Source: Candidatus Omnitrophota bacterium (GTDB lineage Bacteria > Omnitrophota > Gorgyraeia > 2-01-FULL-45-10). Taken from it: a DNA stretch of 64,000 nucleotides. A program made the translations under genes and the position numbers. The notes beneath the pieces are model-generated. The model saw only the letters and a program-made list of their open reading frames with translations. It did no database searches and was not told the origin of the DNA. The stretch lies in contig JAPLME010000011.1 in NCBI GenBank assembly GCA_026387175.1, positions 129,856 through 193,855 of the forward strand, in the 5' to 3' direction. This document shows positions 1 to 64,000 of this stretch, piece after piece. The first letter of the stretch is position 1. Every line of letters begins with the position of its first letter.

Positions 1-2
1 CG

Positions 3-602
3 TGCGACAGGATATTTATTAACACCAGCGGCATAGGAGAGGTATATTACGATAAGCTTTCGACTGATAATATAATGACAGGCGACTCCGTAATAGTGAG
101 CGGCCCCATAGGCGATCACGCGATAAGCGTGATCTCGAAGAGGGAGGGCATAGAATTCAATACTATGATCAGGAGCGATTCGGCCCCTCTCGACAAATTA
201 ATCAGTAAGGTATTACGCGCGTCAAAGAAGGTGCGTTTTATGCGCGATCCCACCAGGGGAGGACTGGCGACTACGTTGAACGAAATAGCGTCGGGCGCGA
301 AATCGGGTATCGCGGTAGAAGAGGCGAAAGTGCCGGTCGCCGAAGGCGTGCGGCAGGCCTGTGAACTCCTCGGATTCGACCCGTTATATCTTGCGTGTGA
401 GGGCAGAGTGATCATAATAGCCGCGAAAGAAGATGGGCCGCGGATATTAAAGGCATTACGTTCCGAAAAGTGCGGCCGTGGAGCTAAGATAATAGGAAAT
501 GTAACCGGTGATCATTCGGGGAGAGTTCACCTTAATACGATATCCGGCGGCAAGAGGATCCTCGATATGCTTTCGGGAGAACAATTACCCAGGATCTGTT
601 GA
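3..602 (+). CDS. hypE: Hydrogenase maturation factor HypE, C-terminal part. The 5' end is cut off by the window edge, and the reading frame is open back to base 3.
   Basis: The frame is open from the window edge. The protein ends in the HypE-specific C-terminal 'PRIC' cysteine motif. It has an AIR-synthase-like fold signature (GDHAISV, NTSGIG). The gene sits in a hydrogenase context. Confidence 0.8.
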   Translation, partial: CDRIFINTSGIGEVYYDKLSTDNIMTGDSVIVSGPIGDHAISVISKREGIEFNTMIRSDSAPLDKLISKVLRASKKVRFMRDPTRGGLATTLNEIASGAKSGIAVEEAKVPVAEGVRQACELLGFDPLYLACEGRVIIIAAKEDGPRILKALRSEKCGRGAKIIGNVTGDHSGRVHLNTISGGKRILDMLSGEQLPRIC

Positions 603-605
603 ATT

Positions 606-1328
606 ATGTACAAAGCGCGAACATACAGAAGATGGGTTGAGCCTAAAGGGCTCGTCCCTTTCGAGGTCATCGAAAAAGAGACCGATCTGGCTATCTCTGC
701 CTCGAAAGTTTTAGAGGCTCAGGCAAGGGCCGCGGTATTGACCTTTAGACAGGACCTGGAGAATTATATAAAGATGGACCGGTCCTTTTTAACGTCGCTT
801 GCGCCTGTCGATGTCAGGCCCGACGCTCCCGCTATTGTTAAAATGATGGCGGATGCCGCCTTCAGGGCCGGCGTCGGCCCGATGGCGGCCGTGGCCGGAG
901 CTGTAGCGGAGATGGTCGGCAGAGAACTATTGAAATACTCCGGTGAGGTGATAGTCGAGAACGGCGGCGATATATTTATGAAGACGGACAAGAAGACCGT
1001 GATAGGTATTTATGCAGGCGCCTCCTCACCATTCACCGGAAAGATCGCCCTGGAGGTTGCCCCCGGAGATAACGGCCTCGGCGTCTGTACTTCGAGCGGC
1101 ACGGTCAGCCATTCTTTAAGCTTTGGAAAATCGGATGCAGTTGTTATAATATCAGAAGAGGCCTCTCTGGCGGATGCGGTAGCTACGGCTACGGGAAATA
1201 TCTTAAAAGCTCCCGGCGACATAGAGAAGGCCATAAATTTCGCGAAGTCGATAAAAGGCATAACAGGGGTTTTGGTTATAATGAAGGATAAGATGGGGAG
1301 CTGGGGGGATATAAAACTGATAGAGTAG
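606..1328 (+). CDS. UPF0280/ApbE-like family protein, likely linked to Fe-S or hydrogenase maturation.
   Basis: 240 aa. Its start overlaps the hypE stop. It has the Gly/Ala-rich 'GVGPMAAVAGAVAE' core typical of the ApbE-like UPF0280 family. The assignment comes from recognising the motif, not from a search. Confidence 0.4.
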   Translation: MYKARTYRRWVEPKGLVPFEVIEKETDLAISASKVLEAQARAAVLTFRQDLENYIKMDRSFLTSLAPVDVRPDAPAIVKMMADAAFRAGVGPMAAVAGAVAEMVGRELLKYSGEVIVENGGDIFMKTDKKTVIGIYAGASSPFTGKIALEVAPGDNGLGVCTSSGTVSHSLSFGKSDAVVIISEEASLADAVATATGNILKAPGDIEKAINFAKSIKGITGVLVIMKDKMGSWGDIKLIE

Positions 1329-1745
1329 ATTTTTCGGCGGCAGCAATCCGGCGTTTACTTTCGGTCAATGCTTCCGCTTGCCGCTCGCTCGGAATAGGCT
1401 TCCTCGCTCGCTGTTGCTAAAATTTCGATGATGAAGCCTATACCGCCTATAGGTATCGAAATTTTAGAAAGTCGCTCCAGCATCGCCCGAAAGTTCCGCC
1501 ATCTGACGAGGCCGAAAAATTTACTGGTGGGGTGAGCAGAGAGTGAGATTGGGGCAGGGAGCGGAGGCGAAAATATCATGTGTGATGCCCCAGATGATAT
1601 CCTCAGGCAGCGGAACTTCTGAGGGAAGCCTGGAGCGACTTTCGTAAAATCTTGATACTTCTAGGCGATATACCAGGACAATGAAACTGCAAAATACGGT
1701 TATTTATCTATAGGCAGGTTCATTGGCCATCAAGATTTTACAACA

Positions 1746-1774
1746 GCAGATTTACATGCCTAATGTAAATCTGC
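1746..1774. promoter_or_regulatory. Perfect 12-bp inverted repeat (GCAGATTTACAT-N5-ATGTAAATCTGC) in the 560-bp noncoding gap. Candidate operator or RNA hairpin.
   Basis: The palindrome was read directly from the sequence. No U-run follows it, so it is unlikely to be a terminator. Confidence 0.35.
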
Positions 1775-1891
1775 GACAAGCGAAAGGCTTACCACAGAAG
1801 TTTCGATGCTGCAGGAGAGGCGGATAGGTAGTAAGCATCCGAAGGATATTTTCGCCGTAGATATTATTGACTGTTAACATAGGAGGTTACC

Positions 1892-2299
1892 ATGGTATCC
1901 AAGAAGATCGTTTTGACATTTAAGCATGACAACGTTGGCCAGCCTATCGTATATAAGCTCGTTAAGGACTATGACCTGGTCTTCAATATACTGCAGGCCA
2001 AGATCACGCCGCAGGAAGAGGGCGTCATGGTACTGGAGCTGAAGGGAAAGAAGGAAAATTACGCCGCGGGCATAAAATATCTTACATTGCTCGGCGTAAA
2101 GATACAGCCTCTTTCCCAGGATGTGACCAGGGACGAAGACAGATGCACTCACTGCGGCGCATGCGTTACGATATGCCCGTCCGAAGCGCTGTATACGGAC
2201 AAGAAGACGATGAAGGTGATATTCGATCCCGAGAAATGTATAGCCTGCGAACTCTGCGTAAAAGCCTGCCCCCCCAGAGCCATGATGGTCAAGCTATAG
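1892..2299 (+). CDS. NIL-domain / 2x[4Fe-4S] ferredoxin fusion protein.
   Basis: An AGGAGG RBS lies 8 nt upstream. The C-terminus carries two CxxCxxCxxxCP motifs (CTHCGACVTICP, CIACELCVKACP). The N-terminal ~75 aa are NIL-like. Confidence 0.6.
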   Translation: MVSKKIVLTFKHDNVGQPIVYKLVKDYDLVFNILQAKITPQEEGVMVLELKGKKENYAAGIKYLTLLGVKIQPLSQDVTRDEDRCTHCGACVTICPSEALYTDKKTMKVIFDPEKCIACELCVKACPPRAMMVKL

Positions 2300-2302
2300 A
2301 TC

Positions 2303-2821
2303 ATGGCTAAGAAGGCGCCGCTTAAAGGATTACCGCCGATCGTCGATCGTTCATCAAGGGTGCTGGTCCTGGGTTCTTTCCCGAGCATAATATCGAGAGA
2401 GAAGAGAGAATACTACGCCCATCCCCGTAATTATTTCTGGGAGATTATCGCCGGAGTTGTGGGCGAGAGAACGCCCGTTACCTATAGGCGGAAGAAAGCA
2501 TTACTGAAGAAGCATAAGATAGGTCTTTGGGATATAGTAGGGTCCTGTTACCTGGAAGGCACACAGGACAGCATGATAAGGGGCCCGGCATTAAATGATA
2601 TCGCCGGGCTGTTAATAAAATACCCGAATATTAAAGCCGTATTCTTAGGAGGTAAAAAAGCATACAGCCTTTTTAAAAGACGATATCCGGCCTTAAAAGT
2701 GCCGTGTGAATGCTTGCCATCTACAAGCCCCGCCAACGCGGGGCAATCTCTGGGATCTAAAAAATCCGAATGGGAAAAAATAATAAGGATAAATAATAAG
2801 TGTTGTCCGAGCAAGAGATAA
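2303..2821 (+). CDS. Uracil-DNA glycosylase superfamily protein. The pattern fits a DNA-deoxyinosine / hypoxanthine-DNA glycosylase.
   Basis: The N-terminal 'VLVLGSFPS...YYAHPRNYFW' and C-terminal 'PSTSPAN' motifs are characteristic of the COG3663 HDG/UDG family-6 type. Confidence 0.55.
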   Translation: MAKKAPLKGLPPIVDRSSRVLVLGSFPSIISREKREYYAHPRNYFWEIIAGVVGERTPVTYRRKKALLKKHKIGLWDIVGSCYLEGTQDSMIRGPALNDIAGLLIKYPNIKAVFLGGKKAYSLFKRRYPALKVPCECLPSTSPANAGQSLGSKKSEWEKIIRINNKCCPSKR

Positions 2822-4116
2822 TAAAAGACGATCTTCCAGCGGACCTGGATGTAAATGCCGAATTCCGGGCGGCTTTTGACCTTATGGAGAATACAAGCGA
2901 CTCTCTATTCATCACAGGCAAGGCGGGCACAGGCAAATCGACGCTTCTCAAATATTTCAAGGCCCACACGGGTAAGAAGGTGATAGTCCTGGCCCCGACA
3001 GGCGTTGCCGCCGTCAACATCAACGGCCAGACCATCCATTCTTTCTTTAAGTTCCCTCCGCGGGTCATCCAGAAGGAGACGATACGGCGCTTGCGCGATA
3101 AGAGCCTGGTAGGAAATCTCGATATGGTGATAATAGACGAAGTGTCGATGGTTCGCGCGGACCTGATGGACGGGATCGATTACGCTTTACGGATCAATCG
3201 CGACGAGATGAGGAAGCCGTTCGGAGGGGTCCAGATGGTGTTTTTCGGAGACCTCTTCCAACTCTGTCCCGTAGTCGAACAGGAGGCGAAGGCGCTTTTG
3301 GAAGAACGATACTCGAGCCCGTATTTTTTCAGCGCCAAAGTCTTTAACGATTTTTATGTAAAACCCATCGAACTCTCCACGATATACAGGCAAAAAGACG
3401 ACAGTTTTATGGAGCTATTGAACAGGGTCAGGAACAAGGAACATACCGAGGAAGATCTCGACACATTAAACGCGAGGGTCCAGAGAGATGCCTCATTTTC
3501 AGCGAAAGATGATACGGTGATCCTGACGACTACGAATGTCCTGGCGAACTCGATTAACCGCGACAGGTTGGCGAAGCTTCCCGGGAGAGAATTTATATAT
3601 GAAGCGATCGCCTCCGGTAAATTCGACGAGTCCGCGTATCCGACGGACGGAGCCTTAAAGTTAAAGAAGGGCGCGCAGGTGATATTGATAAAGAACGATC
3701 CCGCACGGCAATGGGTGAACGGCACGCTTGCCAGAATATTCGCCCTGTCGGACGATTCGATAACGGTCGATATCAAAGGGCGCCTATGCTCTATTCCGGT
3801 AGTGAAATGGCAGAAGATCGAATATAGTTATAATGAAGATGAGGACAAGATAGAAGACGAGATCGTGGGGACATTTGAGCAATATCCCATTAAGCTGGCC
3901 TGGGCCATAACGATTCATAAGAGCCAGGGGCAGACGTTCGATAAGGTTATACTCGACCTGGGAAACGGCGCGTTCACCCACGGCCAATTATACGTGGCAC
4001 TCAGCAGATGCACCCGCCTGGAGGGCATAAGGCTTAGGCGCCCGGTAATGGACAGCGACATTATATTCGATCCTCGCATCTACGAATTCAAAGACCGTTT
4101 TGCCTCTTTACTTTAG
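2800..4116 (+). CDS. Pif1/RecD-family ATP-dependent DNA helicase. GTG start. It overlaps the glycosylase gene by 22 nt.
   Basis: Walker A 'GKAGTGKST', Walker B 'VIIDEVSM', 'GDLFQLCPV' (the Pif1-type GDxxQLPPV motif) and the C-terminal 'ITIHKSQGQTF' motif are all present. Confidence 0.75.
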   Translation: MLSEQEIIKDDLPADLDVNAEFRAAFDLMENTSDSLFITGKAGTGKSTLLKYFKAHTGKKVIVLAPTGVAAVNINGQTIHSFFKFPPRVIQKETIRRLRDKSLVGNLDMVIIDEVSMVRADLMDGIDYALRINRDEMRKPFGGVQMVFFGDLFQLCPVVEQEAKALLEERYSSPYFFSAKVFNDFYVKPIELSTIYRQKDDSFMELLNRVRNKEHTEEDLDTLNARVQRDASFSAKDDTVILTTTNVLANSINRDRLAKLPGREFIYEAIASGKFDESAYPTDGALKLKKGAQVILIKNDPARQWVNGTLARIFALSDDSITVDIKGRLCSIPVVKWQKIEYSYNEDEDKIEDEIVGTFEQYPIKLAWAITIHKSQGQTFDKVILDLGNGAFTHGQLYVALSRCTRLEGIRLRRPVMDSDIIFDPRIYEFKDRFASLL

Positions 4117-4148
4117 TAATTTCCCGGCAAAACAGGCATAATTCCGCC

Positions 4149-4177
4149 TTGACTGGAGTTTGTTATTGGTCTACAAT
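4149..4177 (+). promoter_or_regulatory. Sigma70-type promoter (TTGACT-17 nt-TACAAT) for the hydrogenase operon.
   Basis: Near-consensus -35 and -10 boxes with a 17-nt spacer lie in an AT-rich gap. The TTG of the -35 box is what the ORF track uses as the start of ORF 4149. Confidence 0.6.
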
Positions 4178-4220
4178 ATATTCTCTTAATCAAATAAATT
4201 ATATGCATAATAATCTATAT

Positions 4221-5249
4221 ATGATATCCAAAAAAGACCTCTCCGACCTCTTCGGCCGGCTTGCCGCGAAGAATAGGGTTGTCGTGCCGTATGTGAAAGG
4301 CGAGAGGCTGCATTTCGGCGACTTTGATCCCAAAAAAGAGGATGTCATTGAGCTCGGTGGTATCAGGCAGAGCCAGCCGTTCAAATCGTTTATCAATCCC
4401 GCGAGAGAGAAGATGACCCCTTGCGGCAAGGATAAAAAACCCCTCATAATAGCCGGAGTAAAGGCATGCGACCTCTCAAGCCTTGTTTTGCAGGATTTCG
4501 TTTTCCAGGGCGGAGACGTCGAGGACCCGTTCTATACGGAGAATAGGAATAATACGACTATCATAGCTGTCGATTGCACTTACGCCAAGGAGACATGTTT
4601 CTGCATCGCGATGGACGGCGCCCCCTACCCGAGAAAGTTCTTCGACCTTTCGCTATCGGCCATAGATAACCATTTCCTTGTAGAGGCCGCTAGCCCGAAG
4701 GGACAGAAGATAGTCGATGATTTCAGGCCATTCTTTAAGAATCCGTCTTTACACATGGTAGATATAAGGCAGACGCTCCGCGACAGAGTGTCGAAGCAGG
4801 TGCAGGGCTTCATAGATAAGAGAGGCACTCAGAACACCTCACAGATCAAAGGGACGGTAAAGAAAAATTATGACCTGACGGAATTCTGGAAGGATATGGC
4901 GTCGACCTGCGTGGAGTGCGGGGCATGCAATCTGGTCTGCCCGACATGTCACTGTTTTCTGCTATCCGACGAGAAAGATACCTCCGGAGCGAAGCGTTTC
5001 AGGTCCTGGGACGCCTGTCTTTACGGTACGTTCGCCAGAGTGGCCGGAAATCATAATCCCAGGAGGCATCTGCATGAGCGCCTGCGCAACAGGTTCGATA
5101 AGAAGTTCGAATTCTTTCCGGAAGTGCTGAACTATTTCGCGTGCACGGGCTGCGGCCGCTGTATCGAAGCGTGCCCGGGAGATATAGATATAAGGGAAGT
5201 CTTGAAAGGCCTGGTAGTGGGAAAATGGAGCAAACCTCCGCATGATTAG
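4221..5249 (+). CDS. Fe-S cluster subunit resembling AsrA (anaerobic sulfite reductase A) and HydB (sulfhydrogenase beta). A start at 4203 is also possible.
   Basis: Cys clusters 'CVECGACNLVCPTCHC' and 'CTGCGRCIEACP' are present. The domain organisation is AsrA/HydB-like. Paired with the following HydG-like gene (8-nt overlap), the two look like HydBG-like partners. Confidence 0.6.
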   Translation: MISKKDLSDLFGRLAAKNRVVVPYVKGERLHFGDFDPKKEDVIELGGIRQSQPFKSFINPAREKMTPCGKDKKPLIIAGVKACDLSSLVLQDFVFQGGDVEDPFYTENRNNTTIIAVDCTYAKETCFCIAMDGAPYPRKFFDLSLSAIDNHFLVEAASPKGQKIVDDFRPFFKNPSLHMVDIRQTLRDRVSKQVQGFIDKRGTQNTSQIKGTVKKNYDLTEFWKDMASTCVECGACNLVCPTCHCFLLSDEKDTSGAKRFRSWDACLYGTFARVAGNHNPRRHLHERLRNRFDKKFEFFPEVLNYFACTGCGRCIEACPGDIDIREVLKGLVVGKWSKPPHD

Positions 5250-6072
5250 CTGCGCGAAGAATCCATACGCGTTTATCGACGCGGAAGTGCTGAAGGTGAC
5301 CGATGAGACGTCGAACATAAAGACGTTCACTCTGAGGCCACGCGCCGACATCTCTTTCAGGGCCGGGCAGTTCATGGAAGTGACGCTTCCGGGCATAGGA
5401 GAGGCGCCGTTTACTCCGTCCTCGAACCATAATTTTAAGGAGACGCTTGATTTCACGATAATGAGCGCCGGCCGTGTCACAAAACTCCTGCACCAGGCGA
5501 AGGCGGGCGATGTAATAGGCCTGCGCGGGCCGTATGGCGCGAAGTACCCTCTGGATGTATTCAAAGGCAAAGAGGTATTCATAGTAGGCGGCGGCGTGGG
5601 CTTGGCGCCACTGAGAGCACTGCTATATGCGTTATTCAACGACGTGAACGATTATAAGAAGATAATCTTAAGATACGGCGCCAGGTCGCCGAGCGATATA
5701 GTTTATAAGGGCGAAATAGATTCCTGGAAGACTAAGGCGGGCCACGTCGACATCATGGTCAGCTGCGACGTCGGAGACCCGTCATGGAACGGCCATGTCG
5801 GACTGGTCACCACTATACTTAAGACCGAGGGGCTGGACGTAAATAACGCTGTCGCGATAGTGTGCGGCCCGCCCATAATGATGAAGTTTGCCACATTCAA
5901 ACTTTTGGACCTCGGGTTCAAGGACAGCCAGATATACCTTTCGATGGAAAAGAATATGTCATGCGGGATCGGTAAATGCGGCCATTGCAGGATAGGGCCA
6001 TACTACGCCTGCAAGGACGGCCCCGTATTTTCTTATGACAAGATAAAAGGGCTCCCTAATATTTGGGATTGA
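5242..6072 (+). CDS. FAD/NAD(P)-binding oxidoreductase with a C-terminal [2Fe-2S] cluster. Resembles PyrK, AsrB and sulfhydrogenase gamma (HydG).
   Basis: A ferredoxin-reductase-type FAD/NAD fold is indicated by 'RAGQFMEV' and 'FIVGGGVGLAPLRALL'. The C-terminus has 'CGIGKCGHCRIGPYYAC'. Confidence 0.7.
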   Translation: MISCAKNPYAFIDAEVLKVTDETSNIKTFTLRPRADISFRAGQFMEVTLPGIGEAPFTPSSNHNFKETLDFTIMSAGRVTKLLHQAKAGDVIGLRGPYGAKYPLDVFKGKEVFIVGGGVGLAPLRALLYALFNDVNDYKKIILRYGARSPSDIVYKGEIDSWKTKAGHVDIMVSCDVGDPSWNGHVGLVTTILKTEGLDVNNAVAIVCGPPIMMKFATFKLLDLGFKDSQIYLSMEKNMSCGIGKCGHCRIGPYYACKDGPVFSYDKIKGLPNIWD

Positions 6073-6076
6073 CCAT

Positions 6077-6583
6077 ATGAAGAGACTACTCATAGATTTG
6101 GATGCATGCTCCGGATGCGATGAATGCGGGATGCTCTGCAGTTATATACAGCATCCCGGCAATAACGGTATAACGTCCCTGCGTGAATTCGGACATTTCG
6201 CTATCGTCTGCCGCAGGTGCGACGATGCCCCGTGCGTGGCCTCATGCCCGTGGGAAGCGCTGGAATTGCAGAAAGAGTACAATATGATAAAGCGCTATCT
6301 GATGCGCTGCACCTCCTGCAAATCCTGTTCCAGGGCCTGTCCGTTCGGAGTCATATATCCGGAGACGATACCGCTGGTGGCATCACGCTGCGATTACTGT
6401 TTGGGCAGGCTGAGGGCGGACGAGTATCCTGTATGCCTGCAGTCGTGCAGTCACGGCGGAATAAAATACGGCGAGTTCGAGGAGAACAAGGAAGAGAACA
6501 TATTTAAGGCATCGGAATACTTATTGATCAAGACGAACTATAAATGGGAGCGGGTCCTCGAGCTCCCGAAGAAAAAACAATAG
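6077..6583 (+). CDS. Multi-cluster 4Fe-4S ferredoxin-like electron-transfer subunit (HycB/DmsB-like).
   Basis: Several Cys motifs are present: CSGCDECGMLC, CRRCDDAPCVASCP, CTSCKSCSRACP, CDYCLGR...CLQSC. Confidence 0.65.
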   Translation: MKRLLIDLDACSGCDECGMLCSYIQHPGNNGITSLREFGHFAIVCRRCDDAPCVASCPWEALELQKEYNMIKRYLMRCTSCKSCSRACPFGVIYPETIPLVASRCDYCLGRLRADEYPVCLQSCSHGGIKYGEFEENKEENIFKASEYLLIKTNYKWERVLELPKKKQ

Positions 6584-6585
6584 AT

Positions 6586-7524
6586 ATGGACGCATTGTTA
6601 TATATATTAGCTTTTCTGGTATTTCCGGGGTTATTATTCTCCGGAATCATGGGGCTCCTTGTGGGCTGGGTTGACAGGAAAGTCACGGCCAGGCTTCAGT
6701 GGAGATCCGGTCCGCCGTGGTATCAGAACTTTCTCGATATAGCGAAGCTGGGGTTATATAAGGAGACGCTGATACCCGAGGGTGTATCGAAGGTCATGTT
6801 CTTAGGGATGCCCGTTTTGGCCCTCGCCGCTACGACTCTCGTATCTACGGTAGTCCTTGTAGCGAACATTTTTCCCATAACGGGTTTCATCGGGGATATC
6901 ATAGTCGTCATCTATCTTTTACTTATACCGCCTGTCGCGCTTATGCTCGGAGGTTTCTCGTCGGCGAACTCCGTAGCTTCCCTGGGAGCCTCCAGAGAGA
7001 TGAAGCTGATGCTCTCATATGAGCTGCCGTTTATATTGACGTTGGTGACGGTAATCATTAAGAGCGGTTACGCGATAAGGCTGGGCGAGATCATTACATA
7101 CCAGCGCATGCATGGGGATATCTTTGCGAGCCCATCGGGGTTCATAGCATTCTTTGTAATGCTCCTATGTGTGCAGGCGAAACTCGGTTTTGTCCCGTTC
7201 GATATGCCCGAGGCCGAAACGGAGATCATGTCGGGGCCATACATAGAATACTCAGGTAAGGCGCTCGCCATATTCAAATTGGCTAAAGCAATGCTCTTAT
7301 TTGTCATCCCCGTTATTTTGATAACACTCTATTTTGGCGGCATAAAGTTAAGCCTTGGAGGCCTGCTCAAGACCGTGGTAGAGTACGTATCGATACTGGT
7401 ATTGATCATTGTGATAAAGAATACGAATCCCCGCGTCAGGATAGACCATGCGGTGAAGTTTTTTTGGGGCACAGTAACAGTGGGGGCTCTTTTATCGGTG
7501 GCGCTGGCGCTTATAGGAAGATAG
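6586..7524 (+). CDS. Membrane subunit of the NuoH/HycD/EchB/MbhM family.
   Basis: Polytopic membrane protein with the 'ARLQWRSGPPW' signature. The start chosen is the ATG immediately after the upstream stop. The ORF track's 6544 start would overlap the upstream gene by 40 nt. Confidence 0.7.
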   Translation: MDALLYILAFLVFPGLLFSGIMGLLVGWVDRKVTARLQWRSGPPWYQNFLDIAKLGLYKETLIPEGVSKVMFLGMPVLALAATTLVSTVVLVANIFPITGFIGDIIVVIYLLLIPPVALMLGGFSSANSVASLGASREMKLMLSYELPFILTLVTVIIKSGYAIRLGEIITYQRMHGDIFASPSGFIAFFVMLLCVQAKLGFVPFDMPEAETEIMSGPYIEYSGKALAIFKLAKAMLLFVIPVILITLYFGGIKLSLGGLLKTVVEYVSILVLIIVIKNTNPRVRIDHAVKFFWGTVTVGALLSVALALIGR

Positions 7525-7525
7525 A

Positions 7526-7963
7526 ATGGGACTAAAAGAGAACATACTTACAAGATCGATAAATATATTCCATGTATCGAGCGGGAGCTGCAATAACTGC
7601 GATATAGAGATCATCGACAGCCTTACGCCGCGTTTCGATCTGGAGCGTTTCGGGGTGACGCTGGTCGGCAGCATAAAGCATGCGGACGCTATGCTCTGCA
7701 CCGGGAGCGCCAATCGCCTGACGATACCTATTATAAAGAAATTATATGAGCAGATGCCCAAGCCCGGCTTCGTTATAGTGTACGGCGCCTGCGGGTGTTC
7801 AAGAGGCTTATTTAAAGACAGCTATAATACAGGCGCTCCTCTCGACGAAATAATACCGGTCGATGCGTATATACCTGGGTGCCCTCCGAAGCCTGAGGCA
7901 ACCATTGCGGCACTTGTCAAATTGATAAGTAAGATAAAATCGAATAAGGCCAAAAAAATATGA
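7526..7963 (+). CDS. Group-4 [NiFe]-hydrogenase small subunit (NuoB/HycG/EchC/MbhJ-like).
   Basis: Carries the NuoB-type Cys ligands for the proximal cluster: 'GSCNNCD', 'GACGCSRG', 'GCPPKP'. Confidence 0.85.
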   Translation: MGLKENILTRSINIFHVSSGSCNNCDIEIIDSLTPRFDLERFGVTLVGSIKHADAMLCTGSANRLTIPIIKKLYEQMPKPGFVIVYGACGCSRGLFKDSYNTGAPLDEIIPVDAYIPGCPPKPEATIAALVKLISKIKSNKAKKI

Positions 7964-8427
7964 CGATAGACGATATCCTGAAGAATATAAACGACCATTT
8001 TGGCGACAGGGTGCTGAAGACGGAGAAGAAGTCCTCGAAGAGGGCATATCTCGACATATATCCTAAGGATATAGTGGATATGGCCGGATACATATTTAAA
8101 GAACTCGGCCTTCGGTTCAATATAGCCAGCGCGGTGGATGATTTCGACAGAATAGAGATACTCTACCACTTCGCGTACGATCCCTCCGGCGTAATAATAT
8201 CGGTAAGGGCAATATTGAATGATAAAGACAGCCCGTCCATCGATACCATCACCCATGTCACTAAGGCGGCGTGGTGGATAGAGAGGGAGATACATGAGCT
8301 ATTCGGCGTGGAATTTGAAGGTAACGAGGACCTGAGGACGCTCCTCTTGCCCGACGATTGGCCGAAAGGCGTTTATCCGATGAGGAAGAGCTTCGTTGTG
8401 CCTAAGAGAGATTCGAGGAAAGCATGA
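7960..8427 (+). CDS. NuoC/EchD/MbhK-like 30-kDa subunit.
   Basis: 'WWIEREIHELFGVEFEGN' is the NuoC signature. The gene overlaps both neighbours by 4 nt. Confidence 0.8.
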   Translation: MTIDDILKNINDHFGDRVLKTEKKSSKRAYLDIYPKDIVDMAGYIFKELGLRFNIASAVDDFDRIEILYHFAYDPSGVIISVRAILNDKDSPSIDTITHVTKAAWWIEREIHELFGVEFEGNEDLRTLLLPDDWPKGVYPMRKSFVVPKRDSRKA

Positions 8428-9614
8428 GCGATAATAGATCGACGATACCTGTAGGACCATACCATCCGCTCCAGGAAGAGCCGGAGTTCTGGAAACTCAT
8501 CGTGGACGGCGAGACTGTGGTCGACGTAGATGTCAGGATCGGCTATAATCACCGCGGCATAGAGAAGATTTCGGAGTCGAAGAGCTTCGACCAGTCGCTC
8601 TTCATAGTGGAGAGGATATGCGGGATATGTTCTTCGAGCCATCCGATCGCTTGCGCTCAGGCGATAGAGGACATCTGTAATATCGAGGTGCCCGAAAGAG
8701 CGCTATACATAAGGACGATCACGCAGGAGCTCGAGAGGATACATTCGCATATGCTGTGGCTGGGATTAGCGGGCCACTTCATCGGATATAATACGGTATT
8801 TATGTGGGGGTGGAAGTACAGGGAGCCGATATGCGATATCATGGAGACCATAACCGGCAACCGCCAGAATTACGCTATGCACAAAGTCGGCGGGGTCAGG
8901 CGCGATATTGAAAAGGAGCACGTATCTTACATATTGACCAGGCTCGATGAATTTTTAAAACAGCTGGATATGCTGAAGGGCGCGATCCTGGATGATCCCG
9001 TCCTCCACGCGCGGTTAAAAGGCGTCGGGATACTGACGAGAGAAGCCGCGATAGAGTATTCAGCCCTTGGCCCGGTGGCCAGGGCCTCAGGCGTCGACAT
9101 AGACGTAAGGCGCGACCATCCGTATGGCGTATACAGTAAATTGAAATGGAACGTTATCACGCAAGACGAAGGCGACGTTTTCGCTAAGGCGGTAGTGAGG
9201 ATACTCGAGATGTTCGAATCCGCCAGTATCGTGAGACAGTGCCTCGATAAGATGCCGGAGGGCCCGATAGATTCGAAACCGAAGGATATAACGCCGGGCG
9301 AGGGCATCGGAGTGATAGAAGCCCCGAGAGGCGAATGTTTCCATTATGTAAAGTGCGACGGCACAAACTCGCCTGTCCGCCACAAGATCCGCGCCCCAAC
9401 CTATATGAACTTTCCGACATTCAGGGAGACGGTCGTGGGCCAGACGGTATCGGACGCCACTATAATAATGGCGTCGATAGACCCTTGCTATTGCTGTACG
9501 GAGAGAATGGCTATCGTGGATACAAATGATAAAGAGCTGCTGAAAGCAGAAGATCTGATCAGGCTTTCGCAGGAGAAGACGCGCAGGATAAAAGAAAAGC
9601 TCGGGGTAAAATAA
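8424..9614 (+). CDS. Group-4 [NiFe]-hydrogenase large (catalytic) subunit (NuoD/HycE/EchE/MbhL-like). It carries a C-terminal extension.
   Basis: The N-terminal Ni-Fe ligand motif 'RICGICSSSH' and the C-terminal 'DPCYCCTER' motif are present. About 35 aa follow the C-terminal motif, consistent with processing by the HycI protease encoded downstream. Confidence 0.85.
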   Translation: MSDNRSTIPVGPYHPLQEEPEFWKLIVDGETVVDVDVRIGYNHRGIEKISESKSFDQSLFIVERICGICSSSHPIACAQAIEDICNIEVPERALYIRTITQELERIHSHMLWLGLAGHFIGYNTVFMWGWKYREPICDIMETITGNRQNYAMHKVGGVRRDIEKEHVSYILTRLDEFLKQLDMLKGAILDDPVLHARLKGVGILTREAAIEYSALGPVARASGVDIDVRRDHPYGVYSKLKWNVITQDEGDVFAKAVVRILEMFESASIVRQCLDKMPEGPIDSKPKDITPGEGIGVIEAPRGECFHYVKCDGTNSPVRHKIRAPTYMNFPTFRETVVGQTVSDATIIMASIDPCYCCTERMAIVDTNDKELLKAEDLIRLSQEKTRRIKEKLGVK

Positions 9615-9618
9615 GAGA

Positions 9619-11424
9619 ATGTTCAACAACCCGCTTTTAATACTGGTAACGGCGCCGATCGCGGCAGGTTTTCTCGCCCTCGCTGCGACTGACAGGTTTA
9701 AGACTGCCGCGAAACTTTTGGCGGGTATCGTCACGGCCGCCTGCCTTGCCGGCAGTATACACATTTTCATTAAAAAACCGGTCAGCTGGTATTGTCTCGA
9801 CGCGGTCATCTTACGCGCCGATAATCTCTCCGCTTTCATCGCTATGGCGGTCAGCTTATTTGCCTTTCTTATAACGGTATATTCGTTCGGTTTTACGGAG
9901 AGATTGTTCGGCAGATATTTCGGTTATCTCTTGATGACATTGGGCGCGTCATTGGGTGTCTTATTCGCCAATAACTTTATTGTCATGATCGTCTTCTGGG
10001 GATTTCTGGCGTTGATGCTCTACTTGCTGGTCAACCTGGAGGGGACGCAAGAAGCGGCCCTCTCAAGCCGCAAGGCGCTCGTCATCATCGGCGGGACAGA
10101 CGCTGTAATGATATTAGGTATAGCGCTGATATGGTCTGTCACGGGGACTCTCTCGATGGATAAGGTGCGTCTTCCTATGACAAACGCGCTTACCTACATC
10201 GCGTATTTTTCGATAGTGATGGCGAGTTTCGCGAAGGCGGGAGCGATGCCGTTCCACTCATGGCTTCCCGATGTGGCAGAGGATGCAGCAGCTTCCGTAT
10301 CCGCGTACCTGCCGGCTTCGCTCGATAAGCTACTGGGTATATACCTTCTCGCGCGTGCGTCACTTGATCTCTTTATCACGACGAAAGCGTCTAACCTTGT
10401 GCTCGTGATGGTAGGGGCATTCACGATAATAATGGCTGTAATGATGGCGCTAGTTCAGCATAATTATAAGAGGCTGCTCGGATATCATGCTGTTTCTCAG
10501 GTAGGATACATGATCCTCGGCATAGGCACCGGCACGGCGGTAGGTATTGCGGGCGGACTTTTTCACATGCTCAATAACGCGATCTATAAATCCTGCCTTT
10601 TCCTTACAGCCGGCGCAGTAGAAAAGAGAACGAAGACTATGGACCTTGATAAGCTGGGCGGACTTGCGAAATTCATGCCGCTGACGTTTATAGCTTGTCT
10701 TGTAGCGTCGCTTTCCATATCGGGCATACCGCCGTTCAACGGCTTCGTCTCCAAGTGGATGATATATCAGGGTATTATCGAATCTGCCGGATCCGGCGGT
10801 AAACTCTGGGTGGTGTGGCTAAGCGCGGCAATGTTCGGAAGCGCGCTCACGATAGCAAGTTTCATGAAGCTTCTGCATGCGGCCTTCCTGGGGCGCTGCT
10901 CGGACGGTGTTAAGGATGTCCGTGAAGTCTCGCCGTCGATGTATATTCCGATGCTTATGCTGGCCGCGATATGCGTCCTCTTCGGCGTATTCGCTTTCCA
11001 GCTGCCGATCCCGTTATTCATAGTGCCTTCCATAGCAGGGAGCTTAGCATATATAGGGACGTGGGGCTCGATACTCGCCACGGTGCTTATCTTAGCGGGA
11101 TTGGTATTGGGTCTCTTTATATATTGGCTGTTGAAGTCCGGAAGCTTCCGGGTTGTCGATAACTTCGTGGGCGGGACGCCTTCGGAAAAATTGCCCCGCA
11201 TCTCCGGAACGGAGTTTTATAATACGATAAAAGATATAGCGCCCATAGGCAGGATATATAAGGAAGAAGAGTCCGGGAATCTGGATCTTTATAACGTCGG
11301 CCTTAAAGCGGTTAACTTTTTCACAGCGCCGCTCCGGCGCCTGCATAACGGAGTGCTGCCGACTTATCTGGTCTGGTGTTTCCTGGGCATGATAGCGATG
11401 TTTCTGTTTCTAGTAGTAAGATAG
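9619..11424 (+). CDS. MrpA/NuoL/MbhH-family antiporter-like membrane subunit (601 aa).
   Basis: 'HSWLPDVAEDAAASVSAY' and 'HAVSQVGYM' motifs place it in the proton-pumping complex I subunit 5 / Mrp family. Confidence 0.8.
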   Translation: MFNNPLLILVTAPIAAGFLALAATDRFKTAAKLLAGIVTAACLAGSIHIFIKKPVSWYCLDAVILRADNLSAFIAMAVSLFAFLITVYSFGFTERLFGRYFGYLLMTLGASLGVLFANNFIVMIVFWGFLALMLYLLVNLEGTQEAALSSRKALVIIGGTDAVMILGIALIWSVTGTLSMDKVRLPMTNALTYIAYFSIVMASFAKAGAMPFHSWLPDVAEDAAASVSAYLPASLDKLLGIYLLARASLDLFITTKASNLVLVMVGAFTIIMAVMMALVQHNYKRLLGYHAVSQVGYMILGIGTGTAVGIAGGLFHMLNNAIYKSCLFLTAGAVEKRTKTMDLDKLGGLAKFMPLTFIACLVASLSISGIPPFNGFVSKWMIYQGIIESAGSGGKLWVVWLSAAMFGSALTIASFMKLLHAAFLGRCSDGVKDVREVSPSMYIPMLMLAAICVLFGVFAFQLPIPLFIVPSIAGSLAYIGTWGSILATVLILAGLVLGLFIYWLLKSGSFRVVDNFVGGTPSEKLPRISGTEFYNTIKDIAPIGRIYKEEESGNLDLYNVGLKAVNFFTAPLRRLHNGVLPTYLVWCFLGMIAMFLFLVVR

Positions 11425-11434
11425 AGGATATCAA

Positions 11435-11971
11435 GTGGAGATAAATCTTTTACTGTTATTCATGATAGCAGCGGCTGTGATCGCGGTCGCGGTTAAGGAC
11501 CTTCTCTCGAGCGTTATAGCGGTGGGGGCGGTCGGCATAGGACTATCGATGGCATTCCTTGTAATGAAGGCGCCCGACCTGGCCATCATGCAGCTCGTCG
11601 TCGAGATCCTCAGCCTGATAATACTTATCCGCGCTACCATAAGAAAGGACCTTCCTTTCAGCACGTCAGGCAGATGGGCCTTTAATACGGTCTCCACGGT
11701 TATTTTTCTGGCGGTCTTCCTGGCCTTCGCGTATTTTTCATTTGCCGGCATACATAAGTTCGGCAGCCCGCTTATGAGGGTATCACAGGAATATTTGAGC
11801 CAGGCTCAGGCGAGGACGGGGATCCAAAATGTTATAGCGGCGATAACGCTTAATTACCGCGCGATCGATACGCTCGGCGAGGCTGCGGCGCTCTTTACGG
11901 CAGTTGTCGGCGTTCTGACCGTTGCGCGTAAAATCTGGCGAAGGGAAGACGCTAAATATGAATCCCGTTAA
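11435..11971 (+). CDS. MrpB-like (DUF4040 / MnhB N-terminal type) membrane protein.
   Basis: Small hydrophobic protein inside the Mrp block. The assignment rests on its position and hydropathy. Confidence 0.5.
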   Translation: MEINLLLLFMIAAAVIAVAVKDLLSSVIAVGAVGIGLSMAFLVMKAPDLAIMQLVVEILSLIILIRATIRKDLPFSTSGRWAFNTVSTVIFLAVFLAFAYFSFAGIHKFGSPLMRVSQEYLSQAQARTGIQNVIAAITLNYRAIDTLGEAAALFTAVVGVLTVARKIWRREDAKYESR

Positions 11972-12368
11972 ATCACCTGAGAAGGGGATGACGCTGATAG
12001 TAAAGGCGGTGACGAAGCTTACGCTCGGTTTCATCCTCCTATACGGCATATATATAACGTTGAACGGCCATATAGCTCCCGGCGGCGGGTTTGTCGGAGG
12101 AGTTATAATGGCGCTCGCGCTCGTCCATATAATGCTCGCTTTCGGCAAGGAGATATCTCTGAAATGGCTGCATGCTTATACCTTGCGGATAACCATGGCT
12201 GCCGCGGTACTCTTATTTTTATGCGGGGTCATGCTGGGATATCCGAAATGGATATTTAAGAATGAATTTGTTCTGCCTCTTTGCGAGATGGTCATTGTGG
12301 GCGCGGGGCTTTTTGCCATATTCGTAGCGTTGGTGCTGGCTTCAAAAACGGATAAACAAGCGGAGTAG
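11958..12368 (+). CDS. mrpB: MrpB/MnhB Na+/H+ antiporter subunit B.
   Basis: Contains the 'HIAPGGGFVGGVIMA' MnhB signature. The start is taken at the ATG at 11958. The ORF track's upstream extension from 11922 is unlikely. Confidence 0.7.
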   Translation: MNPVKSPEKGMTLIVKAVTKLTLGFILLYGIYITLNGHIAPGGGFVGGVIMALALVHIMLAFGKEISLKWLHAYTLRITMAAAVLLFLCGVMLGYPKWIFKNEFVLPLCEMVIVGAGLFAIFVALVLASKTDKQAE

Positions 12369-12379
12369 GGAATTAAGAT

Positions 12380-12718
12380 ATGATCACATATTTCTTATGT
12401 CTGGTCCTCTTTGCGATAGGGCTATTCTGCGTTGTCAGGAAGAGGAATATTATAAAGATAATCATAGGTATAGGTATCATGGAATATGCCATCAATCTCT
12501 TCTTCGTCCTGGTGGGCTATCGCACTCATGGCCGCTCGCCGATATTCGCGCGCGACCAGATGGTTACCAATATGGTCGATCCCCTGCCGCAGTCGGTGGC
12601 GCTTACAGCGATCGTGATCAGCCTTTCCGTTACGCTGATGCTGGTGGCTGTCGCGATAAGGATCTATGAGAGATACGGCACATTTGACATAACGAAGATA
12701 AACAGGCTAAAAGGATAG
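12380..12718 (+). CDS. mrpC: MrpC/MnhC (NuoK-like) subunit.
   Basis: Three-helix 112-aa protein with 'DPLPQSVALTAIVI'. Confidence 0.75.
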   Translation: MITYFLCLVLFAIGLFCVVRKRNIIKIIIGIGIMEYAINLFFVLVGYRTHGRSPIFARDQMVTNMVDPLPQSVALTAIVISLSVTLMLVAVAIRIYERYGTFDITKINRLKG

Positions 12719-12720
12719 CG

Positions 12721-14214
12721 ATGGCACCATTTTTTCTAATAATACCTCTTGCTGCAGCGTTCATAATGACGCTTATATCAAGGACGGACGAGCGCATCAG
12801 GGACGTTTTTGCTATCCTTGTGGCTATTTCACTTCCGGTGCTGTCCATATTAACATTGATGAAGGTGGCAATACCTGCGGGCTCCGTTCTTGTCCATAGG
12901 ATGTCGGGTTTCATGCCGCCGGCAGGGATAGCTTTTGTCGTCGACGGCCTCTCGGCCTTCATGCTCGTCACCGTGAACTCGGTCGCGCTCTTTGTGATCG
13001 TCTATTCGTCCGGCTACATGAAGAAGTATACCGACAAATGGAAATTCTATGCGTTATTCTTCATGATGATCTCCGGAATAAACGGTGTCCTGATAGCTTC
13101 AGATATATTCAACCTGTATGTATTTATGGAGATCGCGGCTATAGCGGCGTACTTCCTTGTGGCGTTCGGCACAGGGGCGGAGGAACTCGAGGCCTCATTC
13201 AAGTATGCGATAATGGGCACCGTCGCCTCCGCGTTCATATTGCTGGGCATAGCCTTCCTCTATGGCTACACTTCGACGCTTAATATGATGGATATGGCTT
13301 CTGTGATATCGACGCTGCCCCAGGTGCGGACCATACAATTTATCAGTGTGCTCTTTCTTATGGGCTTCGGCCTTAAAGCGGCGCTGGTGCCATTCCACGC
13401 ATGGCTTGCGTATGCGCACTCATCTGCTCCGGCACCGGTATCCGCGATGCTGTCGGGCGTCCTGATAAAAGCCCTCGGTATATATGCCATAGCGAGGATA
13501 TTCTTCAGCGTCTTCGGTATGAGCGCCGAGATCTGCCAGATACTCATTGCGCTTGGCGTGCTCTCTATGATCGTCGGGGCCATACTCGCGTTCGGCCAGT
13601 CGGATATTAAAAAAATCTTCGCGTATTCTACAGTGAGCCAGATAGGATATATCTCTCTGGCGTTGGGAGTGGCTACGCCGCTCGCGTTCGTCGGGGCGAT
13701 CTTCCACCTATTTAACCATAGTGCGGTCAAATCTCTTCTGTTCCTGAATTCAGGCTCGATAGAACACATGACAGGGACCAGGGAGCTTAGCAGGATATCG
13801 GGTGTGGTTAAAAACGCGCCGGTTACCGGCTATACGACGCTTTTGGGAGCTCTATCGATCTCAGGCGTGCCGCCATTCGGCGGGTTCTGGTCGAAGCTCA
13901 TAATAATATTCGCCTGTATCCAGGCGGGCCATCCGTTTCTTGCCCTCATCGCCGTTCTGGTAAGCGTTATGACACTGGCTTATTATTTTGTCTCGATGAC
14001 GGGCGTCCTTTTCGGAGTCAAAGCGGATGCCGCAGGTTTCGTGAATAAGATCCATCCGGCGATGAAGGCCGGTGTCATTGCCATGGCCCTTATAGTGCTC
14101 TTTGCGCCGCTTGCGCTTCTTCCGGATGTTAAAAAGATATTGATTGACGGCGCGGTCTCGGTCCTCGTAAACGGAAGGGCTTACGCGGATATGATGCTTG
14201 GAGCGATTAAATGA
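12721..14214 (+). CDS. mrpD: MrpD/NuoN/NuoM-family antiporter-like subunit.
   Basis: 14-TM protein with 'PFHAWLAYAHSSAPAPVSA' and 'STVSQIGYI' motifs. Confidence 0.8.
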   Translation: MAPFFLIIPLAAAFIMTLISRTDERIRDVFAILVAISLPVLSILTLMKVAIPAGSVLVHRMSGFMPPAGIAFVVDGLSAFMLVTVNSVALFVIVYSSGYMKKYTDKWKFYALFFMMISGINGVLIASDIFNLYVFMEIAAIAAYFLVAFGTGAEELEASFKYAIMGTVASAFILLGIAFLYGYTSTLNMMDMASVISTLPQVRTIQFISVLFLMGFGLKAALVPFHAWLAYAHSSAPAPVSAMLSGVLIKALGIYAIARIFFSVFGMSAEICQILIALGVLSMIVGAILAFGQSDIKKIFAYSTVSQIGYISLALGVATPLAFVGAIFHLFNHSAVKSLLFLNSGSIEHMTGTRELSRISGVVKNAPVTGYTTLLGALSISGVPPFGGFWSKLIIIFACIQAGHPFLALIAVLVSVMTLAYYFVSMTGVLFGVKADAAGFVNKIHPAMKAGVIAMALIVLFAPLALLPDVKKILIDGAVSVLVNGRAYADMMLGAIK

Positions 14215-14717
14215 TATTTAACGGTATTCTATTTATTCTCTGGTTCGCTGTATGGATGCTGCTATCGTGGCCGCCCGACGCGAAAAATATTATATCAGGC
14301 GTCCTGGTTTCATTATTTGTTACATTCATGACGAGCGATATCATGCATGTAGGGAGCGCCAAAGAGAGAAGAGCTATAACTTTTTTAGGGCGTCTGGCAT
14401 GTCTGGGGTGGTTCATCTATTACATCTTTGTCTTCCTATGGGAATGCTTTAAGGCTAATATCGATGTCGCTTACAGGGTTATACATCCGGATCTTCCCAT
14501 ATCCCCCGGCACGATAAAAGTCAAAGTCGCCCTCAAGAGCGATATAGGCCTGACATTCCTGGCAAACTCCATAACGCTCACTCCCGGTACGACAAGCGTC
14601 GATGTGGATAAGGAACAGGGTTACCTCTATGTACATATGTTATGTGTGAAGGAAGACCGCGGCAGGCTTAAGATAGTAGATAAATTTGAAAATATACTAA
14701 AGAGGATATTCGAATAA
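14211..14717 (+). CDS. mrpE: MrpE/MnhE subunit.
   Basis: 'ITLTPGTTSVD' is the MnhE signature. Confidence 0.7.
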   Translation: MIFNGILFILWFAVWMLLSWPPDAKNIISGVLVSLFVTFMTSDIMHVGSAKERRAITFLGRLACLGWFIYYIFVFLWECFKANIDVAYRVIHPDLPISPGTIKVKVALKSDIGLTFLANSITLTPGTTSVDVDKEQGYLYVHMLCVKEDRGRLKIVDKFENILKRIFE

Positions 14718-14721
14718 ATTT

Positions 14722-15081
14722 ATGAAGAGGCTTCACTACTTTGCGGGGCTGATAGCCATTATCATAGTTACGGCCGTCATACTCTTCTGTCCGATCGGAT
14801 CGAGCCTCAGGTGGCAGTCGGGATTCCTGGGCCGCGCGTTTTTATGGCTACTGGTTTCCGCAAGCCTGTGCTTATACAGGGTTATGCGGGGCCCGACGGC
14901 TCCGGACAGGGTCGTGGCGATAGATATACTGGGCATTCTGATCGTGGGATTTTGCGCGCTATTAAGCATCGCTACCGGGAGGGATTGGTATCTGGATATA
15001 GGCATAGCGTGGGCGCTTCAGAGTTTTATCGGTATAATGGCCCTATCCAAATACCTGGAAGGAAAAGATTTCGATGAATAA
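14722..15081 (+). CDS. mrpF: MrpF/MnhF subunit.
   Basis: 'MRGPTAPDRVVAID' is the MnhF signature. Confidence 0.7.
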   Translation: MKRLHYFAGLIAIIIVTAVILFCPIGSSLRWQSGFLGRAFLWLLVSASLCLYRVMRGPTAPDRVVAIDILGILIVGFCALLSIATGRDWYLDIGIAWALQSFIGIMALSKYLEGKDFDE

Positions 15082-15409
15082 TACAGCAGGCATTATATTG
15101 ATCGTTGTCGGGCTTATATTCGATTTTTTCGGATGCCTGGGGCTGATACGCTTTCCTGATGTCTATAATCGCCTTCAGGCCGCGACCAAGTGTATTACTC
15201 TCGGTACGTGCGGTATACTCTTAGGGCTGGTATGCTTTAAAGGGCTTTCCGCCACCGGCATAAAAGCGCTGCTCTGTCTCATATTCATAATACTTACCGC
15301 TCCGGTCTCTGCCCATGCGCTTGCGAGAGCGGCATACCGCTCCGGCGTGAAACCCTGGGCGGGTACGGTCGTTGACGAGTACGGTAAGGATATGGATAAA
15401 ATCGGGTGA
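15074..15409 (+). CDS. mrpG: MrpG/MnhG subunit.
   Basis: 'GLIRFPDVYNRLQAATK' is the MnhG signature. Confidence 0.7.
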   Translation: MNNTAGIILIVVGLIFDFFGCLGLIRFPDVYNRLQAATKCITLGTCGILLGLVCFKGLSATGIKALLCLIFIILTAPVSAHALARAAYRSGVKPWAGTVVDEYGKDMDKIG

Positions 15410-15416
15410 GGTGACT

Positions 15417-16019
15417 ATGAATAAAGAAGAGATACGCGAACAGGTCATAGTTATGGCGGATAAGGCTTATCAGATGCTGGAGTTTGTGGAGAAGGGATTT
15501 ATGGAGCATAAGACCGAATTTCTGACCGGCGCGATGGAGCGGGAGAGGGAGCTCAATGAGATGGAGAAGTCCCTCACCCAGAATGTGCTCGATCTTTCGA
15601 AGTCAGCCAAATCCGATAAAGAGAAGAAAGAGCTCGTTATTTTGGAGCAGGTTACCGAGACGCTTGAGAGGATGGGCGATGAGGCCGCGAACCTGGTGGA
15701 GAGGATCGAGATAAAGAACGCCGAGCACCTCCTTTTTAGCGACCTGGGCGTGGCGCAGTTCAATGAGACATATGGCGTTATGAAAAAGTCCGCCGATATG
15801 ATGCGCACCTTTTTGAAAGGCAGGAGCGAGGAATTAAAGGACCGCGTGGTGGATAATGGATTCCAGGTCAAGGCGCTTGTCCAGCGCTACAGGGAAGAAC
15901 ATATGGAACGTCTTGTAAGGGGTATATGCACGCCGATAGCGGCCAACATGTATTTCGACATGCTGGATTTCACCGGTAACCTGGCGCGGCACGCTTCGGC
16001 AATCGTTAAATTATTCTAA
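15417..16019 (+). CDS. PhoU-like / DUF47-like regulatory protein embedded in the hydrogenase operon.
   Basis: A GGTGAGGTGA RBS precedes the ATG at 15417. The protein is an all-helical, coiled-coil-rich ~200 aa with PhoU-like periodicity. The family call is tentative. Confidence 0.4.
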   Translation: MNKEEIREQVIVMADKAYQMLEFVEKGFMEHKTEFLTGAMERERELNEMEKSLTQNVLDLSKSAKSDKEKKELVILEQVTETLERMGDEAANLVERIEIKNAEHLLFSDLGVAQFNETYGVMKKSADMMRTFLKGRSEELKDRVVDNGFQVKALVQRYREEHMERLVRGICTPIAANMYFDMLDFTGNLARHASAIVKLF

Positions 16020-16030
16020 GGCGGTAATAT

Positions 16031-16648
16031 ATGAAGTATCCTAAGCTGAGGGAATTGAAAGAGGCGATCATCGCGCTTGTGAAAGGGCCCTACACCTCCG
16101 ATTATCCTTCGGAGCCGCATCACCCCGCGAAGAGATTTCGCGGAAAGCCGGAATATTCGAATGAAGGCTGCATAGCCTGCACCGCCTGCGCCGCCGTATG
16201 TCCGGTGAGGGCAATCGAATTCCGGGATGTCGTTACTAAAAATAAGGCTACAAGGAAGATGATGCTGCATCTGGACGAGTGCCATTACTGCGGCCAGTGC
16301 AGCGCTCTTTGCACCACGCGTGAGGATGTCCCACCCGGTATAAAGCATACCACCGAGTTCGATCTTGCGGGTTTCGACCGCGCCTCGATGATCTCGGCTA
16401 CCGATGAAAAAGAGCTGGCGTTATGTGAAATATGCGGCGATGTCATTACCGCTAAGGCCCACCTGGCCTGGATCGCCAAAAAACTCGGCCCGCTCGCGTT
16501 CTCGAACCCCACTCTATTCATATCGTCCCTTAAAGGGATGGGATTTGCCGAAGATGTCGCTCAAGGTGCTAAAGAATATGTCTTAAGATCCGACAGGATC
16601 AAGATCCTCTGCTCAAAATGCAGAAGGGTAACGACCATTGAACGATAG
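16031..16648 (+). CDS. NuoI/EchF/MbhN-like 2x[4Fe-4S] subunit.
   Basis: Two ferredoxin-type cluster motifs, 'CIACTACAAVCP' and 'CHYCGQCSALC', and a position consistent with MbhN. Confidence 0.75.
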   Translation: MKYPKLRELKEAIIALVKGPYTSDYPSEPHHPAKRFRGKPEYSNEGCIACTACAAVCPVRAIEFRDVVTKNKATRKMMLHLDECHYCGQCSALCTTREDVPPGIKHTTEFDLAGFDRASMISATDEKELALCEICGDVITAKAHLAWIAKKLGPLAFSNPTLFISSLKGMGFAEDVAQGAKEYVLRSDRIKILCSKCRRVTTIER

Positions 16649-17132
16649 TAAACCCGAACTCCACGATCTAAAAGCGGAACTAAATAACCGGATAAAGGGC
16701 AGGGTCACGATAGCCGGCATAGGCAATATAATGCGCGGCGATGACGGGCTGGGCCCGAAGCTCATCGAATTATTAAAGGCCCGCAACGTCAACGCGGGCC
16801 TCTTCGATTGCGGTACGGCGCCTGAGAACTATATATTCCCGATGCTTAAGAGCCTGTGCGACACGCTTATACTCGTGGATGCCGCTGATATGTCTCTCGA
16901 GCCGGGCGCCTCCAGAGTTCTCGACGTAGATAATATCGTGAATATCAGTTTCTCCACTCACAGCCCGTCTCCCAGGCTCTTCATAGACCTTCTGAAGATG
17001 GGCAGGGAAGACCTTAATATCTTCATAATATCCGTTCAGCCCAAAAATACGTCTTTAGGGATCCCGTTGAGCGAAGAGGTGCTTAAGGGGCTCGAAGCAC
17101 TGACGGGCGTTATTTTAGAAACCTTAACCTGA
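16638..17132 (+). CDS. hycI: Hydrogenase maturation endopeptidase (HycI/HyaD family). TTG start.
   Basis: 'IAGIGNIMRGDDGLGPK' is the GxGNxxxxDDGxG protease signature. Confidence 0.75.
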   Translation: MNDSKPELHDLKAELNNRIKGRVTIAGIGNIMRGDDGLGPKLIELLKARNVNAGLFDCGTAPENYIFPMLKSLCDTLILVDAADMSLEPGASRVLDVDNIVNISFSTHSPSPRLFIDLLKMGREDLNIFIISVQPKNTSLGIPLSEEVLKGLEALTGVILETLT

Positions 17133-17133
17133 T

Positions 17134-18522
17134 ATGCCGCATGCCATACCGAAACGCGTTATAGAAGAGATACCTGACCCGTCGGAACCGCTCGATATAT
17201 TCAGATCGATAAGGCGCCGTCCATATAGCTTTTTCCTGGACAGCACGTGCGATCCCAAAAAACTCGGCCGCTTCTCATTCATCGGATGCGATCCGTTTCT
17301 GGTATTAAAATCTAAAGGCGATTATGTAATTTTAGAGCACGATGGCCGGACAGAAGAGCTGAAGGCAAATCCATTTCTGGTCCTGAAGAAGCTATTGAAA
17401 AAATATAAGGCCGTCAATTATTCGAAAGAGCTCCCGTTTATCGGGGGCGCCGTCGGATATTTCTCTTACGACCTGAAGAGCTTTATAGAGGATCTACCCG
17501 GCACAGCGAAAGACGATCTTAAGCTGCCCGACTGCATTCTCGGTTTTTACGATTCCATAATAATATATGATAATCTGAAGAAGCGTTGTTATGCCTCAAA
17601 TCTCGGCATATCAAAAAGGCCTTCAGTAAATTTAAAAGATATGGTATGCCCCCCCGCCGGTAGCGCAACATATCGAAACTTGAGATCCAATTTTTCAAAA
17701 CAGTCGTATATCGAGGCTGTCAGGAAGGCAAAAGAATATATCAGGAAGGGAGATATATATCAGGTCAATATTTCCCAGAGGTTTCAGGCAGAGCTCTTCG
17801 GAGATCCGTTCGATCTATATGTGAGGCTCAGGGCCTGCAGTCCGGCGCCGTTCGGGGCGTACTTAAATTTTGGTGATGTAAAGTTTCTTAGCTCATCACC
17901 TGAGAGGTTTTTATTAAAGCGGGGAGATTATATTGAGGCCCGTCCTATAAAGGGAACGAGGCCGCGCGGGCGATCCGCCGCAAGCGACAAAGCGCTGGAG
18001 ATAGAATTAAAGAATAGCCCTAAGGATATGGCCGAGCACATAATGATAGTGGACCTGGAGCGTAACGACCTGGGAAGAGTATGTAAATACGGTTCGGTTC
18101 ATCCTGCGGAATCCATGATAATCGAAAAGTATGCCAATGTCTTCCATATGGTATCTACGGTGGCGGGCACTCTCAAACAAAACATGGATGCCGTCGATTG
18201 TTTGGCTGCTACATTTCCGGGAGGCTCTATAACAGGCGCGCCGAAGATACGCTCGATGGAGATAATAGATGAGCTGGAAAGTGTGAGAAGGTTTGCCTAC
18301 ACCGGCGCTATCGGATATATAGGTTTCGACGGGAATATGGATACGTCGATAGTGATAAGGACCTTCATAGTAAAGGGTAAAGACGTCTATTTTCAGGTGG
18401 GCGGTGGCATCGTGGCCGATTCTGAGCCCGAGGAAGAATATGAAGAGACGCTTCATAAGGCTGCGGGGCTCATGCAGGCGCTTAATGCGGGATCGAAAAA
18501 TAGGGAGCCAGTCTTCGTATGA
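17134..18522 (+). CDS. pabB: Aminodeoxychorismate synthase component I (chorismate-binding enzyme, PabB/TrpE family).
   Basis: Chorismate-binding domain motifs are present (GDIYQVNISQRF, ERNDLGRVC, PGGSITGAPKIRSMEII). The adjacent class-IV aminotransferase (PabC-like) favours PabB over TrpE. Confidence 0.7.
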   Translation: MPHAIPKRVIEEIPDPSEPLDIFRSIRRRPYSFFLDSTCDPKKLGRFSFIGCDPFLVLKSKGDYVILEHDGRTEELKANPFLVLKKLLKKYKAVNYSKELPFIGGAVGYFSYDLKSFIEDLPGTAKDDLKLPDCILGFYDSIIIYDNLKKRCYASNLGISKRPSVNLKDMVCPPAGSATYRNLRSNFSKQSYIEAVRKAKEYIRKGDIYQVNISQRFQAELFGDPFDLYVRLRACSPAPFGAYLNFGDVKFLSSSPERFLLKRGDYIEARPIKGTRPRGRSAASDKALEIELKNSPKDMAEHIMIVDLERNDLGRVCKYGSVHPAESMIIEKYANVFHMVSTVAGTLKQNMDAVDCLAATFPGGSITGAPKIRSMEIIDELESVRRFAYTGAIGYIGFDGNMDTSIVIRTFIVKGKDVYFQVGGGIVADSEPEEEYEETLHKAAGLMQALNAGSKNREPVFV

Positions 18523-19367
18523 AAAAAGTCTGGATAAATAAAAAACTATTCGACATGGATAAAGCGCGAGTTTCGATATTCGACAGAGGCTTTATGTACG
18601 GCGACGGCGTATTCGAGTCGATGCGCAGTTACGCCGGCGTAGTCTCCAAGATAGATGAGCATCTCGGCAGGCTCGCGCGAAGCCTGAAGACAACAGGGAT
18701 AAAGTCTCCTTATTCGAATAGTTATCTGAAGAAAGAGATATACAGACTGCTCGGCGTCAATAATCTTAAGAACGCCTATATCCGCCTTACAATAACCAGG
18801 GGAGAAGGTAGATTCGGCGTAGAGCATAAGGATGTGTTTAAGCCAAGCGTGGTCATTATAGCGAAAGAATTCGACCGCTACCCGGATTGGATGTTCGAGA
18901 AAGGTATAAGCGCACACATTGTAAGCACGAGACAGAACGACCTTTCGCCGTTAGCCGGCGTAAAGAGCCTTAATTATCTGAACTATATCATGGCGCGATT
19001 CGAGGCAAAGAAGAGCGGATGCGAAGAAGCGATCATCCTTAATACGAAAGGCCGCATAGTAGAGGCCGTGACGAGCAATATCTTTATCGTTAAAAGGAAT
19101 GCCATCGTGACCCCGCTTATCACGGATGGAGCGCTGCCCGGCGTCACAAGGGCCGTTATAATAAAAATTGCAAAGAAACTGGGCTTTAGAGTTATAGAGA
19201 AGAGCCTCTCACCTAAAGAGTTAATGAATTCGGACGAAATATTCCTCACTAATTCACTTGCCGAGGTCCTGCCTGTCACGAAGATCGACCGTAAACCGAT
19301 CGGTGCGGGTATCCCCGGGCATGTGACAAATCTCCTGCGCATCTCCTATCAAAACCAGATAAAATAA
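18519..19367 (+). CDS. pabC: Class IV aminotransferase-fold protein, most likely aminodeoxychorismate lyase.
   Basis: IlvE/PabC fold and a 4-nt overlap with pabB. Confidence 0.6.
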   Translation: MKKVWINKKLFDMDKARVSIFDRGFMYGDGVFESMRSYAGVVSKIDEHLGRLARSLKTTGIKSPYSNSYLKKEIYRLLGVNNLKNAYIRLTITRGEGRFGVEHKDVFKPSVVIIAKEFDRYPDWMFEKGISAHIVSTRQNDLSPLAGVKSLNYLNYIMARFEAKKSGCEEAIILNTKGRIVEAVTSNIFIVKRNAIVTPLITDGALPGVTRAVIIKIAKKLGFRVIEKSLSPKELMNSDEIFLTNSLAEVLPVTKIDRKPIGAGIPGHVTNLLRISYQNQIK

Positions 19368-19380
19368 TAAAATAAGGACC

Positions 19381-19416
19381 GGGTCCTCTACCAATCGGAG
19401 AAGGACCCTTAAAAAT
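19381..19416 (+). terminator. Candidate intrinsic terminator (GGGTCCT-14 nt loop-AGGACCC followed by TTAAAAATT).
   Basis: The hairpin was read from the sequence. The U-tract is weak. Confidence 0.35.
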
Positions 19417-19445
19417 TAGGGTATAAAAAAGTAAGATAATTTGTT

Positions 19446-19473
19446 TTGACATAATCATCTTATAATATACAAT
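19446..19473 (+). promoter_or_regulatory. Candidate sigma70 promoter (TTGACA-16 nt-TACAAT) upstream of the 1518-aa gene.
   Basis: Read from the sequence in an AT-rich gap. Confidence 0.4.
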
Positions 19474-19537
19474 AATATTAATACATTTCTATTAAACTAA
19501 CTTAATCCAATATCAGGAGCATAAATACTGTAAAATT

Positions 19538-22500
19538 ATGACAAGATCTTCCATATCTATCAGATTAGTATCCATTGTTTTGGCCGCAACCTTTATTACA
19601 GGTCAGGTTTCTGCTGGTCAAATCTCGTCAAATTCTTCCAATAATACGCTTGCTGCCCCAGTTGTATCAGGTGATATAGATCCTGCAAGAAGCGCCGATG
19701 TCAAAAAAGCTGTTGCCGGAACAGCTAAGCCGGGAGCTATCGGAAACGGTATCCCGTTATTGAAATTAGCGGAAGGGGCATTACCGCCTAGAATAGTTTT
19801 TCCGGCACCGGATGGCATGGTGGAACGTACGGCTATTGAGAAAATAATATATAAAAGGATACAGCTGGCCATAGATAGATGCGTTGAAGATAAAGCCCAG
19901 GTCCGCGACATACATCGGAAAAGATTCGAAGGGGCTCTGGATAATTTAATCGATTTGCGGAATAGGCTTTCACAAAGACTCTATTTATATAACGCTGATA
20001 TTATGGGTCCCGAAGATTATTTGCTGGGATTTAATTTTCAGGAGTATTGTGGTTTATCGCTTGATTTTATGGAATGGGTTGAAGAAAAACATTTTCCAGA
20101 TGTAGGCCTCGCCGCGCGTTTAATCGCCCAATATATATTTCATGAATGCGTTCCCGAAAAAGGCATAATAACCGAAAGAGACGACCACAGGGCTGTATAT
20201 AATGAGATTCAGTCTGATATATTTGGGAAGGATGAGGTGTTTGCTCTAAAGAAAGATTTGCGGGAATTTATAAATGAGAAAGTCAGTGAAATGCCTGCAA
20301 TTGGAGCGGGTCAAGCATTAAACAAAATATCCGCGGGTCAAATAAGAATTGGCAGCGCAACCATCGGTATCCTTCAAGGCGATATCACGCAAGTGCCTGC
20401 TGAAGCGGTTGTTCCGGGAATTAATAATATCATGAATGTCGGGATAGGTGTTACCGGCGCAATTAGTAGAGTCATAGGGTATGAGAACGAAGGTGAAGTG
20501 TTCCCATCACCAGAAGCTGTGACAGGAAAGAGCGCCTTTAGAGTAGGGGATGTGTATGCGGCCCCTCTTGGAAATATACAGACTGCAGCCGGATGGAAAT
20601 ATGTTATCAGCGCTATAATCCATAGTGGCCGGCCATGGAGTTATCCGACCGAAGAAAGTATCAGAGCTTCGACTAAGAATGCCCTGATAGAAGCCAGTAA
20701 AAGAAAAGTTCAATCAATAACATTTCCTGCTCTTGGCGCGGGTGCGTTACGAATGGATTTTAATACATCGGCAAGATCGATGTACGCTGGAATCAGGGAA
20801 TTCCTGGCAGAGAACCCGGAAACAAGCTTAAGAGATATTAAGATAGTGCTTTCTGACGCTCCCGCTGTGGCGCCGTTCAGACAGGAACTGATGAAGCTTG
20901 CGGAATCCGCAAAGAATATATCGCCGGAGCAAGCTGAAATTAAATTAAAATCAGCTTCTCTAAAAAACAAGACAATCGAAATAGTAAAAGTGATGGCAAG
21001 AGATGGTAAGGCGGATGTAAGGCCAATTATTGAATTAGCGCGGCAAATATATCCAAATTTTGATTCCCACATATCTGAGAGCCAATGGCCATCTGTTACG
21101 CCGAAAATGTTTACTATTTTGAATTTAGCGCTAAAGTATCAGGTTTATCTGCCCAATAATGAAATATTCGAAATAGCGCGAATTTCTGAAATGCCTGACG
21201 TAGTCAGGGGGAGAATCAAGGGAGGGCTTTGGCGGGAGCAGGGTTATTTAAAGTCAAAATCAAAAATATGGATCGCTGAAAGTTCGCCGACCGAAGAGGG
21301 TTACTCATCTCTCGGATTAGAAGCAGGCTGGTTTGCCATTGTTAACGTCGATTGTTTCAGGGAGGCCGGTAAGGAATGGTACCGGCAGCATTTTAAGCAA
21401 TCGACACTTAGTTCAGGCGGAAGCTATACGAGCCCTTACGAGATGGTAATGATACCGCTCGTGCAAACGGCGCGAATCGAAGAAGATGACTTTGTCGAGG
21501 GTATTTATGTAGAACATGCGCGCCAGGAAGCGATCAGGCGCGCCCAGGACAAGGCATATGCGGCCCAAAGATTAGGGAGGGATAACAGATTCGATCTTGA
21601 TAAAGACGGACAGACAGTTTCGAAAATATTAAAACCGGATTCGCTGTTAAAAGAGAGAGCATTAAATCATTTAGACCAACAAGTTGCGGGCAGTAAGGCG
21701 GCCGCCGAATTAGATTGGCAAGTAAGCTTGCGAACCGTAATAGAATATTCGGCCATGCTCGGCGGGGCTATCGCGGAAATGAAGAAACATATAGCCGATG
21801 GGCAGGAAGAATTGGCATACCTTGCTTTTCTGAATTTTATGGAATATCAATTCTTATACGCGAACCCGAAGCAAATGCCGGGCGACAGTATTTTTAGATT
21901 AACCCGTCTTAAGGCTGCGCTTTTGTTTTTTCGGGATATCGATGAATGGTCGGGAAAAGAATTAAAACATGATTCGATGGATATTTTAAATGAGCTGGGG
22001 ACAAAGTATGGGAAAATGCCGGCTGCTGAGAAGTCCTTGATAATGCTTGAGGAAATTTACGCGAAACATTTTTGGACAGACGATGAACGATATGACCGTT
22101 TGTCTTCCGAACCTTTTGAATTACCGGGTCCTTTCCCAGTTAATTATTCCGAAACAACATCGACAGTGTCATATAACGATGTTAAAGAAAAAGGTGATTT
22201 CGAAATAGATTTTGACGCGATGGAAAGAAAGCTCTTCCCTGTTTTGTCGGAAGAACGTGCAGGAGAAATAGGTGCAATGTTACAACAGCGCTTGCTATTA
22301 AAGACAATGCTTTCGCATCTGCGAACAGAAGACGAAAAAATAGCCGGTGGACAGATGCAATCCAGCAAGATATTCGATATTTATAGAAAGCAATATAACT
22401 TAAGCAAGCGGGGGTATCTTGACGCACTTCGACTCTATAGCGACCTACTGGCCGGAAAGAGCGCAGCAAGTCATCAAGGCGTGGAAGATGAATCGAAGCA

Positions 22501-24094
22501 ACGTTTGGATGCTAGTAAAGCGGCTCTTGCTCAGGCAATTGCGAGGATCGTGTTATTCAATGGCGCCCTTTCCCGGCCCAGATACTGGTATGTGAAAAAA
22601 CAAAATGAAATAATTATTGAAAAAGATGAGGATTCCGTACTTTACGTCACAAATAACAGTAGTATATATTATATATTAAGAGCCGCGAATTTACAGAAGG
22701 GGGATGTTATTCTGGATGCTTTCAGTGGCTCTGGCGGTATCCTTAGCTTCCTGAGTTTGGAAATGGCGCCCAAAACCATTATCGCCGCGGACATAAAATA
22801 TGGAACGCCTGAAGAAGGGGAAAAAACCTACGCGATAAATAAAAACCTTGAAGGAGTAAAACATTTATTTGATTTTTTACCCCAAACATTAAGGCCTATT
22901 TTAAGAGATATTACTATTTTAAAACAGGATTCCGCCTATATGGCATTGCCGGATTCCTCTGTCGATAAAATTATCGCTGATCCCCCCTTCGGGCGTAATG
23001 AAAAAGATGACAAATATCCCGATGAGATAAGAGCTTTTTTGCTTTTTCTTCGAAATTTAAAAGAATTTCACAGAGTTTTAAAAAGTGGCGGTGCCGTATT
23101 CTGTCATATGCCTATGACATGGAAAGAGTCACTGGAAGATTTTGAAAAGATAGATTTGTCACGCGCATCACCAGAGAGTTTATACAGCCAATTTTACACC
23201 CGCCTCGAGAAATATTATAAGGCGAGAGGCTGTCAACTTCCCTCATATGAATATAAGTCCGAAGACTGGAATATGGTAAAAGATATTCTCCAAAAGATTA
23301 TTTTCGATAAAAAAATATTTGAATTGCAAGCTGTGGATATGGAGCAGGGCGCCTTAACAGTGATCAAGCTGTTAAAGCCGCAAAAAGTAAATCCAGCGGT
23401 ATTATCAGCCAAAGAAGGCATAGATGAGAAGCATATAGAAGCTGCCGATAGTTTTGTTCGAATTTCCGAAGATCTGCCTGTCCGCGCCAAAGAGTTTGAA
23501 TTTAATCTTACCAAAATATTAGCCGATCATCCCGATCAGCTCTTTTTCATAGGGATTGAAAACGACATAGGAGAATCACAAAAGGCGCAAATCATGCCGA
23601 TATATCATGCTATCGATGAGATTCGAGACATGAAAGATGCTAGCGAAAAACCCCTCTTTCCTAATCTTATGGTAAAAAGATCAAGCGCAAAAGATCTTAC
23701 GGCTATGGTAAACGATCTTAATAAAGAAGGAAAGCTAAAACTCAATAATGCGTTCATTTGTGCTAAAAAAGCCAGCGTAGAGAATAAATTATACTACCTT
23801 ATAGAAGGAGAAGGCAGGGCATGGATTTCGGCAATAGATGATTTATTAAGAGAAGGTGATTATCTGCCCGTATTCGAAGCTATAACCTTGAATATGATGG
23901 CATATCTTAATGCCGATTTAACTGCCATCAAGAATTTCTATGATGCGATATCAGGTGAGTCAAAAAGCCCAGGCGAATTGCAAGACATGATAAAGAATAG
24001 AATAATCTATATTCTGCCTAAAGCTACCAAACTTGATGCTGGACAGCTTAGGAAACTATACGAACTGGCTAAAAAGGCCTACACGTCAGCGTAA
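19538..24094 (+). CDS. Large secreted multidomain protein with an N-terminal signal peptide, a macro (ADP-ribose-binding) domain and a class-I SAM-dependent methyltransferase domain.
   Basis: Signal peptide 'MTRSSISIRLVSIVLAATFITGQVSA'. Macro signature 'GDITQVPAEAVV...GVTGAIS...ITFPALGAGA'. MTase motif I 'VILDAFSGSGG' and motif IV 'IADPPFG'. Confidence 0.6.
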   Translation: MTRSSISIRLVSIVLAATFITGQVSAGQISSNSSNNTLAAPVVSGDIDPARSADVKKAVAGTAKPGAIGNGIPLLKLAEGALPPRIVFPAPDGMVERTAIEKIIYKRIQLAIDRCVEDKAQVRDIHRKRFEGALDNLIDLRNRLSQRLYLYNADIMGPEDYLLGFNFQEYCGLSLDFMEWVEEKHFPDVGLAARLIAQYIFHECVPEKGIITERDDHRAVYNEIQSDIFGKDEVFALKKDLREFINEKVSEMPAIGAGQALNKISAGQIRIGSATIGILQGDITQVPAEAVVPGINNIMNVGIGVTGAISRVIGYENEGEVFPSPEAVTGKSAFRVGDVYAAPLGNIQTAAGWKYVISAIIHSGRPWSYPTEESIRASTKNALIEASKRKVQSITFPALGAGALRMDFNTSARSMYAGIREFLAENPETSLRDIKIVLSDAPAVAPFRQELMKLAESAKNISPEQAEIKLKSASLKNKTIEIVKVMARDGKADVRPIIELARQIYPNFDSHISESQWPSVTPKMFTILNLALKYQVYLPNNEIFEIARISEMPDVVRGRIKGGLWREQGYLKSKSKIWIAESSPTEEGYSSLGLEAGWFAIVNVDCFREAGKEWYRQHFKQSTLSSGGSYTSPYEMVMIPLVQTARIEEDDFVEGIYVEHARQEAIRRAQDKAYAAQRLGRDNRFDLDKDGQTVSKILKPDSLLKERALNHLDQQVAGSKAAAELDWQVSLRTVIEYSAMLGGAIAEMKKHIADGQEELAYLAFLNFMEYQFLYANPKQMPGDSIFRLTRLKAALLFFRDIDEWSGKELKHDSMDILNELGTKYGKMPAAEKSLIMLEEIYAKHFWTDDERYDRLSSEPFELPGPFPVNYSETTSTVSYNDVKEKGDFEIDFDAMERKLFPVLSEERAGEIGAMLQQRLLLKTMLSHLRTEDEKIAGGQMQSSKIFDIYRKQYNLSKRGYLDALRLYSDLLAGKSAASHQGVEDESKQRLDASKAALAQAIARIVLFNGALSRPRYWYVKKQNEIIIEKDEDSVLYVTNNSSIYYILRAANLQKGDVILDAFSGSGGILSFLSLEMAPKTIIAADIKYGTPEEGEKTYAINKNLEGVKHLFDFLPQTLRPILRDITILKQDSAYMALPDSSVDKIIADPPFGRNEKDDKYPDEIRAFLLFLRNLKEFHRVLKSGGAVFCHMPMTWKESLEDFEKIDLSRASPESLYSQFYTRLEKYYKARGCQLPSYEYKSEDWNMVKDILQKIIFDKKIFELQAVDMEQGALTVIKLLKPQKVNPAVLSAKEGIDEKHIEAADSFVRISEDLPVRAKEFEFNLTKILADHPDQLFFIGIENDIGESQKAQIMPIYHAIDEIRDMKDASEKPLFPNLMVKRSSAKDLTAMVNDLNKEGKLKLNNAFICAKKASVENKLYYLIEGEGRAWISAIDDLLREGDYLPVFEAITLNMMAYLNADLTAIKNFYDAISGESKSPGELQDMIKNRIIYILPKATKLDAGQLRKLYELAKKAYTSA

Positions 24095-24096
24095 TT

Positions 24097-24122
24097 AAAA
24101 AATAGGGACAGTCCCTATTTTT
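24097..24122. terminator. Bidirectional intrinsic terminator (A6-TAGGGA-CAG-TCCCTA-T5).
   Basis: Perfect palindrome flanked by A- and T-runs, 3 nt after the stop codon. Confidence 0.65.
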
Positions 24123-24156
24123 AACATAATATTGTAAACCACTAGTTATTAAGCGG

Positions 24157-24185
24157 TTGACAATAGCCCGCCCCTCTGTTATTAT
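24157..24185 (+). promoter_or_regulatory. Sigma70 promoter (TTGACA-17 nt-TATTAT) for the TonB-dependent receptor gene.
   Basis: Near-consensus boxes. The TTG of the -35 box is what the ORF track uses as a start codon. Confidence 0.5.
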
Positions 24186-24192
24186 GCTAATC

Positions 24193-26019
24193 ATGCTGCG
24201 AATAATCTGCCGCGTTCTTATAATATTCTTCATATCCGTTACAGCATGCGCCGCCGAGGAGACGCAGAAACTGGAAAAGATAGTCGTTACGCCTTCCCGC
24301 CTGGCTACCACTTTAAGCGAAAATTCGAGATCTCTAACGATACTGGACCAGGAGGCCCTTGAGAGTTCGGTTTATGATAACGCCATACCTGATCTAATCG
24401 GAGAGATTGGCGGCATCGATATCAGGCGCAGGGGGCCTGAGAATGTGCAAGCTGATGTTAATATCAGGGGAGCCACGTTCGAGCAGAATATCGTGTTGAT
24501 AGACGGCATAAATGTGAACGACCCGCAGACCGGCCATTTCAGCATGGATATTCCAATTACGATGATGGATGTGGATACGATAGAGATATTGAAGGGCCCC
24601 GCCTCCAGTCTATACGGCGCAAACGCGTTTGGCGGCGCCATAAACGTCATAACCAAAAAACCCACGGATGAAAAAAAAGTAACGGTGTACGCGGAGGGCG
24701 GTTCTAATGACTATTTCAACGGCGGTCTTTCGGTTACGACACCGGTGGGTCCTGTTAAGAACCGCTTTTCTTTTGAACAGAGCCGGTCCACGGGATATAT
24801 GCCGCAGACCCAGTTCGACATATTGTCTCTTACAAACAGCACGCTGGTCGAGACCGGCATAGGAGTGTATAATTTTCTCTTCGGTTATCTGAATAAGGAT
24901 TTCGGAGCCGACAGTTTCTATTCGAATCTCTTTCCTAATGAATACGAGCGCACCGATACCAGGTTCTTCAAGATCGAAGGTAAAACCGAGGCCGGGGCTT
25001 TAAGTATAGAGCCCAAGCTCTTCCTGCGAAGGCACGGGGATAAATTTGTGCTCGACCAGAACCGCACCGGATGGCAGACGAACTACAGCACCACTTATAG
25101 CTACGGCGGAGAATTGAACTTCTCGCTCGAAAACGCGTTCTCTGATGTATCATGGGGTTATGAATTATCGCGCGACACCATAGATTCGACAAACCTCGAG
25201 ACACATAGCCGCACCAAAGACGGATTCTATATGGAGATCGCCCCGCACCTCACAGAAAACCTGCATCTGAATGTCGGATTCAGGGAGGACTATTACGGTG
25301 ATTTTGGGTGGGAGGCCTCGCCGACCATAAGCGCGAATTATAAAATGCTTGAACACGTTACGCTGCGCGGCTCCATAGGCCGAGCGTACCGGATACCCAC
25401 ATTTACCGACCTATATTACAATGACGCGGCCAATAGAGGCAGATCGTCTCTATCCTCAGAGAGCTCCTGGTCGTATGAGACGGGCGCGGAATTTAATTAC
25501 GAGGCATATTCCATCGATGCCGCATATTTCCATAGAGACTCTTTTAACACTATAGACTGGATACGGTTTTCTACGAATGATCCATGGCAGGCAACCAACA
25601 TTGGCACCGCGAAAGCCAATGGCCTGGAGCTCTCTTTCTCTGTGCTTCCGGAGAAGATTTATGAAGGCATTCCGGTTAAAAAAGTGTATGTAACAAATAC
25701 TATGCTCGATATATTCGCGAAACATGATTATCTTTCCAAATACGCGCTCGATTACCTGAAAGAGCATCTCTCGGCCGGCGTGGAGCTGGAAGCATCGGGA
25801 TTTAAGAATTCCTGGATATTGAATTATAAGAAGAGGGTGGGTGTACCGGATTTTATCGTTGTGGACACGAAGATATCGAAAGAGATAGTTCGTAAAGGGA
25901 AAGTATCATTTAACGCCTATATAGAGGTTTCTAATTTATTCGGCGTGGACTATACCGAACAATCCGGTATTCCGATGCCGGGCAGATGGATCAAATCCGG
26001 AGTCTCTCTGGAATTTTGA
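24193..26019 (+). CDS. TonB-dependent outer-membrane receptor. The start is probably the ATG at 24193, giving a short leader.
   Basis: Signal peptide, plug domain 'IVVTPSRLATT...' and 'GANAFGGAINVITKKP', a beta-barrel, and a C-terminal '...GVSLEF' aromatic terminus. Confidence 0.75.
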   Translation: MLRIICRVLIIFFISVTACAAEETQKLEKIVVTPSRLATTLSENSRSLTILDQEALESSVYDNAIPDLIGEIGGIDIRRRGPENVQADVNIRGATFEQNIVLIDGINVNDPQTGHFSMDIPITMMDVDTIEILKGPASSLYGANAFGGAINVITKKPTDEKKVTVYAEGGSNDYFNGGLSVTTPVGPVKNRFSFEQSRSTGYMPQTQFDILSLTNSTLVETGIGVYNFLFGYLNKDFGADSFYSNLFPNEYERTDTRFFKIEGKTEAGALSIEPKLFLRRHGDKFVLDQNRTGWQTNYSTTYSYGGELNFSLENAFSDVSWGYELSRDTIDSTNLETHSRTKDGFYMEIAPHLTENLHLNVGFREDYYGDFGWEASPTISANYKMLEHVTLRGSIGRAYRIPTFTDLYYNDAANRGRSSLSSESSWSYETGAEFNYEAYSIDAAYFHRDSFNTIDWIRFSTNDPWQATNIGTAKANGLELSFSVLPEKIYEGIPVKKVYVTNTMLDIFAKHDYLSKYALDYLKEHLSAGVELEASGFKNSWILNYKKRVGVPDFIVVDTKISKEIVRKGKVSFNAYIEVSNLFGVDYTEQSGIPMPGRWIKSGVSLEF

Positions 26020-26026
26020 ATATTCG

Positions 26027-27163
26027 TTAACCCAGTAGCAGCAGGATGGCTTTGGCGGCGCGCATGCTTGCTCCGCCGGGGCCGAGGGACGACTTCACCG
26101 CGGCGAGCTCTTTACGTGTGCTGGCAAGTCCGGCAGGGTCGGATAGCGCCCCGATGACCTTGTCGGCGATATTTTCCGGCGTCACGCAGTATTGCAGGAG
26201 CTCCGGCGCCACCTCTTTTCCGGCTACTATATTGACGAGGCCGAGAAAATGGATATCGACTACGCTATAGTAGAAGAGAGACGTTATGAAGGCGGTTTTG
26301 TACACGACTATTAAGGGCGTCCCGAGCATTCCCGTCTCAAGCGTAGCTGTGCCTGAGGCTACGACGGCAAAGTCAGCGGCTCCCACGATATTATGCGTGT
26401 CGCCCTCGACGAATCTGTGATCGAACGATGTGCCTTTCAAGGCGGTCTCGTAGATCGAAAGGTCCAGGTGCGGATGTTTCGATATTATAAATTGCACATC
26501 GTCCATTTTGCCGCTCATGAGCCGAGCGGCCCTGGCTATTATCGGCAGCAGGATCTTTATCTCGAGTTCCCTTGAGCCCGGTAATAGGGCGATCGTCTTC
26601 TTATCCTTCGAAAGTGAATATTTTTTGTATACCTCGTCTTTGGATGCTGTGACCTTTACTACGTCCACGAGAGGGTGTCCTACGAATTTCGCGTCGATAC
26701 CGTATTGTTTATACAGATCTTCCTCGAACTTAAAGAAGACCAGCATCTTTTTGACATATTTTTTTATAGCGTAGACCCTCTTCCGGCCCCACGCCCAGAC
26801 CTGAGGACTTATGTAGTAAACCACCGGGATTCCTTTTTCAGCCAGCTCTTTTGCTAACCTGAGATTAAACCCTGGATAGTCGACGAGGATGGCGATGTCA
26901 GGCCGGTCACGGTTGCATCTGGCGATCAATACATCGTGCGCTTTCTTTACGACGAATATGTGTTTTAGCACCTCGATCACGCCGATGAGCGCGAGCTTGG
27001 TTATGTCGAATACTATGTCGACACCGGCCTTCTTCGAAAGCTCTCCTCCGATGCCATAAAATTGCAGTGTGGGATCGAGGGACTTAAGGTCTTTTACGAG
27101 ATTCGAGGCATGGAGGTCCCCGGAAGGTTCGCCGGCGACTATGAGGATCTTTTTATTGGCCAT
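26027..27163 (-). CDS. lpxB: Lipid-A-disaccharide synthase.
   Basis: 'MANKKILIVAGEPSGDLHASNL...' is a canonical LpxB N-terminus. The longer ORF that extends to 27661 is an Arg-rich artefact. Confidence 0.8.
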   Translation of the reverse strand: MANKKILIVAGEPSGDLHASNLVKDLKSLDPTLQFYGIGGELSKKAGVDIVFDITKLALIGVIEVLKHIFVVKKAHDVLIARCNRDRPDIAILVDYPGFNLRLAKELAEKGIPVVYYISPQVWAWGRKRVYAIKKYVKKMLVFFKFEEDLYKQYGIDAKFVGHPLVDVVKVTASKDEVYKKYSLSKDKKTIALLPGSRELEIKILLPIIARAARLMSGKMDDVQFIISKHPHLDLSIYETALKGTSFDHRFVEGDTHNIVGAADFAVVASGTATLETGMLGTPLIVVYKTAFITSLFYYSVVDIHFLGLVNIVAGKEVAPELLQYCVTPENIADKVIGALSDPAGLASTRKELAAVKSSLGPGGASMRAAKAILLLLG

Positions 27164-28086
27164 TATTGTTTGACCGGAGTTATCTTCTTTATTATCTCTA
27201 ACGCTACCGCGAGCGCACGTCTTCCTTCGACGCCCGATACTATGGGCCGTTTTCCGGTATGGACGCGATCGATGAAGGATTTCAACTCTTTCTTGAGGGG
27301 ATTCTTCTTTCTGATCTTTATCTTCTTCTGCACTATCTTCTCGCCGGTCTTCTCGAATAACATCACGTCCTGAGTGACATAGTCGAGGGAGAGGTAGGAC
27401 TCTTCCTGGAATATGCGCATCTTCCGGACCACGTCCTTTGTTACGCGGCTCGCGGTGATATCCGCGATAGTGCCGTCCTGGAACATCAGCCGGACGTTCG
27501 CCACATCCTCGAAATTCGATATCGTGGAAAGCCCGACAGCCTCTATACTTACGACATCCTGCTGTATCAGGCCAAGGACTATATCTATATCGTGTATCAT
27601 GAGGTCCAGCACGACGCCGACGTCTTTTACCCTTGAGTGAAAGGGCCCCAGCCTCTGGCACTCTATGAACTTGGGCCTGTTTATGTACGGCTCTAGCGCG
27701 AGCACTGCGGAGTTAAAACGCTCTATATGTCCCACCTGCAGGATAAGCTTATTCTGTTCGGCTATCTCTATGAGTTCGTCCGCCTCAGAGAGTGTTTTGG
27801 TGATAGGTTTTTCTATCAATACGTGTATGCCGTGCCGCAGGAAATCCTTGGCCACATTATAATGGAGGCTTGTGGGAACGGCTATGCTGGCGGCGTCCAC
27901 TTTATCGAATAATTCCTCATAATCGGAGTAACTGGCGACCTTAAAGCGTTTTCCGACCTCAAGAGCCCGCTCTATATTGCAGTCGCAGACCCCCGCCAGT
28001 TTTACGCTATCCAGACTTGAGTACATCTTGGCATGTATGGAGCCCAGATGCCCGACCCCCACCACACCCACCCTTATCGTCTCCAT
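27163..28086 (-). CDS. Gfo/Idh/MocA-family NAD-dependent oxidoreductase. Possibly a GnnA-like UDP-GlcNAc 3-dehydrogenase.
   Basis: Starts 'METIRVGVVGVGHLGSIHAKMY' (Rossmann fold). Its stop overlaps the lpxB ATG (TAATG). The function is inferred from the family and the lipid A context. Confidence 0.6.
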   Translation of the reverse strand: METIRVGVVGVGHLGSIHAKMYSSLDSVKLAGVCDCNIERALEVGKRFKVASYSDYEELFDKVDAASIAVPTSLHYNVAKDFLRHGIHVLIEKPITKTLSEADELIEIAEQNKLILQVGHIERFNSAVLALEPYINRPKFIECQRLGPFHSRVKDVGVVLDLMIHDIDIVLGLIQQDVVSIEAVGLSTISNFEDVANVRLMFQDGTIADITASRVTKDVVRKMRIFQEESYLSLDYVTQDVMLFEKTGEKIVQKKIKIRKKNPLKKELKSFIDRVHTGKRPIVSGVEGRRALAVALEIIKKITPVKQ

Positions 28087-28183
28087 AGAAATATAATTAT
28101 AACATGTAGCAAAATACGTATCAAGCGATTTCCCTCGACAAGGCAAAAACGCTGTGATAATATACCGTGAAAATAGATAATAT

Positions 28184-30004
28184 ATGGATAAATACCGCAG
28201 ATTAATAAGATTCGTCTTTCCGCATGCCTGGGTGCTTGCCGCGGCAGGGGTGTGCATGGTGGCCACATCTGCCTTAAGCGGTGTTTCCATAGGCATGATA
28301 ATACCTCTTGTGGATAACGTCATATCGGGCAAGAAGATATCCATACCGGGAGGGGTGCCTATACCCGGGCTCCTGCAAACCCTCATCGATAAAGTGAACT
28401 CGATGAGCGCCTCACAGCTTTTGAGCAGTATGACCATTATTATAGTGATCCTGTGGCTCCTTAAGAGTTTCTTCGAATTTTGCCAGACATACCTGATGAA
28501 CGACGTAGCCCAGCGTGTGATAAGGGACATAAAGAACATCATATATAAAAAGATACTTACCCTTTCTATGGATTTCTACTCCAGGAATTCTACTGGGAAG
28601 CTGATGGCGCGTATCACCAATGATTCGGCCATCGTAAGAGATTCGATCTCGACGGGGCTTACGGACCTGATCTATCAGCCTATACAGCTTGTTATATACA
28701 CCGTGATGCTTCTGGCCATAAAGGTATATTTTTCCATTCCATGGACGTTGATCTGGATAAGCCTTTTGTTATTCGCGCTTGTGATTTACCCCGTAGTTAA
28801 GATCGGGAAGCGCCTTAAGTCTATTTCGAGGCAGTCTCAGGAAAAGATAGCCGACATAACGACCACCCTGCATGAAACCATATCCGGCATCAGGGTCGTC
28901 AAGGCCTTCTCTATGGAGGATTACGAAGCTAAAAAATTCGAGAACCAGAATCAGACTTTCTACAAGCTTTCGATGAAGTCCGTAAAGAGGATGACGGTGG
29001 TGAGCCCCATTACCGAATTCGTCGGGATACTATGCATAGCGATAATCATGTTAATGGCAGGCAAACAGATAGTCTCCGGCGCTCTTTCGGCAGGCGCATT
29101 TGTAACGTTTCTCGCGGCCATGTTATCTTTAATGCGGCCGATGAAGCGCCTGACCAACGTATATACCATAAACCAGCAGGCCATGGCTGCCGCCGACAGG
29201 ATATTCGATGTTCTGGACACTGAACCATCCGTCCAGGAGAAGGCTGGCGCGGTAAAACTGCCCAGGATCAACAAGGGCGTCGAGTTTAAGGATGTCCGTT
29301 TCAAATATGACGATAAAGATGTCCTTAAGGGCATAAGTTTCAATGTCCCTGTGGGCAATGTCGCGGCATTTGTGGGCCCCAGCGGAGTGGGGAAGACCAC
29401 CATATTGAACCTCCTCCCCCGTTTTTACGATGTTACCGGAGGCCGGATCCTGATAGACGGCATAGATGTACGCGATTGCGCGGTTAAATCCCTTATGGGG
29501 CAGATAGGTATAGTGACGCAGGAGACGATATTATTTAATGATACAGTAGCCGCTAACATATCCTATGGCTCAGGAAGCGATAATATAGAAGAGATCACGA
29601 AGGCCGCAAAGATAGCCAATGCGCACAATTTCATAATGAAGATGCCTCAGGGCTACAGCACGGTAGTCGGCGAAAGAGGTTTCAGGCTATCGGGGGGAGA
29701 AAAGCAGAGGCTGGCTATAGCCAGAGCCGTATTTAAAGACCCTCCGATACTTATACTTGATGAGGCCACATCGCAGCTTGATACGGAGAGCGAGATGCTG
29801 GTGCAGGAAGCGATAGACAGGATGATGTCCGGAAGAACGGTATTTGTTGTGGCTCATAGGCTTAGCACAATAAAGCATGCTAGCACTATCTATGTAATGG
29901 ATAGTGGCCGAATCATAGAGTTTGGCGCGCACGATGAATTAATTAAAAAAGGCGGCCTTTACAAGCGGCTTTACGATATGCAGTTTAAGGATAATATAAT
30001 TTAA
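28184..30004 (+). CDS. msbA: ABC transporter permease/ATPase fusion. MsbA-like lipid A/lipid exporter.
   Basis: Six-TM domain plus an NBD with Walker A 'GPSGVGKTT', signature 'LSGGEKQRLAIARA' and Walker B 'ILILDEATS'. It is transcribed divergently from the lpxB pair. Confidence 0.7.
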   Translation: MDKYRRLIRFVFPHAWVLAAAGVCMVATSALSGVSIGMIIPLVDNVISGKKISIPGGVPIPGLLQTLIDKVNSMSASQLLSSMTIIIVILWLLKSFFEFCQTYLMNDVAQRVIRDIKNIIYKKILTLSMDFYSRNSTGKLMARITNDSAIVRDSISTGLTDLIYQPIQLVIYTVMLLAIKVYFSIPWTLIWISLLLFALVIYPVVKIGKRLKSISRQSQEKIADITTTLHETISGIRVVKAFSMEDYEAKKFENQNQTFYKLSMKSVKRMTVVSPITEFVGILCIAIIMLMAGKQIVSGALSAGAFVTFLAAMLSLMRPMKRLTNVYTINQQAMAAADRIFDVLDTEPSVQEKAGAVKLPRINKGVEFKDVRFKYDDKDVLKGISFNVPVGNVAAFVGPSGVGKTTILNLLPRFYDVTGGRILIDGIDVRDCAVKSLMGQIGIVTQETILFNDTVAANISYGSGSDNIEEITKAAKIANAHNFIMKMPQGYSTVVGERGFRLSGGEKQRLAIARAVFKDPPILILDEATSQLDTESEMLVQEAIDRMMSGRTVFVVAHRLSTIKHASTIYVMDSGRIIEFGAHDELIKKGGLYKRLYDMQFKDNII

Positions 30005-30012
30005 ATAAATCC

Positions 30013-30041
30013 TTGAAAAAGAGAGGGCAAACCTCTATAAT
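30013..30041 (+). promoter_or_regulatory. Sigma70 promoter (TTGAAA-17 nt-TATAAT) upstream of rpsB.
   Basis: Consensus -10 box and good spacing. A GGGAGGGTGA RBS follows. Confidence 0.55.
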
Positions 30042-30108
30042 ATCCTAGCTTTGAAAATAGGGTAAGATTAGATAAACGTAGAAAAAGGGAGGGTGAATTA
30101 AGACTAAT

Positions 30109-30984
30109 ATGGTTGAATCTACACTGATGAAGAGCTTATTAGAGGCGGGTGTGCATTTCGGACATGAAACTAAGAGGTGGAATCCGAAGATGAAGAAGTA
30201 CATCTTCGGTTCTAAAAACGGGATCTATATAATAGACCTTGAGAAGACCCAAAACCTGATACTGAAAGCCTGCGATTTCCTGAAGAGCATCGCTTCAAGC
30301 GGCGGTTATATACTATTCGTCGGCACCAAGAAGCAGGCGCAGGATATAATAAAAGAAGAGGCCTCCAGATGCGGCATGTTCTATGTGCATCACAGATGGC
30401 TGGGCGGAATGCTTACCAACTTCCAGACGATAAAAAAGAGCATAAAGAGGCTTTTCGATATCGAGAGGATGAAAGAAGACGGCACGATGGCGAAGCTTTC
30501 CAAAAAAGAGGTTTCGGCGCTGAACAAGGAGCTTTTGAAGCTCAATAAGAACCTCGAAGGCATAAGGAATATGGATAAGCTGCCCAAGGCCGTCTTCATG
30601 GTCGATGCTAAGAAAGAGGATATCGCCGTAAAAGAGGCGGTCACTCTTAAGATACCGATAGTGGCTCTCGTGGACACTAACTCCGACCCGGACAATATCA
30701 AATATGTTATACCGGGTAACGACGATGCCATACGTTCGATCAAGCTGGTGACGGGCATCATGGCCGATGCTGTCCTTGCGGGCAAGGAGGCATTCAAGGC
30801 CGGAGTAAAAAAAGCCATAGAAGACGCCGCGGCCGAAGCCGCTGAAGAAGAGGCCGAAGGTGAAGATATAAAAGTCGTCGATGAGAAGGTCGAGGAGATA
30901 GTCGAAGGGGATATAAAACTTAAAGAGGACGAAGAGCTTCCGAAGAATATCCCTATAAAGAAAAAGAAGAAGATTATTAAATAA
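30109..30984 (+). CDS. rpsB: 30S ribosomal protein S2.
   Basis: '[19 protein letters not shown]' and an acidic C-terminal tail. Confidence 0.9.
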
Positions 30985-31008
30985 ATTTTGAGGGAGATAT
31001 AGTAATTT

Positions 31009-32345
<1,337 letters not shown>

Positions 32346-32354
32346 GGTGAGGCC

Positions 32355-32912
32355 ATGACAGTTAAAGAAGTTTTGCATGATGCTGAATCGAAAATGAAGA
32401 AGACAGTGGAAGCCACTCAGCGGGATTTTTCGGCGGTAAGGACCGGGAGAGCGTCCAGCGCGCTTGTCGATGGCATAAAGGTCGATTACTACGGAGCTAT
32501 CACGCCTCTAAAGCAGCTGGCGGCGGTGACGACTCCGGATGCGCGCCTGGTGATGATCCAGCCATGGGACAAGAACTCGCTGGTAGATATCGAGAAGGCG
32601 ATCCTGAAGTCCGATTTGGGCATAGCGCCGACCAATGATGGTAAAGTTATAAGATTGGCCATGCCGCCGCTAACTCAGGAAAGACGTTCCGAACTGGATA
32701 AGGTGCTAAAAAAAATAGCCGAGGACGGCCATATATCGATAAGGACCGGAAGGCATGCGGCTCTGGAGACGATCAAGAAACTCGAGAAGGACAAGGCGAT
32801 CACCGAAGATGACAGGTTTAAAGCTCATGAAGATATCCAGAAGCTCACCGATAAATACATCAAAGAGATAGACACGATCCTCGCCGCAAAAGAGAAAGAT
32901 ATCCAGGGATAA
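32355..32912 (+). CDS. frr: Ribosome recycling factor.
   Basis: 185 aa with the conserved RRF pattern and synteny with pyrH. Confidence 0.85.
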   Translation: MTVKEVLHDAESKMKKTVEATQRDFSAVRTGRASSALVDGIKVDYYGAITPLKQLAAVTTPDARLVMIQPWDKNSLVDIEKAILKSDLGIAPTNDGKVIRLAMPPLTQERRSELDKVLKKIAEDGHISIRTGRHAALETIKKLEKDKAITEDDRFKAHEDIQKLTDKYIKEIDTILAAKEKDIQG

Positions 32913-32932
32913 TTTAATCCCAAAAATCTTTA

Positions 32933-33008
32933 GGGCCGCTAGCTCATCAGGTAGAGCACCACACTTTTAATGTGGTTGTGGCAGGTTCGAGTCCTGCGCG
33001 GCTCACCA
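32933..33008 (+). tRNA. tRNA-Lys (anticodon UUU), with an encoded CCA end.
   Basis: The cloverleaf was folded by hand. The acceptor stem is GGGCCGC/GCGGCTC (7 bp, with one G-U pair). The anticodon stem-loop is CCACA-CUUUUAA-UGUGG. The T-arm has GGTTCGAGTCC. Confidence 0.85.
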
Positions 33009-33076
33009 TGTTGTAAGGCCATCTGTAGGTAAAACTATAGATGGCCTTTCTTAAAATTTTCAATAGGAAGGAGATC

Positions 33077-33499
33077 GTGCGAGATACAGCGATATTGATA
33101 ATGATTGTTTTATCATTATTGCTCCCCGGCCCGGCCATGGGAGGCGGGATCGAACATGCCGGCCACGATGGTGATTTTACGCCCGAACCCACCCTGATAT
33201 CCCCCACAACCGAGAAGGTCGACCTGACGGGCAAGACAGGCCTGGAGTTTAAGTGGAGTTCGCATGAGGCCAGGCGCGGATTCAGAAAATATTACGACTT
33301 CAGGTTGTATAAAGGATACGATATGCTGGAAAAGTCACTCCTTATGAAGAAAGAGGTCGATCCGAATACCTATGAGTTCAGCGTAAAGTCGGATACCTTC
33401 AGCGACGGCGAAGTATATACCTGGTCCCTGAGACAGGTCTATGACGGCATGCAGAAGAGCAGACGAAGCACAGCATCCTTTAAGGTGATAAAGAAATAA
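33077..33499 (+). CDS. Small secreted hypothetical protein. GTG start after an AGGAAGGAG RBS.
   Basis: A signal peptide follows the start. No family was recognised. Confidence 0.45.
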   Translation: MRDTAILIMIVLSLLLPGPAMGGGIEHAGHDGDFTPEPTLISPTTEKVDLTGKTGLEFKWSSHEARRGFRKYYDFRLYKGYDMLEKSLLMKKEVDPNTYEFSVKSDTFSDGEVYTWSLRQVYDGMQKSRRSTASFKVIKK

Positions 33500-33521
33500 T
33501 TTTCAATCAGAAGGATATAAT

Positions 33522-34253
33522 TTGAAGACATCTTTACAGCGTGTCGATAAGAAAGAATTGCGGCTGAAAGGGATAAAGGAGATCGTCGTATTAGGCGATG
33601 TGGGATGCACCGGTTTTAACGAAGATAGTAAAAAAATATTCGACGAGATATTGCGCATTAAGGCCAGCCTCTTCTTTATCATGGGGGATATCGCGTTTTC
33701 AGGAAAGAATCCGCAATTTGATGAGTTTATAACTTTTTGTAATGAACGCCTGACTGCTCCGGCATTCGCGCTGTGCGGCAACCATGATATTCCGGGTTAT
33801 GCCGGATATTTTGGACGGTCTTCTTACGCTCTCATATTCGATCACGCCGCATGCCTCTTCCTGGATAATTCGAAGGCGCATTTTCAGGAAAGAGATTTGA
33901 AGTTTTTGAAAGAAGAATTAGAAAAATATAAGGAAAAAAGATTTATCATACTTTTTCATATTCCGCCGCCGGTCAGCTTTAACCGCAGCTGTATGGGCGC
34001 CGATGAGTGGGGGAAGTTGCGAAGAGTTCTTGACGCTCATAAAGAAAAGATAGAATGTATTATATGCGCCCATATACACGGGTATTACAATTATCGGCTC
34101 GACGGTTATAATATATTTATCACTGCCGGCGGGGGAGCGGCCATGATTTATGATCTGCCGAGAGAAGAACTTAAGGCGCACAATTATCTTAAGTTATCTC
34201 TCCATGGAGATGCCTCGATAAATATAGCCATAAAAAGAATAGTGAAAGAATAA
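33522..34253 (+). CDS. Calcineurin-like metallophosphoesterase.
   Basis: Motifs 'VVLGDVGC', 'GDIAFSG', 'CGNHD', 'FHIPP', 'AHIHG'. Confidence 0.7.
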   Translation: MKTSLQRVDKKELRLKGIKEIVVLGDVGCTGFNEDSKKIFDEILRIKASLFFIMGDIAFSGKNPQFDEFITFCNERLTAPAFALCGNHDIPGYAGYFGRSSYALIFDHAACLFLDNSKAHFQERDLKFLKEELEKYKEKRFIILFHIPPPVSFNRSCMGADEWGKLRRVLDAHKEKIECIICAHIHGYYNYRLDGYNIFITAGGGAAMIYDLPREELKAHNYLKLSLHGDASINIAIKRIVKE

Positions 34254-34287
34254 GCAGGCCATGAAGCTCACAGCCTGCTTATGGTTT
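34252..34287 (+). terminator. Candidate intrinsic terminator (AGCAGGC-13 nt loop-GCCTGCT followed by ATGGTTT).
   Basis: The hairpin lies directly after the stop codon. The U-tract is weak. Confidence 0.4.
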
Positions 34288-34410
34288 AAAAATCTCCCGG
34301 CATTTTGATCAAACGTCAATATTTTACTTTACCCGCCCTCTATGTTATCATATGGCTAGAGGGCGGTTCAATAAGCTAACCTACTGAATATATGCACGCG
34401 GGCATTCATT

Positions 34411-35151
34411 ATGGAAACTACATTAAAGATATCCGGACTAACCGTCTCATACAGCCGCGGCTTTAAAGATAAAAAGACCGTTCTGCGCGGACTGGATCTG
34501 GAGATACATAAGGGAGAGATCTTTGGCCTGCTCGGCCCTAACGGAGCCGGCAAGACGACCCTGATAAAGTCGATAATAGGCCTGATCGGTATCGAGGAAG
34601 GCGCTATCTCGATATTCGGCGGATCTTCGTTCTCCGGAGGCATACGCTCAAAGCTCGGCTATATGCCGGAGGTCGCGAACTATTACTGGTTTATGACACC
34701 GGGGGAAATACTGGGCGCCTTGGGCGCTCTTTCCGGGATGAAGAAAACCTTGCTCAGGGATAAGATAGACAGCACACTGGAACTGGTGGGCCTCAAGACC
34801 GAGCGGGACGATCTTGTCAGCACATTTTCCAAAGGCATGCAGGAACGGCTCAATATCGCGCAGGCGCTTCTGCATGACCCGGAATTCCTGATCCTGGATG
34901 AACCGTTTTCGGGGCTTGACCCGCTGGGCAGGAGCCATACAAGAAATATATTAAAGAAGCTTAAAAAGCAGAATAAGACGATACTCCTGTCGTCGCATGA
35001 ACTTTCGGAAGCTGAACTCATATGCGACACCGTCTGCGTGATGAGAGACGGCAAAGTGTTGAAGCAGGGGCCGTTAAGGAAGCTGCTTGATGAAAAGGGC
35101 GACCACAGCCTGGAGACCTATTTCATGAGGATCATAGGCGAAGATGCGTAA
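34411..35151 (+). CDS. ABC transporter ATP-binding protein (ABC-2 type).
   Basis: Walker A 'GPNGAGKTT', signature-like 'FSKGMQERL', Walker B 'LILDEP'. Confidence 0.8.
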   Translation: METTLKISGLTVSYSRGFKDKKTVLRGLDLEIHKGEIFGLLGPNGAGKTTLIKSIIGLIGIEEGAISIFGGSSFSGGIRSKLGYMPEVANYYWFMTPGEILGALGALSGMKKTLLRDKIDSTLELVGLKTERDDLVSTFSKGMQERLNIAQALLHDPEFLILDEPFSGLDPLGRSHTRNILKKLKKQNKTILLSSHELSEAELICDTVCVMRDGKVLKQGPLRKLLDEKGDHSLETYFMRIIGEDA

Positions 35152-35869
35152 GATCATCATCTTAAGCGGATGCGTAATAAAGGAGCTTTTAAGGCGGAAG
35201 GATTTTTACCTTATATTCGTCCTTCTTATAGTGATGATCATTTACGCGGGCCTGATATCATTCGGCGGAGAACAGGGATTTCAGAGATATTTTAAGGAGA
35301 TAGGGATATCGCTCGCATATATCTTTTCGGTGATAATCGCCGTGACCTTCGCCTCGCGCCAGGTCCCTCAGGAGGTGGAATCGAAGACCATATATCCGAT
35401 CCTGGCTCGCCCTGTTTCGCGCGCCGTATTTTTAATAGGTAAATTTGCGGGCGTTCTACTCGTCTCCGTAATAAGTTTTACGCTATTCTACGCGGTCTTC
35501 ATCGTCTCATCCTTGTTACGGGGCGACTTTTCATCTCCGTCGCTCCTTCTCGCCGAAGGGTATCTTCTGCATATTTTCCTATTGTCATTTTTTACGGCTC
35601 TCACGATATTATTATCGCTCTTCCTAAGCGCCGCCGCGAACGTCGGATTGTCGCTTATCATTTACCTGTCGACCAATTGGTTCGGCGCCTCGCTCCCCGG
35701 ATATATATATCTGCCGCACCCGGAACTATTCGATATAAAAGAGAAGATAGTACATACATGGGACCTTGTGCCAGGATGGGTGCTTCTTTTCCTCGGGGCC
35801 TACGCGGCGATTTACACCTCCATATTTTTATTTTCCGCTTGCCTGGTATTTAAAAAACGGGACCTGTAA
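35144..35869 (+). CDS. ABC-2 family transporter permease.
   Basis: Six-TM hydrophobic protein whose start overlaps the ATPase gene. Confidence 0.6.
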   Translation: MRKIIILSGCVIKELLRRKDFYLIFVLLIVMIIYAGLISFGGEQGFQRYFKEIGISLAYIFSVIIAVTFASRQVPQEVESKTIYPILARPVSRAVFLIGKFAGVLLVSVISFTLFYAVFIVSSLLRGDFSSPSLLLAEGYLLHIFLLSFFTALTILLSLFLSAAANVGLSLIIYLSTNWFGASLPGYIYLPHPELFDIKEKIVHTWDLVPGWVLLFLGAYAAIYTSIFLFSACLVFKKRDL

Positions 35870-36681
35870 TGAGAAGAGCTATGATCCTGCCGATATCTAT
35901 CATTATTCTCTACGTCTCCACCGTACCCCTGAATTACTATTTCCAGCATAATACCCTTCGGACGAATGAAGAGCAGGACATCATAGAGAGAATATTCGGG
36001 GGCTTGAGGGGCGTTATCGGCGACTGGGCCTTTATGAAGGCCGAAGAGTATCACCACCGCGGGCTGCCTTTTCTTAAAGCGATGGCTTATCATGAAAATG
36101 AGTCGCCGTTTACATCGGTGGAAGAGCACCACCATGAAGATGGACGGGCTGGGCTTGCGGTAAAGAAAGATTTCTTCCAGAAGATATATTCCGCGGTAAA
36201 GGTTACAGAGGATTCGCATCTGAAGCCCGCCGAAGAGAAGGAGGCCCTGCCGTGGTTTTACGTGGAGGTGGCGTTCGATCCGAATGATATAAGAGGTTAC
36301 GTGCTCGGCGGTTACTGGCTACAGAGGATGGATAAGCCGCTCGAGAGCATGGACTTTATGAAGAAGGGGCTCAAGGCCAATCCGACGAGCGCCGCGATAT
36401 CCGCCGCCATAGGCAATCTCTATTTCAAGACCGGAAAATCAGGTGACGCTATCACCTATCTCGACAGGGCAAGAAAACTGTGGGCGATGGGGCAATATCC
36501 CAATAATACCAAAGACAGCTATTCTATGAGCGATAGATATTTTGCCCTTGATCTCCTGGGCAGCCTGTATGAAAAAGAGGGAAGGTACGTCGAAGCGCTT
36601 AAAGTGTATAAGGAGATATTCGCTCTCCGGCCGAATAAGGCTATGCTGGAGAAGATAACCAGGTTAAGAAGGCAATTATAG
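35869..36681 (+). CDS. Membrane-anchored hypothetical protein with a TPR-like C-terminus.
   Basis: N-terminal TM segment. The C-terminal helical repeats 'AIGNLYFKTGKSGDAITYLDRA' and 'LGSLYEKEGRYVEALKVYKE' look TPR-like. Confidence 0.45.
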   Translation: MRRAMILPISIIILYVSTVPLNYYFQHNTLRTNEEQDIIERIFGGLRGVIGDWAFMKAEEYHHRGLPFLKAMAYHENESPFTSVEEHHHEDGRAGLAVKKDFFQKIYSAVKVTEDSHLKPAEEKEALPWFYVEVAFDPNDIRGYVLGGYWLQRMDKPLESMDFMKKGLKANPTSAAISAAIGNLYFKTGKSGDAITYLDRARKLWAMGQYPNNTKDSYSMSDRYFALDLLGSLYEKEGRYVEALKVYKEIFALRPNKAMLEKITRLRRQL

Positions 36682-36682
36682 C

Positions 36683-37594
36683 ATGGAACAAAAAATTAAA
36701 TACGCGATAAAGGCCGCGAGAGCGAATTTTCTTCCCGCCAGCCTGATGCCTTTCCTGATAGGGGCCTTCTACGCGTTCAGGCTGGGCCACAATGTATCCC
36801 CGGCGAGGTTTATCTTGGCGTTTTTAGGCGTCGGTTCCATGCATCTTGCGGGGAATCTCTTTAACGATTATTTCGACTATAAGTCCGGAGCGGATAATAT
36901 GAGCGGCAAAGAGAGCCCGTTTTTCGGCGGCTCAAGGGTTATCCAGAAGGGCCTTTTGAATTCTTCGGATGTCCTGTCGCTCTCGTTATTCTTTACGGCG
37001 CTCGCGTTTTTATGCGGCATGGGTATATACATTATTACGGAGGATCCTGTCTTCCCGCTATTTATGTTAATAGCCGCGATCCTGGCATTCGAATATACGG
37101 CTCCGCCTCTGCGCCTGTCTTATAATAGGCTCGGTGAATTGGATATATTTCTTCTCTTCGGCGTATTACTGGTCATGGGAAGTTTCTATCTATTTACCGG
37201 GACTTTCACGATTGGCGCATTTCTTGTATCGCTGCCGATATCTTTTCTCGTCGGCGCCATCATTGTCTGTAACGAGGTTCCCGACTATCATTCCGACGTA
37301 GCCGCCGGAAAGCATAATCTTGTATATATCGTAGGCCGGGAGAGAGGATATATAATATACGCTTTTCTTATTATCCTTTCCGCCCTGACTCTTATAGTAA
37401 ATGTGTTATCCGGCAATATCCCGCATATCTCAGCTCTCATAATATTATTCTACGCTATAGGCGTAAAGGTCACGCTTATATTGAAAGACAGGGTAAGCGG
37501 CATGAATGACTTTATACATGCCAGCATGCTTACCATAGCGCTTCATACCATTGTAGGAGCCGCGATGATATTGACATTGTTGGTCAAATTATGA
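36683..37594 (+). CDS. UbiA-family prenyltransferase, most likely a MenA-type 1,4-dihydroxy-2-naphthoate polyprenyltransferase.
   Basis: 'NLFNDYFDYKSGAD' Asp-rich motif and a 9-TM topology. Confidence 0.6.
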   Translation: MEQKIKYAIKAARANFLPASLMPFLIGAFYAFRLGHNVSPARFILAFLGVGSMHLAGNLFNDYFDYKSGADNMSGKESPFFGGSRVIQKGLLNSSDVLSLSLFFTALAFLCGMGIYIITEDPVFPLFMLIAAILAFEYTAPPLRLSYNRLGELDIFLLFGVLLVMGSFYLFTGTFTIGAFLVSLPISFLVGAIIVCNEVPDYHSDVAAGKHNLVYIVGRERGYIIYAFLIILSALTLIVNVLSGNIPHISALIILFYAIGVKVTLILKDRVSGMNDFIHASMLTIALHTIVGAAMILTLLVKL

Positions 37595-38478
37595 AAACCG
37601 CCCGGGCCTTAGGGGCCGTAAATAAAAAGATCAGGGAGATAGTGGATAGAAGGGGTCCCGCTTTGCGGGGCCTGTTCGAGGATGCTTCTCTAGACGCCGG
37701 AAAACGGCTCAGGGCCGGACTATTCTTTAATTTTTCGCAAAGCTACGGAAACGATGCCGTAAAGATAGCTTCGGCGATAGAGCTCCTGCATGCCGCTACT
37801 CTCATCCACGATGACGTCCTGGACGCTTCTCCCATGCGCCGCGGCCGTCAGGCCCTTCATGTAAAGCGGGGAATACCTTTAAGCATCCTTTACGGGGATT
37901 ATCTTTTTTCCGAGAGCTTTTCCATGCTTGCGGAGGCAGGGAACCCCCGCATCTGGGAGGAGATGACGCGCTCACTCTCCGAGACTCTCAAGGGCGAGAT
38001 AGAGGAGCAGTATCGGCGCGGAGATGTATCATTGACCGAGGAAGAATATCTTTCCATAATAGAAAAGAAGTCGGGAACCCTCTTCGGGGCGGCATGTAAA
38101 ACAGGCCTCATCCTGAAGGATAGGGAGAGCCCGCTTGCGGAAAGGGCGTATAAGTTCGGTTTAAAGGTGGGGTCTGCGTATCAGATACTGGATGATTGCA
38201 GCGATTATTTCGGCCATAACGGCGGCAAAGGAAGATTTAACGATTTCAGAGAAGGAGTGATCACCCTTCCGCTTATATATTTACTTAAGAGGTGTTCCAG
38301 AAGCGAAAGAAGTTTTATCATAAAGAAGCTAAAGGGCTCGAAGGCCTGCCCGGCGGACTTTAAGAAGATAAAGGAGCTCATGAAGCGTTACGGGGTTATC
38401 TCCGATTGCTGCGCCCTCGCGCAGGAGATGCTTGATGAGGCGGAAGAAGATAAATTATGCAGAAGAAGAATATTGTAA
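37591..38478 (+). CDS. Trans-polyprenyl diphosphate synthase (IspB/HepT-like).
   Basis: First aspartate-rich motif 'LIHDDVLD' and second 'ILDDCSDY'. Confidence 0.7.
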   Translation: MKTARALGAVNKKIREIVDRRGPALRGLFEDASLDAGKRLRAGLFFNFSQSYGNDAVKIASAIELLHAATLIHDDVLDASPMRRGRQALHVKRGIPLSILYGDYLFSESFSMLAEAGNPRIWEEMTRSLSETLKGEIEEQYRRGDVSLTEEEYLSIIEKKSGTLFGAACKTGLILKDRESPLAERAYKFGLKVGSAYQILDDCSDYFGHNGGKGRFNDFREGVITLPLIYLLKRCSRSERSFIIKKLKGSKACPADFKKIKELMKRYGVISDCCALAQEMLDEAEEDKLCRRRIL

Positions 38479-39662
38479 TAGCGGGAAGCGGGTTCGCAGG
38501 CACCAGCGCCTTTCGCCGCCTGAACAGATATAGGGGCACGCTGGTCAAATACGGCTATGAGATCATCCTTATCGATGAAAAGGATGATTTTGAATTTATC
38601 CCGATGCTGCCCGACCTGATCGGCGGCTGGCTGGATCCCGCAAGGCTGCGGAGCTCTAATAGTGAATTGGCATCGCAGTATGGATGCTCCTTCATAAAGG
38701 GGAGGATCGATGCGCTCGACCCTGAAAGAAAGATGGTCAGCATAGGTGTCCAGAATATAAATTACGAATATCTTATTATATCCACGGGCTCATGCACGAA
38801 TTTTTTCAATAATCAGCTTGTTCAGGCCTCCTGCCGTAAGGTCGATACGATAGCCGACGCGTTAAATATAAAGGAAGAGCTCTCAGCTATCGCCTCGAAG
38901 AAGGGGGAAGTCGATGTCGTTGTGATCGGCGGCGGTTATACGGGTATTGAAAGCGCCACTAATATAAGATGGCTTTTTCGCAGAGAAGGAACGGTGCGCT
39001 GTCATGTGACGATGGTCGAGAAAGCGCCGGATATACTCATGGCTGTCCCTGAATGGATGCGCAAAGAGGCGCACAAAGAGTTGGAAGGCTTGGGAGTCAT
39101 CATGATCTGCGGAGATTCCCTAAAGAGCTATGACGGCCGTACCGTAAACCTTGAATCCGGCCGCTCGATAAAGGCGGATATCTGTTTGTGGACGGCGGGC
39201 GTAAAACTATCGCCTTATCTCGACGGCCTTAAGGCGGAGAAGGAAAGGACCAGGATAAAAGTCACACCTACTCTGAAGATAAAGGAACCAAAGTATGACA
39301 ATATATTTGTAGCGGGAGATACCGCGAATTTTCAGGATAACGATACTGCCCTGGCGATCAGGATGGCGGTCATGTTCTCCATGGGCCAGGGTAAAGTCGC
39401 CGCTGAAAATATCGTAAGATCTATCTCGAATAAACGGCTCATCGAATACAGGGCAGTAGATCTCGGATACCTTATACCGATGGCTCACGGAAAGGCCACG
39501 GGTATAGTGTTGGGTAGGAGGGTTCACGGCCTTTTAGGTTATCTGCTTCACTATTGTATGTGTATCTACAGGTCGGAATGGAAGAATATGTTCGGAATAG
39601 TGAAGGACCTGACAGCGAAAATGGCCGGGTCGGCCGTCAAAAAGAGAGGGAGGGTACAATGA
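38457..39662 (+). CDS. FAD-dependent pyridine-nucleotide-disulfide oxidoreductase, NDH-2 (type II NADH:quinone oxidoreductase)-like.
   Basis: Two dinucleotide-binding motifs, 'IVIAGSGFAGTS' and 'VVVIGGGYTGIE', at NDH-2-like spacing. Confidence 0.6.
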   Translation: MQKKNIVIAGSGFAGTSAFRRLNRYRGTLVKYGYEIILIDEKDDFEFIPMLPDLIGGWLDPARLRSSNSELASQYGCSFIKGRIDALDPERKMVSIGVQNINYEYLIISTGSCTNFFNNQLVQASCRKVDTIADALNIKEELSAIASKKGEVDVVVIGGGYTGIESATNIRWLFRREGTVRCHVTMVEKAPDILMAVPEWMRKEAHKELEGLGVIMICGDSLKSYDGRTVNLESGRSIKADICLWTAGVKLSPYLDGLKAEKERTRIKVTPTLKIKEPKYDNIFVAGDTANFQDNDTALAIRMAVMFSMGQGKVAAENIVRSISNKRLIEYRAVDLGYLIPMAHGKATGIVLGRRVHGLLGYLLHYCMCIYRSEWKNMFGIVKDLTAKMAGSAVKKRGRVQ

Positions 39663-40063
39663 GCGCTTTATCTGATATAGCTATTCTCTTATTGAGGATC
39701 GGTATAGGCGTTATATTCATCGGGCATGGCATGCAGAAGACATTTGGAGCCTTCGGGGGTCAGGGAGTCCAGGGCCTCGTCGGAATGGTGCAAAGCCTGG
39801 GTTTCAATCCGCCGATCGTCTGGGCGTGGATTCTCGCGCTCTCGGAGTTATCGGGAGGTATATTCACGCTGCTCGGGGTATTGCCGAGAGTAGGAGCGGC
39901 TTTAATAAGCATATCAATGATCGTGGCCATAGTGAAGGTCCACGGCCCGAAGGGGCTATTCGCCGCGCAGGGAGGTTTCGAATACCCGTTCCTGATACTC
40001 ATGGTGACGCTCTCTCTCGTAATAACGGGCGCCGGCAAGTTTTCGATATTCAATAAATTCTAA
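39659..40063 (+). CDS. DoxX-family membrane protein.
   Basis: An AGAGGGAGGG RBS precedes the start. 'LLLRIGIGVIFIGHGMQK' is the DoxX signature. ATGA overlap with the upstream gene. Confidence 0.65.
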   Translation: MSALSDIAILLLRIGIGVIFIGHGMQKTFGAFGGQGVQGLVGMVQSLGFNPPIVWAWILALSELSGGIFTLLGVLPRVGAALISISMIVAIVKVHGPKGLFAAQGGFEYPFLILMVTLSLVITGAGKFSIFNKF

Positions 40064-40074
40064 GGCTTCCATAA

Positions 40075-41100
40075 ATGACAAAGACTAAGATAATATGCAC
40101 CTTAGGTCCCGCCTCAAGTAAGGCGGGCGTTCTACTGAAGATGATGCGTGCCGGGATGGATGTGGTGAGGCTGAATTTTTCTCACGGCAGCCTACCGGAA
40201 CATCTGTCGCGGATACGCCTGGTAAGGGAACTTAATAGGAAATATCGCCGGCATATAAGGATATTGGGAGATCTGGAGGGCTATCGCATACGTCTCGGCA
40301 GGCTTAAAGGCGGCAAGCCCATTCAGATAAAGAAAGCCCAGACCATCTGGTTGACCCAGGAGAATATATTAGGAGAAGGCGATCTAATACCATTCGATTA
40401 TGTGGGCTCTTTAAATAGGATAGGAAAGGGCCAGCATATCTATATCGATGACGGTAATATTGCTCTTATGGCCGAGATTTGCGAAAAGAATAGGCTGAAG
40501 ACGAAGGTAATAATCCCGGGGGTGCTTAAGGAGCATAAGGGTGTTAATATGCCGGATGTCCGGATCGATTTTAAGGGACTCACTTCGAAGGATAAAGCGC
40601 ATCTCGATTTTTGTGTGGAGAATAAGATCGATTTTATCGCCCAGTCTTTTGTGAGAAGCGCGGACGACATTCTCGCCTTAAGGCAATATCTTAAAAGTAA
40701 CTCCAATAAGTTCCGAATTATCGCGAAGATAGAGAATTGGGAAGGCATCAGGAATATCGATAAGATAATCGATGTCTGCGAAGGGATCATGGTCGCAAGA
40801 GGCGATATGGGTGTCTCCATTCCGATATACGAAGTGCCCATAATGCAGAAAGAGATAATAAAAAGGTGCAACAGGATGAAGAAATTTGTGATCACCGCTA
40901 CGCAGATGCTTGAGAGCATGACCGAAAACCGTCGTCCTACGAGAGCTGAGGTCTCCGACGTCGCTAACGCCATATTGGACGGCTCGGACTACGTGATGCT
41001 CTCCGGGGAAACCGCCGTCGGCTTATATCCGTCGGAATGTGTTGACATGATGAACAAAATAATCACTTTCACCGAGAAGCACCAAATTAGTAAGGCTTGA
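40075..41100 (+). CDS. pyk: Pyruvate kinase lacking the C-terminal (effector) domain (341 aa).
   Basis: '[10 protein letters not shown]', '[11 protein letters not shown]' and '[26 protein letters not shown]' are present. The protein ends where the PK C-domain normally begins. Confidence 0.7.
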
Positions 41101-41154
41101 CATCGGCCCATCCGCGATTTATACTGATTACTGTAGATGGTTAATATCTGATCT

Positions 41155-41252
41155 ATGACATATAGGGGAGGTCGCGTTACGGCCTGAGAGTTCCGCTAGA
41201 GCGGATTACCCGATGAACCTGACCTGGATAATGCCAGCGTAGGGAGTAGAAG
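41155..41252 (+). promoter_or_regulatory. TPP (thiamine pyrophosphate) riboswitch aptamer (THI element).
   Basis: 'GGGGAGGUCGCG...GGCCUGAGAG...ACCCGAUGAACCUGACCUGGAUAAUGCCAGCGUAGGGAG' matches the THI-box consensus (CUGAGA, ACCUGAUCUGGAUAAUGCCAGCGUAGGGA). It lies upstream of a Thi4 gene. Confidence 0.85.
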
Positions 41253-41264
41253 TAATTTTATATA

Positions 41265-41296
41265 CCCTTGTGCTCACGGCATGGGGGTTTTTTATT
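41265..41296 (+). terminator. Riboswitch expression-platform terminator. A 9-bp stem (CCCUUGUGC-UCACG-GCAUGGGGG, with G-U pairs) is followed by U6.
   Basis: Folded by hand. It sits immediately 3' of the aptamer. Confidence 0.55.
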
Positions 41297-41312
41297 GCAT
41301 CAAACCAAAAGG

Positions 41313-41416
41313 CCGATGTCAGAGACATCGGCACTTAGCCTGTAATGCGGCTGAATAAACTAGGCCGATATCAGAGATATCGGCACTTAGCCGACAATAT
41401 GGCTGAATAAACTAGG
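41313..41416 (+). repeat. Two tandem 52-nt direct repeats (about 85% identical). Each contains an 8-bp hairpin (CCGAUGUC-AGA-GACAUCGG). The second copy ends in the thi4 RBS.
   Basis: Repeat units at 41313-41364 and 41365-41416 were read directly from the sequence. Confidence 0.6.
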
Positions 41417-41424
41417 AGGCAGGC

Positions 41425-42198
41425 ATGAAACTGGATGAGATCAAGATTTCTAAGGCGATAATAGAGACCTATAATGACAAGCTTATAAAGGCTCTGGACG
41501 TCGATGTGGCCATCGTGGGCGCCGGGCCGGCAGGCATGGTCTGCGCATACTATCTGGCGAAGGCGAAGAAGCACGTCGTCATGTTCGAGAGAAAGCTGTC
41601 GGTGGGCGGCGGCATGTGGGGCGGCGGCATAATGTTCAATGAGATAGTTGTCCAGGAAGAGGCTAAAGAGATCCTGGATGAGCTCGGCGTCAGGACTCGG
41701 AAGTATGACAGCGATTACTATCTGTCGGATTCGATCGAAGCGGTGTCCACCATCTGTTCGAAGACGGTAAAGGCCGGCGCCCAGATCTTCAATCTTATAA
41801 GTGCCGAAGACATCATGATCAGACAGAAGAGGGTATGCGGGCTCGTCCTGAACTGGACGGCAGTCGAGATGGCAAAGCTTCACGTGGACCCCATCACGAT
41901 GAGGGCGAAATATGTCGTAGATGCTACGGGCCACGCCACCGAAGTCGCGCGCATCATCGAGAGAAAGTCCGGCATAAGCCTTAAGACCAAGACAGGCAAG
42001 ATCATGGGCGAGGGCTCTATGTGGGCGGATGTCGCCGAAAATATGACATTGAAGAATTCCAAGGAAGCCGCACCGGGCTTCTACGTCTGCGGCATGGCCG
42101 CCAACGCGGTATTCGGCGGACCGAGAATGGGCCCGATATTCGGAGGCATGCTCCTCTCCGGCAGGAAGGTGGCTAAAGACCTGATCAAGTTACTGTAG
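41425..42198 (+). CDS. thi4: Thiazole synthase, Thi4 family.
   Basis: '[19 protein letters not shown]' FAD-binding N-terminus. The ~257-aa Thi4 architecture. A TPP riboswitch lies upstream. Confidence 0.8.
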
Positions 42199-42247
42199 TT
42201 CAAAAATGTTAGGTAGGAAAAAGACAGCTTTCTTTCTATTAATTTAA

Positions 42248-42282
42248 CAAACATGTGTGGTAAAATTTATCACACATGTTTG
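42248..42282. promoter_or_regulatory. 12-bp perfect inverted repeat (CAAACATGTGTG-N11-CACACATGTTTG) that encloses the start codon of the downstream gene.
   Basis: Read from the sequence. The ATG at 42276 lies in the 3' arm. Confidence 0.4.
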
Positions 42283-45200
42283 CCTATAGAACCACGCATA
42301 GCATATCACTAAAAGTTATAGCAATAGGCATGGTGTGCCTATTCTGCACGAACATAGTTGTCCTAGCCAACACAGATATCCTCGCTCCTATCGTCGGAAA
42401 TCCAGAAGTCTACAAAGCGATGCAGGGCATGATGGAAGAGCGGCTTGCTGTCCAGCAGAAACCGGCAAGTGAGCCATTTCAGCCAGAATTTGCGCTCAAA
42501 TTGCCGATCATTAAAATCGATCAGCCCGGCGCAGTTATATTTAACCCAAAGCTCAACTTCGTCCAGGGTAAGTCTTTGGACACCACCCTTATTAATACAA
42601 CGCGTTCTGCAGAAGAAGTGCGGGCGCTTTTAAAAAATATGCCGCGAGGCACGAAGCTCTTTATTAAGGGCCATCTCAGAGGCGTTGACGGCCCCGGCTC
42701 ATCTCTTGATTTGCCGGAATTCCAGATAAAACTTACGCCCCAGGGTAGTGTATTAATAGAACAGATCCCCTCCACTCCAACCCTTGCCAGCGAATTCAGT
42801 GTTACGGTACAGTTTGAGCTTCTGCCGGACAAAGATGATAGTGATGTGATCGAATACGTAGCTCCGGACTATGGCATTACCCAGGAGAAGCCCTACAGGG
42901 TTAAAGGCGGCGTCAAACTTAATACTGCCACTGAGGATACACCATGGGAGACGACGCCGAACGGCCAAAAGGACGGACCTGCGTTTATATTCCGGAACGT
43001 ATTCGGCCTCGGCGGTATACGCATAATCTGCGCGGATACTGACGCGATGGCTTTAGCCGGCGGTATGGAGTCGTCCAATGTATTTAATGTCGCTCTGATA
43101 GCCGCCGCGAGTATGTTAAGCGGCGCTAATCTATCGCAGGCAGATATATTCAGCCTCGCAGTGAAGCTTGAAAATAATGAATTTAAAGGATTGACGGGCG
43201 GTCAGGGACATCTTTGCTGTATGCTCGGAGGCGCTTACAGGCATTTATGGCTTTCGGGCCTGACCGACAATGCGGGTGAGTTGGTTAATCCTTATGCTGC
43301 GCTTTCAGTGCCATTTCTATCCGAGGGTCAGCTTAGCGCGATCGAGGATCACATGTTCCTCGTGCAGGCCGGAAAAGAATTCGAGAACGGCGAACCTAAG
43401 GTCAAGCGGACGGCATCCCTGATCAATTATATGTGGACCGACTTATTGAGGTATAACGATGCGGAAGGTTTAAGACTGCATCAGCAGAAGATAGCGCTCG
43501 CCGGGCAGTACACAAAGGCTCTGCAGGAAGGGAAATTCGAAGATGCGGTAACTGCCGTGAATAGATATGTTGATATCAGGGATGAACTGTGCCGCCGATG
43601 GATGGGCCTGGTGATAGATCATCATCTCGGTAGAGATGCGCCAGAATATGTGAAAAAATATTTTGCGCCGAAGGTTTTTGATAGATCGAACGAATATTAT
43701 GAGTTCTACGATGTGGTAAGGAATGTAATAAATAAGATGGACGAGCGCAGGGCAGAAGGCGCGCAAGACTATGAGACAATAGCGAAGAATACAAGTTTTT
43801 ATACTTACGAAGGCACAGGCGTTCTCGTGCAGAAAGCCAGGAAAGAGGGGATAGCTATCATGCCTCTGGGCGCCGGCGGGCCCGGAGCCAATCTTGTCGC
43901 GATATCTGCCCGTGGAAGCGCTCACCTGAAGAGTTTCCTGGAGCGGGAGGGCATATGGCAGTTTACGGCTGAAAAAGCCGAAGAGGCCAAGAAGATAATA
44001 AGAGGGTTTATAAAAACCGGAACGATCAGAGGATATATGCAGTTCAAGGTCGGCCGGGAAGGGCTAAAGATAGGCGGATTCGACAGCCTCACCGGCATTC
44101 GAGTGCCTGAAGGGCCGGTGCAGCTATCCAAGGTAGTCGGAACCAAAGCGGCGCCGGACTGGTGGTTAAAGAGGCAGATGGGCGGGATACTCTGCCCTCT
44201 CTTTTCTGGGAAGCGGCAAGGCGACCAGGGGATTGGCGATCTGAAGTGGCTTGAATCTTTCATCGATTTCATGTCGAAGCAGGACGCCGATTTTCTTGTG
44301 CAGCTGCCGACCACACAGATAAATCCGACCGATTCCTGCCCATATGTCAGCATAAGCTTATTTGCCAATAACGCTATCTGTTATCTCCCTCTCGACGAAC
44401 TTATTTCAGCTAAAGAAATGAGTAATTATCAGAAAGAGTTTGTGAAGATGTCCGCCGATGCGGATATGGCAAAAAAGTTAAACTCCGCTCTATCCGCCCA
44501 GAAAATAGACTACGCGATTATCGTGCCGTATAAAGAATATTGTCTGCGCCAGGAATTTGAGAAGTTGTATCCCGGCATCGCCCTAGGCGATAATTCGGGA
44601 TTCAATGCTTACGTGAAAGAGAATAAAGACTGGATAGAAGATTACTCTCTCTTCCACTCCTTATTAAATTATCACAACGGCCGGGCATGGTGGGAGTGGG
44701 ATCGTCAATATAAGGAAAGGGATGCTGAAGCGCTTAAGGCGTATAGTCAAAAAAATAAGAAAGAGATCCTATTTTATCAATATCTCCAGTGGCTATATTA
44801 CTCACGCTGGCAGAAGGTACGCGCGTATTCCCGCGAGAAAAACAAATTTATTATAGGCGATGCGCCTATATATCCTGCGCCTAATAGCGCGGATGTCTGG
44901 GTGAATCAGGATATCTTCGATATGGCCAAGAACGCAGGCGCGCCTGCCGAGCCCATAGCTCCCGACGGACAAAATTGGGGAACGCATCCTTACAGATGGG
45001 ACGAAAACTACTATAAAGTGATCGGATTCTGGGAGAAGCGCATAAGATATATGGCGCGATTCTATGATGGAATAAGAATAGATCATCTGCTCGGTTTGTG
45101 CTCGGAGTGGCTTATAGATGTCGGCCAGCATCCTAAGACAGGAAAATTTTATCCTGAATCTCTGGAAGCAGGGGCTGCGATGGGCGAGAAGATCCTCCGC

Positions 45201-46235
45201 CACCTGGCAAAAGCAGCCGAAGAAGAAAATATACTGCTTATCGGCGAAGATATAGGCTATAGAGACCATATTATAAGGGAGATGATAGATAACCTCTCGC
45301 TGGAACTGCCGAATCTATTTTTATATAATCCCGTTGGCTGGCGGCAAAAACATATGGCTAATAGGCCCCATACCATGGTCGTGGACGCGACACATGACAC
45401 GCCGGCCACATTTGCCGAGCGTTATGACGGATTGCATGATGGGGACCGCGGTCAGGTGAGAGACTTTTTAGATGTGCACGGCATTCAACCGGTTTCCGAA
45501 GACGCAAACCATATGGAAGAGCAAGTTATCGCGGCAATGGAAAGGGAGAGTTTTTATTGCCTCACTTTGCAGACAATAGTGGGAGAAAGAGATGCGCAAG
45601 TAAATGTACCTGGCGAAGTAGGGCCGCATAACTGGTCGTGGCGGGCGCCGCCGGTGGAAGAACTTTTAAAAATGGAGCACCTCGGTTATTTCCCGAAGCC
45701 GGCCAGTGCCACAAAAGAAGTTATAGGGGCGCTTCCGCAGGAATGGCTAAATGATGGGAATAAATTCAATGCCGCCGAATTCATTAAATATCTATCCAGC
45801 CTTCCTCGCAATAATAATAGAATCCTCGAACAAGATAAAACAGCATTTATATTTTCAGAAAACGTCACCTTCGCTAATGGCTTGGGGGTGCTCTTACCGA
45901 AATTAGTTAAATCCGGTATGAAAGTGGCGGTAATAGCTACCAATGACAAGGAGAGGGCGTTGATCGACGAGTTAAATCAAAATAAACCTGATGATGAAAG
46001 AATAATTTATGCTGACACAATCATTGAGGCAAGAATAAAGGCCAAAACGGCAAGGTATTATTACTTTAAAGTTAATGGCGATCCTGATACGGATTTGTAT
46101 AACGTCACTACATTCGATATAACGGACATAGTTAAGAAGATAATAGATGCTATAGGCAAAGTCAGCGGCATAGTGGAGCGCGAGAGGCTGGAGCTTCTCC
46201 ATGAGGCGGCCCGGAAATTCGCGCAAGCCGCATAA
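42276..46235 (+). CDS. Fusion protein with an N-terminal GHMP-family sugar kinase domain and a C-terminal GH77 4-alpha-glucanotransferase (amylomaltase, MalQ-like) domain.
   Basis: GHMP motif II 'AGGMESSNVFNVALIAAAS' and motif III 'MPLGAGGPGANLVAIS'. GH77 motifs 'GGILCPLFS...GIGDL', 'GDAPIYPAPNSADVW' and 'IRIDHLLGL'. Confidence 0.65.
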   Translation: MFAYRTTHSISLKVIAIGMVCLFCTNIVVLANTDILAPIVGNPEVYKAMQGMMEERLAVQQKPASEPFQPEFALKLPIIKIDQPGAVIFNPKLNFVQGKSLDTTLINTTRSAEEVRALLKNMPRGTKLFIKGHLRGVDGPGSSLDLPEFQIKLTPQGSVLIEQIPSTPTLASEFSVTVQFELLPDKDDSDVIEYVAPDYGITQEKPYRVKGGVKLNTATEDTPWETTPNGQKDGPAFIFRNVFGLGGIRIICADTDAMALAGGMESSNVFNVALIAAASMLSGANLSQADIFSLAVKLENNEFKGLTGGQGHLCCMLGGAYRHLWLSGLTDNAGELVNPYAALSVPFLSEGQLSAIEDHMFLVQAGKEFENGEPKVKRTASLINYMWTDLLRYNDAEGLRLHQQKIALAGQYTKALQEGKFEDAVTAVNRYVDIRDELCRRWMGLVIDHHLGRDAPEYVKKYFAPKVFDRSNEYYEFYDVVRNVINKMDERRAEGAQDYETIAKNTSFYTYEGTGVLVQKARKEGIAIMPLGAGGPGANLVAISARGSAHLKSFLEREGIWQFTAEKAEEAKKIIRGFIKTGTIRGYMQFKVGREGLKIGGFDSLTGIRVPEGPVQLSKVVGTKAAPDWWLKRQMGGILCPLFSGKRQGDQGIGDLKWLESFIDFMSKQDADFLVQLPTTQINPTDSCPYVSISLFANNAICYLPLDELISAKEMSNYQKEFVKMSADADMAKKLNSALSAQKIDYAIIVPYKEYCLRQEFEKLYPGIALGDNSGFNAYVKENKDWIEDYSLFHSLLNYHNGRAWWEWDRQYKERDAEALKAYSQKNKKEILFYQYLQWLYYSRWQKVRAYSREKNKFIIGDAPIYPAPNSADVWVNQDIFDMAKNAGAPAEPIAPDGQNWGTHPYRWDENYYKVIGFWEKRIRYMARFYDGIRIDHLLGLCSEWLIDVGQHPKTGKFYPESLEAGAAMGEKILRHLAKAAEEENILLIGEDIGYRDHIIREMIDNLSLELPNLFLYNPVGWRQKHMANRPHTMVVDATHDTPATFAERYDGLHDGDRGQVRDFLDVHGIQPVSEDANHMEEQVIAAMERESFYCLTLQTIVGERDAQVNVPGEVGPHNWSWRAPPVEELLKMEHLGYFPKPASATKEVIGALPQEWLNDGNKFNAAEFIKYLSSLPRNNNRILEQDKTAFIFSENVTFANGLGVLLPKLVKSGMKVAVIATNDKERALIDELNQNKPDDERIIYADTIIEARIKAKTARYYYFKVNGDPDTDLYNVTTFDITDIVKKIIDAIGKVSGIVERERLELLHEAARKFAQAA

Positions 46236-46314
46236 TTGTTTAGCCGCACCCCTTGTTTTTCCTATAAACCGTGCTATACTTTAGTTAAGACGCTTATGAG
46301 CGTCAAAGAAGTTC

Positions 46315-46362
46315 GCCCGTCTATCGGATAAATTAAGACGATTTACGATAGACGGGCTTTTT
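46315..46362 (+). terminator. Intrinsic terminator. A 12-bp perfect stem (GCCCGTCTATCG / CGATAGACGGGC) is followed by T5.
   Basis: Read from the sequence. It lies 80 nt after the stop of the fusion gene. Confidence 0.6.
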
Positions 46363-46402
46363 AATGCCTAAATGGCCGATTTGATAAATAATCAAATTAT
46401 TC

Positions 46403-46431
46403 TTGACAAAAAGTAAATAATGTGGTATGCT
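46403..46431 (+). promoter_or_regulatory. Sigma70 promoter (TTGACA-17 nt-TGgTATGCT extended -10) for the giant gene.
   Basis: Consensus -35 box, TG extension and 17-nt spacer. Confidence 0.5.
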
Positions 46432-46459
46432 TGTCTTGCAATGAAAAGTGAGACAGGAC

Positions 46460-49400
46460 ATGATAACCACACTGAAGACTAAAGCACCTTTTAAGGCTAT
46501 GGCGCTCGCCATAGCCTTTTCTTTTCTATGGCAGCAGATCTTATGGGCCGGTGATCTGGCAGCCACCACCCTCGAAAACTTGAATCAAGAACAATCCCAA
46601 ACCTTTGCGCCCGACTATCTTCAAAATCAGCAGACGGCCAGCCAGAGCATGATAACCCAGAAGCAGGATGTGGAAGATACCATCAATTCGCAGGCCCAAA
46701 CCGCAAACAATATCTCCGGCAATACAAAAGAATCCTCCGATAACTCTATAGAATTACAGGGCCCGAAATCGGCCTCTTCCGGCCAGGCCGGGGCAACCTC
46801 ATCTTCCACTATAATAGAGGAAGCTGCGAATGCGCCTGAAGGCGACGGCGCGATACTTTCCGTGACTACAGGAGATGGCGATATCGTGCATTATGCGGAT
46901 GGCGCGATAAGTTCCATTGAGAAGAAAGACGGTACGGTATTACGTGATCTCGTAATAGGCGAGAATAACGAGCTTATCGCCGCGAATATAACATATAAGG
47001 ATGATACCAATGAGATCGTCGCAAACGGTAAAGTGGCCAGGCTAACAAAACCCGATGGCACGGTCTTCGAATACAGTGGTGAACTGATCACGAGGGCGAC
47101 CTATCCGGACCCTGACAATCCGGAAGGAAATGTTGTCGACTATTTTTACTCTGTAGATAATGACAATAATATCATTGAAACAAAGCTTAAAGATTCTGAA
47201 AAATCATCTTTTTATGACAAAAACGGCGCGCTTATAAGAGTCGAATTTAATACCGGGAAAGTAATTGAATACGATAGCGATAAAAACGACGATACCGATA
47301 ACGGCATTCTTTCGAAAGTCATTACCGAAGATGGGAAGATATACATTTATGAGAAGAGCGAAGATGCCATTGACGGAGAGACGGTGTACACCGTTAAATT
47401 GAAGGAGATAAGAGACGGCGAAGGGAATACATTCCGGCTTGAAGATAATAATATCACGGAGATAGAGCTCTCAGATGGCACCATATTAAGAAACTTCGAG
47501 CTTGATTCTTCCGGTAACCTGGTCTCCGGAAATATAATATATAAAGATAACCCGACGCTCCGGTCCATTCTGGTCGAGAATAAAAGGGTCAAAGAAGTAA
47601 ATGATGTAAATGGCGTCAGGACCACGTATCGTTACGACCGGATTAATGAGGCAGGGGATATCGTAAACGCTACCATCGAGATAGACGACGGCTCCTCCGC
47701 CGTAGAAACATACACTTACACGAAGGACGAAGAGACGCTCGGCGTCACCATAACAAACGGCGATAGGACATGGAAATATAACTCCGCCTGGGTCCTGGAA
47801 AGTTTCAGCGACAGTGAGGGGGCCATAAAGCATCACTATTCACCCCTTGCCGTTTATGCGGGATCGACCTTCACATTAAGTGACGGCACCATTAAGGAAT
47901 ATAACGATAATAAGAGCCTGATAAAAACAATCCTTACTGACGGCACTGCTTATGAATATTATCAAAGCGGCAAATTTGCCGGGAAGCTTCAGAAGGAGGT
48001 GTCCCCTGACGGCAAAAGCATCATTTACGACTATAAGATAACGCCTGAAGGTGATCTCGTCGTTTACAAAAGAACGTCATATGACAAGAGCTCATCCTAC
48101 AAAAGCTATTATGCTACCGACAACGTAAATTACACTACAAATCCCACGCTTAAAGCGAGTTTTAATTTAGACAGCGACAAGACATATTCTTCCGCCTATG
48201 CGAGCGCGTCCTATTATAACTACAATGATAAATCGGTAAGCCTCTCTTTAAGCTTCTACAATGAAAAACCCTATCTCTATTACTATTCCTATAATTACAA
48301 AACCAAACAATATGTTTACGACTATAAGCAGCTGGATATAACCATAAATAAAGACACGGATTACACCGTAGAATATATATGGACCTCTACGGGTGTTAAT
48401 ATATATCTGTATAAATCCTCCGGAACGAGGCCCGGGACTGCTCTATACACGATAGCCGATAATAAATGGAACCCGGTTTTCTCCTTAAGCGGCAGCAACG
48501 CCCATTTAACACTAGACCCTTCCTCGAGCGGCACATACACAGGAAGCGAAAGCGTCTCCACGGATTATAATAATCCGCTAAAGGGCGGCCCTATGTACGC
48601 CGCTGAATTCACCTTCGACCAGAATGCCGCCTCCAGGTCCTTATATTATAGTGTTTATGGCAACAACAGCGCTTCTTACGATTCTATATACTTTAATTAT
48701 TACAATAATACTCCGAGCTTAAGCGTCTATCACTACGACTACAAGACCTACCAGTACACAAATAAGACTATTCCCGTAAATGTCGCCTTTAATAAGGGCG
48801 CGACCTATGTCATGCAGACAAAGATGGAAGACAATGTTCTAAAACTTTATATCTACGAGAAAGGTACCGCGCCGGGCGATCCCATCTATACTATCGAGAA
48901 CGCCGTCTGGAACCCGCAAGTCTATTCGACGATAAGCGGCGGCCGGATGAATGTCGAGGCGTACGATAACCTGGAAGTGTATAAATATGGCGATGCAGAT
49001 GGGACCTTACTTGAGCGCAATAGCTACGCGGACAAGGCCCTCCTTACCTATATATACGATGACGCGAGAGAGGTGATAGGGAAGAAGCTCGCCCTGGAAG
49101 ACGGCACAAAAAAGATATATGATGCGTATAATAAACTCTTGACCGAGACAAAAGCGAATGGTGAGATCGCGGCATATGAATACGACGCTTCAGGTAACGT
49201 CATATCTATAACTCCCCGCTTTCCGGACGGCACCGGCTACACATATTACGATTCCGGGGCCTTCCAGGGCAAGCTCAAATCCGCGGCCATTCCCGATGGA
49301 AAAGTCGTATACTACGATTATGCCGTAAATGAAAACGGCAATCTCCAGGTATATAAAAGAGTATCATATGACAAATCTAACCTTTATCAGAGCATTTATT

Positions 49401-52400
49401 CTAATAATTACATACCGGCTTCCATAAACCCCGCCATAAAGGCCTCGTTTAAATTGGACAGTTTAAAAACATACTCCTCGATCTACATGAGCGCTTACTA
49501 TTATAACTACAACGATAAGTCTGTGAGCCTTTCATTAAATATCTACGGCCAAAAACCAACCCTATATTATTACTATTATGATTACAAGACCAGGAAGACC
49601 GTAAGTGATAATAAAGAACTGAATATAACTGTAAATAGGAATGTCGTTTATAGCATAGAATTTGCATGGAGCCAGAATGGCATTAATATATACCTGTATG
49701 AAGCGTCCGAAGGCCGACCGTCCGATCCCGTCTATACGATAGCTAATTCGAACTGGAACCCGCGTTTCTCATTAAGCGGCAGTAACGCTAATATTATTTT
49801 TGACCCGACTTCAAGCGGAACTTATACTAACTCGAAGAGTGTATCGACGGATTATAATAATCCGTTAAAGAATAGTCCGATACATACGGCCACATTCACA
49901 TTTGATTCGAATGCCGCTTATAAATCGCTTTACTACGGTGTTTACGGTTACTCATCCTCATCCAGCGATTCGCTATATTTAAATTACTATAATAATACTC
50001 TTACTCTGTGGGCATATCACTATGACTATAAGACCTATAAGTACACCAATACCACTATCCCGTTAAATATCAAAATTAAAGATAATACCGCCTACACCCT
50101 TAAGACCAAGATCGAAAATAATACGCTCAAGTTTTACATATATGAGGCGCTCACTGCGCCGGCGGATCCCGTATATACGATAGAAAACGTGTCGTGGGAT
50201 CCTCAAGTTTACGCCAGTATCTCCGGCGGTGATATGAATGTAGAGGCGTGCGACCATCTGGAGACGTACGAGTACAATACCACCGCCGGCATTATGCTCG
50301 ATCAAGACGCTGAAGCGCGTTTAAGGAATAAGAATATCGTTATCGACGACCCATATAGCGCGATACCAGAGTATGCGCTCCTCTCTGATGCCCCCATGGT
50401 ATTTCCAAACGGAAGAACTGATATCATAAATGCCGTTAATCCGAATATGGATTTTTCAATAAGCCTGCCGGCTGGCGATCCGGACAATAACCCGTATTTC
50501 GATACGATAAAATATGATCAGAATAGAGTCCTGAAAGAGATCCTGAAGCCCAGTGGCGAGAAGATATCATATAGAGACGGGCTGGTAGATAATATTTTAA
50601 GCTCTTCCAGCACGACTTCTTATGGCTATCGTTTAAGCGGTCTTGGTAACGTGGATGAGATAACGGTCGACCGCGACGGCATAAAACGCATTTACGACAA
50701 ATACGGCAATATAAAGAGCTTAAGCCTCGATGACGCGACTAAGATCGTATATGAAAACGGCAAGGTCAAAGAGATCCAGAAAGCCGACGGCACGACGCTA
50801 AAGAATATGACGTTCCGCGACTCCGGAGAGCTTGATAGCGCGCTCGTATCTTATCCGGACGGAAGCCTCGCCCTTTACGATGACGCGAAACTCCTTCAAG
50901 CCATCAGCGCGTCCGGCGATATAACAGATTACAGCGATGGGAAGATCCGCAAAGTTACGCTCGAAGACGGCACCGTATACGACTGGTCTTATAGTGGCGA
51001 TAATATAGTGATCTTAGATAACGCTAAAAGCGAGAAGAGGACATATCTCGAAGGCAAGCTTATCAGTCTCGAGGAATTAGCGGGCTCTAAGCTAATTACA
51101 CGATATTATTATGATGGCACCTCAGGAGATCTTACTAAATCGGAGATATGCCGGAATAATGAAATTCTCTACACATACACTTATACATATGAAGACGGCC
51201 TTACTCTCGTTCGCGATGAGGATGGCAATGTCCAGGCCTACACCAAAGATAAAAAACTATCCTATATAATCGATTCCAAGGGTCGGAAATATTCCTATAC
51301 CTATGTCGGCAAGAACGAAGGTTATGTAGAAGTATATTTCCCATCGGGAAATAAGGCGAAGTATGACTTAAGCGGCAATATCATCGAGATCACAAAATCC
51401 GACGGCACGGTGATAAAAGACATTACCTTTTATAGCGATAATACTCCGCGAAACTTCACCTATATTAAGGACGGCGCTACATACAAGGTGGAAGAGGGGA
51501 AGATAGGGGAGATGCTATCGAAGGATGGCGTAAAGACCGTATATTACGATAACGGTTTTGTGAAATCGTTTGAGACAGAAGCCGGGGATCTGACAGAATA
51601 TCAATATTTCGTGAAAGACAGTAAGGTGTTTAACAGTTCATCCGCGCTTTTGGATGGTGATTTTAACCAGGTCAGTCTTTTTAATTCAAATTCCACCACT
51701 TATCTCACGCTATCTCAGGATTCGCTCCGGTTCGGAACCGGGACCGACGGTGTGAAGCACGTAACCGCCAATGAGACATTGGAAGCCGGCACATACAACT
51801 TTGAATCGCTTATGATTGATGCGGGGAAGACTTTAACGATTGCTTCCGGCGCTATCATAAAGGTGCTGGGTACAATTACCGTGAATGGCGCCATATTCTG
51901 CGGCGGTTCTTTAGATATATACGCCCCCAGTTTCAATGTAGGCGCTTCCGGATCCGTCACAGGCGCAGTAAATATCAAGTGTAATACAATAAATAACGCC
52001 GGTATTATAACCGGTAACGCCTCGATAACAGGAACGCTTAGTAACGGCGCGAATGAATTGGATAGAGACGATAGTTTTAGCGGCTGGGCCCATTACCTTG
52101 ATTATAATCCGGGCTCTGGGGCGCTCTCGCCGCGCATAACATTCCCTTCATGCACCATTAGCTCTGTAAAGTGGCAAGCAGGTGGCGGCGGAAGCGGAGA
52201 TAGCCAGGGATACGGTATTCTCTATCTTTATATAGACGGAGTTAAGACCCAAGTCTCACCGACATACTATTGGGGAAGGTGCCCCGGCAGTTTTAATACA
52301 GGCGTCGCTACGATAAACGGATCCTGGAATAATGTTACCGGCATTGAGTATTATATCGAGACGGATTCAACTATAGGTGTGGCTAGAGCTTATGGATACG

Positions 52401-55400
52401 AGATGCAGGCTTTTATTGGGACCCCTACGATAGAGTATATTAGCGGCAGCCCCGGCACAGTTAATACTACACAGTCCAGGCCCATCGCCAGTATCAAACA
52501 ATCCGATCACCCATCTTCCAGTTCCTTCGAATCCGGCGTTATAGAGCTCAATGCGCTTGACCTTGGCTCTATATCATGGAGCCAGGAACTGCCTGAAGGC
52601 ACAAATATCACATTTCAGACGAGGACAGGGGATACGGCTACGCCTGATTCTACGTGGAGTGAGTGGTCGACTAAACTAACCAGTCCGGCCTCTTCTCAAA
52701 TAACCTCTCCGACAGGCAAATATATCCAATACAGAATTAATCTATCCACTACTAATCCGGCTGTGACGCCGCTTTTGAAGCTCGGAGAGAATAGCCCGAT
52801 AACATTTGGTTACAGCCGTGCTCCATCCGGGTCGAGCGAGCTGCCCGGCATATATTGCGCTACGATGTCTAAAGGCGGCGTCACATCCGATTGTGATAAG
52901 AACAGCCTGGCAAGCCTCATCTTTAACCCCGACTACATGGGCGCTATCACGGACGAGATCCCCGATTATTTATTAAACGGCACTCAGAAAGAGCTGTATT
53001 TGAAGGATTCAGTTATCATATCGGAGCTCACCGCGATCACGAATATAGACGGGACGACCACGGAATATTGCCAGGGACAGATCTCGAAGACCACCAGATC
53101 TGACGGGACCATAATTAAGAGCGTTTCTTTCGATGCCGATAATAACGCGAAGGATTTTACCTATTCTAAAGACGGCAGTACATACATAGTGAAAGACGGG
53201 AAGATCGATACCGTAGTAACCGCCTCAGGCGAGAGCGTAAAGTACTATTCATACGGACTGATCGAGAGCACCGAGGCTGCAGGCTCTAAAAAGGAATACG
53301 AATATGGCATACAGACCACTGAAAATTACACGACAAGATCGATATTCCAGGATGGATCTTTTACCAGCGCATCCATTTTAGGACATGGCTCCACCACCTA
53401 TCTCCAGCTCTCGAAGGATTCACTCCGGTTCGGCACAGGTTCTGACGGCGTGAAGCACGTAACCGCGAATGAGACTCTCGAGGCAGGCACATATAACTTC
53501 GAATCGCTTATTATCGATCCAGGGACGACTTTAATAGTCGGCCCCAACACCATAATAAAAGTGCTGGACACAGTCACCGTAAATGGCGCTGTATTCTGCG
53601 GCGGTTCCTTAGATATATGCACCCCTGTTTTCAATGTCAGCTCTTCCGGGTCCGTTACCGGCAGCGTGAATATTAAATGCGACGCAATAAGCAGCGCCGG
53701 CATTATCACCGGCAATGTCTGCCTGACGGGAGCGGGCGGATCTGGCGCTACCACAGATGATAATTTCGGCACTTGCATAAGCGGCTCTCACGGGGCCGGC
53801 GGCAGCGCTGCTGTGACATTTCCAAGTTGTAACATCTCAAAGGCCAGATACAGGGCTTCGCTTGGCAGCTATGGCCTTCCCGCATATGCCAATGTTTATC
53901 TATGCGTTAACGGATCGTGGACTTGCATAGCAAGTTATGCAGGAGCCGGTGATTCCGGAGAGGTGAACAATACAACCGGTTGGTCCAATGTGACGGGCAT
54001 GATGATGACAGGGCAGTCACTTAACGGCGATTGCGTATGTTCTGTATATAACCTGTATGAAATGCAGGCCATTATCGGCCAATCCACGATAGAGTATACG
54101 AGCGGCAACCCCGGCATAGTCAATACCACACCGTCCAGGCCCACCGTTAACATTAAAGCGTACGATTATCCATCATCAGGTTCCTTCGAATCCGGCGTGA
54201 TAGAGCTTAATGCGCTTGACCTTGGATCTATATCGTGGAACCAGGAACTTCCCGAAGGCACAAATATCGCGTTCCAGACGAGAACGGGGGATACGGCTAT
54301 TCCCGATTCCACTTGGAGCGAATGGTCCGAAAGCCTGACAGATTCTAAAGGATCCGACATATTATCTCCTGGTAAAAAATATTTCCAGTATAAGATAAAT
54401 CTGTCAACTGCCGACCCTTCAGTAACGCCTAAGGTACTTCTCTATAGCACTCATGGCATATCGATCAGCTATATTAAGGTTTCTGACAACCCTCTGGATC
54501 CTTATGTGAAAGTGAAAGAAAATAACACCACCTCTGCATACAATAAATCAGGAGTCTTGATCTGGACCGAAGACGCCGCCGGCGTAAGAACTGATTATGA
54601 TCCGGCGAATTCTGAAGGCACCGTTGACCTCGCGCTCCTTAAGTTCGACTCATCATACACGGATTCTCTCACCCAGGATCTTCCTTCCTCTAAACTCTCA
54701 GACTCGCAGAAAGTGATAACCGTCTATGACCAAGGGAACGACACTCCCGTGGAGGTAATAACCGCAGGTCAATCGATCACTTATTTTGATGAAGGTTTTG
54801 CCACCAAAGTTGTCGATAAGAATGGAGTTACGCAAGTTACCTATACTTATGATGAAGACAAAAATATTATAAAGGTTGAATTTGTCGACGCTCGGCAGAA
54901 GCTCGAAGAGAATTACGAGAAAGCCCTGACTGAGATAGTTACCCAGAAGGATGCGGCGCTTGCCAAGCTCGTAAAGGCGGATGCCGCCGCCCGGGCCGAT
55001 ATACTCGCCAAATCAGCGGATATTCAAAAACAGATAGATAGTGAAAGGTCGCGTTTAATCCAGGAAAAGGCTAAATATGATTCTGGTGTATATGACCTCT
55101 CCGAGTTTGACAGAGCATTCAGGGAAATAGACGATTATGAAACACGTCTTCATCAGCAGACTCAGGACGCCTACACGGATTTAGACAATCAAATCGCCTC
55201 TGCCAAGGCACGAATAGAATTCGACGCCTCGACCGCGATGTGGGACCTTATCGATAACGACTACAACAAGATCCTGGGAGATATAGTCCAAAAGGAATCT
55301 TCACCGTTGATTTATCAATATTACAGAAAGATACTGGGCCGGGATCCTGGTGATGAAGACCTCTTATATTGGGCGAATATCGCGAAGACTGAATTAAGGC

Positions 55401-58400
55401 CGCTTACTGCCTCTGAAATAACCCAGTATTTGAAGGATCTCCCGGAGTATGCGGATCGGGAGGCTAGAAAGCAGAATATAATAACGAGCCTTACAGATTT
55501 CTTCGCCCAGTATCTATCCGCATCCGATGCCGATAAAGAGTCCATACTCTCGTCATTAGGCCTTACCTTGGATGATGTAGCTACGTCATTGCGAGGTGCC
55601 GAAGGCACCGAAGCAATCTCCGGCATTATTTCCTGGCTCTCCGGCCAATCCCTGCACTTTGGGGACAGCGCTTTTGAAACTATTATTGCGATGCTGAAAG
55701 ATAACGGCATAGAAAAGTCCTTCGAAGATATAGGTAAAGATGCGCTTAAGGTCGATATATTGACGGGCGTAATAACTAAAGACACCGAAGGCGATCTTCT
55801 TATATCGATGTATGCCATGCGGAAGGCCGCCGAAGCCAATGGCCTTACCTTGTCTTCCCAGAAGATATCCTATGACGACCTGAAGGACCAGGTTTCGAGA
55901 AATAGCGTTATAGTTCATATCGACGGTAAGCATTATGTGCTAGTGACAAGTATCAATGACGCGGACGGCACCATTACCTATATAGACCTCACCGTCGGAC
56001 ATAATGGCCAGGCGATGACCCTTTCAAGGGCCGAATTCATGGAGAAATGGAGAGGCTATTCTCTGTCGAAGGAGCTCTCCTATAATAAGGATCTGCCCAG
56101 CAATCCCTCCAAAGAGATAAATGTAACTCAGGAGAAGAATATAAGGGGAAGCGGCTGGTGGAGTGACTTCTGGAGAGGCATTGTCAACTTCTTCCAGAGG
56201 ATAATAGCGCCTATAGGCGCAATTCTTCTATTTACACCCCTTGCTTCTGTAGGAGCCATATTAATAGGTATCAATGTTGTAGTGCAAACCATATCTTTTG
56301 TTGTGCATACAGGCACTTTAATGGATGTAGTCTGGTCGGTTGTAAATGCTGTAGGTTCCGCGATATGTTCTACAGTGCTCCCGAACATATTCGATGCGGT
56401 GAGGGGTGCTTTTCAATCGATAGGAAGCGCATTTAGCAGTGCGTTTAGTTCTATAGGACAGGCAATTCCGATCCTTGGCAAAGTTTTTGGTGCGCCGATG
56501 GAAATATTTCAAAGCCTTTCCGGAGCGGCTACCGATATAGCGACAAGAATATGGAGCACCACAGGATTTACTGAAACGGTAAAAGATGTAGTTCTGAGCA
56601 TAGGAACAAGGATCATTGAGCAAGGTGTTAGTCTCGGTGCGAACTATTTATTTAAGAGTATGGGCCTTGACCCGACGTTAGCAAGCATAGGCAGCGCATT
56701 GATTTCCGGAGCCATTGCTGGTTTGGGCAATCCCAATATAGGGATTGTCGGTGGTATTTTACAGTCCGGTGTTATTTCCGGCGTCGACCAACTTGGTACT
56801 GCTTTAAAGCTCGATCCTAACATCACCAGTCTCGCCGGTATGATGGCTGGCTCTATTATAGGAGGTTCCGTATATACCGGAACAGGGGAAATATCATATC
56901 AGGACCTTATAAAAAGTATCTCACCATACATATACAGCGAATGTGCGTATATTGGTGTAACAGATGTGGGTGAACTCCTCGGTATCGATTCGCGAATATC
57001 CTACTTGGCGGGGGTGGGGATACGGTCAAGTATTAATATAGGTTATGGATCAGATGGAATATTCGACTGGAAGGATGCATGGAGTGGAGTGCAGCAGGGG
57101 TTGTTGCAGGGGATTACTTCAATCGGAATAAATTACGCTACGCAGGAGTTGGGGCTGAATCCGCTTTTGGCCAACATAGGCTTCTCGGCTATATCCGGGG
57201 CTATAAATGCGGGCATACAGGCTGCCACAGGCGATAGTAAGGATATATTCCAGAGCCTATTTAAGACCTATACGGATAATGCCTTAACCTTCCTGGGCTA
57301 TGGCGATCCTTCAAATGCGTGGCAGCAGGCAGCGTATATAGCCCAGATACAGGATTTCACAAAGATAGTGACGGAGAAAGGCTTTGTTGAGGCATTGAAT
57401 ACATATGGAGCCAGCTTCTTTAATAGCGTGGCTGTCAATTCAATCGTGCAATCTGGTATGTCCATTGGCCAATACTTTGCCAAGGCTCTTGGCGAGAATC
57501 GATTTTATTCAGAAACCATAAATGGTAAGACGTATAAAACTGTAGAGATACGTGACAAGAATGGCAATCTGATAGGTTCCAGTGGCATGTTCGAAACCAT
57601 AAAACTCCCAAGCGGTGAAGAGGTGAGCGAGTTAGTGGGTAAGCGCGAAACCACAACTGATGGATCATTTCTCGGCATTGGTAACCTCGGAGTTGACGTT
57701 TACGGTAAAGTGGGTTTCACCGACGCAGAGCTCGCGACGACTTATGATGGTATACGAAGGGAGAGTCAGACCATAGATAATGGATTGCAGGTTTATGCGG
57801 ATGTGTGCGATTTACATAGTGGAGACGTCCTGCTTACCATAACGCCAAAGGATGTTGGAGGTTGGAACATATACAGCGAAGATGGGGAGTACGTGGATGC
57901 TAATATAAAAGAATTTTCCATAGGGTATGACATAAGTATTAAAAACAGCGAAACAGTGCGATATCTTTCAACCACTATGAATTGGCTTACGGAAGAGCAG
58001 CGTGATATACTGAAGCGGATAGGATATAGCGATGCTGAGATAGATAAAATTTCTTTGGAAATAGGGTTGGTTATCGATGATTCTGGAAAAACTATGTTAC
58101 AATACAGCATAGGATCTGACATTCAGAAACTAATTAACGTAAGCGGAGCGCTTGGAAATGAATGGCTAAACAGCTTAAAATTGGATGTAAATATTTTCAA
58201 TCATGTAAGCAATGAATTGCTTGATGTGACAAGTTATACAAAAAACACACGGACGCTGATTGACACAGAGAAAGGTATATCTGCCGTTGATATGCTTAAT
58301 TTGGAAGTATTCAAGCCGGAAGAGTACTTGAAATATGCTTTCACGATAGAAGGCTTTTTCCAAAAAATAGGTTACGAAAATTCGGTTTGGGAAATGTCTG

Positions 58401-58987
58401 TTAATGACGCGGCTATTGAGGTGGGTAGCGTTATAAATAGCGGACTCGCAAGATTCGTGTATGTGCCGGGAATTAATACGGCAGTAAATGATTTGAGCAT
58501 GGTGCAAAAAATAAGTGATATGTTAGGCATGGATAGCGTTAACAAAACCGTTGTTATTGCTCATAGCGCCGGGGTTGATGCGGCTGTACGTTCTATGAAA
58601 TATGCAAAAGCCGATAAGTATGTTTTTATATCCCCGAGATCGGAAGCATACGCTATTTATAAAATAGCCACAGAGAATGGAATAGACCTGCGCAATATAA
58701 TGATAATAAATTCAGAAGGTGATATCCCAAATTGGAGCGGTAACCAGAATTATTGGGAGCAGTGTCCCAATGGGTATAAATATACATGGGAAAACGTTTA
58801 TATTAAAAATGACGTGAGTAAAGAAGTAAATCTATATGATTTTAATGCGCGTCATAGCTGGGCCATTAACTATTGGGTTGACGGCGCGACGGCCGATGGA
58901 GATTATTTCAATATCTACAAAGACGGTGTAATGCAAGACGAGCCGTCTACAATGACAAAGGTAATAAAAGAATTTATAAAAAAATAA
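46460..58987 (+). CDS. Giant secreted multidomain protein (about 4175 aa). It has a signal peptide, YD/RHS-like repeats, two internally duplicated module pairs, a DUF4214-like segment, a C39-like domain, a Gly/Ser-rich region and a C-terminal alpha/beta-hydrolase-like domain. A GTG start at 46448 is also possible.
   Basis: Signal peptide 'MITTLKTKAPFKAMALAIAFSFLWQQILWA'. Numerous 'xYxYDxxGN(L/V)' YD repeats (e.g. YEYDASGNVISIT). 'LIYQYYRKILGRDPGDEDLLYW' is DUF4214-like. 'GKHYVLVTS...EFMEKWRGYSL' is C39-like. 'VVIAHSAGVD' is a GxSxG-like nucleophile elbow. Confidence 0.7.
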   Translation: MITTLKTKAPFKAMALAIAFSFLWQQILWAGDLAATTLENLNQEQSQTFAPDYLQNQQTASQSMITQKQDVEDTINSQAQTANNISGNTKESSDNSIELQGPKSASSGQAGATSSSTIIEEAANAPEGDGAILSVTTGDGDIVHYADGAISSIEKKDGTVLRDLVIGENNELIAANITYKDDTNEIVANGKVARLTKPDGTVFEYSGELITRATYPDPDNPEGNVVDYFYSVDNDNNIIETKLKDSEKSSFYDKNGALIRVEFNTGKVIEYDSDKNDDTDNGILSKVITEDGKIYIYEKSEDAIDGETVYTVKLKEIRDGEGNTFRLEDNNITEIELSDGTILRNFELDSSGNLVSGNIIYKDNPTLRSILVENKRVKEVNDVNGVRTTYRYDRINEAGDIVNATIEIDDGSSAVETYTYTKDEETLGVTITNGDRTWKYNSAWVLESFSDSEGAIKHHYSPLAVYAGSTFTLSDGTIKEYNDNKSLIKTILTDGTAYEYYQSGKFAGKLQKEVSPDGKSIIYDYKITPEGDLVVYKRTSYDKSSSYKSYYATDNVNYTTNPTLKASFNLDSDKTYSSAYASASYYNYNDKSVSLSLSFYNEKPYLYYYSYNYKTKQYVYDYKQLDITINKDTDYTVEYIWTSTGVNIYLYKSSGTRPGTALYTIADNKWNPVFSLSGSNAHLTLDPSSSGTYTGSESVSTDYNNPLKGGPMYAAEFTFDQNAASRSLYYSVYGNNSASYDSIYFNYYNNTPSLSVYHYDYKTYQYTNKTIPVNVAFNKGATYVMQTKMEDNVLKLYIYEKGTAPGDPIYTIENAVWNPQVYSTISGGRMNVEAYDNLEVYKYGDADGTLLERNSYADKALLTYIYDDAREVIGKKLALEDGTKKIYDAYNKLLTETKANGEIAAYEYDASGNVISITPRFPDGTGYTYYDSGAFQGKLKSAAIPDGKVVYYDYAVNENGNLQVYKRVSYDKSNLYQSIYSNNYIPASINPAIKASFKLDSLKTYSSIYMSAYYYNYNDKSVSLSLNIYGQKPTLYYYYYDYKTRKTVSDNKELNITVNRNVVYSIEFAWSQNGINIYLYEASEGRPSDPVYTIANSNWNPRFSLSGSNANIIFDPTSSGTYTNSKSVSTDYNNPLKNSPIHTATFTFDSNAAYKSLYYGVYGYSSSSSDSLYLNYYNNTLTLWAYHYDYKTYKYTNTTIPLNIKIKDNTAYTLKTKIENNTLKFYIYEALTAPADPVYTIENVSWDPQVYASISGGDMNVEACDHLETYEYNTTAGIMLDQDAEARLRNKNIVIDDPYSAIPEYALLSDAPMVFPNGRTDIINAVNPNMDFSISLPAGDPDNNPYFDTIKYDQNRVLKEILKPSGEKISYRDGLVDNILSSSSTTSYGYRLSGLGNVDEITVDRDGIKRIYDKYGNIKSLSLDDATKIVYENGKVKEIQKADGTTLKNMTFRDSGELDSALVSYPDGSLALYDDAKLLQAISASGDITDYSDGKIRKVTLEDGTVYDWSYSGDNIVILDNAKSEKRTYLEGKLISLEELAGSKLITRYYYDGTSGDLTKSEICRNNEILYTYTYTYEDGLTLVRDEDGNVQAYTKDKKLSYIIDSKGRKYSYTYVGKNEGYVEVYFPSGNKAKYDLSGNIIEITKSDGTVIKDITFYSDNTPRNFTYIKDGATYKVEEGKIGEMLSKDGVKTVYYDNGFVKSFETEAGDLTEYQYFVKDSKVFNSSSALLDGDFNQVSLFNSNSTTYLTLSQDSLRFGTGTDGVKHVTANETLEAGTYNFESLMIDAGKTLTIASGAIIKVLGTITVNGAIFCGGSLDIYAPSFNVGASGSVTGAVNIKCNTINNAGIITGNASITGTLSNGANELDRDDSFSGWAHYLDYNPGSGALSPRITFPSCTISSVKWQAGGGGSGDSQGYGILYLYIDGVKTQVSPTYYWGRCPGSFNTGVATINGSWNNVTGIEYYIETDSTIGVARAYGYEMQAFIGTPTIEYISGSPGTVNTTQSRPIASIKQSDHPSSSSFESGVIELNALDLGSISWSQELPEGTNITFQTRTGDTATPDSTWSEWSTKLTSPASSQITSPTGKYIQYRINLSTTNPAVTPLLKLGENSPITFGYSRAPSGSSELPGIYCATMSKGGVTSDCDKNSLASLIFNPDYMGAITDEIPDYLLNGTQKELYLKDSVIISELTAITNIDGTTTEYCQGQISKTTRSDGTIIKSVSFDADNNAKDFTYSKDGSTYIVKDGKIDTVVTASGESVKYYSYGLIESTEAAGSKKEYEYGIQTTENYTTRSIFQDGSFTSASILGHGSTTYLQLSKDSLRFGTGSDGVKHVTANETLEAGTYNFESLIIDPGTTLIVGPNTIIKVLDTVTVNGAVFCGGSLDICTPVFNVSSSGSVTGSVNIKCDAISSAGIITGNVCLTGAGGSGATTDDNFGTCISGSHGAGGSAAVTFPSCNISKARYRASLGSYGLPAYANVYLCVNGSWTCIASYAGAGDSGEVNNTTGWSNVTGMMMTGQSLNGDCVCSVYNLYEMQAIIGQSTIEYTSGNPGIVNTTPSRPTVNIKAYDYPSSGSFESGVIELNALDLGSISWNQELPEGTNIAFQTRTGDTAIPDSTWSEWSESLTDSKGSDILSPGKKYFQYKINLSTADPSVTPKVLLYSTHGISISYIKVSDNPLDPYVKVKENNTTSAYNKSGVLIWTEDAAGVRTDYDPANSEGTVDLALLKFDSSYTDSLTQDLPSSKLSDSQKVITVYDQGNDTPVEVITAGQSITYFDEGFATKVVDKNGVTQVTYTYDEDKNIIKVEFVDARQKLEENYEKALTEIVTQKDAALAKLVKADAAARADILAKSADIQKQIDSERSRLIQEKAKYDSGVYDLSEFDRAFREIDDYETRLHQQTQDAYTDLDNQIASAKARIEFDASTAMWDLIDNDYNKILGDIVQKESSPLIYQYYRKILGRDPGDEDLLYWANIAKTELRPLTASEITQYLKDLPEYADREARKQNIITSLTDFFAQYLSASDADKESILSSLGLTLDDVATSLRGAEGTEAISGIISWLSGQSLHFGDSAFETIIAMLKDNGIEKSFEDIGKDALKVDILTGVITKDTEGDLLISMYAMRKAAEANGLTLSSQKISYDDLKDQVSRNSVIVHIDGKHYVLVTSINDADGTITYIDLTVGHNGQAMTLSRAEFMEKWRGYSLSKELSYNKDLPSNPSKEINVTQEKNIRGSGWWSDFWRGIVNFFQRIIAPIGAILLFTPLASVGAILIGINVVVQTISFVVHTGTLMDVVWSVVNAVGSAICSTVLPNIFDAVRGAFQSIGSAFSSAFSSIGQAIPILGKVFGAPMEIFQSLSGAATDIATRIWSTTGFTETVKDVVLSIGTRIIEQGVSLGANYLFKSMGLDPTLASIGSALISGAIAGLGNPNIGIVGGILQSGVISGVDQLGTALKLDPNITSLAGMMAGSIIGGSVYTGTGEISYQDLIKSISPYIYSECAYIGVTDVGELLGIDSRISYLAGVGIRSSINIGYGSDGIFDWKDAWSGVQQGLLQGITSIGINYATQELGLNPLLANIGFSAISGAINAGIQAATGDSKDIFQSLFKTYTDNALTFLGYGDPSNAWQQAAYIAQIQDFTKIVTEKGFVEALNTYGASFFNSVAVNSIVQSGMSIGQYFAKALGENRFYSETINGKTYKTVEIRDKNGNLIGSSGMFETIKLPSGEEVSELVGKRETTTDGSFLGIGNLGVDVYGKVGFTDAELATTYDGIRRESQTIDNGLQVYADVCDLHSGDVLLTITPKDVGGWNIYSEDGEYVDANIKEFSIGYDISIKNSETVRYLSTTMNWLTEEQRDILKRIGYSDAEIDKISLEIGLVIDDSGKTMLQYSIGSDIQKLINVSGALGNEWLNSLKLDVNIFNHVSNELLDVTSYTKNTRTLIDTEKGISAVDMLNLEVFKPEEYLKYAFTIEGFFQKIGYENSVWEMSVNDAAIEVGSVINSGLARFVYVPGINTAVNDLSMVQKISDMLGMDSVNKTVVIAHSAGVDAAVRSMKYAKADKYVFISPRSEAYAIYKIATENGIDLRNIMIINSEGDIPNWSGNQNYWEQCPNGYKYTWENVYIKNDVSKEVNLYDFNARHSWAINYWVDGATADGDYFNIYKDGVMQDEPSTMTKVIKEFIKK
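48025..50280 (+). repeat. Internal tandem duplication within the giant gene. Two ~0.97-kb copies (48025-48990 and 49312-50280), each built of two Tyr/Asn-rich lectin-like sub-repeats.
   Basis: The protein-level repeat is 'YDY..G.L.VYKR.SYDKS..Y.S.Y....Y......P..KASF.LDS.KTYSS.Y.SA.YYNYNDKSVSLSL..Y...P.LYYY.Y.YKT.....' x2. Confidence 0.7.
51625..54470 (+). repeat. Second internal duplication within the giant gene. Two ~1.15-kb copies (about 51625-52800 and 53320-54470) with stretches about 88% identical at the DNA level.
   Basis: For example, 51721-51820 aligns with 53422-53521, and 52527-52670 aligns with 54186-54329. The encoded beta-helix-like module is 'GAIIKVLGTITVNGAIFCGGSLDI'. Confidence 0.75.
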
Positions 58988-58991
58988 TATT

Positions 58992-59789
58992 ATGAAAATA
59001 AAATTAATTGCTTTAACTATAATTTTATGCTTGATATTATCAGTAGGGTATATTTTTCTTTTGCAAAAACATGTTTTATGGTTTTGTGACAGCTTTATGG
59101 CGTTTACGCATGAAAATTATTATCAGGCCATGTACGACGGATGGAAAAATAAAACATCGAGTTTCCTCCTGTCGCAGTTAAACATTTTTAGCGATGAGCC
59201 AAGATTTTCTACGGCAGCAGTCATATTAACCGAACGAAAAGAAAAAAGAGCTATCAAGCCATTAAGAGCTATTTTGAATAGTCAAGCAAGCTCGAATATT
59301 AAGCGCGTGGCTATATTCCGATTAGTGAATTTTGATGATAAAGAATCTATGGATCATTTTATGGGGAAAGCATACGCATACAAACAGATGAATTTGAATT
59401 TTTACGACAAATCCAAGTCCGAAGATATCGATGAATATCGAACCATATTGCAGGCTTTATCTTCAGTTCAATCAGAGAAAGCTTATCTACTCATTTTAGA
59501 GTTAGCAAAAAATGGCAGTCGCTGGGAAAAAGCATGGGTTTTCACCTTATGCCTACATTATTATAAGGCACACTCACTGGAAATAATTCCTATGTATGAA
59601 AAATATTTTTTTGATAATTTAGAGATATCATCAAGTCCAGCGAAAGATAATGTTATTTTAGGACTAACATCATTGGGAGATCCTAAAGCCATCCCCGTGT
59701 TAGAAAATATAGCTGAGAAGAAGCCGGAATACAGACGAGAAGCTAACCGTGCCATAGCATTTATAGAGGCCGCTCAGAACAAAAAATAA
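58992..59789 (+). CDS. Membrane-anchored HEAT/PBS-lyase-like repeat protein. Candidate immunity protein.
   Basis: N-terminal TM segment. 'VILGLTSLGDPKAIPVLENIA' is a HEAT-like repeat. The gene is AT-rich and begins 5 nt after the giant gene's stop. Confidence 0.45.
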   Translation: MKIKLIALTIILCLILSVGYIFLLQKHVLWFCDSFMAFTHENYYQAMYDGWKNKTSSFLLSQLNIFSDEPRFSTAAVILTERKEKRAIKPLRAILNSQASSNIKRVAIFRLVNFDDKESMDHFMGKAYAYKQMNLNFYDKSKSEDIDEYRTILQALSSVQSEKAYLLILELAKNGSRWEKAWVFTLCLHYYKAHSLEIIPMYEKYFFDNLEISSSPAKDNVILGLTSLGDPKAIPVLENIAEKKPEYRREANRAIAFIEAAQNKK

Positions 59790-59802
59790 AGGAGGGGTTT
59801 GC

Positions 59803-60426
59803 ATGGTGGGAAAAATACTTTTCATTTTTTTTGCGATTTCAATTGTATCTGTTAATTGCAGTAACTGCGCTGATAGCGCCTCCTATGCTGTTCAAGAGCC
59901 AAAAGGCGATACTGTGAACCTGGTTGATTTTATTCCCCAGAAGATAAATTTTCCATTTGAAATCAAGTATCCGGCAAAATGGTATGTTAGGGAAGAGCTT
60001 ACGGGTAATATGCCGGCTCTCATTTTAAGCCAGGAGCCGATTAAAAATGATACAGACAAATATAAAGTTGGCGTGAGTTTATTGTATAACGTAGGTTATT
60101 TTTCCAGCAGAGAGTCTTCCAGCTCAGCTTTGGGACAAACTGCCGATCTTGTGGTAAGAATTAGGGATTGGAAAGAAAGCAAAAAGCAATTTGTTGAAGG
60201 TTTGAAAGAAGCAGGAAATACTATTATTTCCCAATCGGATATAAAAGTTTCTGGGCAGCCTGCCCTGCGAGTTGAGTTTGAATCGAAAGCCGTGAGAGTC
60301 ACTGTCATATATGTGCAGGTAGGTGTGCATCTTTTAATGATGACCTTTGAGTCTCCTCCTCAAGAATATAATCTATATAAAGATATTTTTGAAAAGATGA
60401 TAAACTCGCTATTTTTTACACGATAG
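59803..60426 (+). CDS. Hypothetical secreted/lipoprotein (207 aa).
   Basis: Signal peptide with Cys 'FAISIVSVNCSNC'. AT-rich. A GGAGGGG RBS precedes the start. Confidence 0.45.
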   Translation: MVGKILFIFFAISIVSVNCSNCADSASYAVQEPKGDTVNLVDFIPQKINFPFEIKYPAKWYVREELTGNMPALILSQEPIKNDTDKYKVGVSLLYNVGYFSSRESSSSALGQTADLVVRIRDWKESKKQFVEGLKEAGNTIISQSDIKVSGQPALRVEFESKAVRVTVIYVQVGVHLLMMTFESPPQEYNLYKDIFEKMINSLFFTR

Positions 60427-60464
60427 GCAAGATTCTCTGATATATACTTATTGGGAATAAGAAT

Positions 60465-60487
60465 AAATAGGGCGCAGCGCCCTATTT
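60465..60487. repeat. Palindromic element AAATAGGGCGC-A-GCGCCCTATTT, copy 1. A likely bidirectional terminator. A second copy is at 60630-60652.
   Basis: Perfect palindromes that also form a direct repeat 165 bp apart. The core matches the terminator at 24097-24122. Confidence 0.5.
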
Positions 60488-60554
60488 GTGGAGTGAGATA
60501 ACCGTCTTAGCGAATAAGGATGGTCGATGAAGATAGGAAGATACGAATATGGGG

Positions 60555-60584
60555 GCAACTCTTCAGCGAGAGAGTTGCTTTTTT
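60555..60584 (+). terminator. Intrinsic terminator (GCAACTCT-TCAGCGAG-AGAGTTGC followed by T6).
   Basis: 8-bp perfect stem plus T6. It lies between the two palindromic elements. Confidence 0.6.
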
Positions 60585-60629
60585 ATTTCAGAATAGCTTG
60601 TGCCGTGCTTATAACCTTTATAATTCAAT

Positions 60630-60652
60630 AAATAGGGCGCAGCGCCCTATTT
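60630..60652. repeat. Palindromic element AAATAGGGCGC-A-GCGCCCTATTT, copy 2.
   Basis: Identical to copy 1. Confidence 0.5.
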
Positions 60653-60876
60653 ATAAGATATAATTTAGTAGGGTGCCCCTTTTCAGGATGGCCCCATTTT
60701 TGTGCGCACATTTTGTTACCCCTCCTTAATATATTTTAAAATAATTTGCAACAATTTGGCCTATTTTAGCGTCTTATATAATAGGTGAGTATAAACGCAA
60801 TCGCCTGATCTAATACAAAAAGCGTGTTATATTTATAATTATATTGACAAAAATACATATATGAGGTATCCTTAAT

Positions 60877-61158
60877 ATGCTTAAAGAGCATGGCAGTTTC
60901 ATATGGGATCCGAGGAAGGAAAGAGTGAATGTTTATAAGCACCGCATAGATTTTATTACCGCAGCCAAGGCATTTGAGGACCCAAAGAGAAAGATATTTA
61001 TCGATTCTAAACATAGCGAACGTGAAGATAGATATTTCTGTATAGGGAAAGTAGGCGATAGAATCATAACCATACGATTTACATATCGAAACGGTAAGAT
61101 CAGGATGATCGGTGCGGGTTACTGGAGAAAGGGGATAAGATATTATGAGAAAACATAA
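60877..61158 (+). CDS. brnT: BrnT-family (DUF497) type II toxin (ribonuclease toxin).
   Basis: 93 aa starting 'FIWDPRKERVNVYKHRIDFITAAKAFEDP'. BrnT-like. Its stop overlaps the start of the downstream antitoxin. Confidence 0.65.
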   Translation: MLKEHGSFIWDPRKERVNVYKHRIDFITAAKAFEDPKRKIFIDSKHSEREDRYFCIGKVGDRIITIRFTYRNGKIRMIGAGYWRKGIRYYEKT

Positions 61159-61375
61159 GACAGATCAGGATATGCCGATAGGCGAGTTAAAGAGAGTAGA
61201 TGATTTCTTGCCGCCGCCTAAAGAATTGGCTGTTCCGGAACAGACCATTATGGTCACTTTGCGGCTAAGCGAGAAGAGCGTTGACTTCTTCAAACAGCAA
61301 GCTAAGAGGTATAACACCAAGTATCAGAAGATGCTGAGGTTCCTGGTGGACAAATATGTGGAACGATATACATAA
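61145..61375 (+). CDS. brnA: BrnA-family antitoxin.
   Basis: 76 aa with '...LPPPKELA...QTIMVTLRLSEKSVDFFKQQAKRYNTKYQKMLRFLVDKY', a BrnA-like RHH/CopG-type protein. Toxin-antitoxin gene order and a 14-nt overlap. Confidence 0.65.
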   Translation: MRKHKTDQDMPIGELKRVDDFLPPPKELAVPEQTIMVTLRLSEKSVDFFKQQAKRYNTKYQKMLRFLVDKYVERYT

Positions 61376-61435
61376 ATGGGATTGTCGCAGGGACGGGTCT
61401 GGGTTATAATAAAGAATAAGAAAAAGGAGCTGCCT

Positions 61436-61936
61436 ATGAAAAGAAGCGTGTTTTTAGTGTTTGTATTCTGTCTTATCTTGATCATGCCGGCGTTTTCTAG
61501 TGAGCAAGCAGATACGGCGAAAGAGGAGATAAAAGCAACGATCTGCGAACTAATGAATAGAGTTACTAGTACAGCGGAGACGCTCGATGCGGCAAAGACC
61601 CTTTCGGTCTTGAGCGACGACCCGGACGCGGTCTTCTTTTTTGGCTCAAAACCGTACAGCAAGGCGGAGCTGGTGAGGACCCTCGCCGAGGCCTATGGTA
61701 AGCTCAAGTCCATGAAGATCAGTATGAACGCGCCCAAAGTGGAGGTGCTGGGAGCTGACGCCGCCGTATGGACCGCTACAGGCAGGGCAGACTCTGTCGG
61801 TAAATCCGGCGAGAGCTATACGGAAATGCTTACTGAAACCTGGATTTGGCAGAAGCAGTCCGGCATATGGCGTGTAGTTCATTACAATGAGTCGGTGACC
61901 GTTCCCCCTTTGACGCCCAAAAATAGTGATAAGTAA
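61436..61936 (+). CDS. Secreted NTF2-like / SnoaL-like (DUF4440-type) protein.
   Basis: An AAGGAG RBS precedes the start. Signal peptide 'MKRSVFLVFVFCLILIMPAFSS'. Size and hydrophobic pattern suggest an NTF2-like fold. The family call is tentative. Confidence 0.45.
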   Translation: MKRSVFLVFVFCLILIMPAFSSEQADTAKEEIKATICELMNRVTSTAETLDAAKTLSVLSDDPDAVFFFGSKPYSKAELVRTLAEAYGKLKSMKISMNAPKVEVLGADAAVWTATGRADSVGKSGESYTEMLTETWIWQKQSGIWRVVHYNESVTVPPLTPKNSDK

Positions 61937-61960
61937 ACTTGGATCCGCTTAGGAGTATCG

Positions 61961-62767
61961 ATGCCAGATAAGACGATCGTAGACCCGGGGCTGTATTCAA
62001 AAGATTATTTTTTGACCGATAATGAGGGTTTTAATGAATGGACTAAAGGCCTCGACAGCAACATCCATGATAAATTCAAAAAAGCCCTAAAATACGGAAA
62101 CCCAAAGAGAGGCGACGCTATACTGGATTTGGGATGCGGCCGCGGCGAATTGATTTACTACTGCGCTAAGCGAGGCGCTAAAATTCTGGGTATCGATTAT
62201 AGCGCAGAGGGCATAGCACTGGCGAGAGAGGTTATACTCAGACTTCCGCCCGACTTGCGCAAACTGGCCCAGGCCGAAGTGGGCGATATAGGAACATTTG
62301 ATTTTAAGGATAAATATGATATTGTATTCATGATCGAAGTTGCCGAACATATGCATGACTGGCAGCTAAAAGAAGCGTTTAAAAGAATACGCAGTATATT
62401 GAAAGATAACGGCCGCCTGATAATGATGACCCCTAATTATTATTATGAAAAATTCCTTTCTCCATTAAAAAGAATAGTGGATATCCCTTCAAATTTAATA
62501 AAATGGCCTCTGAGGATAATAAGAGGAAAGTATAAAAATGGCAGCGCATGGGCGGGTTTTAAAAAAATATTCAGGATAGCTCCCGACAGGGGAGAGCTTA
62601 ACAAGAAAATGCATGTCAATATTACTACGCCCGGCATGCTGCGTAAATTATTGAGTGATTTCGATGTCCAAATAGAATGTATCGATCCTTCCGTTAATCC
62701 CATGAGCCTTATCGCTAAAAAATGGTGCGGCAGAGAGATCGTTGTGATAGCGAGAAAGAAGCAATGA
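61961..62767 (+). CDS. Class I SAM-dependent methyltransferase.
   Basis: 'ILDLGCGRGELIYYCAKRGAKILGIDYS' (motif I) and 'DIVFMIEVAEH'. Confidence 0.7.
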   Translation: MPDKTIVDPGLYSKDYFLTDNEGFNEWTKGLDSNIHDKFKKALKYGNPKRGDAILDLGCGRGELIYYCAKRGAKILGIDYSAEGIALAREVILRLPPDLRKLAQAEVGDIGTFDFKDKYDIVFMIEVAEHMHDWQLKEAFKRIRSILKDNGRLIMMTPNYYYEKFLSPLKRIVDIPSNLIKWPLRIIRGKYKNGSAWAGFKKIFRIAPDRGELNKKMHVNITTPGMLRKLLSDFDVQIECIDPSVNPMSLIAKKWCGREIVVIARKKQ

Positions 62768-62786
62768 CGCATAAGGAACCGGCGTT

Positions 62787-63893
62787 ATGAGTAAAAAACA
62801 GGCGGAGAGCGCGTTAAGAGAGAGTGAAAAGAAGTATCGCCGGCTCGTCGAGGGCGTTAACAGCATCATCCTGCGCATGGACACGGAAGGCAGGGTGACC
62901 TTTTTAAATAAGTTCGCGCAAAAATTTTTCGGATATAAGAAGAGCGAGATAATGGGCAAAAGCGTGATCGGGACGATAACGCCTGTTACGGACAGCGCCG
63001 GGCGCGATCTTAAGGCGATGATAAGCGATATCATGCTCAATCCCGCGAAGTACGTCAGCAATGAGAATGAGAACATGCTGCGCGGCGGCCGGCGGGTGTG
63101 GATATCCTGGACTAACAGCGCTGTCCTCGATAAAGATGATCGCCCGACAGAGATACTCTGCGTCGGCAACGATATCAGCGCGATAAAGAAAGCGCAGGAA
63201 CTCTTAAAGGAGATGGACGATAGAAAGTCGGCCTTTGTCGCCAATGTGGCCCACGAGTTCAAAAACCCTCTATGCATCATGAAGGAGTCGCTGACCATTC
63301 TCATTAAAGGCATGGCCGGAGAGGTCGGGCCGAAGCAGAAAGAGATACTCGAGATAACGAGGCGGAATACATTCCGGCTCATCAGGCTGGTGACCGATCT
63401 CCTGGATATCGCGAAGATCGAAGCGGGGAAGATGAAGCTGAATAAAGAGGATGTGGATGTGGGTTCGTTAATAGATGAGATAGCGGTGGACAATAGTGCC
63501 GATATTTCCAAAAAGAAACTTACCCTGAAAAAAGATATCTCGAAAACCGCGGGCCTTATCCGGGCCGATAAAGACAGGCTGACGGAAGTCGTTATCAACC
63601 TTTTGAGCAATGCCGTAAAATATACGCCCTCCGGAGGCAGTATAACCGTTAAGCTTTCAGGGACAGGAAAAGAGATACGGTTCGAGATATCCGATACCGG
63701 GCCGGGCATCGCGAAGAAAGATTTTAATAAATTATTCGATAAATTCGAGCGTATTACCGCGGAAAGGCAGGAAGGTACGGGTCTGGGGCTTTCCATAGCC
63801 AAAGATATCATAAAACTGCACAAAGGAAAGATCTGGGTCCAGAGTGAAGTCGGTAAAGGCAGCAAATTTATTTTCACTCTGCCCAGGAACTGA
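62787..63893 (+). CDS. Cytoplasmic PAS-domain sensor histidine kinase.
   Basis: PAS region (NKFAQKFFGYKKSEIMGKSVIG), H-box 'VAHEFKNPL', N/G boxes 'LLSNAVKYT' and 'GTGLGLSIAKDI'. No TM segments. Confidence 0.8.
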   Translation: MSKKQAESALRESEKKYRRLVEGVNSIILRMDTEGRVTFLNKFAQKFFGYKKSEIMGKSVIGTITPVTDSAGRDLKAMISDIMLNPAKYVSNENENMLRGGRRVWISWTNSAVLDKDDRPTEILCVGNDISAIKKAQELLKEMDDRKSAFVANVAHEFKNPLCIMKESLTILIKGMAGEVGPKQKEILEITRRNTFRLIRLVTDLLDIAKIEAGKMKLNKEDVDVGSLIDEIAVDNSADISKKKLTLKKDISKTAGLIRADKDRLTEVVINLLSNAVKYTPSGGSITVKLSGTGKEIRFEISDTGPGIAKKDFNKLFDKFERITAERQEGTGLGLSIAKDIIKLHKGKIWVQSEVGKGSKFIFTLPRN

Positions 63894-63932
63894 TTCGGGT
63901 TATAATACAAGTAACTTGCGAAGGAGGCCTTA

Positions 63933-64000
63933 ATGCCGCTGGTTCAGAGAATATTGTTATACGTGCACATAATCCCTTTGGGCGCGATTATGGTTTTTCT
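63933..64000 (+). CDS. 5' end of an unidentified gene (MPLVQRILLYVHIIPLGAIMVF...). Truncated by the window end.
   Basis: An AGGAGG RBS lies 8 nt upstream. The hydrophobic N-terminus suggests a membrane or secreted protein. Confidence 0.3.
   Translation, partial: MPLVQRILLYVHIIPLGAIMVF

Follow-up and report, generated by a model that had tools for sequence, protein, structure and literature searches.

Hun, the closest described system to the locus reported here, is a 16-subunit membrane hydrogenase complex of HydDB group 4g, whose carriers include Omnitrophica and Kosmotoga (Glass et al., bioRxiv 10.1101/536078). Such hydrogenases were also the subject of earlier notes on Saganbacteria and Elusimicrobia, and two other groups have noticed the AsrAB-CooF "oxidoreductase module". 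We analysed a window of 64,000 nt (the whole stretch of DNA under study), and because the gene order A-P and the CGIC...CYCC signature fit the published description, the locus is identified as an intact Omnitrophota copy of Hun. The architecture is not new, and the novelty implied by the first-pass annotation falls away, as the complex is published with Omnitrophica already listed (Glass et al., bioRxiv 10.1101/536078). What was new in that annotation is the electron donor, NAD(P)H, instead of the ferredoxin assumed by Glass et al.; an NAD(P)H donor is well motivated but unproven. [quoted passage not shown] Group 3b, 3d and A3 hydrogenases are NAD(P)-linked. Omnitrophota MAGs from Ace Lake carry a single hydrogenase each, either the Mrp-linked type or one of 3b, 3d or A3, which fits an NAD(P)H donor.

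The locus consists of 18 closely packed genes in one direction (4203-17132, + strand), with intergenic gaps of -50 to +11 nt, downstream of a sigma-70-type promoter (4149..4177, +). A consensus scan gave 10/12 matches for this promoter, with the -35 hexamer TTGACT (4149-4154) and the -10 hexamer TACAAT (4172-4177) separated by a 17-nt spacer, and an alignment showed that the TTGAC...TAnAAT pair directly 5' of the first gene is kept in ~30 close relatives. Position 4149 was ruled out as a coding start, as it opens the -35 hexamer. The gene list, shared orientation and order proposed earlier are borne out by the ORFs, Pfam and NCBIfam; the string does not end at 17132, since PabB- and PabC-like genes (17134-19367) continue it after a 1-nt gap. 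The upstream context common to close relatives (75..2299, +) comprises the 3' end of hypE (75-602, +; Pfam), a UPF0280/PRK04334 protein (606-1328, +; NCBIfam NF003323, 302 bits) and a NIL + 2x[4Fe-4S] ferredoxin (1892-2299, +; Pfam), and HypF-C, HypD and HypE were found at the locus of one relative (L001). A NIL-domain ferredoxin gene heads the operon in close relatives, which weighs against an NAD(P)H port.

The input module begins with hunA (4203..5249, +; Pfam Fer4_22, E=4.8e-30), which encodes an AsrA/HydB-like Fe-S protein. Its start is most likely ATG 4203 (MHNNLYMISKKDL), judging from the N-termini of relatives (MxNNLYTIxKKDL), which point away from the in-frame internal ATG at 4221. 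The comparison set comprised 80 species-level loci retrieved via HunA at 43-82% identity, and in 80 HunA sequences 15 Cys are invariant, namely those of two CxxCxxCxxxCP motifs and 7 others, 4 of them N-terminal. HunA scores 145, 128 and 118 bits against the NCBIfam models ShyB, HydB and AsrA, all far under the equivalog cut-offs, and its top PDB match is the P. furiosus sulfhydrogenase I beta subunit (9nez_B, 112 bits, E=3.8e-31). Similarly, the product of hunB (5242..6072, +; Pfam FAD_binding_6, NAD_binding_1 and DHODB_Fe-S_bind), an AsrB/HydG/PyrK-like flavoprotein with FAD, NAD(P)H and [2Fe-2S] sites, best matches the gamma subunit of the same enzyme (9nez_C, 181 bits), so that the first two genes are indeed best called HydB/HydG-like. 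In this group 3b enzyme, the beta and gamma subunits make up the half that handles NADP(H) reduction. The second gene has the expected motifs for FAD, NAD(P) and 2Fe-2S, and 71 orthologues show no or almost no variation in GEAPFTPSS, GGGxGxAPLR, CGP and the four 2Fe-2S Cys. Position 148 of HunB, behind strand beta-2, is K or R in 71/71, and this conserved basic character may point to NADPH. The third gene, hunC (6077..6583, +; Pfam Fer4_11), encodes a CooF/HycB-type polyferredoxin with 16 Cys for 4 x [4Fe-4S], conserved at 89-100% in 66 sequences.

The hydrogenase core starts with hunD (6544..7524, +; Pfam NADHdh, E=6e-62), an NuoH/MbhM-like membrane subunit whose true start, read from the translation, may be ATG 6586. 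It is followed by hunE (7526..7963, +; Pfam Oxidored_q6), the NuoB-like small subunit with one [4Fe-4S] and Cys22, 25, 89 and 119 invariant in 58 sequences, by the NuoC-like hunF (7960..8427, +; Pfam Complex1_30kDa) and by hunG (8424..9614, +; Pfam Complex1_49kDa and NiFeSe_Hases), the [NiFe] large subunit. HunG bears the motifs RICGICSSSH (L1) and DPCYCCTER (L2) and then a 35-residue C-terminal tail, and a 'Candidatus Omnitrophica' MAG protein at NCBI matches it with 100% identity. Its L2 signature (DPCYCCTER/CYCC) occurs in 120/120 top matches vs only 4/150 diverse representatives, and is common to HunG and the Kosmotoga olearia large subunit (56% identity). HunG lies outside ordinary Mbh or FHL, as its PDB matches reach 311 bits for MbhL and 289 bits for HycE and the 50%-identity cluster representatives beyond its own clade share no more than ~47% identity with it. 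On the other hand, the C-terminal extension and HycI, previously put forward as distinguishing features, do not single this locus out: most group-4 large-subunit representatives with a locatable L2 motif have 7-54 residues after the L2 arginine. Near the end of the string, hunP (16031..16648, +; Pfam Fer4_7) encodes a HycF/NuoI-like subunit (2 x [4Fe-4S]) whose C-terminal extension holds two additional CxxC pairs, and is followed by a hycI-type large-subunit maturation endopeptidase gene (16638..17132, +; Pfam HycI), whose product exceeds the cut-off of the NCBIfam hydrogenase maturation protease model (105 bits).

Between hunG and hunP lies the Mrp set. The 601-aa MrpA/NuoL-like antiporter-type subunit HunH (9619..11424, +; Pfam Proton_antipo_M) is full-length relative to the NCBIfam NuoL profile (positions 6-611 of 615). 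The next two genes, formerly read as two MrpB-like copies, are in fact hunI (11435..11971, +), for an MbhD/MbhE-type protein corresponding to the MrpA C-terminal domain (Pfam MbhD and MbhE; NCBIfam DUF4040 and MrpA C-terminal regions), and the MnhB/MrpB-like hunJ (11922..12368, +; Pfam MnhB; NCBIfam). They are followed by MrpC/NuoK-like hunK (12380..12718, +; Pfam Oxidored_q2), MrpD/NuoM/N-like antiporter-type hunL (12721..14214, +; Pfam Proton_antipo_M and Proton_antipo_N), MrpE-like hunM (14211..14717, +; Pfam MNHE), MrpF-like hunN (14722..15081, +; Pfam MrpF_PhaF) and MrpG-like hunO (15074..15409, +; Pfam PhaG_MnhG_YufB). An additional gene conserved in Hun operons (15417..16019, +; Pfam PhoU), probably starting at ATG 15417, encodes a PhoU-fold protein, whose AF2 model (pLDDT 69) has six helices and superposes on PhoU crystal structures with TM 0.82-0.87. 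In metagenomic relatives its identifiable neighbours are always Hun genes, in either of two positions.

Dozens of species from >10 phyla share the Hun gene order, so the arrangement is far beyond chance. Desulfosarcina variabilis (L071) is among those with a full cluster. In the comparison set, hunB adjoins hunA in 67 of the 71 loci having enough DNA, and a group-4 large subunit lies downstream of HunAB in 47/50. HunAB is likewise present in a sister clade at 59% identity (L081), and mirror-tree covariation of pairwise identities over 48 taxa gave r=0.93 for HunA-HunG and r=0.89 for HunB-HunG. An RNA-seq transcription-unit table for K. olearia groups Kole_0568-0575, and thereby the large subunit with the AsrA-like and AsrB-like genes (Pollo 2017 supplement). 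Together with the conserved promoter before the first gene and the gap of only 4 nt between hunB and hunC, this grouping upholds the earlier placement of hunAB in the hydrogenase transcription unit. Judged from co-occurrence, covariation, the promoter and the K. olearia table, the HunAB input module is integral to the hydrogenase.

Based on the sulfhydrogenase I homology, the invariant motifs, the co-occurrence of HunAB with the hydrogenase and the presence of Rex in a subset of relatives, the sequence evidence leans towards an NAD(P)H port. A Rex-type repressor gene stands immediately 5' of hunA in 20/72 loci, and a Rex box with <=3 mismatches was found in 10 of these 20 vs ~2% of background windows; the 64,000-nt window itself lacks both the Rex gene and the Rex box. 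Rex also governs ferredoxin-dependent hydrogenases in other anaerobes, which counts against its use as evidence for NAD(P)H. In the proposed mechanism, HunB, as an FNR/PyrK-type flavoprotein, would exchange hydride between NAD(P)H and FAD. From there, electrons would enter the HunB [2Fe-2S] cluster and travel via HunA and its Fe-S clusters to HycB/CooF-like HunC (four [4Fe-4S] clusters), HycF-like HunP (two clusters) and NuoB-like HunE (one cluster), and finally reach the NiFe site of HunG, the putative end of the wire, where 2H+ and H2 would be interconverted. Like Mbh, FHL and complex I, Hun would couple turnover, here at the HunG/HunE/HunD interface, to the movement of H+/Na+ along a path through HunD, the small Mrp subunits and the two antiporter-like proteins, HunH and HunL. 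We infer both that NAD(P)H is the physiological partner and that its use is coupled to ion translocation.

The direction of catalysis is uncertain on thermodynamic grounds. Under standard conditions, NAD(P)H -> H2 runs uphill (E0' -320 vs -414 mV), and a full pumping module with two antiporter-type subunits is thus difficult to reconcile with H2 evolution, except at very low H2 or with the pump working in reverse. Because the NAD(P)H/H2 couple is close to equilibrium, the enzyme would be reversible. At very low H2 and with a reduced NADPH pool, it might evolve H2 and export at most ~1 ion per 2 electrons; at higher H2, the ion gradient might be spent to drive electrons from NAD(P)H to protons; or else H2 oxidation might yield NAD(P)H with ion export. 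Two observations in K. olearia also count against the NAD(P)H reading: weak expression of the Hun cluster in H2-producing growth on pyruvate, and the annotation of the hunH position as a pseudogene (Pollo 2017 supplement).

The donor could instead be reduced ferredoxin, as put forward in the sole paper naming Hun (Glass et al., bioRxiv 10.1101/536078), with HunA/B/C as an Fe-S antenna, an Mbh-like Fd(red) -> H2 reaction driving Na+/H+ export, and the HunB flavin/NAD site having a structural or regulatory role or being a side port of minor weight. The HydDB label for group 4g, 'ferredoxin-coupled (putative)', agrees with this. Fd(red) -> H2 is generally known to be exergonic enough for two antiporter-like pumps. 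Ferredoxin could plausibly dock on HunC-type polyferredoxins and HycF-like subunits; the long Fe-S wire, HunC in particular, could take ferredoxin electrons directly, and the NIL-ferredoxin gene found immediately 5' of hunA in 23/72 loci fits as well. However, a vestigial site would not be expected to keep GGGxGxAPLR, CGP and the FAD-site motif invariant in 71 orthologues that span many phyla, and a HunAB-like module, whose nearest solved counterpart is the NADP(H) half of sulfhydrogenase, is dispensable in characterised Mbh. AsrB has been described as a flavoprotein linked to NADH. The premise, as cited, that AsrAB takes electrons from ferredoxin is doubtful. Overall, a ferredoxin donor seems rather unlikely.

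An NAD(P)H port could also be one of several. In a multi-port hub, the Fe-S wire would join ferredoxin, NAD(P)(H) at HunB and H+/H2 at HunG and balance these pools, with ion coupling only for fluxes through the NiFe site. The many Fe-S clusters along the wire fit such a hub, as does a Latescibacterota variant in which a HunA-like protein and a different NAD(P)H flavoprotein (Pyr_redox_2) lie within an Mrp cluster. In other variants (L081; Glass et al., bioRxiv 10.1101/536078; Saganbacteria) a molybdopterin-binding protein is inserted between HunB and HunC, from which it appears that the wire accepts further catalytic modules; the Mo subunit would add a fourth, formate-like substrate. We nevertheless consider the hub clearly unlikely, because its ferredoxin site is without support, no bifurcating-type flavoprotein is present, HunB resembling a simple NAD(P)H-side PyrK or sulfhydrogenase gamma, and it is more complex than the data need. 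Very improbable is a membrane-bound 'sulfhydrogenase' with HunAB as a reductase of sulfur, polysulfide or sulfite: HunA and HunB do score against the AsrA, AsrB, ShyB and ShyC models, and the sulfhydrogenase beta subunit is historically tied to S0 reduction, but the AsrA (118 vs 323) and AsrB (224 vs 289) scores are both under the NCBIfam equivalog cut-offs, no AsrC or siroheme subunit was found in the operon or the scanned ORFs of the window, and the NiFe cysteines of HunG are intact.

In sulfur-reducing Mbs the NiFe cysteines are not intact, whereas in Hun all are kept. HunC resembles the HycB-type connectors of HDCR (HycB3 7qv7_A, 47 bits) and FHL (HycB 7z0s_B, 37 bits), and HunP, which scores 87 bits against the NCBIfam FHL iron-sulfur subunit, is closer to HycF (7z0s_F, 56 bits) than to MbhN (40 bits), which suggests FHL-like docking.

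In the ORF calls of the window, positions 4149-17132 of the plus strand hold a single compact gene string with gene-to-gene distances of -50 to +11 nt, and the Pfam and NCBIfam assignments agree, gene by gene, with the inventory and order listed in the first-pass annotation. The string opens with an AsrA/HydB-like protein (hunA, 4203-5249, Fer4_22), a flavoprotein (hunB, 5242-6072, FAD_binding_6/NAD_binding_1/DHODB_Fe-S_bind) and a polyferredoxin with 16 cysteines (hunC, 6077-6583, Fer4_11). These are followed by NuoH-, NuoB- and NuoC-like subunits and the NiFe large subunit (6544-9614), a 601-aa MrpA/NuoL-like protein (9619-11424), an MbhD/E-type protein and then an MnhB-like protein (11435-12368), MrpC-, MrpD-, MrpE-, MrpF- and MrpG-like proteins (12380-15409), a PhoU-domain protein (15417-16019), a HycF/NuoI-like protein (hunP, 16031-16648) and a HycI-type endopeptidase (16638-17132), all on the plus strand. 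The promoter consists of TTGACT (4149-4154) and TACAAT (4172-4177) at a spacing of 17 nt, and both hexamers align in approximately 30 close relatives, right before the first gene. TTG 4149 was rejected as a start codon, being part of the -35 hexamer. Because the hunA products of close relatives begin with MxNNLYTIxKKDL, the start of hunA is placed at ATG 4203 (MHNNLYMISKKDL), and ATG 4221 was rejected. For the PhoU-like gene, ATG 15417 is the probable start.

On the downstream side, PabB- and PabC-like genes continue the string without a break (17134-19367, plus strand), 1 nt after hycI. They encode an aminodeoxychorismate/anthranilate synthase-like protein (PabB/TrpE family) and a class-IV aminotransferase (PabC/IlvE-like), and the pair is kept after hycI in the close Omnitrophota clade (for example, in the related loci L087, L088, L103, L110 and L134). 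Only a weak hairpin is found at approximately 19377-19390, followed by a strong promoter-like site at 19446, and the pab-like genes may be cotranscribed with the hydrogenase. Further downstream, the plus strand carries three very large ORFs (19538-24094, 42276-46235 and 46448-58987); the one of 1518 aa contains Macro and DNA-methylase-type domains, and the other two encode 1319 and 4179 aa.

The large subunit, HunG, matches an NCBI entry labelled "Candidatus Omnitrophica bacterium" at 100% identity, and the label recurs on hundreds of homologues at 80-96% identity. The nearest 50%-identity cluster has a representative that is 57% identical to HunG and includes Kosmotoga olearia ACR79287.1, to which HunG is 56% identical by BLASTP. 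A 16-subunit operon named "Hun" was described by Glass et al. ([quoted passage not shown], bioRxiv 10.1101/536078), who listed Atribacteria, Firmicutes, Omnitrophica, Elusimicrobia, Bacteroidetes and Kosmotoga as its carriers. In that scheme, HunAB resemble AsrAB, HunC is an Fe-S protein, HunEFGP form the NiFe module, HunDHILK the P-module and HunIJKLMNO the Na-module. HunG was called HydDB group 4g, yet it was distant from other 4g sequences, and CGIC...CYCC, instead of CGIC...CxxC, was given as its diagnostic metal-site signature. The window shares the 16 core genes, their order and this signature; its genes correspond one-to-one to the published scheme, opening with HunABC and continuing with HunD-G, HunH-O and HunP. 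The first-pass annotation had pointed out that the hydrogenase core precedes the Mrp genes; this holds, as the conserved Hun layout, and is not a peculiarity of the window copy.

HunG matches Pfam NiFeSe_Hases and Complex1_49kDa and contains L1 RICGICSSSH and L2 DPCYCCTER, with Cys66, Cys69, Cys355 and Cys358 invariant in 49 orthologues. DPCYCCTER occurs in 120 of the 120 closest database proteins, compared with 4 of 150 diverse group-4 representatives. The group-4 partners are also present (Oxidored_q6, Complex1_30kDa, NADHdh and Fer4_7 in Pfam), and HunE, the NuoB-like small subunit, has four invariant cysteines, in keeping with a single [4Fe-4S] cluster. Among cluster representatives, the HunG clade is discrete, with at least 56% identity inside and at most approximately 47% outside. 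The subgroup placement of HunG rests on these identity gaps together with the published HydDB calls, which are 4g both for Hun and for the Omnitrophota Mrp-linked enzymes. The large-subunit C-terminal tail with its cognate HycI, previously taken as a distinguishing trait, loses that status, since most of the 150 group-4 representatives with a locatable L2 have 7-54 residues after the L2 arginine; the deposited MbhL chain ends at this arginine.

Similar clusters have been noticed by other groups. Matheus Carnevali et al. (2019, PMC6349859) described a Saganbacteria AsrA/AsrB/CooF "oxidoreductase module" adjoining an Mrp-linked group-4 hydrogenase whose nearest relatives are in Omnitrophica and Zixibacteria, and Meheust et al. 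(2020, 10.1101/765248) described the same cluster type in Elusimicrobia as the "Mbh-Mrp-oxidoreductase type". Williams et al. reported Mrp-linked "group 4g" hydrogenases in Omnitrophota MAGs, and the K. olearia cluster Kole_0560-0575 is in the hydrogenase list of Pollo et al., taken from Schut et al. The Hun operon has thus been published and its cluster type noticed elsewhere, and the architecture is therefore known; the name Hun was found in one paper only in the literature searched, with most subscription journals outside the search. The window copy is a complete, bona fide member of this named, biochemically uncharacterised family.

By searching a GTDB set of one genome per species with HunA, 80 loci with 43-82% identity were collected and annotated with the window proteins. 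HunB is adjacent to HunA in 67 of the 71 loci with at least 1 kb of downstream sequence, and a group-4 large subunit lies downstream in 47 of the 50 loci with at least 5 kb. The carriers belong to Omnitrophota, Methylomirabilales, Binatia, Spirochaetota, Sumerlaeota, Nitrospirota, Atribacterota, Fermentibacteria and Desulfococcus and include the cultured Desulfosarcina variabilis str. Montpellier, and the gene order throughout is HunA-B-C-D-E-F-G-H-I-J-K-L-M-N-O. Across 48 taxa, the pairwise identities of HunA (r=0.93) and HunB (r=0.89) track those of HunG; therefore, the module has been inherited with the enzyme. In a sister clade (locus L081, 1666-11209), HunA and HunB also come first, a 535-aa molybdopterin-binding-domain protein precedes HunC, and the large subunit is 59% identical, NuoC-fused and carries CYSC rather than CYCC. 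Glass et al. and Matheus Carnevali et al. both mention this arrangement, the "Mo variant"; the window copy lacks the Mo-domain protein between hunB and hunC.

Separate transcription of hunAB, which had been set out as a possible refutation of a fused module, finds no backing in these data. The promoter lies before hunA, the hunB-hunC gap is 4 nt, the synteny is conserved, and in the K. olearia RNA-seq transcription-unit table one group, Kole_0568-0575, spans the large-subunit gene to the AsrB- and AsrA-like genes (PMC5674127 supplement). A terminator scan inside the operon gave weak stems only (24 found versus 14.9 +/- 4.1 expected), none of them convincing, and an independent asrAB/pyrK unit was rejected on these combined grounds. 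In the same supplement (PMC5674127), the K. olearia Hun cluster shows low expression (approximately 30-200 in the table) during H2-producing growth on pyruvate, and Kole_0567, at the hunH position, is annotated as a pseudogene, so this organism may not be the best experimental model.

Exceptions to the linkage were also found. In one Omnitrophota genome (bin81, a 1.14-Mb chromosome; L051, 9369-13582), Rex and a HunA-like gene lie beside the NAD-biosynthesis genes for NadA and NadC without hydrogenase genes, and the HunA-like gene is either a remnant or put to a different use in a small genome. In a Latescibacterota locus (L052, 9242-18120), Rex, a HunA-like protein, MrpE, a 448-aa Pyr_redox_2/Pyr_redox_dim flavoprotein and more Mrp-type subunits occur together, HunB and a recognisable NiFe large subunit were not found within reach, and locus L044 has a similar HunA-like/Mrp arrangement. 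The L052-type cluster may represent another kind of Mrp complex linked to NAD(P)H.

Of the solved structures, P. furiosus sulfhydrogenase I is the best match, with its beta chain for HunA (9nez_B, E=3.8e-31) and its gamma chain for HunB (9nez_C, E=2.5e-52); identity is low, approximately 30-40% in the printed alignments. These two chains make up the NADP(H)-linked half of the group 3b enzyme. HunB carries the C-terminal Cx4Cx2C...C 2Fe-2S motif and the GGxGxxP nucleotide motif of FNR/PyrK-type flavoproteins. The first-pass annotation had made the absence of NAD(P)-binding motifs from 5242-6072 a ground for abandoning its idea that NAD(P)H serves the hydrogenase; instead, PGxGEAPFTPSS (the FAD site), GxVT, GGGxGxAPLR, CGP and the four 2Fe-2S cysteines are invariant or nearly so in 71 orthologues. 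In addition, position 148, after strand beta-2, is Lys or Arg in 71 of 71 sequences, the next residue is mostly Thr or Ser, and the position aligns with an Arg of the sulfhydrogenase gamma chain. Its context also resembles the GCRRS motif of NADPH-cytochrome P450 reductase, and the basic residue may be a hint, no more, of NADPH preference.

On the electron-transfer side, 15 cysteines are invariant in HunA, and all 16 are kept in HunC. HunC matches HycB-type connectors (HDCR HycB3, 47 bits; FHL HycB, 37 bits), and HunP scores higher against E. coli HycF (56 bits) than against MbhN (40 bits). By analogy with FHL, we infer the whole electron chain from HunB to HunG: electrons would pass from NAD(P)H to the FAD and the 2Fe-2S cluster of HunB and then via HunA, HunC, HunP and HunE to the NiFe site of HunG, and HunAB would stand in the place of FdhF, docking via the HycB-/HycF-type connectors. 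The C-terminal extension of HunP (16031-16648) also bears two extra CxxC pairs, Cys132/135 and Cys194/197, conserved in the 3 sequences available, which suggests a putative additional metal site.

A further line of evidence comes from gene neighbourhoods. Rex senses NADH/NAD+, and in 20 of 72 loci hunA is immediately preceded, and in some overlapped, by a Rex-type repressor gene (Put_DNA-bind_N plus CoA_binding); all of these loci are outside the close clade of the window. Loci with rex upstream of hunA are L035, L037, L043, L050, L051, L054, L057, L068, L075 and L076, among others. The Rex box TTGTGAA-N4-TTCACAA (at most 3 mismatches) is found in half of the Rex-headed loci (10/20), perfect in L068, at a threshold reached by 39 of 2000 background windows (approximately 2%). 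The linkage fits an NAD(H)-linked role and is not specific. Near the hun promoter of the window, neither a Rex homologue nor a Rex box was found, and Rex control of the window copy was rejected; a TTGT-N9-ACAA repeat in the promoter spacer was likewise discarded as a Rex site, having the wrong spacing in a spacer unconserved in relatives.

Based on the results presented above, motif conservation, structural homology, co-inheritance, FHL-like connectors and Rex linkage support NAD(P)H as the donor, and we give NAD(P)H an even chance of being the physiological partner via HunB. This goes beyond, and partly against, the sole published interpretation, in which Glass et al. assumed a ferredoxin donor, and no proposal of NAD(P)H as donor for this cluster type was found in the literature searched, again with most subscription journals outside its range. 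The NAD(P)H reading is weakest on energetics, being awkward in the H2-evolving direction, and energetics give the strongest argument for ferredoxin as the only donor; the conserved NAD(P) motifs of HunB, the sulfhydrogenase homology and the Rex linkage point instead to NAD(P)H. A ferredoxin-only Hun appears unlikely.

The NAD(P)+/NAD(P)H couple has a standard potential (E0') of -320 mV and the H+/H2 couple one of -414 mV. With H2 at 1 bar, electron flow from H2 to NAD(P)+ is favoured, at approximately -18 kJ per 2 electrons, and approximately one ion could be exported. At approximately 10 Pa H2, E' is approximately -296 mV, and a reduced NADPH pool at approximately -370 mV could drive H2 evolution with export of at most one ion; if NADH were the donor, or if H2 were higher, the ion gradient would have to be spent on H2 evolution. 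The presence of two antiporter-like subunits (HunH and HunL) together with a complete Mrp set is easier to reconcile with an enzyme that is reversible and gradient-linked than with one that pumps strongly forward. A multi-port hub is improbable, more so than the ferredoxin-only donor. That HunAB form a sulfur-type reductase is very improbable, and sulfite reductase AsrABC in particular was rejected, since no AsrC-like gene was found in the operon or among the window ORFs scanned and the scores are below the equivalog cut-offs (TIGR02910, 118 versus 323 bits; TIGR02911, 224 versus 289 bits).

In the window clade, the genes upstream of hun are hypF-C/hypD/hypE and those for a UPF0280 protein and a NIL-domain 2x[4Fe-4S] ferredoxin. 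In the window, the UPF0280/PRK04334 protein is encoded at 606-1328 (NCBIfam NF003323, 302 bits; no Pfam match) and the 135-aa NIL-ferredoxin at 1892-2299, both on the plus strand, after the hyp maturation genes and before the hun promoter. In 23 of 72 related loci, hunA directly follows the NIL-ferredoxin gene, whose product may serve as a redox partner or in maturation. In relatives, the ferredoxin gene abuts the promoter, whereas here a gene of the uracil-DNA-glycosylase family (2303-2821) and one for a Pif1-like SF1 helicase (2800-4116), also on the plus strand, separate the two; this pair looks like a local insertion.

The PhoU-fold gene lies between hunO and hunP, and the text of Glass et al. 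(bioRxiv 10.1101/536078) makes no mention of it. A PDB sequence search with the protein gave no match; its AF2 model superposes on PhoU crystal structures with TM scores of 0.82-0.87. All identifiable neighbours of its metagenomic homologues (40-87% identity; L084-L160) are Hun genes, and it occupies the gap between the MrpG and HycF-like genes in 34 loci and that between the large subunit and MrpA/MrpD in 16. Apparently, the gene is conserved and Hun-specific. Taken as a whole, the picture of Hun as an ion-translocating NAD(P)H:H+ oxidoreductase, analogous to complex I but reducing protons, that recruited an FNR/PyrK-type pair onto the Mbh/Mrp scaffold independently of NuoEFG and has a dedicated PhoU-fold subunit or assembly factor, is tentative and falls somewhat short of an even chance.

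Hun-type hydrogenases are found in uncultured anaerobes from sediments and groundwater, among them Omnitrophota, Atribacterota, Nitrospirota, Latescibacterota and Spirochaetota, as well as in Desulfosarcina, and they are routinely annotated as ferredoxin-dependent "group 4g". If HunAB are an NAD(P)H port, metabolic models would change, with NAD(P)H re-oxidised to H2, or NAD(P)H made from H2, and the ion gradient acting as thermodynamic lever. Subsurface fermenters short of energy (Omnitrophota, Atribacteria, Desulfosarcina and others) would interconvert NAD(P)H, H2 and ion-motive force directly and without ferredoxin, and syntrophic and fermentative organisms would have a long-sought way of disposing of NADH. 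The port would, in addition, be a second independent gain of a nucleotide dehydrogenase head by an Mbh/Mrp-type machine, with a bearing on complex I evolution. The anatomy is already known, and the NAD(P)H donor is a testable hypothesis for a widespread enzyme: Desulfosarcina variabilis (L071; NZ_CP159846, approximately 6.089-6.110 Mb) carries the full cluster and Kosmotoga spp. carry related clusters, both in culture, and the solved sulfhydrogenase structure 9NEZ is a template for the HunAB module.

Membership of the window complex in ordinary Mbh, FHL or complex I was rejected from the identity gap, the HunP profile and the distribution of CYCC. In Mbh, there is one antiporter-like subunit, the Mrp-like genes come first, and electrons arrive directly from ferredoxin without an input module; in the Thermococcus formate- and CO-linked Mrp clusters (group 4b), the hydrogenase genes precede the Mrp genes. 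P. furiosus Mbh (group 4d, PDB 6CFW) is the best solved match of HunG (311 bits) and shares with Hun the NuoB/C/D/H/I-like core, Mrp-type membrane subunits and Na+/H+-coupled H2 chemistry. However, the 14-gene mbhA-N layout has no input module, whereas the window has hunABC and places the Mrp genes after the core, and HunG falls outside Mbh, its best identity outside the Hun clade being approximately 47%. E. coli formate hydrogenlyase (group 4a, PDB 7Z0S) follows the same modular logic, in which a soluble input enzyme is connected via a HycB/CooF-type polyferredoxin to a HycF-type subunit, and it has a large-subunit C-terminal tail and HycI, as in Hun. On the other hand, the FHL/CODH-linked enzymes (4a-c) use FdhF or CODH, whereas the Hun input is an FNR-type NAD(P)H flavoprotein pair; among the window ORFs scanned, neither a molybdopterin nor a CODH gene was found, and in place of an FdhF- or CooS-type input only the HycB-/HycF-like connectors are shared. 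The Saganbacteria and Elusimicrobia clusters carry an FdhH-like molybdopterin subunit, absent in the window, so their authors read AsrAB as its electron carriers (PMC6349859; 10.1101/765248).

P. furiosus sulfhydrogenase I (group 3b, PDB 9NEZ) has cysteine and FAD/NAD(P)/2Fe-2S motifs in common with HunA and HunB. Its beta and gamma chains partner cytoplasmic group-3 alpha and delta subunits, whereas HunA and HunB are linked via HunC to a membrane-bound group-4 enzyme; the window hydrogenase is of the NuoD/NuoB type and scores only 53 bits against NCBIfam ShyA and 34 bits against HydA. With respiratory complex I, Hun shares NuoB/C/D/H/I/K/L/M-type homologues and the proposed position of an NAD(P)H module at the tip of the peripheral arm. 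In contrast to complex I, the NuoD homologue of Hun keeps the NiFe cysteines and reduces protons, not quinone, and its nucleotide module is of the FNR/PyrK type, unrelated to NuoEFG.

What the first reader, a model, noticed from the sequence alone, without database searches (positions are those of the whole stretch)
19538..24094. 1518-aa secreted protein combining a macro domain and a DPPF-type SAM methyltransferase
A clear signal peptide is followed by about 250 aa of unknown sequence, a macro (ADP-ribose-binding/processing) domain (GDITQVPAEAVV...GVTGAIS...FPALGAGA), about 700 aa of helical unknown sequence, and a class-I methyltransferase with motif I VILDAFSGSGG and motif IV IADPPFG (amino-methyltransferase type). 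Both domains normally act on intracellular nucleotides or nucleic acids. An exported fusion of the two is unusual. It could be an effector that modifies ADP-ribosylated targets, or a surface enzyme. The gene has its own promoter and terminators and no obvious partner genes.
Basis: partly seen in the sequence, partly recalled or inferred. Interest (0 to 1): 0.55.

Follow-up and report, generated by a model that had tools for sequence, protein, structure and literature searches.

The report
Exported enzyme with conserved bookend modules
This gene encodes a macro-domain plus methyltransferase protein that belongs to an apparently undescribed Omnitrophota family, in which a signal peptide, a conserved N-terminal module and a conserved C-terminal module bracket interchangeable, normally cytoplasmic enzymes, including most of glycolysis.

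Summary
ORF 19538-24094 encodes 1518 aa with a signal-peptide-like N-terminus, an Af1521-like macro domain (aa 270-452) and a DPPF amino-methyltransferase (aa 1037-1207).

The "unknown" first 250 aa and last 225 aa are the conserved parts. They define an Omnitrophota-restricted family:
- 235 representatives at 50% clustering.
- Architecture: signal peptide, N-module, variable middle, C-module.
- The C-module always sits at the extreme C-terminus, with a Y-x-[AS]-A tail.

The middle is swappable cargo. In relatives it is acetate kinase, transaldolase, PFK, aldolase, TIM, GAPDH, PGK, enolase, FBPases, radical SAM, HAD or helicase. A 478-aa member has no cargo.

Neither module matches Pfam, NCBIfam, PHROGs or PDB sequences, and Foldseek finds no related fold, despite confident models.

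Cargo copies keep catalytic motifs but are diverged paralogues. A canonical gap-pgk-tpiA cluster sits beside one family gene.

Best reading: a Sec-exported modular protein whose bookends give a common post-export fate, with cargo acting on host or prey material. Export and function are inferred, not shown. A membrane-tethered cytoplasmic scaffold is the main rival.

Preprints describe signal-peptide-bearing multi-enzyme giant proteins in this phylum, but not this bookended family.

The parts
19446..19473 (+). Promoter-like site, TTGACA-16 nt-TACAAT, about 65 nt upstream of the start codon
   Evidence: 11 of 12 consensus matches. Promoter-like sites overall are not enriched over shuffles, so this is only suggestive.
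19538..24094 (+). Complete ORF of 1518 aa plus the TAA stop
   Evidence: The identical protein is P0001 in NCBI and was assembled independently in another run.
19538..19615 (+). Predicted Sec-type signal peptide, aa 1-26 (MTRSSISIRLVSIVLAATFITGQVSA|GQ)
   Evidence: it is the only hydrophobic segment in the protein. Full-length close homologues have the same n/h/c layout, with Ala at -1 in nearly all; 91 of 120 long Met-initiated family members are signal-peptide-like. Cleavage is inferred; SignalP was not run.
19622..20290 (+). N-module, aa 29-251. It consists of a conserved linear motif (..LA.P.VS.D..P.RS...PGAIGNG.PL..LA.G.LP) followed by a folded helical domain with a 3-4-stranded sheet. 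The folded part carries EDYLLGFN and the putative metal site Q-Y-x-x-H-E-C-x-P-E ... D-D-H.
   Evidence: 95 copies; H202 in 87 of 95, E207 in 90 of 95, H217 in 90 of 95. AF2 pLDDT 82.7, core above 90. No match in Pfam, PDB sequences, or by Foldseek against PDB or the viral library.
20345..20893 (+). Macro domain (Af1521/MacroD-like), aa 270-452
   Evidence: The GDIT Asp and the Asn of the 'NAAN' position are kept. The glycine loops are altered: GIGV in place of GGGV and GAGALR in place of SAGIYG.
20900..22645 (+). Unassigned region, aa 455-1036. The cassette aa 468-866 is shared with P0002, P0003 and P0176. Aa 867-1036 is seen only in this protein.
   Evidence: No Pfam, NCBIfam or PHROGs match.
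22646..23158 (+). Class I SAM-dependent amino-methyltransferase, aa 1037-1207, with motif I before motif IV (DPPF)
23417..24091 (+). C-module, aa 1294-1518: an alpha/beta domain that ends the protein. It has an acidic [DE]-x-D-x-G at the end of strand 1, (I)DD at the end of strand 4, Y-x-P-x-x-E, and the tail Y-T-S-A.
   Evidence: ends within 2 residues of the C-terminus in 138 of 160 proteins; last residue Ala in 123 of 141; conservation over 123 copies. AF2 pLDDT 79.9. No match in Pfam, PDB sequences, Foldseek, PHROGs or plasmids.
24097..24122 (.). Perfect palindrome AAAAAATAGGGAC-A-GTCCCTATTTTT immediately after the stop codon, resembling a bidirectional terminator
   Evidence: Read directly from the sequence. 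It was not listed by the consensus scan, probably because the loop is short.

Best explanation
The gene encodes a soluble, Sec-exported, modular protein of an Omnitrophota-specific 'bookended' family.

Shown:
- The family architecture is signal peptide, N-module, exchangeable enzyme cargo, and an invariantly terminal alpha/beta C-module.
- Here the cargo is an Af1521-like macro domain, a roughly 580-aa unassigned region and a DPPF amino-methyltransferase.
- The bookends, not the enzymes, are the conserved core.

Inferred:
1. The N-terminal segment is a cleaved Sec signal (VSA|GQ), so the whole protein leaves the cytoplasm.
2. The N- and C-modules give all family members one common post-export fate. 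This could be recognition by a shared secretion or attachment machinery, or assembly on the cell surface. The strictly terminal C-module with its conserved tail would act as the sorting or docking element, analogous in logic to a T9SS C-terminal domain or an autotransporter domain.
3. The cargo acts on substrates of host or prey origin, where ATP, NAD, SAM and ADP-ribosylated or nucleic-acid targets exist. This fits the epibiotic, predatory or parasitic lifestyle proposed for the phylum.
4. In this member the macro domain would bind or remove ADP-ribose-type groups, and the MTase would methylate an exocyclic or amide nitrogen on nucleic acid or protein.
For: Family and architecture:
- Homologues share only aa 1-250 (39-52% identity) and aa 1309-1518 (55-69% identity), with different middles.
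- An exhaustive profile search gives 235 representatives, with the C-module always terminal.
- All named members are Omnitrophota.

Cargo diversity:
- Searches show acetate kinase, transaldolase, PFK, aldolase, TIM, GAPDH, PGK, enolase, FBPases, IMPase, dehydrogenases, radical SAM, HAD, MTases, RNA cyclase and helicases.
- The minimal member P0108 is signal peptide + N-module + C-module with no cargo.
- Cassette shuffling is seen for macro, region X and the MTase.

Export:
- Conserved n/h/c signal-peptide layout with Ala at -1.
- 91 of 120 long members are signal-peptide-like.
- The target has no other hydrophobic segment.
- A distant subfamily that lacks the N-module still keeps a signal peptide and the C-module.

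Accessory, not housekeeping:
- A canonical gap-pgk-tpiA cluster lies beside a family gene. Its PGK scores E 5e-162 against 1.6e-52 for the cargo PGK.
- Cargo GAPDH and TIM are only 46-48% identical to the canonical ones, yet they keep SCTTN, GHSE and EPVWAIG.

Context:
- Omnitrophota long proteins with signal peptides and multi-enzyme content are reported, with an extracellular effector reading.
- RNA from the cultured predator V. archaeovorus is found inside prey cells.
- Other large signal-peptide-like proteins with cytoplasmic-type enzymes lie in the same window, such as the GH77 protein.
Against: - No experiment and no dedicated predictor (SignalP, DeepTMHMM) was available, so export is inferred.
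- Much of the cargo needs ATP, NAD(P), SAM or an Fe-S cluster. P0018 keeps CxxxCxxC and a tandem member carries a J-domain. These are hard to reconcile with Sec export of unfolded chains into a periplasm.
- No secretion-system or partner gene is linked to family genes in about 12 independent loci.
- The conserved acidic and His/Glu/Cys residues in both bookends look more like ligand or catalytic sites than passive sorting tags.
- The macro domain's glycine loops are degenerate, so its activity is uncertain.
Confidence: 0.5

Rival explanations
1. Membrane-tethered or scaffolded cytoplasmic enzymes. On this reading the N-terminal hydrophobic segment is an uncleaved anchor or is not used for export. 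The N- and C-modules would be assembly domains that gather many metabolic and nucleic-acid enzymes into a membrane-associated multi-enzyme body (a metabolon) or an internal compartment.
For: - The cargo is overwhelmingly cytoplasmic-type and cofactor-dependent.
- The radical SAM cargo keeps its cluster motif, and a J-domain occurs in a tandem member.
- P0038 strings TIM, GAPDH and FBPase in one chain, like a pathway module.
- The 2026 preprint first floated an intracellular-cluster reading for such proteins.
Against: - The hydrophobic core is short (about 13-15 residues) and is followed by a conserved small-x-Ala site. Positive charges lie on its N-terminal side, which predicts that the bulk of the protein is translocated.
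- Canonical unbookended gap, pgk and tpiA genes exist in the phylum, and the cargo copies are much more diverged.
- The preprint's own topology survey argued against the intracellular reading.
Confidence: 0.2
2. The bookends are themselves the working enzymes: the N-module a metal-dependent hydrolase, the C-module a Mg-dependent alpha/beta enzyme or ligand binder. They would act on the host envelope or a common substrate, and the middle domains would be accessory specificity or regulatory modules.
For: - Near-invariant H-E-C-x-P-E...D-H in the N-module, and [DE]-x-D-x-G, DD and Y-x-P-x-x-E in the C-module.
- The N-module is repeated 2-4 times in some proteins with little cargo between copies.
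- A cargo-free member exists (P0108).
- The C-module is more conserved than any cargo.
Against: - No fold or sequence link to any known enzyme family.
- The motif is lost in some members. For example, P0022 has FRMAIPE.
Confidence: 0.15
3. Polymorphic toxin-like interbacterial effector or anti-phage/restriction-modification-type protein: a macro domain plus a DNA methyltransferase acting in genetic conflict.
For: - The MTase region is closest to the mad2 defence methyltransferase and to Type II MTase models.
- Macro domains occur in conflict systems (established knowledge).
- The modular, cassette-swapping organisation recalls polymorphic toxins.
Against: - No nuclease, immunity, DarT or other partner gene is adjacent.
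- A signal peptide is not expected for a defence MTase.
- The variable part lies in the middle, not at the C-terminus.
- Cargo in relatives is central metabolism, not toxins.
- The bookends have no PHROGs or plasmid matches.
Confidence: 0.07

Closest known systems
Omnitrophota long or giant multi-enzyme proteins ('Archaeovorin-type'; bioRxiv 10.1101/2023.11.21.568195 and 10.64898/2026.06.07.730766)
   Same: Same phylum. N-terminal signal peptides. Polypeptides tiled with methyltransferase, HAD, radical SAM, NUDIX, kinase and sugar-metabolism domains plus HEAT scaffolding. Function unresolved, with an extracellular effector reading favoured.
   Different: Those proteins are 10,000-147,000 aa, usually with many TM helices, and lie next to T2SS/pilus loci. 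This family is 0.5-4.7 kaa and mostly lacks TM segments. It is defined by two specific conserved modules that the passages read do not mention. Whether giant proteins carry these modules was not tested.
C-terminal sorting domains of two-step secretion (T9SS C-terminal domain cargo; autotransporters)
   Same: The logic is the same: a Sec signal at the N-terminus plus a conserved domain at the extreme C-terminus, shared by otherwise unrelated cargo.
   Different: The T9SS C-terminal domain is an approximately 80-100-aa beta-sandwich found in Bacteroidota. Autotransporter domains are beta-barrels ending in an aromatic residue. This C-module is a roughly 210-aa alpha/beta domain ending in Y-x-A-A. 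No cognate machinery is known.
Polymorphic toxin / effector families
   Same: Conserved trafficking or scaffold parts combined with cassette-like exchange of enzymatic domains among paralogues.
   Different: The variable cassette is internal and both ends are conserved. The cargo is metabolic enzymes rather than toxins. No immunity genes are present.
Chlamydial secretion of glycogen-metabolism enzymes into the inclusion (established knowledge, not checked here)
   Same: A precedent from the PVC group for exporting ordinary metabolic enzymes to work outside the bacterium in a host-derived compartment. This window also encodes a signal-peptide-like GH77 (MalQ-type) protein.
   Different: Chlamydiae use type III secretion signals, not Sec plus bookend modules. 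No sequence relationship is known.
Af1521/MacroD macro domains and gamma-class DPPF/Y amino-methyltransferases (N6_N4_Mtase, UPF0020/RlmKL-Trm11, mad2)
   Same: Significant sequence matches. The adenine-contacting Asp (GDIT), the conserved Asn, motif I and motif IV are present.
   Different: Those are stand-alone cytoplasmic proteins. Here they are embedded in an exported bookended frame. The glycine loops of the macro domain are altered, and the substrates are unknown.

Membership tests
Macro domain (PF01661, Af1521/MacroD type) | Profile match above the curated threshold over the whole domain | tested here: met
   40.8 bits against a cut-off of 22, positions 4-117 of 118. Af1521 E 7e-11 over 170 residues.
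Macro domain (PF01661, Af1521/MacroD type) | ADP-ribose pocket motifs: Asp of GDIT, Asn of NAAN, the GGG(V) loop and the G-[IV]-[YF]-G loop | tested here: inconclusive
   The Asp and Asn are present. The loops read GIGV and GAGALR. Binding is plausible. Hydrolase activity cannot be judged from sequence.
Class I SAM amino-methyltransferase (N6_N4_Mtase / UPF0020) | Motif I (SAM-binding G-x-G) and motif IV (D/N-P-P-F/Y), with profile scores above cut-off | tested here: met
   VILDAFSGSGG and IADPPFG. 28.2 bits against 26.7 and 25.6 against 22.3. mad2 E 6.5e-15.
Class I SAM amino-methyltransferase (N6_N4_Mtase / UPF0020) | Defined substrate (DNA, RNA or protein) | not testable with these tools
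   The best matches split between DNA MTases and RNA m2G-type models.
Sec-dependent secreted protein | N-terminal n/h/c signal peptide with a -3/-1 small-residue site and no further TM segment | tested here: met
   Manual and hydropathy analysis. No SignalP run and no experiment.
Omnitrophota bookended family (defined here) | N-module directly after the signal peptide (GAIGNG.PL, EDYLLGFN, HEC.PE...DH) | tested here: met
   aa 29-251, domain E 1.8e-84 against the family profile.
Omnitrophota bookended family (defined here) | C-module at the extreme C-terminus with a Y-x-[AS]-[AV] tail | tested here: met
   aa 1294-1518, E about 1e-101 to 1e-107, tail YTSA.
Archaeovorin-type giant proteins | Giant size (tens of kaa), many TM helices, adjacency to a T2SS/pilus locus | tested here: not met
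   1518 aa, no TM segment beyond the signal peptide, housekeeping neighbours. It works like them in domain repertoire but is not a member.
T9SS C-terminal-domain cargo / autotransporter | C-terminal beta-sandwich domain or beta-barrel | tested here: not met
   The AF2 model is an alpha/beta three-layer domain. No Foldseek match.
Polymorphic toxin system | Variable C-terminal toxin with an adjacent immunity gene | tested here: not met
   The variable part is internal. No small conserved downstream gene.
Methylation-associated defence / RM system | MTase encoded together with nuclease or other system components | tested here: not met
   Only the MTase-domain similarity is present. The neighbours are folate-pathway-type genes, a TonB-dependent receptor and lpxB.

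The most novel reading that the evidence does not exclude
Omnitrophota may possess a dedicated, previously unrecognised protein-sorting system. In it, a Sec signal together with a novel N-module and a novel, strictly C-terminal alpha/beta module route a whole toolkit of active cytoplasmic-type enzymes out of the cell. That toolkit includes nearly complete glycolysis and gluconeogenesis, phosphatases, kinases, and nucleic-acid and ADP-ribose-modifying enzymes such as this one. The destination would be the cell surface or the host or prey cell, so that part of metabolism is run outside the producer.
Probability: 0.3. Interest if true: 0.85.

Novelty: new variant of a known kind. Interest (0 to 1): 0.66.

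Why it matters
Omnitrophota are widespread, ultra-small, largely uncultured bacteria thought to live on or prey upon other microbes. What their many signal-peptide-bearing multi-enzyme proteins do is an open question.

This family offers a tractable handle on it:
- Its proteins are of ordinary size. Many carry just one or a few recognisable enzyme domains.
- Two conserved, unannotated modules can be used as search keys, as fusion tags for localisation tests and as bait for the unknown machinery.

If export is real, it would mean systematic externalisation of central metabolism and of nucleic-acid and ADP-ribose chemistry by a bacterium. It would also reveal a new C-terminal sorting domain.

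If export is not real, the family would point to a new way of scaffolding metabolism at a membrane.

Either way, two new domain families (about 220 aa each) deserve description.

Tried and rejected
2. Profile searches of both modules against PDB sequences, Pfam (per member, E up to 10), NCBIfam (via the full-length protein), PHROGs and plasmids found nothing.
3. A zincin-like reading of the N-module (an HExxxE...H motif, with weak hits to zinc peptidases and IrrE) is not supported statistically. It is kept only as an idea.
4. A HAD, receiver or GT-A-like reading of the C-module (DxD at strand 1, DDSxxG at strand 4) was rejected as a membership claim. Foldseek returned none of these abundant folds.
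5. A word-index search with the C-module alignment returned only short fragments. Pattern scans of genome and metagenome contigs returned only 4 and 8 loci, so the neighbourhood statistics rest on about 12 independent loci.
6. The search for conserved partner genes found only a recurrent Y1 transposase-like gene, in 4 loci. It is absent from this window.
7. The defence or restriction-modification reading was rejected for lack of partner genes.
8. No paralogue of either module exists elsewhere in the 64-kb window.

Full report
**Observation**

The ORF at 19538-24094 (+) is real and encodes 1518 aa. The identical protein is deposited as a macro domain-containing protein of a Candidatus Omnitrophica MAG on a 206-kb contig. 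It was also assembled independently from another sequencing run with the same neighbours.

Profile searches confirm both domain calls.
- Macro domain: PF01661, E 2.4e-10, above the gathering score. NCBIfam ADP-ribose-binding protein, E 1.2e-16. Af1521 structures, E 7e-11 over aa 269-438.
- Amino-methyltransferase: N6_N4_Mtase and UPF0020 both score above their cut-offs. PADLOC mad2 gives E 6.5e-15 over aa 1037-1207. Motif I is VILDAFSGSGG and motif IV is IADPPFG.

The N-terminus has a positive n-region, a 13-15-residue hydrophobic core and VSA|GQ. It is the only hydrophobic segment in the protein.

A strong promoter-like site lies at 19446-19473. A perfect palindrome flanked by A and T runs follows the stop codon at 24097-24122.

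The neighbours are housekeeping genes: aminodeoxychorismate synthase and lyase-type genes, a TonB-dependent receptor, lpxB and an ABC exporter.

The gene's G+C content (0.42; 0.39 in the MTase and C-module) is below that of its flanks (0.48-0.49).

Database homologues, all from Omnitrophota, do not share the macro or MTase domains. They share aa 1-250 at 39-52% identity and aa 1309-1518 at 55-69% identity, and their middles differ.

I call these two regions the N-module and the C-module.

An exhaustive profile search with the C-module over 1.84 billion representatives found 235 proteins, 108 of them at E <= 1e-30. Across the 160 retrieved proteins that matched the C-module profile:
- The C-module ends within two residues of the C-terminus in 138 of 160.
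- The last residue is Ala in 123 of 141 complete tails, position -2 is Ala or Ser in 119, and position -4 is Tyr in 94.
- 91 of 120 long Met-initiated proteins have a signal-peptide-like N-terminus. Many of the exceptions are visibly truncated.

The N-module follows the signal peptide directly and can recur internally. P0017 has four copies.

A more distant subfamily lacks the N-module but still has a signal-peptide-like N-terminus (...VVWA|DP) and the C-module.

All members that carry a source name are Candidatus Omnitrophota. Two genome records titled 'uncultured Planctomycetia' also carry the family.

**Cargo**

The middle of these proteins is a swappable set of enzymes that are normally cytoplasmic.
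- Glycolysis, gluconeogenesis and the pentose-phosphate pathway: PFK, class II aldolase, TIM, GAPDH, PGK, a mutase-type His phosphatase, enolase, three FBPase types (GlpX, FBPase_3 and the IMPase family), and transaldolase (E 7e-94).
- Other metabolism: acetate kinase (E 4e-100), mannitol dehydrogenase, Glu/Leu dehydrogenases, PfkB, PIG-L with NagB-like, and an FAD oxidoreductase.
- Cofactor-dependent and phosphoesterase domains: HAD, PHP, radical SAM (with or without a B12-binding domain), and SAM methyltransferases.
- Nucleic-acid enzymes: RNA 3'-phosphate cyclase and ResIII/DEAD helicase.
- Others: a GH5 cellulase, HEAT and TPR repeats.

P0038 carries TIM, GAPDH and FBPase_3 in one chain. 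P0108 (478 aa) is signal peptide + N-module + C-module with no cargo at all.

The target's own cargo is a mosaic of cassettes:
- The macro cassette recurs in P0032, which is signal peptide + N-module + macro + C-module, and in P0177 and P0002.
- The region aa 468-866 recurs in P0002, P0003 and P0176.
- Relative to P0002, the target carries an extra segment (aa 867-1309) that contains the MTase.
- The macro-X-MTase combination is a singleton.

**The bookends are unannotated domains**

AlphaFold2 with family alignments gives confident models.
- The C-module has pLDDT 79.9 and is a five-stranded alpha/beta sandwich.
- The N-module has pLDDT 82.7 with a core above 90. It is a helical domain with a small sheet, preceded by a conserved but unstructured linear motif that includes GAIGNG.PL.

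Neither module matches anything in these searches:
- Pfam, NCBIfam or PHROGs.
- PDB sequences by profile.
- PDB folds by Foldseek, or viral folds for the N-module.
- Plasmids, for the C-module.

Both modules carry strongly conserved polar residues.
- N-module, 95 copies: Q198 in 94, H202 in 87, E203 in 81, C204 in 78, E207 in 90, H217 in 90.
- C-module, 123 copies: D or E at 1341 in 120, D1343 in 91, D1434 in 102, D1435 in 118, Y1442 in 120, P1444 in 123, E1447 in 122.

By the predicted secondary structure, the acidic residues of the C-module sit at the C-terminal ends of strands 1 and 4. That is where Rossmann-like domains bind metals or phosphates. I could not verify spatial clustering because model coordinates are not exposed.

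**Are these the housekeeping enzymes?**

Probably not.
- In locus L004, an Omnitrophota MAG, a canonical gap-pgk-tpiA cluster lies directly downstream of a family gene. Its PGK scores E 5e-162, while the cargo PGK of P0152 scores 1.6e-52.
- Cargo GlpX, PFK, aldolase and enolase also score far below what these families usually give.
- Cargo GAPDH and TIM are 46-48% identical to the canonical Omnitrophota enzymes. They still keep the catalytic SCTTN, GHSE and EPVWAIG motifs.
- The radical SAM cargo keeps CxxxCxxC.

The cargo therefore looks like diverged but probably active paralogues of the phylum's own enzymes. I could not show both versions of the same enzyme in a single genome.

**Context**

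No partner gene is conserved across about 12 independent loci.

Family genes sometimes lie in tandem.
- In L005 a 3,599-aa J-domain (DnaJ) protein that ends in a C-module sits directly upstream of P0017.
- In L003 the 2,109-aa ORF next to the family gene has only a weak partial C-module match (E 4e-7).

A divergent Y1 (IS200-like) transposase-type gene is adjacent in four loci, but none lies in this window.

**Literature**

Two preprints describe Omnitrophota giant proteins with signal peptides or TM helices, tiled with methyltransferase, HAD, radical SAM, NUDIX, kinase and sugar-metabolism domains.
- The 2026 preprint concludes from topology predictions that such content lies on the periplasmic or extracellular face and leaves the function open.
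- The 2023 preprint proposes cell-wall-targeting 'Archaeovorins'.

Seymour et al. 2023 argue for host-dependent lifestyles across the phylum. A 2026 paper shows RNA of the cultured predator V. archaeovorus inside dead prey cells.

None of the passages I read, and no full-text search, mentions the bookend modules or signal-peptide-bearing single glycolytic enzymes.

**Interpretation**

The best-supported reading (confidence about 0.5) is as follows.
1. The protein is Sec-exported.
2. The bookends give every family member a common post-export fate. The strictly terminal C-module would be the sorting or docking element.
3. The cargo works on host- or prey-derived substrates.
4. In this member that means ADP-ribose-type groups for the macro domain and an amino or amide nitrogen of nucleic acid or protein for the MTase.

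Steps 1-4 are inferred. Only the architecture, its conservation and the cargo diversity are shown.

The main rival (about 0.2) is a membrane-tethered cytoplasmic scaffold or compartment. The cofactor needs of the cargo favour it. The signal-peptide geometry and the existence of canonical enzyme copies argue against it.

A non-exclusive alternative (about 0.15) is that the bookends are themselves enzymes.

Defence or toxin readings are unlikely (0.07 or less).

**Verdict**

It is an entry point to an apparently undescribed, phylum-specific family of bookended exported enzymes, built around two new domains.

Noticed in passing
window 42276-46235 (+): A 1319-aa protein with a GH77 4-alpha-glucanotransferase (MalQ-type) domain at aa 647-1125 (E 6e-84). 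It has a 646-aa unannotated N-terminal extension and a signal-peptide-like start (…CTNIVVLA|NTDILAP). This is another normally cytoplasmic enzyme behind an export signal, but it has no N- or C-module.
   Followed up: partly
window 46448-58987 (+): A 4179-aa ORF with RHS repeats and a Peptidase C39 domain at aa 3120-3207. Its N-terminus (…FLWQQILWA|GD) resembles the signal-peptide type of the distant C-module subfamily. C39 domains in Omnitrophota giant proteins were noted by West-Roberts et al.
   Followed up: partly
family-wide; window 24080-24091: The conserved C-terminal tail Y-[LTIV]-[AS]-A (here YTSA) resembles the end of the E. coli ssrA degradation tag (…YALAA). It could be a degron for protein that fails to be exported, or a PDZ-type recognition motif. 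This was not tested.
   Followed up: no
L006 13322-13801, L014 548-1228, L003 17075-17671, L013 6075-6557: Divergent Y1 (IS200/RAYT-like) transposase-type genes, only 26-39% identical to each other, lie next to family genes in four independent loci. None is present in this window. This could relate to cassette mobility or could be coincidence.
   Followed up: partly
L004 10713-14655: A canonical gap-pgk-tpiA cluster lies immediately downstream of a bookended family gene whose cargo is a degenerate Glu/Leu dehydrogenase-like domain.
   Followed up: yes
L005 1-9940 and 10001-15166; L003 7823-17027: Family genes occur in tandem. In L005 a 3,599-aa J-domain (DnaJ) protein ending in a C-module sits directly upstream of P0017. 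In L003 the second ORF (2,109 aa) has only a weak partial C-module match (E 4e-7).
   Followed up: partly
window 19538-24094 versus flanks: The gene's G+C content is 0.42 (0.39 in the MTase and C-module parts), against 0.48-0.49 in the 10 kb on either side. The 58-60 kb region is lower still (0.37).
   Followed up: no
window 41154-41262 (+): A TPP riboswitch (68 bits) lies upstream of ORF 41425-42198, whose N-terminus has a dinucleotide-binding GxGxxG motif (VGAGPAG).
   Followed up: no
window 12721-17132 (+): A cluster of Mrp/complex-I-like antiporter subunits (Proton_antipo_M, MnhE), a PhoU-domain protein, a 4Fe-4S protein and a HycI-type hydrogenase maturation protease. This suggests a membrane-bound hydrogenase or Mrp-type complex.
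   Followed up: no
window 19374-19396: A GC-rich hairpin (AGGAC-CGG-GTCCT) sits just after the upstream gene's stop codon. The scan scored it as terminator-like only on the minus strand, where no convincing gene ends.
   Followed up: no

Follow-up and report, generated by a model that had tools for sequence, protein, structure and literature searches.

The giant gene and its surroundings

The window, by which we mean the whole 64,000-nucleotide stretch of DNA analysed here, carries on its + strand one giant open reading frame (ORF) of a Candidatus Omnitrophota MAG, preceded by candidate expression signals and followed by two short genes:

46315..46362, + strand: hairpin, then T-run (RNA fold -24.5 kcal/mol, z = -4.36)
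46403..46431, + strand: sigma-70-like promoter, TTGACA-17-TATGCT with extended -10 TG (10/12 consensus matches)
46460..58987, + strand: giant ORF, GenBank MCX5678862.1, 4175 aa, about 460 kDa
58992..59789, + strand: gene of 265 aa, N-terminal hydrophobic anchor and HEAT-like repeats (PF13646, 34.1 bits)
59803..60426, + strand: gene of 207 aa, signal/lipoprotein-like N-terminus, no family match

The reading frame is uninterrupted up to the stop at 58987. The original prediction for this DNA described a single ORF of 4179 aa, and a single ORF it is; the start at 46460 that it gave, an ATG that is also the call of both GenBank and Logan, yields 4175 aa, 4179 aa being obtained from a GTG at 46448. 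The promoter and the upstream terminator that it assigned to the gene both have counterparts in the sequence. The former is a consensus match only, tying with five other sites as best (10/12) in a scan of 45800-60600, and the latter, a hairpin that 0 of 200 shuffles equalled in folding, probably ends transcription of the GH77 gene that lies upstream; a simple terminator scan overlooked it because of its long loop. An Omnitrophota origin had been proposed as well, and the proteins of the window are indeed GenBank entries of the Candidatus Omnitrophota MAG, with 19 of 25 related loci named Omnitrophota.

The source is a metagenome and the ORF contains two internal duplications, so several genes might have been joined via misassembled repeats. 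However, the DNA repeats within the ORF are only 77-81% identical over 270-300 nt, an identical ORF is carried by a second assembly, and the same architecture recurs in independent genomes, with ten closed ORFs of 1414-4053 aa having the same order of parts and one of the genomes being a single-cell genome. The low repeat identity, the second assembly and the independent genomes therefore make an artificial fusion the least probable explanation that we have weighed, and the continuity of the ORF stands.

The 265-aa gene starts 5 nt past the stop of the giant gene and is possibly an accessory or immunity partner. No homologue of it lies beside related giant genes, this HEAT-like gene was judged unrelated to the TPR-like genes that follow the giant genes of relatives (hhalign probability 0.5%), and the window and the related loci share no neighbour genes. 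Ten of the 15 loci with a complete 3' end have, at -7 to +41 nt, a diverse gene of 97-308 aa with a signal/TM N-terminus. Response regulators, one with GGDEF, adjoin related loci. A TonB-dependent receptor is encoded in the genome, and an outer membrane is therefore likely.

A signal peptide and an adhesin-like mosaic

The N-terminal part of the protein is laid out as follows:

46460..46549, + strand: predicted signal peptide, aa 1-30, read from sequence (family motif FK..A..A..FLWQQI.WA followed by GD)
46811..48118, + strand: YD-like hairpin run 1, aa 118-553 (PF05593, 30.2 bits, best at aa 374-394)
48119..49033, + strand: module A copy 1, aa 554-858, tandem LamG/galectin-like beta-sandwiches, fold inferred from copy 2
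49034..49405, + strand: YD-like run 2, aa 859-982 (best RHS_repeat match, PF05593 37.5 bits, aa 887-918; TIGR01643 21.5 bits)
49406..50320, + strand: module A copy 2, aa 983-1287, tandem LamG/galectin-like domains by AF2 and Foldseek
50321..51586, + strand: YD-like run 3, aa 1288-1709 (PF05593 only 10.8 bits; AF2 beta-hairpins, pLDDT 50-77)
51587..52990, + strand: module B copy 1, aa 1710-2177, from self-BLAST, family copy numbers and AF2
53285..54712, + strand: module B copy 2, aa 2276-2751 (49-58% identical to copy 1; DNA repeats 77-81% identical)

The N-terminus, MITTLKTKAPFKAMALAIAFSFLWQQILWA followed by GD, resembles a Sec signal, and the signal motif with a hydrophobic N-terminus is present in 51 of 73 full-length relatives, in keeping with the predicted export. 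In the mosaic N-terminal region of ~2700 aa, LamG/galectin-type domains in tandem and runs of YD hairpins, both of which fit its description as adhesin-like, are combined with a beta-rich module present in two copies. Both duplications are real by self-BLAST, with 50-63% identity for module A (aa 501-857 versus 930-1286) and 49-58% for module B (aa 1639-2176 versus 2206-2750). Module A has no Pfam or PDB match by sequence, and it is at the level of the fold that the label lectin-like holds: the AF2 model of copy 2 (aa 977-1266) has pLDDT values of 90-97, and its top Foldseek matches in the PDB are the laminin LG4-5 pair, tandem galectins, Gas6 LG and neurexin LNS (prob 1.00, E 7e-8 to 1e-5). 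On these models module A has the fold of the Concanavalin A-like lectin/LamG superfamily and is of a putative sugar-binding type. For module B the label beta-helix-like is suggested, less strongly than originally stated, by the short regular strands of its AF2 model (pLDDT 35-80) and by weak Bactofilin matches in two relatives (E = 0.007). In the model, copy 1 begins with a part resembling a beta-solenoid, continues with a middle domain and closes with a beta-sandwich (pLDDT 35-88). A homology search with aa 977-2176 gave two proteins and hence a shallow alignment for module B, and a PDB sequence search with the module returned nothing useful.

YD repeats without an RHS core

The whole protein scores 41.8 bits against PF05593 RHS_repeat (cut-off 22) and 21.5 bits against TIGR01643 YD_repeat (cut-off 15.8), and the claim of YD repeats is to that extent correct. 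The repeats come, however, as five sparse, short runs of about 80-440 aa each, separated by lectin-like and beta-rich modules, in which two stretches only are individually strong (aa 374-394 and 887-918), and no array of RHS size is apparent. Two home-made YD-unit HMMs found 5-6 units versus 0 in shuffles and are unsuited to counting units; the YD linker region has AF2 pLDDT values of 30-77.

The repeats had further been called RHS/teneurin-type, and on that reading the protein would be a YD shell round a C-terminal toxin that is freed by aspartyl auto-cleavage at the RHS core. Besides the two profiles, this reading can draw on a related fragment annotated 'RHS repeat domain-containing protein' and on weak Foldseek matches of run 3 to YenB/RHS2 (5kis_B) and TcdB-TccC (6l7i_G) at prob 0.6-0.7, although the TM-scores of these matches are 0.06-0.09. 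The expressions P.{4}DP.GL, DP.G[LIVM] and DP.G find nothing in the 4175 aa, which disposes of the PxxxxDPxGL motif that had been suggested as a check, no RHS-associated core is matched in NCBIfam, and a long continuous array is not apparent. Because there is no RHS core motif the check for aspartyl auto-cleavage is negative too, and the processing module that is present is a C39-like domain. With Rhs, TcC and teneurins the protein thus shares scattered YD-type hairpins (PF05593, TIGR01643) and differs in having no RHS core, aspartyl auto-protease motif, polymorphic C-terminal toxin or apparent shell-size array. The sparse repeats and the absence of DPxG and of an RHS core therefore make a toxin of the Rhs, TcC or teneurin type very improbable, and the gene should not be filed under that label.

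A family defined by its tail

The giant protein belongs to a large uncharacterised family that is almost exclusive to Omnitrophota. It numbers 690 clusters at E <= 1e-3, 351 at 1e-10 and 153 at 1e-30, nearly all of 2000-7000 aa. The family locus scan and the exhaustive search used a trimmed alignment; a second family member was searched for in the 64-kb window and not found. A signal peptide at the N-terminus, followed by a mosaic region, and a conserved tail of ~1050 aa are common to its members, and across relatives the N-terminal modules are gained and lost while the C-terminal cassette is retained. The distance from the C39-like motif to the C-terminus is near-constant (median 1059 aa, IQR 1019-1110), the glycine-zipper regions are homologous in 97 of 98 family tails, and 76 of 98 C-terminal tips fall in one similarity cluster. 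The clustering of the tips and the near-constant tail length speak against the idea of a polymorphic toxin. In order, the cassette consists of a helical stalk, the C39-like domain, a double-glycine-type motif, the hydrophobic block, the glycine-zipper helices, a beta domain and the Ser-Asp-His hydrolase-like domain, located in the window as follows:

54713..55609, + strand: cassette start, with a short run of YD type at aa 2752-2830 and a helical or putative coiled-coil stretch at aa 2831-3050
55610..56074, + strand: C39-like peptidase domain, aa 3051-3205 (PF03412, 32.4 bits for the segment, cut-off 22)
56105..56158, + strand: double-glycine-leader-like site, with K3218, I3220 (-12), Q3224 (-8), I3228 (-4), R3229, G3230 (-2) and S3231 (-1), then G-W-W
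56180..56404, + strand: block of strong hydrophobicity, aa 3241-3315, with two to three predicted membrane-spanning helices (Kyte-Doolittle peaks 1.6-2.2)
56405..57319, + strand: glycine-zipper helical region, aa 3316-3620 (repeats of type LGLDPxLAxIGSAxISGAI)
57611..58093, + strand: Ct1, conserved beta-rich domain, aa 3718-3878 (AF2 pLDDT about 60-68)
58376..58876, + strand: Ct2, alpha/beta-hydrolase-like domain, aa 3973-4139 (H-S4036-A-G, D4088, H4132)

The stretch at aa 2831-3050, called helical or coiled coil from its composition, contains the motif 'YYRKILGRDP', and this start of the cassette is common to 16-18 of 25 related loci. An AF2 model of the C-terminal 1126 aa is poor (pLDDT 41), its best Foldseek matches being C39 and CLD structures. 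Neither the C39-like domain nor the hydrolase-like C-terminus, nor the hydrophobic block with its glycine zipper, appeared in the original prediction.

A C39-like domain with serine in place of cysteine

The domain at aa 3051-3205 is a member of C39 by profile and by fold. With the whole protein as query PF03412 gives 27.6 bits and matches at profile positions 46-127 only; among PDB profile matches, 7n87 and 6mpz align over the region of the His, and a PDB sequence search with the C39 region and the C-terminus found nothing useful. The key residues are Gln3063, Ser3070 (AGC, 55667-55669), His3158 and Asp3176, with Ser3070 occupying the column of the catalytic Cys of PF03412, which is absent here. 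Across the family this nucleophile column reads S123/C14/T1, the Cys residues being those of 14 sister-clade domains; the His3158 column is invariant (139/139) and the Asp3176 column is D68/E65. The Ser codon is AGC in the window and in 11/11 loci with 'HFGDSA', TCN in 10/10 loci with 'HFG[QH]SA', and the sister form has a TGC Cys codon. Serine is thus kept via both AGC and TCN, and the nucleophile therefore appears to be under selection through a switch of codon class.

Downstream lies a segment with the family consensus L(-12)..E(-8)..I(-4)-R-G-[A/S], ~10 residues before the hydrophobic block. Its positions are occupied by L/I at -12 (94%), E/Q at -8 (75%), I/V at -4 (98%), G at -2 (99%) and A/S at -1 (99%), in agreement at these five positions with the consensus published for double-Gly leaders (PMC6363468); position -7 is mostly Ala, Thr or Glu, not Leu. 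The site accompanies 118/118 ungapped Ser-type domains and 8/9 ungapped Cys-type ones. The idea that the tail as a whole came from a PCAT-like protein (C39 + TMD + NBD) was rejected, since Pfam shows no ABC transporter domain; neither ABC_membrane nor ABC_tran is matched anywhere in the protein, so that the C39-like domain is not joined to an exporter either.

Hydrophobic block, glycine zipper and C-terminal domains

The hydrophobic block begins 10 residues past the double-glycine-type site and is conserved, with family-mean hydropathy values of up to 2.0 and nearly no K/R; the topology of the tail is judged solely by hydropathy. In composition aa 3241-3620 comprise 127 G+A+S of 380 residues, 14 K+R and 24 D+E, and the glycine-zipper region is all-helical in the poor AF2 model. 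Ct1 follows as one copy per protein in 84 family proteins. Ct2 has a nucleophile elbow and the residue order Ser-Asp-His, and in 18 homologues the Ser and Asp are 100% and the His 67% conserved. In the window's own Ct2 no Pfam or PDB family is matched and the AF2 pLDDT is <40, whereas the tip of a relative, P0020, matches Abhydrolase_8 (24.9 bits), DUF676 (21.7) and, below the cut-off, Tle3 (21.0). With DUF676 and the T6SS Tle lipases/esterases Ct2 of the window shares the H-S-x-G elbow, the Ser-Asp-His order and a location in the last 200 aa; it differs in its lack of a Pfam or PDB match, and its hydrolase activity is putative.

Proposed function and alternatives

The tail looks built for self-cleavage next to its own membrane anchor, the cleavage being one that we infer. 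The reading that we prefer, with a probability of about 0.45 and so somewhat short of even odds, is that of a giant binding protein that leaves the cytoplasm by Sec, is anchored in the membrane through its C-terminal part and undergoes self-processing there. The signal peptide would drive export of the N-terminal 3230 residues until the 75-residue hydrophobic block halts transfer and anchors the protein in the inner membrane of the producer. The C39-like domain (Ser3070, His3158, Asp3176) would then bind the amphipathic segment with I3220 and I3228, much as a PCAT peptidase binds its leader, and cut in cis after G3230-S3231, ~10 residues outside the membrane. Such a cut would part a ~355-kDa binding ectodomain, either shed or held non-covalently, from a 944-aa membrane-embedded tail, and with a serine nucleophile the protease would stay active under the oxidising conditions beyond the cytoplasm.

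Several observations sit uneasily with this scheme. Self-processing is called into question by Ser in place of the C39 Cys, which may point to a domain that binds but is inactive, like that of HlyB, and by the Ala, Thr or Glu that mostly takes the place of Leu at -7. As for the anchor, the 380 aa past the site are nearly K/R-free, odd for an ordinary polytopic inner-membrane anchor, nor does an anchor obviously call for another ~850 aa that end in a hydrolase-like domain. An anchored ectodomain of 3200 aa would, in addition, somehow have to pass the likely outer membrane.

A delivered effector, akin to the contact-dependent effector of the original prediction, is a live but weaker reading that we consider rather unlikely. 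The ectodomain would bind prey or host, the C39-like domain would act as a 'releasing peptidase' freeing the C-terminal 944 aa, and the glycine-zipper helices would enter the target membrane together with an esterase/lipase that attacks it, while a linked downstream gene protects the producer. The K/R-poor, G/A/S-rich helices are closer to membrane-active toxins than to a normal anchor; the conserved Ser-Asp-His end and the DUF676, Abhydrolase_8 and below-cut-off Tle3 matches of the relative's tip point the same way, as does the diverse signal/TM gene right downstream in 10/15 loci. Releasing peptidases and C39-type domains are known from polymorphic toxins, and Omnitrophota have been described as predatory or episymbiotic. 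However, the ~1050-aa C-terminal part is conserved in length and sequence (76/98 tips, 97/98 zippers), unlike the exchangeable C-termini of CDI and Rhs systems, no known delivery-system marker is found in Pfam or NCBIfam, the downstream genes of relatives are not homologous to that of the window, and a 75-residue hydrophobic block after a Sec signal should first lodge in the membrane of the producer. Unlikely, too, is a Ser-type domain that in the sense of HlyB binds the adjacent segment without cutting it and serves as a clamp or chaperone in export or folding. The canonical Cys is missing in 123 of 138 domains, Foldseek matches the HlyB CLD (3zua) and a Vibrio C39-like domain (3b79), both with prob 1.00, and CLDs of cytoplasmic ABC exporters, which have no catalytic Cys, bind their substrate and do not cleave it (PMC6363468). 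A dead domain needs no nucleophile, though, yet Ser appears to have been kept through the AGC/TCN switch, along with the His (139/139), the acid and, at 99%, the G-[A/S] pair at -2/-1.

Beyond the preferred reading of a self-processing surface protein, we put forward tentatively, as a proposal of minor though appreciable probability, that the family represents a natural Ser-nucleophile branch of C39 that arose from Cys ancestors, comprises AGC and TCN subclades, whose codon classes are unconnected, and acts outside the cytoplasm on a double-glycine-type site in its own chain. It would be a self-contained switch that, in ultra-small predatory or episymbiotic bacteria, times the release of either a giant ectodomain binding prey or host or a lipase module active on membranes. 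If active, the domain would represent a cysteine peptidase family in serine form, and a new route to the processing or release of giant surface proteins.

Relation to known systems

With the C39 domains of PCAT/AMS systems (ComA, LahT, PCAT1) the giant-protein domain has in common the Pfam family, the fold and the catalytic His and acid, and the leader-like segment repeats their hydrophobic -12/-4, E/Q at -8 and G-[A/S] at -2/-1. It differs in having Ser, not Cys, and no ABC transporter fusion; its presumed substrate lies in cis, 25-30 residues downstream, and the domain itself is presumably outside the cytoplasm, because it comes 3050 aa into a signal-peptide-bearing protein. HlyB-type CLDs (3zua, 3b79) share with it a C39 fold without the catalytic Cys, but the giant protein instead conserves the His, a nucleophilic Ser and a motif of the type that is cleaved. 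A precedent for a C39-family domain inside a giant secreted protein beside a di-glycine-type site is StbD-CT (Tox-PL-C39), found in a CdiA-like giant protein, for which auto-processing in cis at the di-glycine is experimentally documented; cleavage in the present protein is predicted. Weak matches to the StbD-type chains 8ssk_A and 8ssm_B were obtained by profile search. In StbD, however, the C39 domain is itself the C-terminal toxin, is of the Cys type and redox-gated and has its site upstream, whereas here the domain is internal and of the Ser type, with the site downstream and then a membrane block. Compared with the polymorphic toxins of Zhang et al. 2012, the giant protein is without a known trafficking domain (TPS, PAAR, LXG, WXG and others), our Pfam and NCBIfam scans showing RHS_repeat and C39 only; its C39-like domain with a cis site is a candidate releasing peptidase upstream of the C-terminal module.

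Omnitrophota are noted for very long proteins of unknown function, for which the published surveys give little beyond Pfam content. The proteins surveyed are of at least 10,000 aa, or of >30,000 aa (West-Roberts et al.), with SecA, dockerin or enzyme content, and a signal peptide with TM helices is a common topology among them. The giants described there (Archaeovorins, dockerin-type proteins and a 'PF03412 architecture cluster') resemble ours in phylum, in the signal peptide with C-terminal TM helices and in a C39-like domain near TM anchors. The 4175-aa protein has no SecA, dockerin or TSP3 match in Pfam and so differs from the type of West-Roberts et al.; the passages of the two giant-protein surveys that term searches brought up make no mention of the Ser nucleophile, the cis site or the conserved 1050-aa tail. 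Where such giants are cut is named by West-Roberts et al. as missing information, and the motif L..E..I-R-G-[A/S] next to a membrane block would, if the preferred reading is true, be a sequence rule for it. At 4 kaa, and with a small conserved cassette of ~200 aa (C39-like domain and site), the present protein is a tractable entry point to this class.

Functional analogies, in which a huge binding ectodomain is combined with a protease step near a membrane or retention module, are the regulated release of the giant adhesin LapA by LapG and the GAIN autoproteolysis of adhesion GPCRs. The protease folds of LapG (BTLCP) and GAIN, and the secretion routes, are unrelated to those of the giant protein. 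By these analogies, the response regulators beside related loci may hint at a link to signalling.

Gene and Organization of the Protein

The giant gene runs along the + strand from 46460 to 58987 as a single reading frame without interruption, as had been predicted from the sequence alone. The length of 4179 amino acids proposed at the same time is obtained only with a GTG start at 46448; the ATG at 46460, which is the coordinate of the original prediction itself, gives 4175 codons and is the start called both in GenBank, where the gene is already present as MCX5678862.1 under an automatic name ('cysteine peptidase family C39 domain-containing protein', Candidatus Omnitrophota bacterium), and in an independent Logan assembly of SRR20698638. 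Candidates exist for both the promoter and the upstream terminator that had been proposed, the former as TTGACA-17-TATGCT with an extended TG at 46403-46431 and the latter as a stable hairpin with a T-run at 46315-46362, 3' of a GH77 gene (-24.5 kcal/mol, z = -4.4). A fusion made by misassembly is unlikely because repeats within the ORF are just 77-81% identical at the DNA level, and an artefact as the origin of the ORF is exceedingly improbable.

Parts of the giant protein (+ strand; boundaries in amino acids from the ATG at 46460)
1-30 (window 46460-46549): signal peptide
31-117: Q/S/T-rich linker
118-553: YD-like hairpins
554-858: module A, copy 1 (copies 50-63% identical)
859-982: YD-like run
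983-1287: module A, copy 2
1288-1709: YD-like run
1710-2177: module B, copy 1 (copies 49-58% identical)
2276-2751: module B, copy 2
2752-3050: short YD run and helical stretch
3051-3205: C39-like domain
3216-3233: conserved motif (double-glycine-type site)
3241-3315: hydrophobic block
3316-3620: glycine-zipper helices
3718-3878: beta domain Ct1
3973-4139: hydrolase-like domain Ct2

Scans of the whole protein match RHS_repeat (41.8 bits) and Peptidase_C39 (27.6 bits) and nothing else in Pfam, and YD_repeat_2x alone in NCBIfam. The predicted YD repeats pass profile cut-offs, but only aa 374-394 and 887-918 are strong on their own. Assignment to the RHS/teneurin toxins fails: no DPxG motif occurs anywhere in the protein, so that the RHS core PxxxxDPxGL is missing, no NCBIfam RHS core model matches, and Foldseek matches to YenB/RHS2 and TcdB-TccC are weak (prob 0.6-0.7, TM <0.1), making an RHS-type toxin very improbable in spite of the YD profiles.

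The duplicated modules were modelled with AF2 (aa 977-2176, 18-row alignment). Copy 2 of module A has pLDDT values of 90-97, and the predicted lectin-like character is borne out at the level of the modelled fold because Foldseek groups it with laminin LG4-5 pairs, tandem galectins, Gas6 LG domains and neurexin LNS (prob 1.00, E down to 7e-8); sugar binding is putative. Module B is modelled as short regular strands (pLDDT 35-80), its terminal sandwich better, and a weak Bactofilin match appears in just two relatives; a beta-helix is a plausible guess. Glycine-rich inserts (GKGYRGG...GESY.G...GGGGGG) are found in the solenoid-like part of B in many relatives (family proteins P0015, P0025 and others) and are absent from the window copies.

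The signal-peptide sequence (window 46460-46549; N-termini of family proteins P0019-P0162) is unusually conserved family-wide, FK.IS...A..FL[WF]QQ[IV].WA|GD[LV], the motif as far as GD being present in 51 of 73 full-length members, and it may be a dedicated sorting signal, not a generic Sec leader.

C39-like Domain and Adjacent Site

The Pfam match to C39 covers profile positions 46-127 alone, the half with the His. In the family alignment QSLHFGDS3070AF is aligned to the N[VL]INCA segment found in 14 domains of a sister clade, which puts Ser3070 in the column of their Cys (123 Ser, 14 Cys, 1 Thr); unlike in C39 peptidases a serine stands here, with the His (His3158, 139/139) and the acid (position 3176, 68 Asp and 65 Glu) kept. 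A PDB profile search matched the C39 domains 7n87 and 6mpz across the His region, and a poor AF2 model still retrieves PCAT1, HlyB, the HlyB CLD 3zua and 3b79. In the window this Ser is encoded by AGC (55667-55669), the codon also used in 11/11 'HFGDSA' loci, against TCN in 10/10 'HFG[QH]SA' loci; the sister-clade form in locus L022 is TGC (Cys). Since AGY and TCN are two substitutions apart, with no one-step interconversion, and TGC can reach either in a single change, the position of the nucleophile appears to have been kept occupied through a change of codon class, which argues for catalysis and against a dead domain; this reasoning follows Brenner's 'two serines' argument.

The canonical Cys (motif N[VL]INCA) is found in a sister architecture (loci L015, L018, L020, L022; proteins P0043, P0065, P0082, P0094, P0099, P0118, P0127, P0131, P0149) where the C39 domain lies only ~420-650 aa into the protein and a further 760-1700 aa or more come after it.

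Some 25-30 residues C-terminal of the C39-like domain is the site K3218-x-I3220-N-V-T-Q3224-E-K-N-I3228-R-G3230-S3231, followed by G-W-W. Family frequencies are L/I 94% at -12, S/T/N 86% at -11, E/Q 75% at -8, I/V 98% at -4, R/K 93% at -3, G 99% at -2 and A/S 99% at -1, in good agreement with the double-Gly leader consensus (PMC6363468) save at -7, mostly A/T/E in the family. The motif accompanies 118/118 ungapped Ser-type and 8/9 ungapped Cys-type domains. Experiments have demonstrated that in a giant CdiA-like protein the C39 domain cuts in cis at a di-glycine in the adjacent linker (bioRxiv 10.64898/2026.05.07.723447).

Hydrophobic Block and Tail

Ten residues past the site a 75-residue block begins in which Lys/Arg are almost absent and hydropathy, averaged over the family, reaches 2.0; it is followed by ~300 aa of Gly/Ala/Ser-rich helices, likewise nearly Lys/Arg-free. 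This glycine-zipper region is homologous in 97/98 tails, 76/98 C-terminal tips fall in one cluster and Ct1 occurs as a single copy in each of 84 proteins. In Ct2, all of 18 homologues keep H-S4036-A-G and D4088, and H4132 is frequent; Ct2 of the window protein matches no Pfam or PDB family, and the C-terminal tip of the relative P0020 scores above the cut-offs for Abhydrolase_8 and DUF676 and near, but below, that for Tle3. At locus L005 (11815-13040) the giant ORF stops early, 605 aa past the C39 motif, and the C-terminal domain is on a separate 393-aa ORF 41 nt downstream, a frameshift or natural split.

Proposed Mechanism

What the analysis establishes is the order and conservation of these parts; from them we infer, at a tentative probability of roughly 45%, an exported giant that is anchored in the inner membrane and cuts itself at G3230-S3231. 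The signal peptide would direct export until the hydrophobic block stops transfer, anchoring the chain in the producer's inner membrane, where the Ser-His-Asp C39-like domain would dock the adjacent leader-like segment and cut after G3230-S3231, so that the binding ectodomain (~355 kDa) would part from the membrane tail (944 aa). The Lys/Arg-poor zipper, the hydrolase-like end (Ct2) and a tightly linked exported neighbour gene keep alive a clearly less probable reading, that the released tail is delivered as a membrane-inserting lipase effector with an immunity gene downstream; however, the tail is conserved and non-polymorphic, and this favours an anchor, as does the physical behaviour expected of a long hydrophobic stretch that follows a Sec signal. 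That the C39-like domain is a clamp of the CLD type, holding the chain without cutting, is unlikely given the serine retained across AGC and TCN codons.

Earlier surveys, in the passages retrieved, already note at the level of Pfam content that Omnitrophota giants can have C39 domains close to TM anchors, and they note a 'PF03412 architecture cluster' as well. Those passages make no mention of a Ser nucleophile with two codon classes, a cis double-glycine-type site beside a membrane block, a constant 1050-aa tail or a conserved signal motif.

Family and Gene Neighbourhood

Word-based searches yielded only 11, 8 and 2 related proteins, most of them fragments from Omnitrophota MAGs. An exhaustive search with a profile of the C39-like region returned, as cluster representatives, 690 at E<=1e-3, 351 at 1e-10 and 153 at 1e-30, nearly all of 2000-7000 aa. 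The profile matched 25 loci among species-representative genomes, 18 of them named Omnitrophota or Omnitrophica; Ca. Makaraimicrobium, source of a further related locus, is also within this phylum. Members on very short contigs are binned elsewhere (L003, Parabacteroides sp., 2.6 kb; P0011, Candidatus Azambacteria, 2.4 kb), probably through binning errors and not true spread beyond Omnitrophota. Related ORFs closed at both ends have 1414-4053 aa, one being from a single-cell genome, and the distance from motif to C-terminus is nearly constant (median 1059 aa, IQR 1019-1110). The cassette, which extends from the final YD run as far as the glycine zipper, is widely shared, and the N-terminal modules form a mosaic: module A is in 30 proteins, mostly with four sub-domains, and of module B the solenoid-like part is in 23 and the terminal sandwich in 44.

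Upstream of the giant gene are housekeeping genes (pyruvate kinase, Thi4 and the 1319-aa GH77). A gene for a HEAT-like protein (265 aa, hydrophobic at its N-terminus) begins 5 nt past the giant's stop, and a 207-aa signal-bearing protein is next. In 10/15 related loci with a complete 3' end the giant gene is followed, within -7 to +41 nt, by one of a diverse set of genes encoding 97-308 aa with a signal or TM segment at the N-terminus, four of the ten belonging to one TPR-like family unrelated to the window's gene. These TPR-like proteins (~160-210 aa, signal/anchor N-terminus), absent from the window, are encoded directly 3' of the giant gene in several relatives (L001 10527-11090, L011 12932-13423, L014 11309-11788, L005 13030-13662 and 15985-16470).

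The window also encodes, at 24157-26019 and 28184-30004, a TonB-dependent receptor and an ABC exporter that lacks a C39 domain; the receptor implies an outer membrane, which the giant ectodomain would need to cross. Histidine kinase/response-regulator genes adjoin the giant gene upstream in six related loci (L007, L011, L013, L018, L020, L023), the L018 regulator having a Pfam-confirmed GGDEF domain and a homologue in L020, and a PAS histidine kinase (62787-63893) is 3.8 kb downstream of the giant gene in the window; such genes being common, this may be chance. A BrnT/BrnA toxin-antitoxin pair (60877-61158 and 61172-61375; Pfam marks, Logan contig) is downstream of the giant gene's operon. Where GC content is lowest (0.40-0.45) in the first 58 kb of the window, a 1518-aa ORF (19538-24094) encodes Macro and DNA methylase domains and is possibly part of a mobile or defence island.
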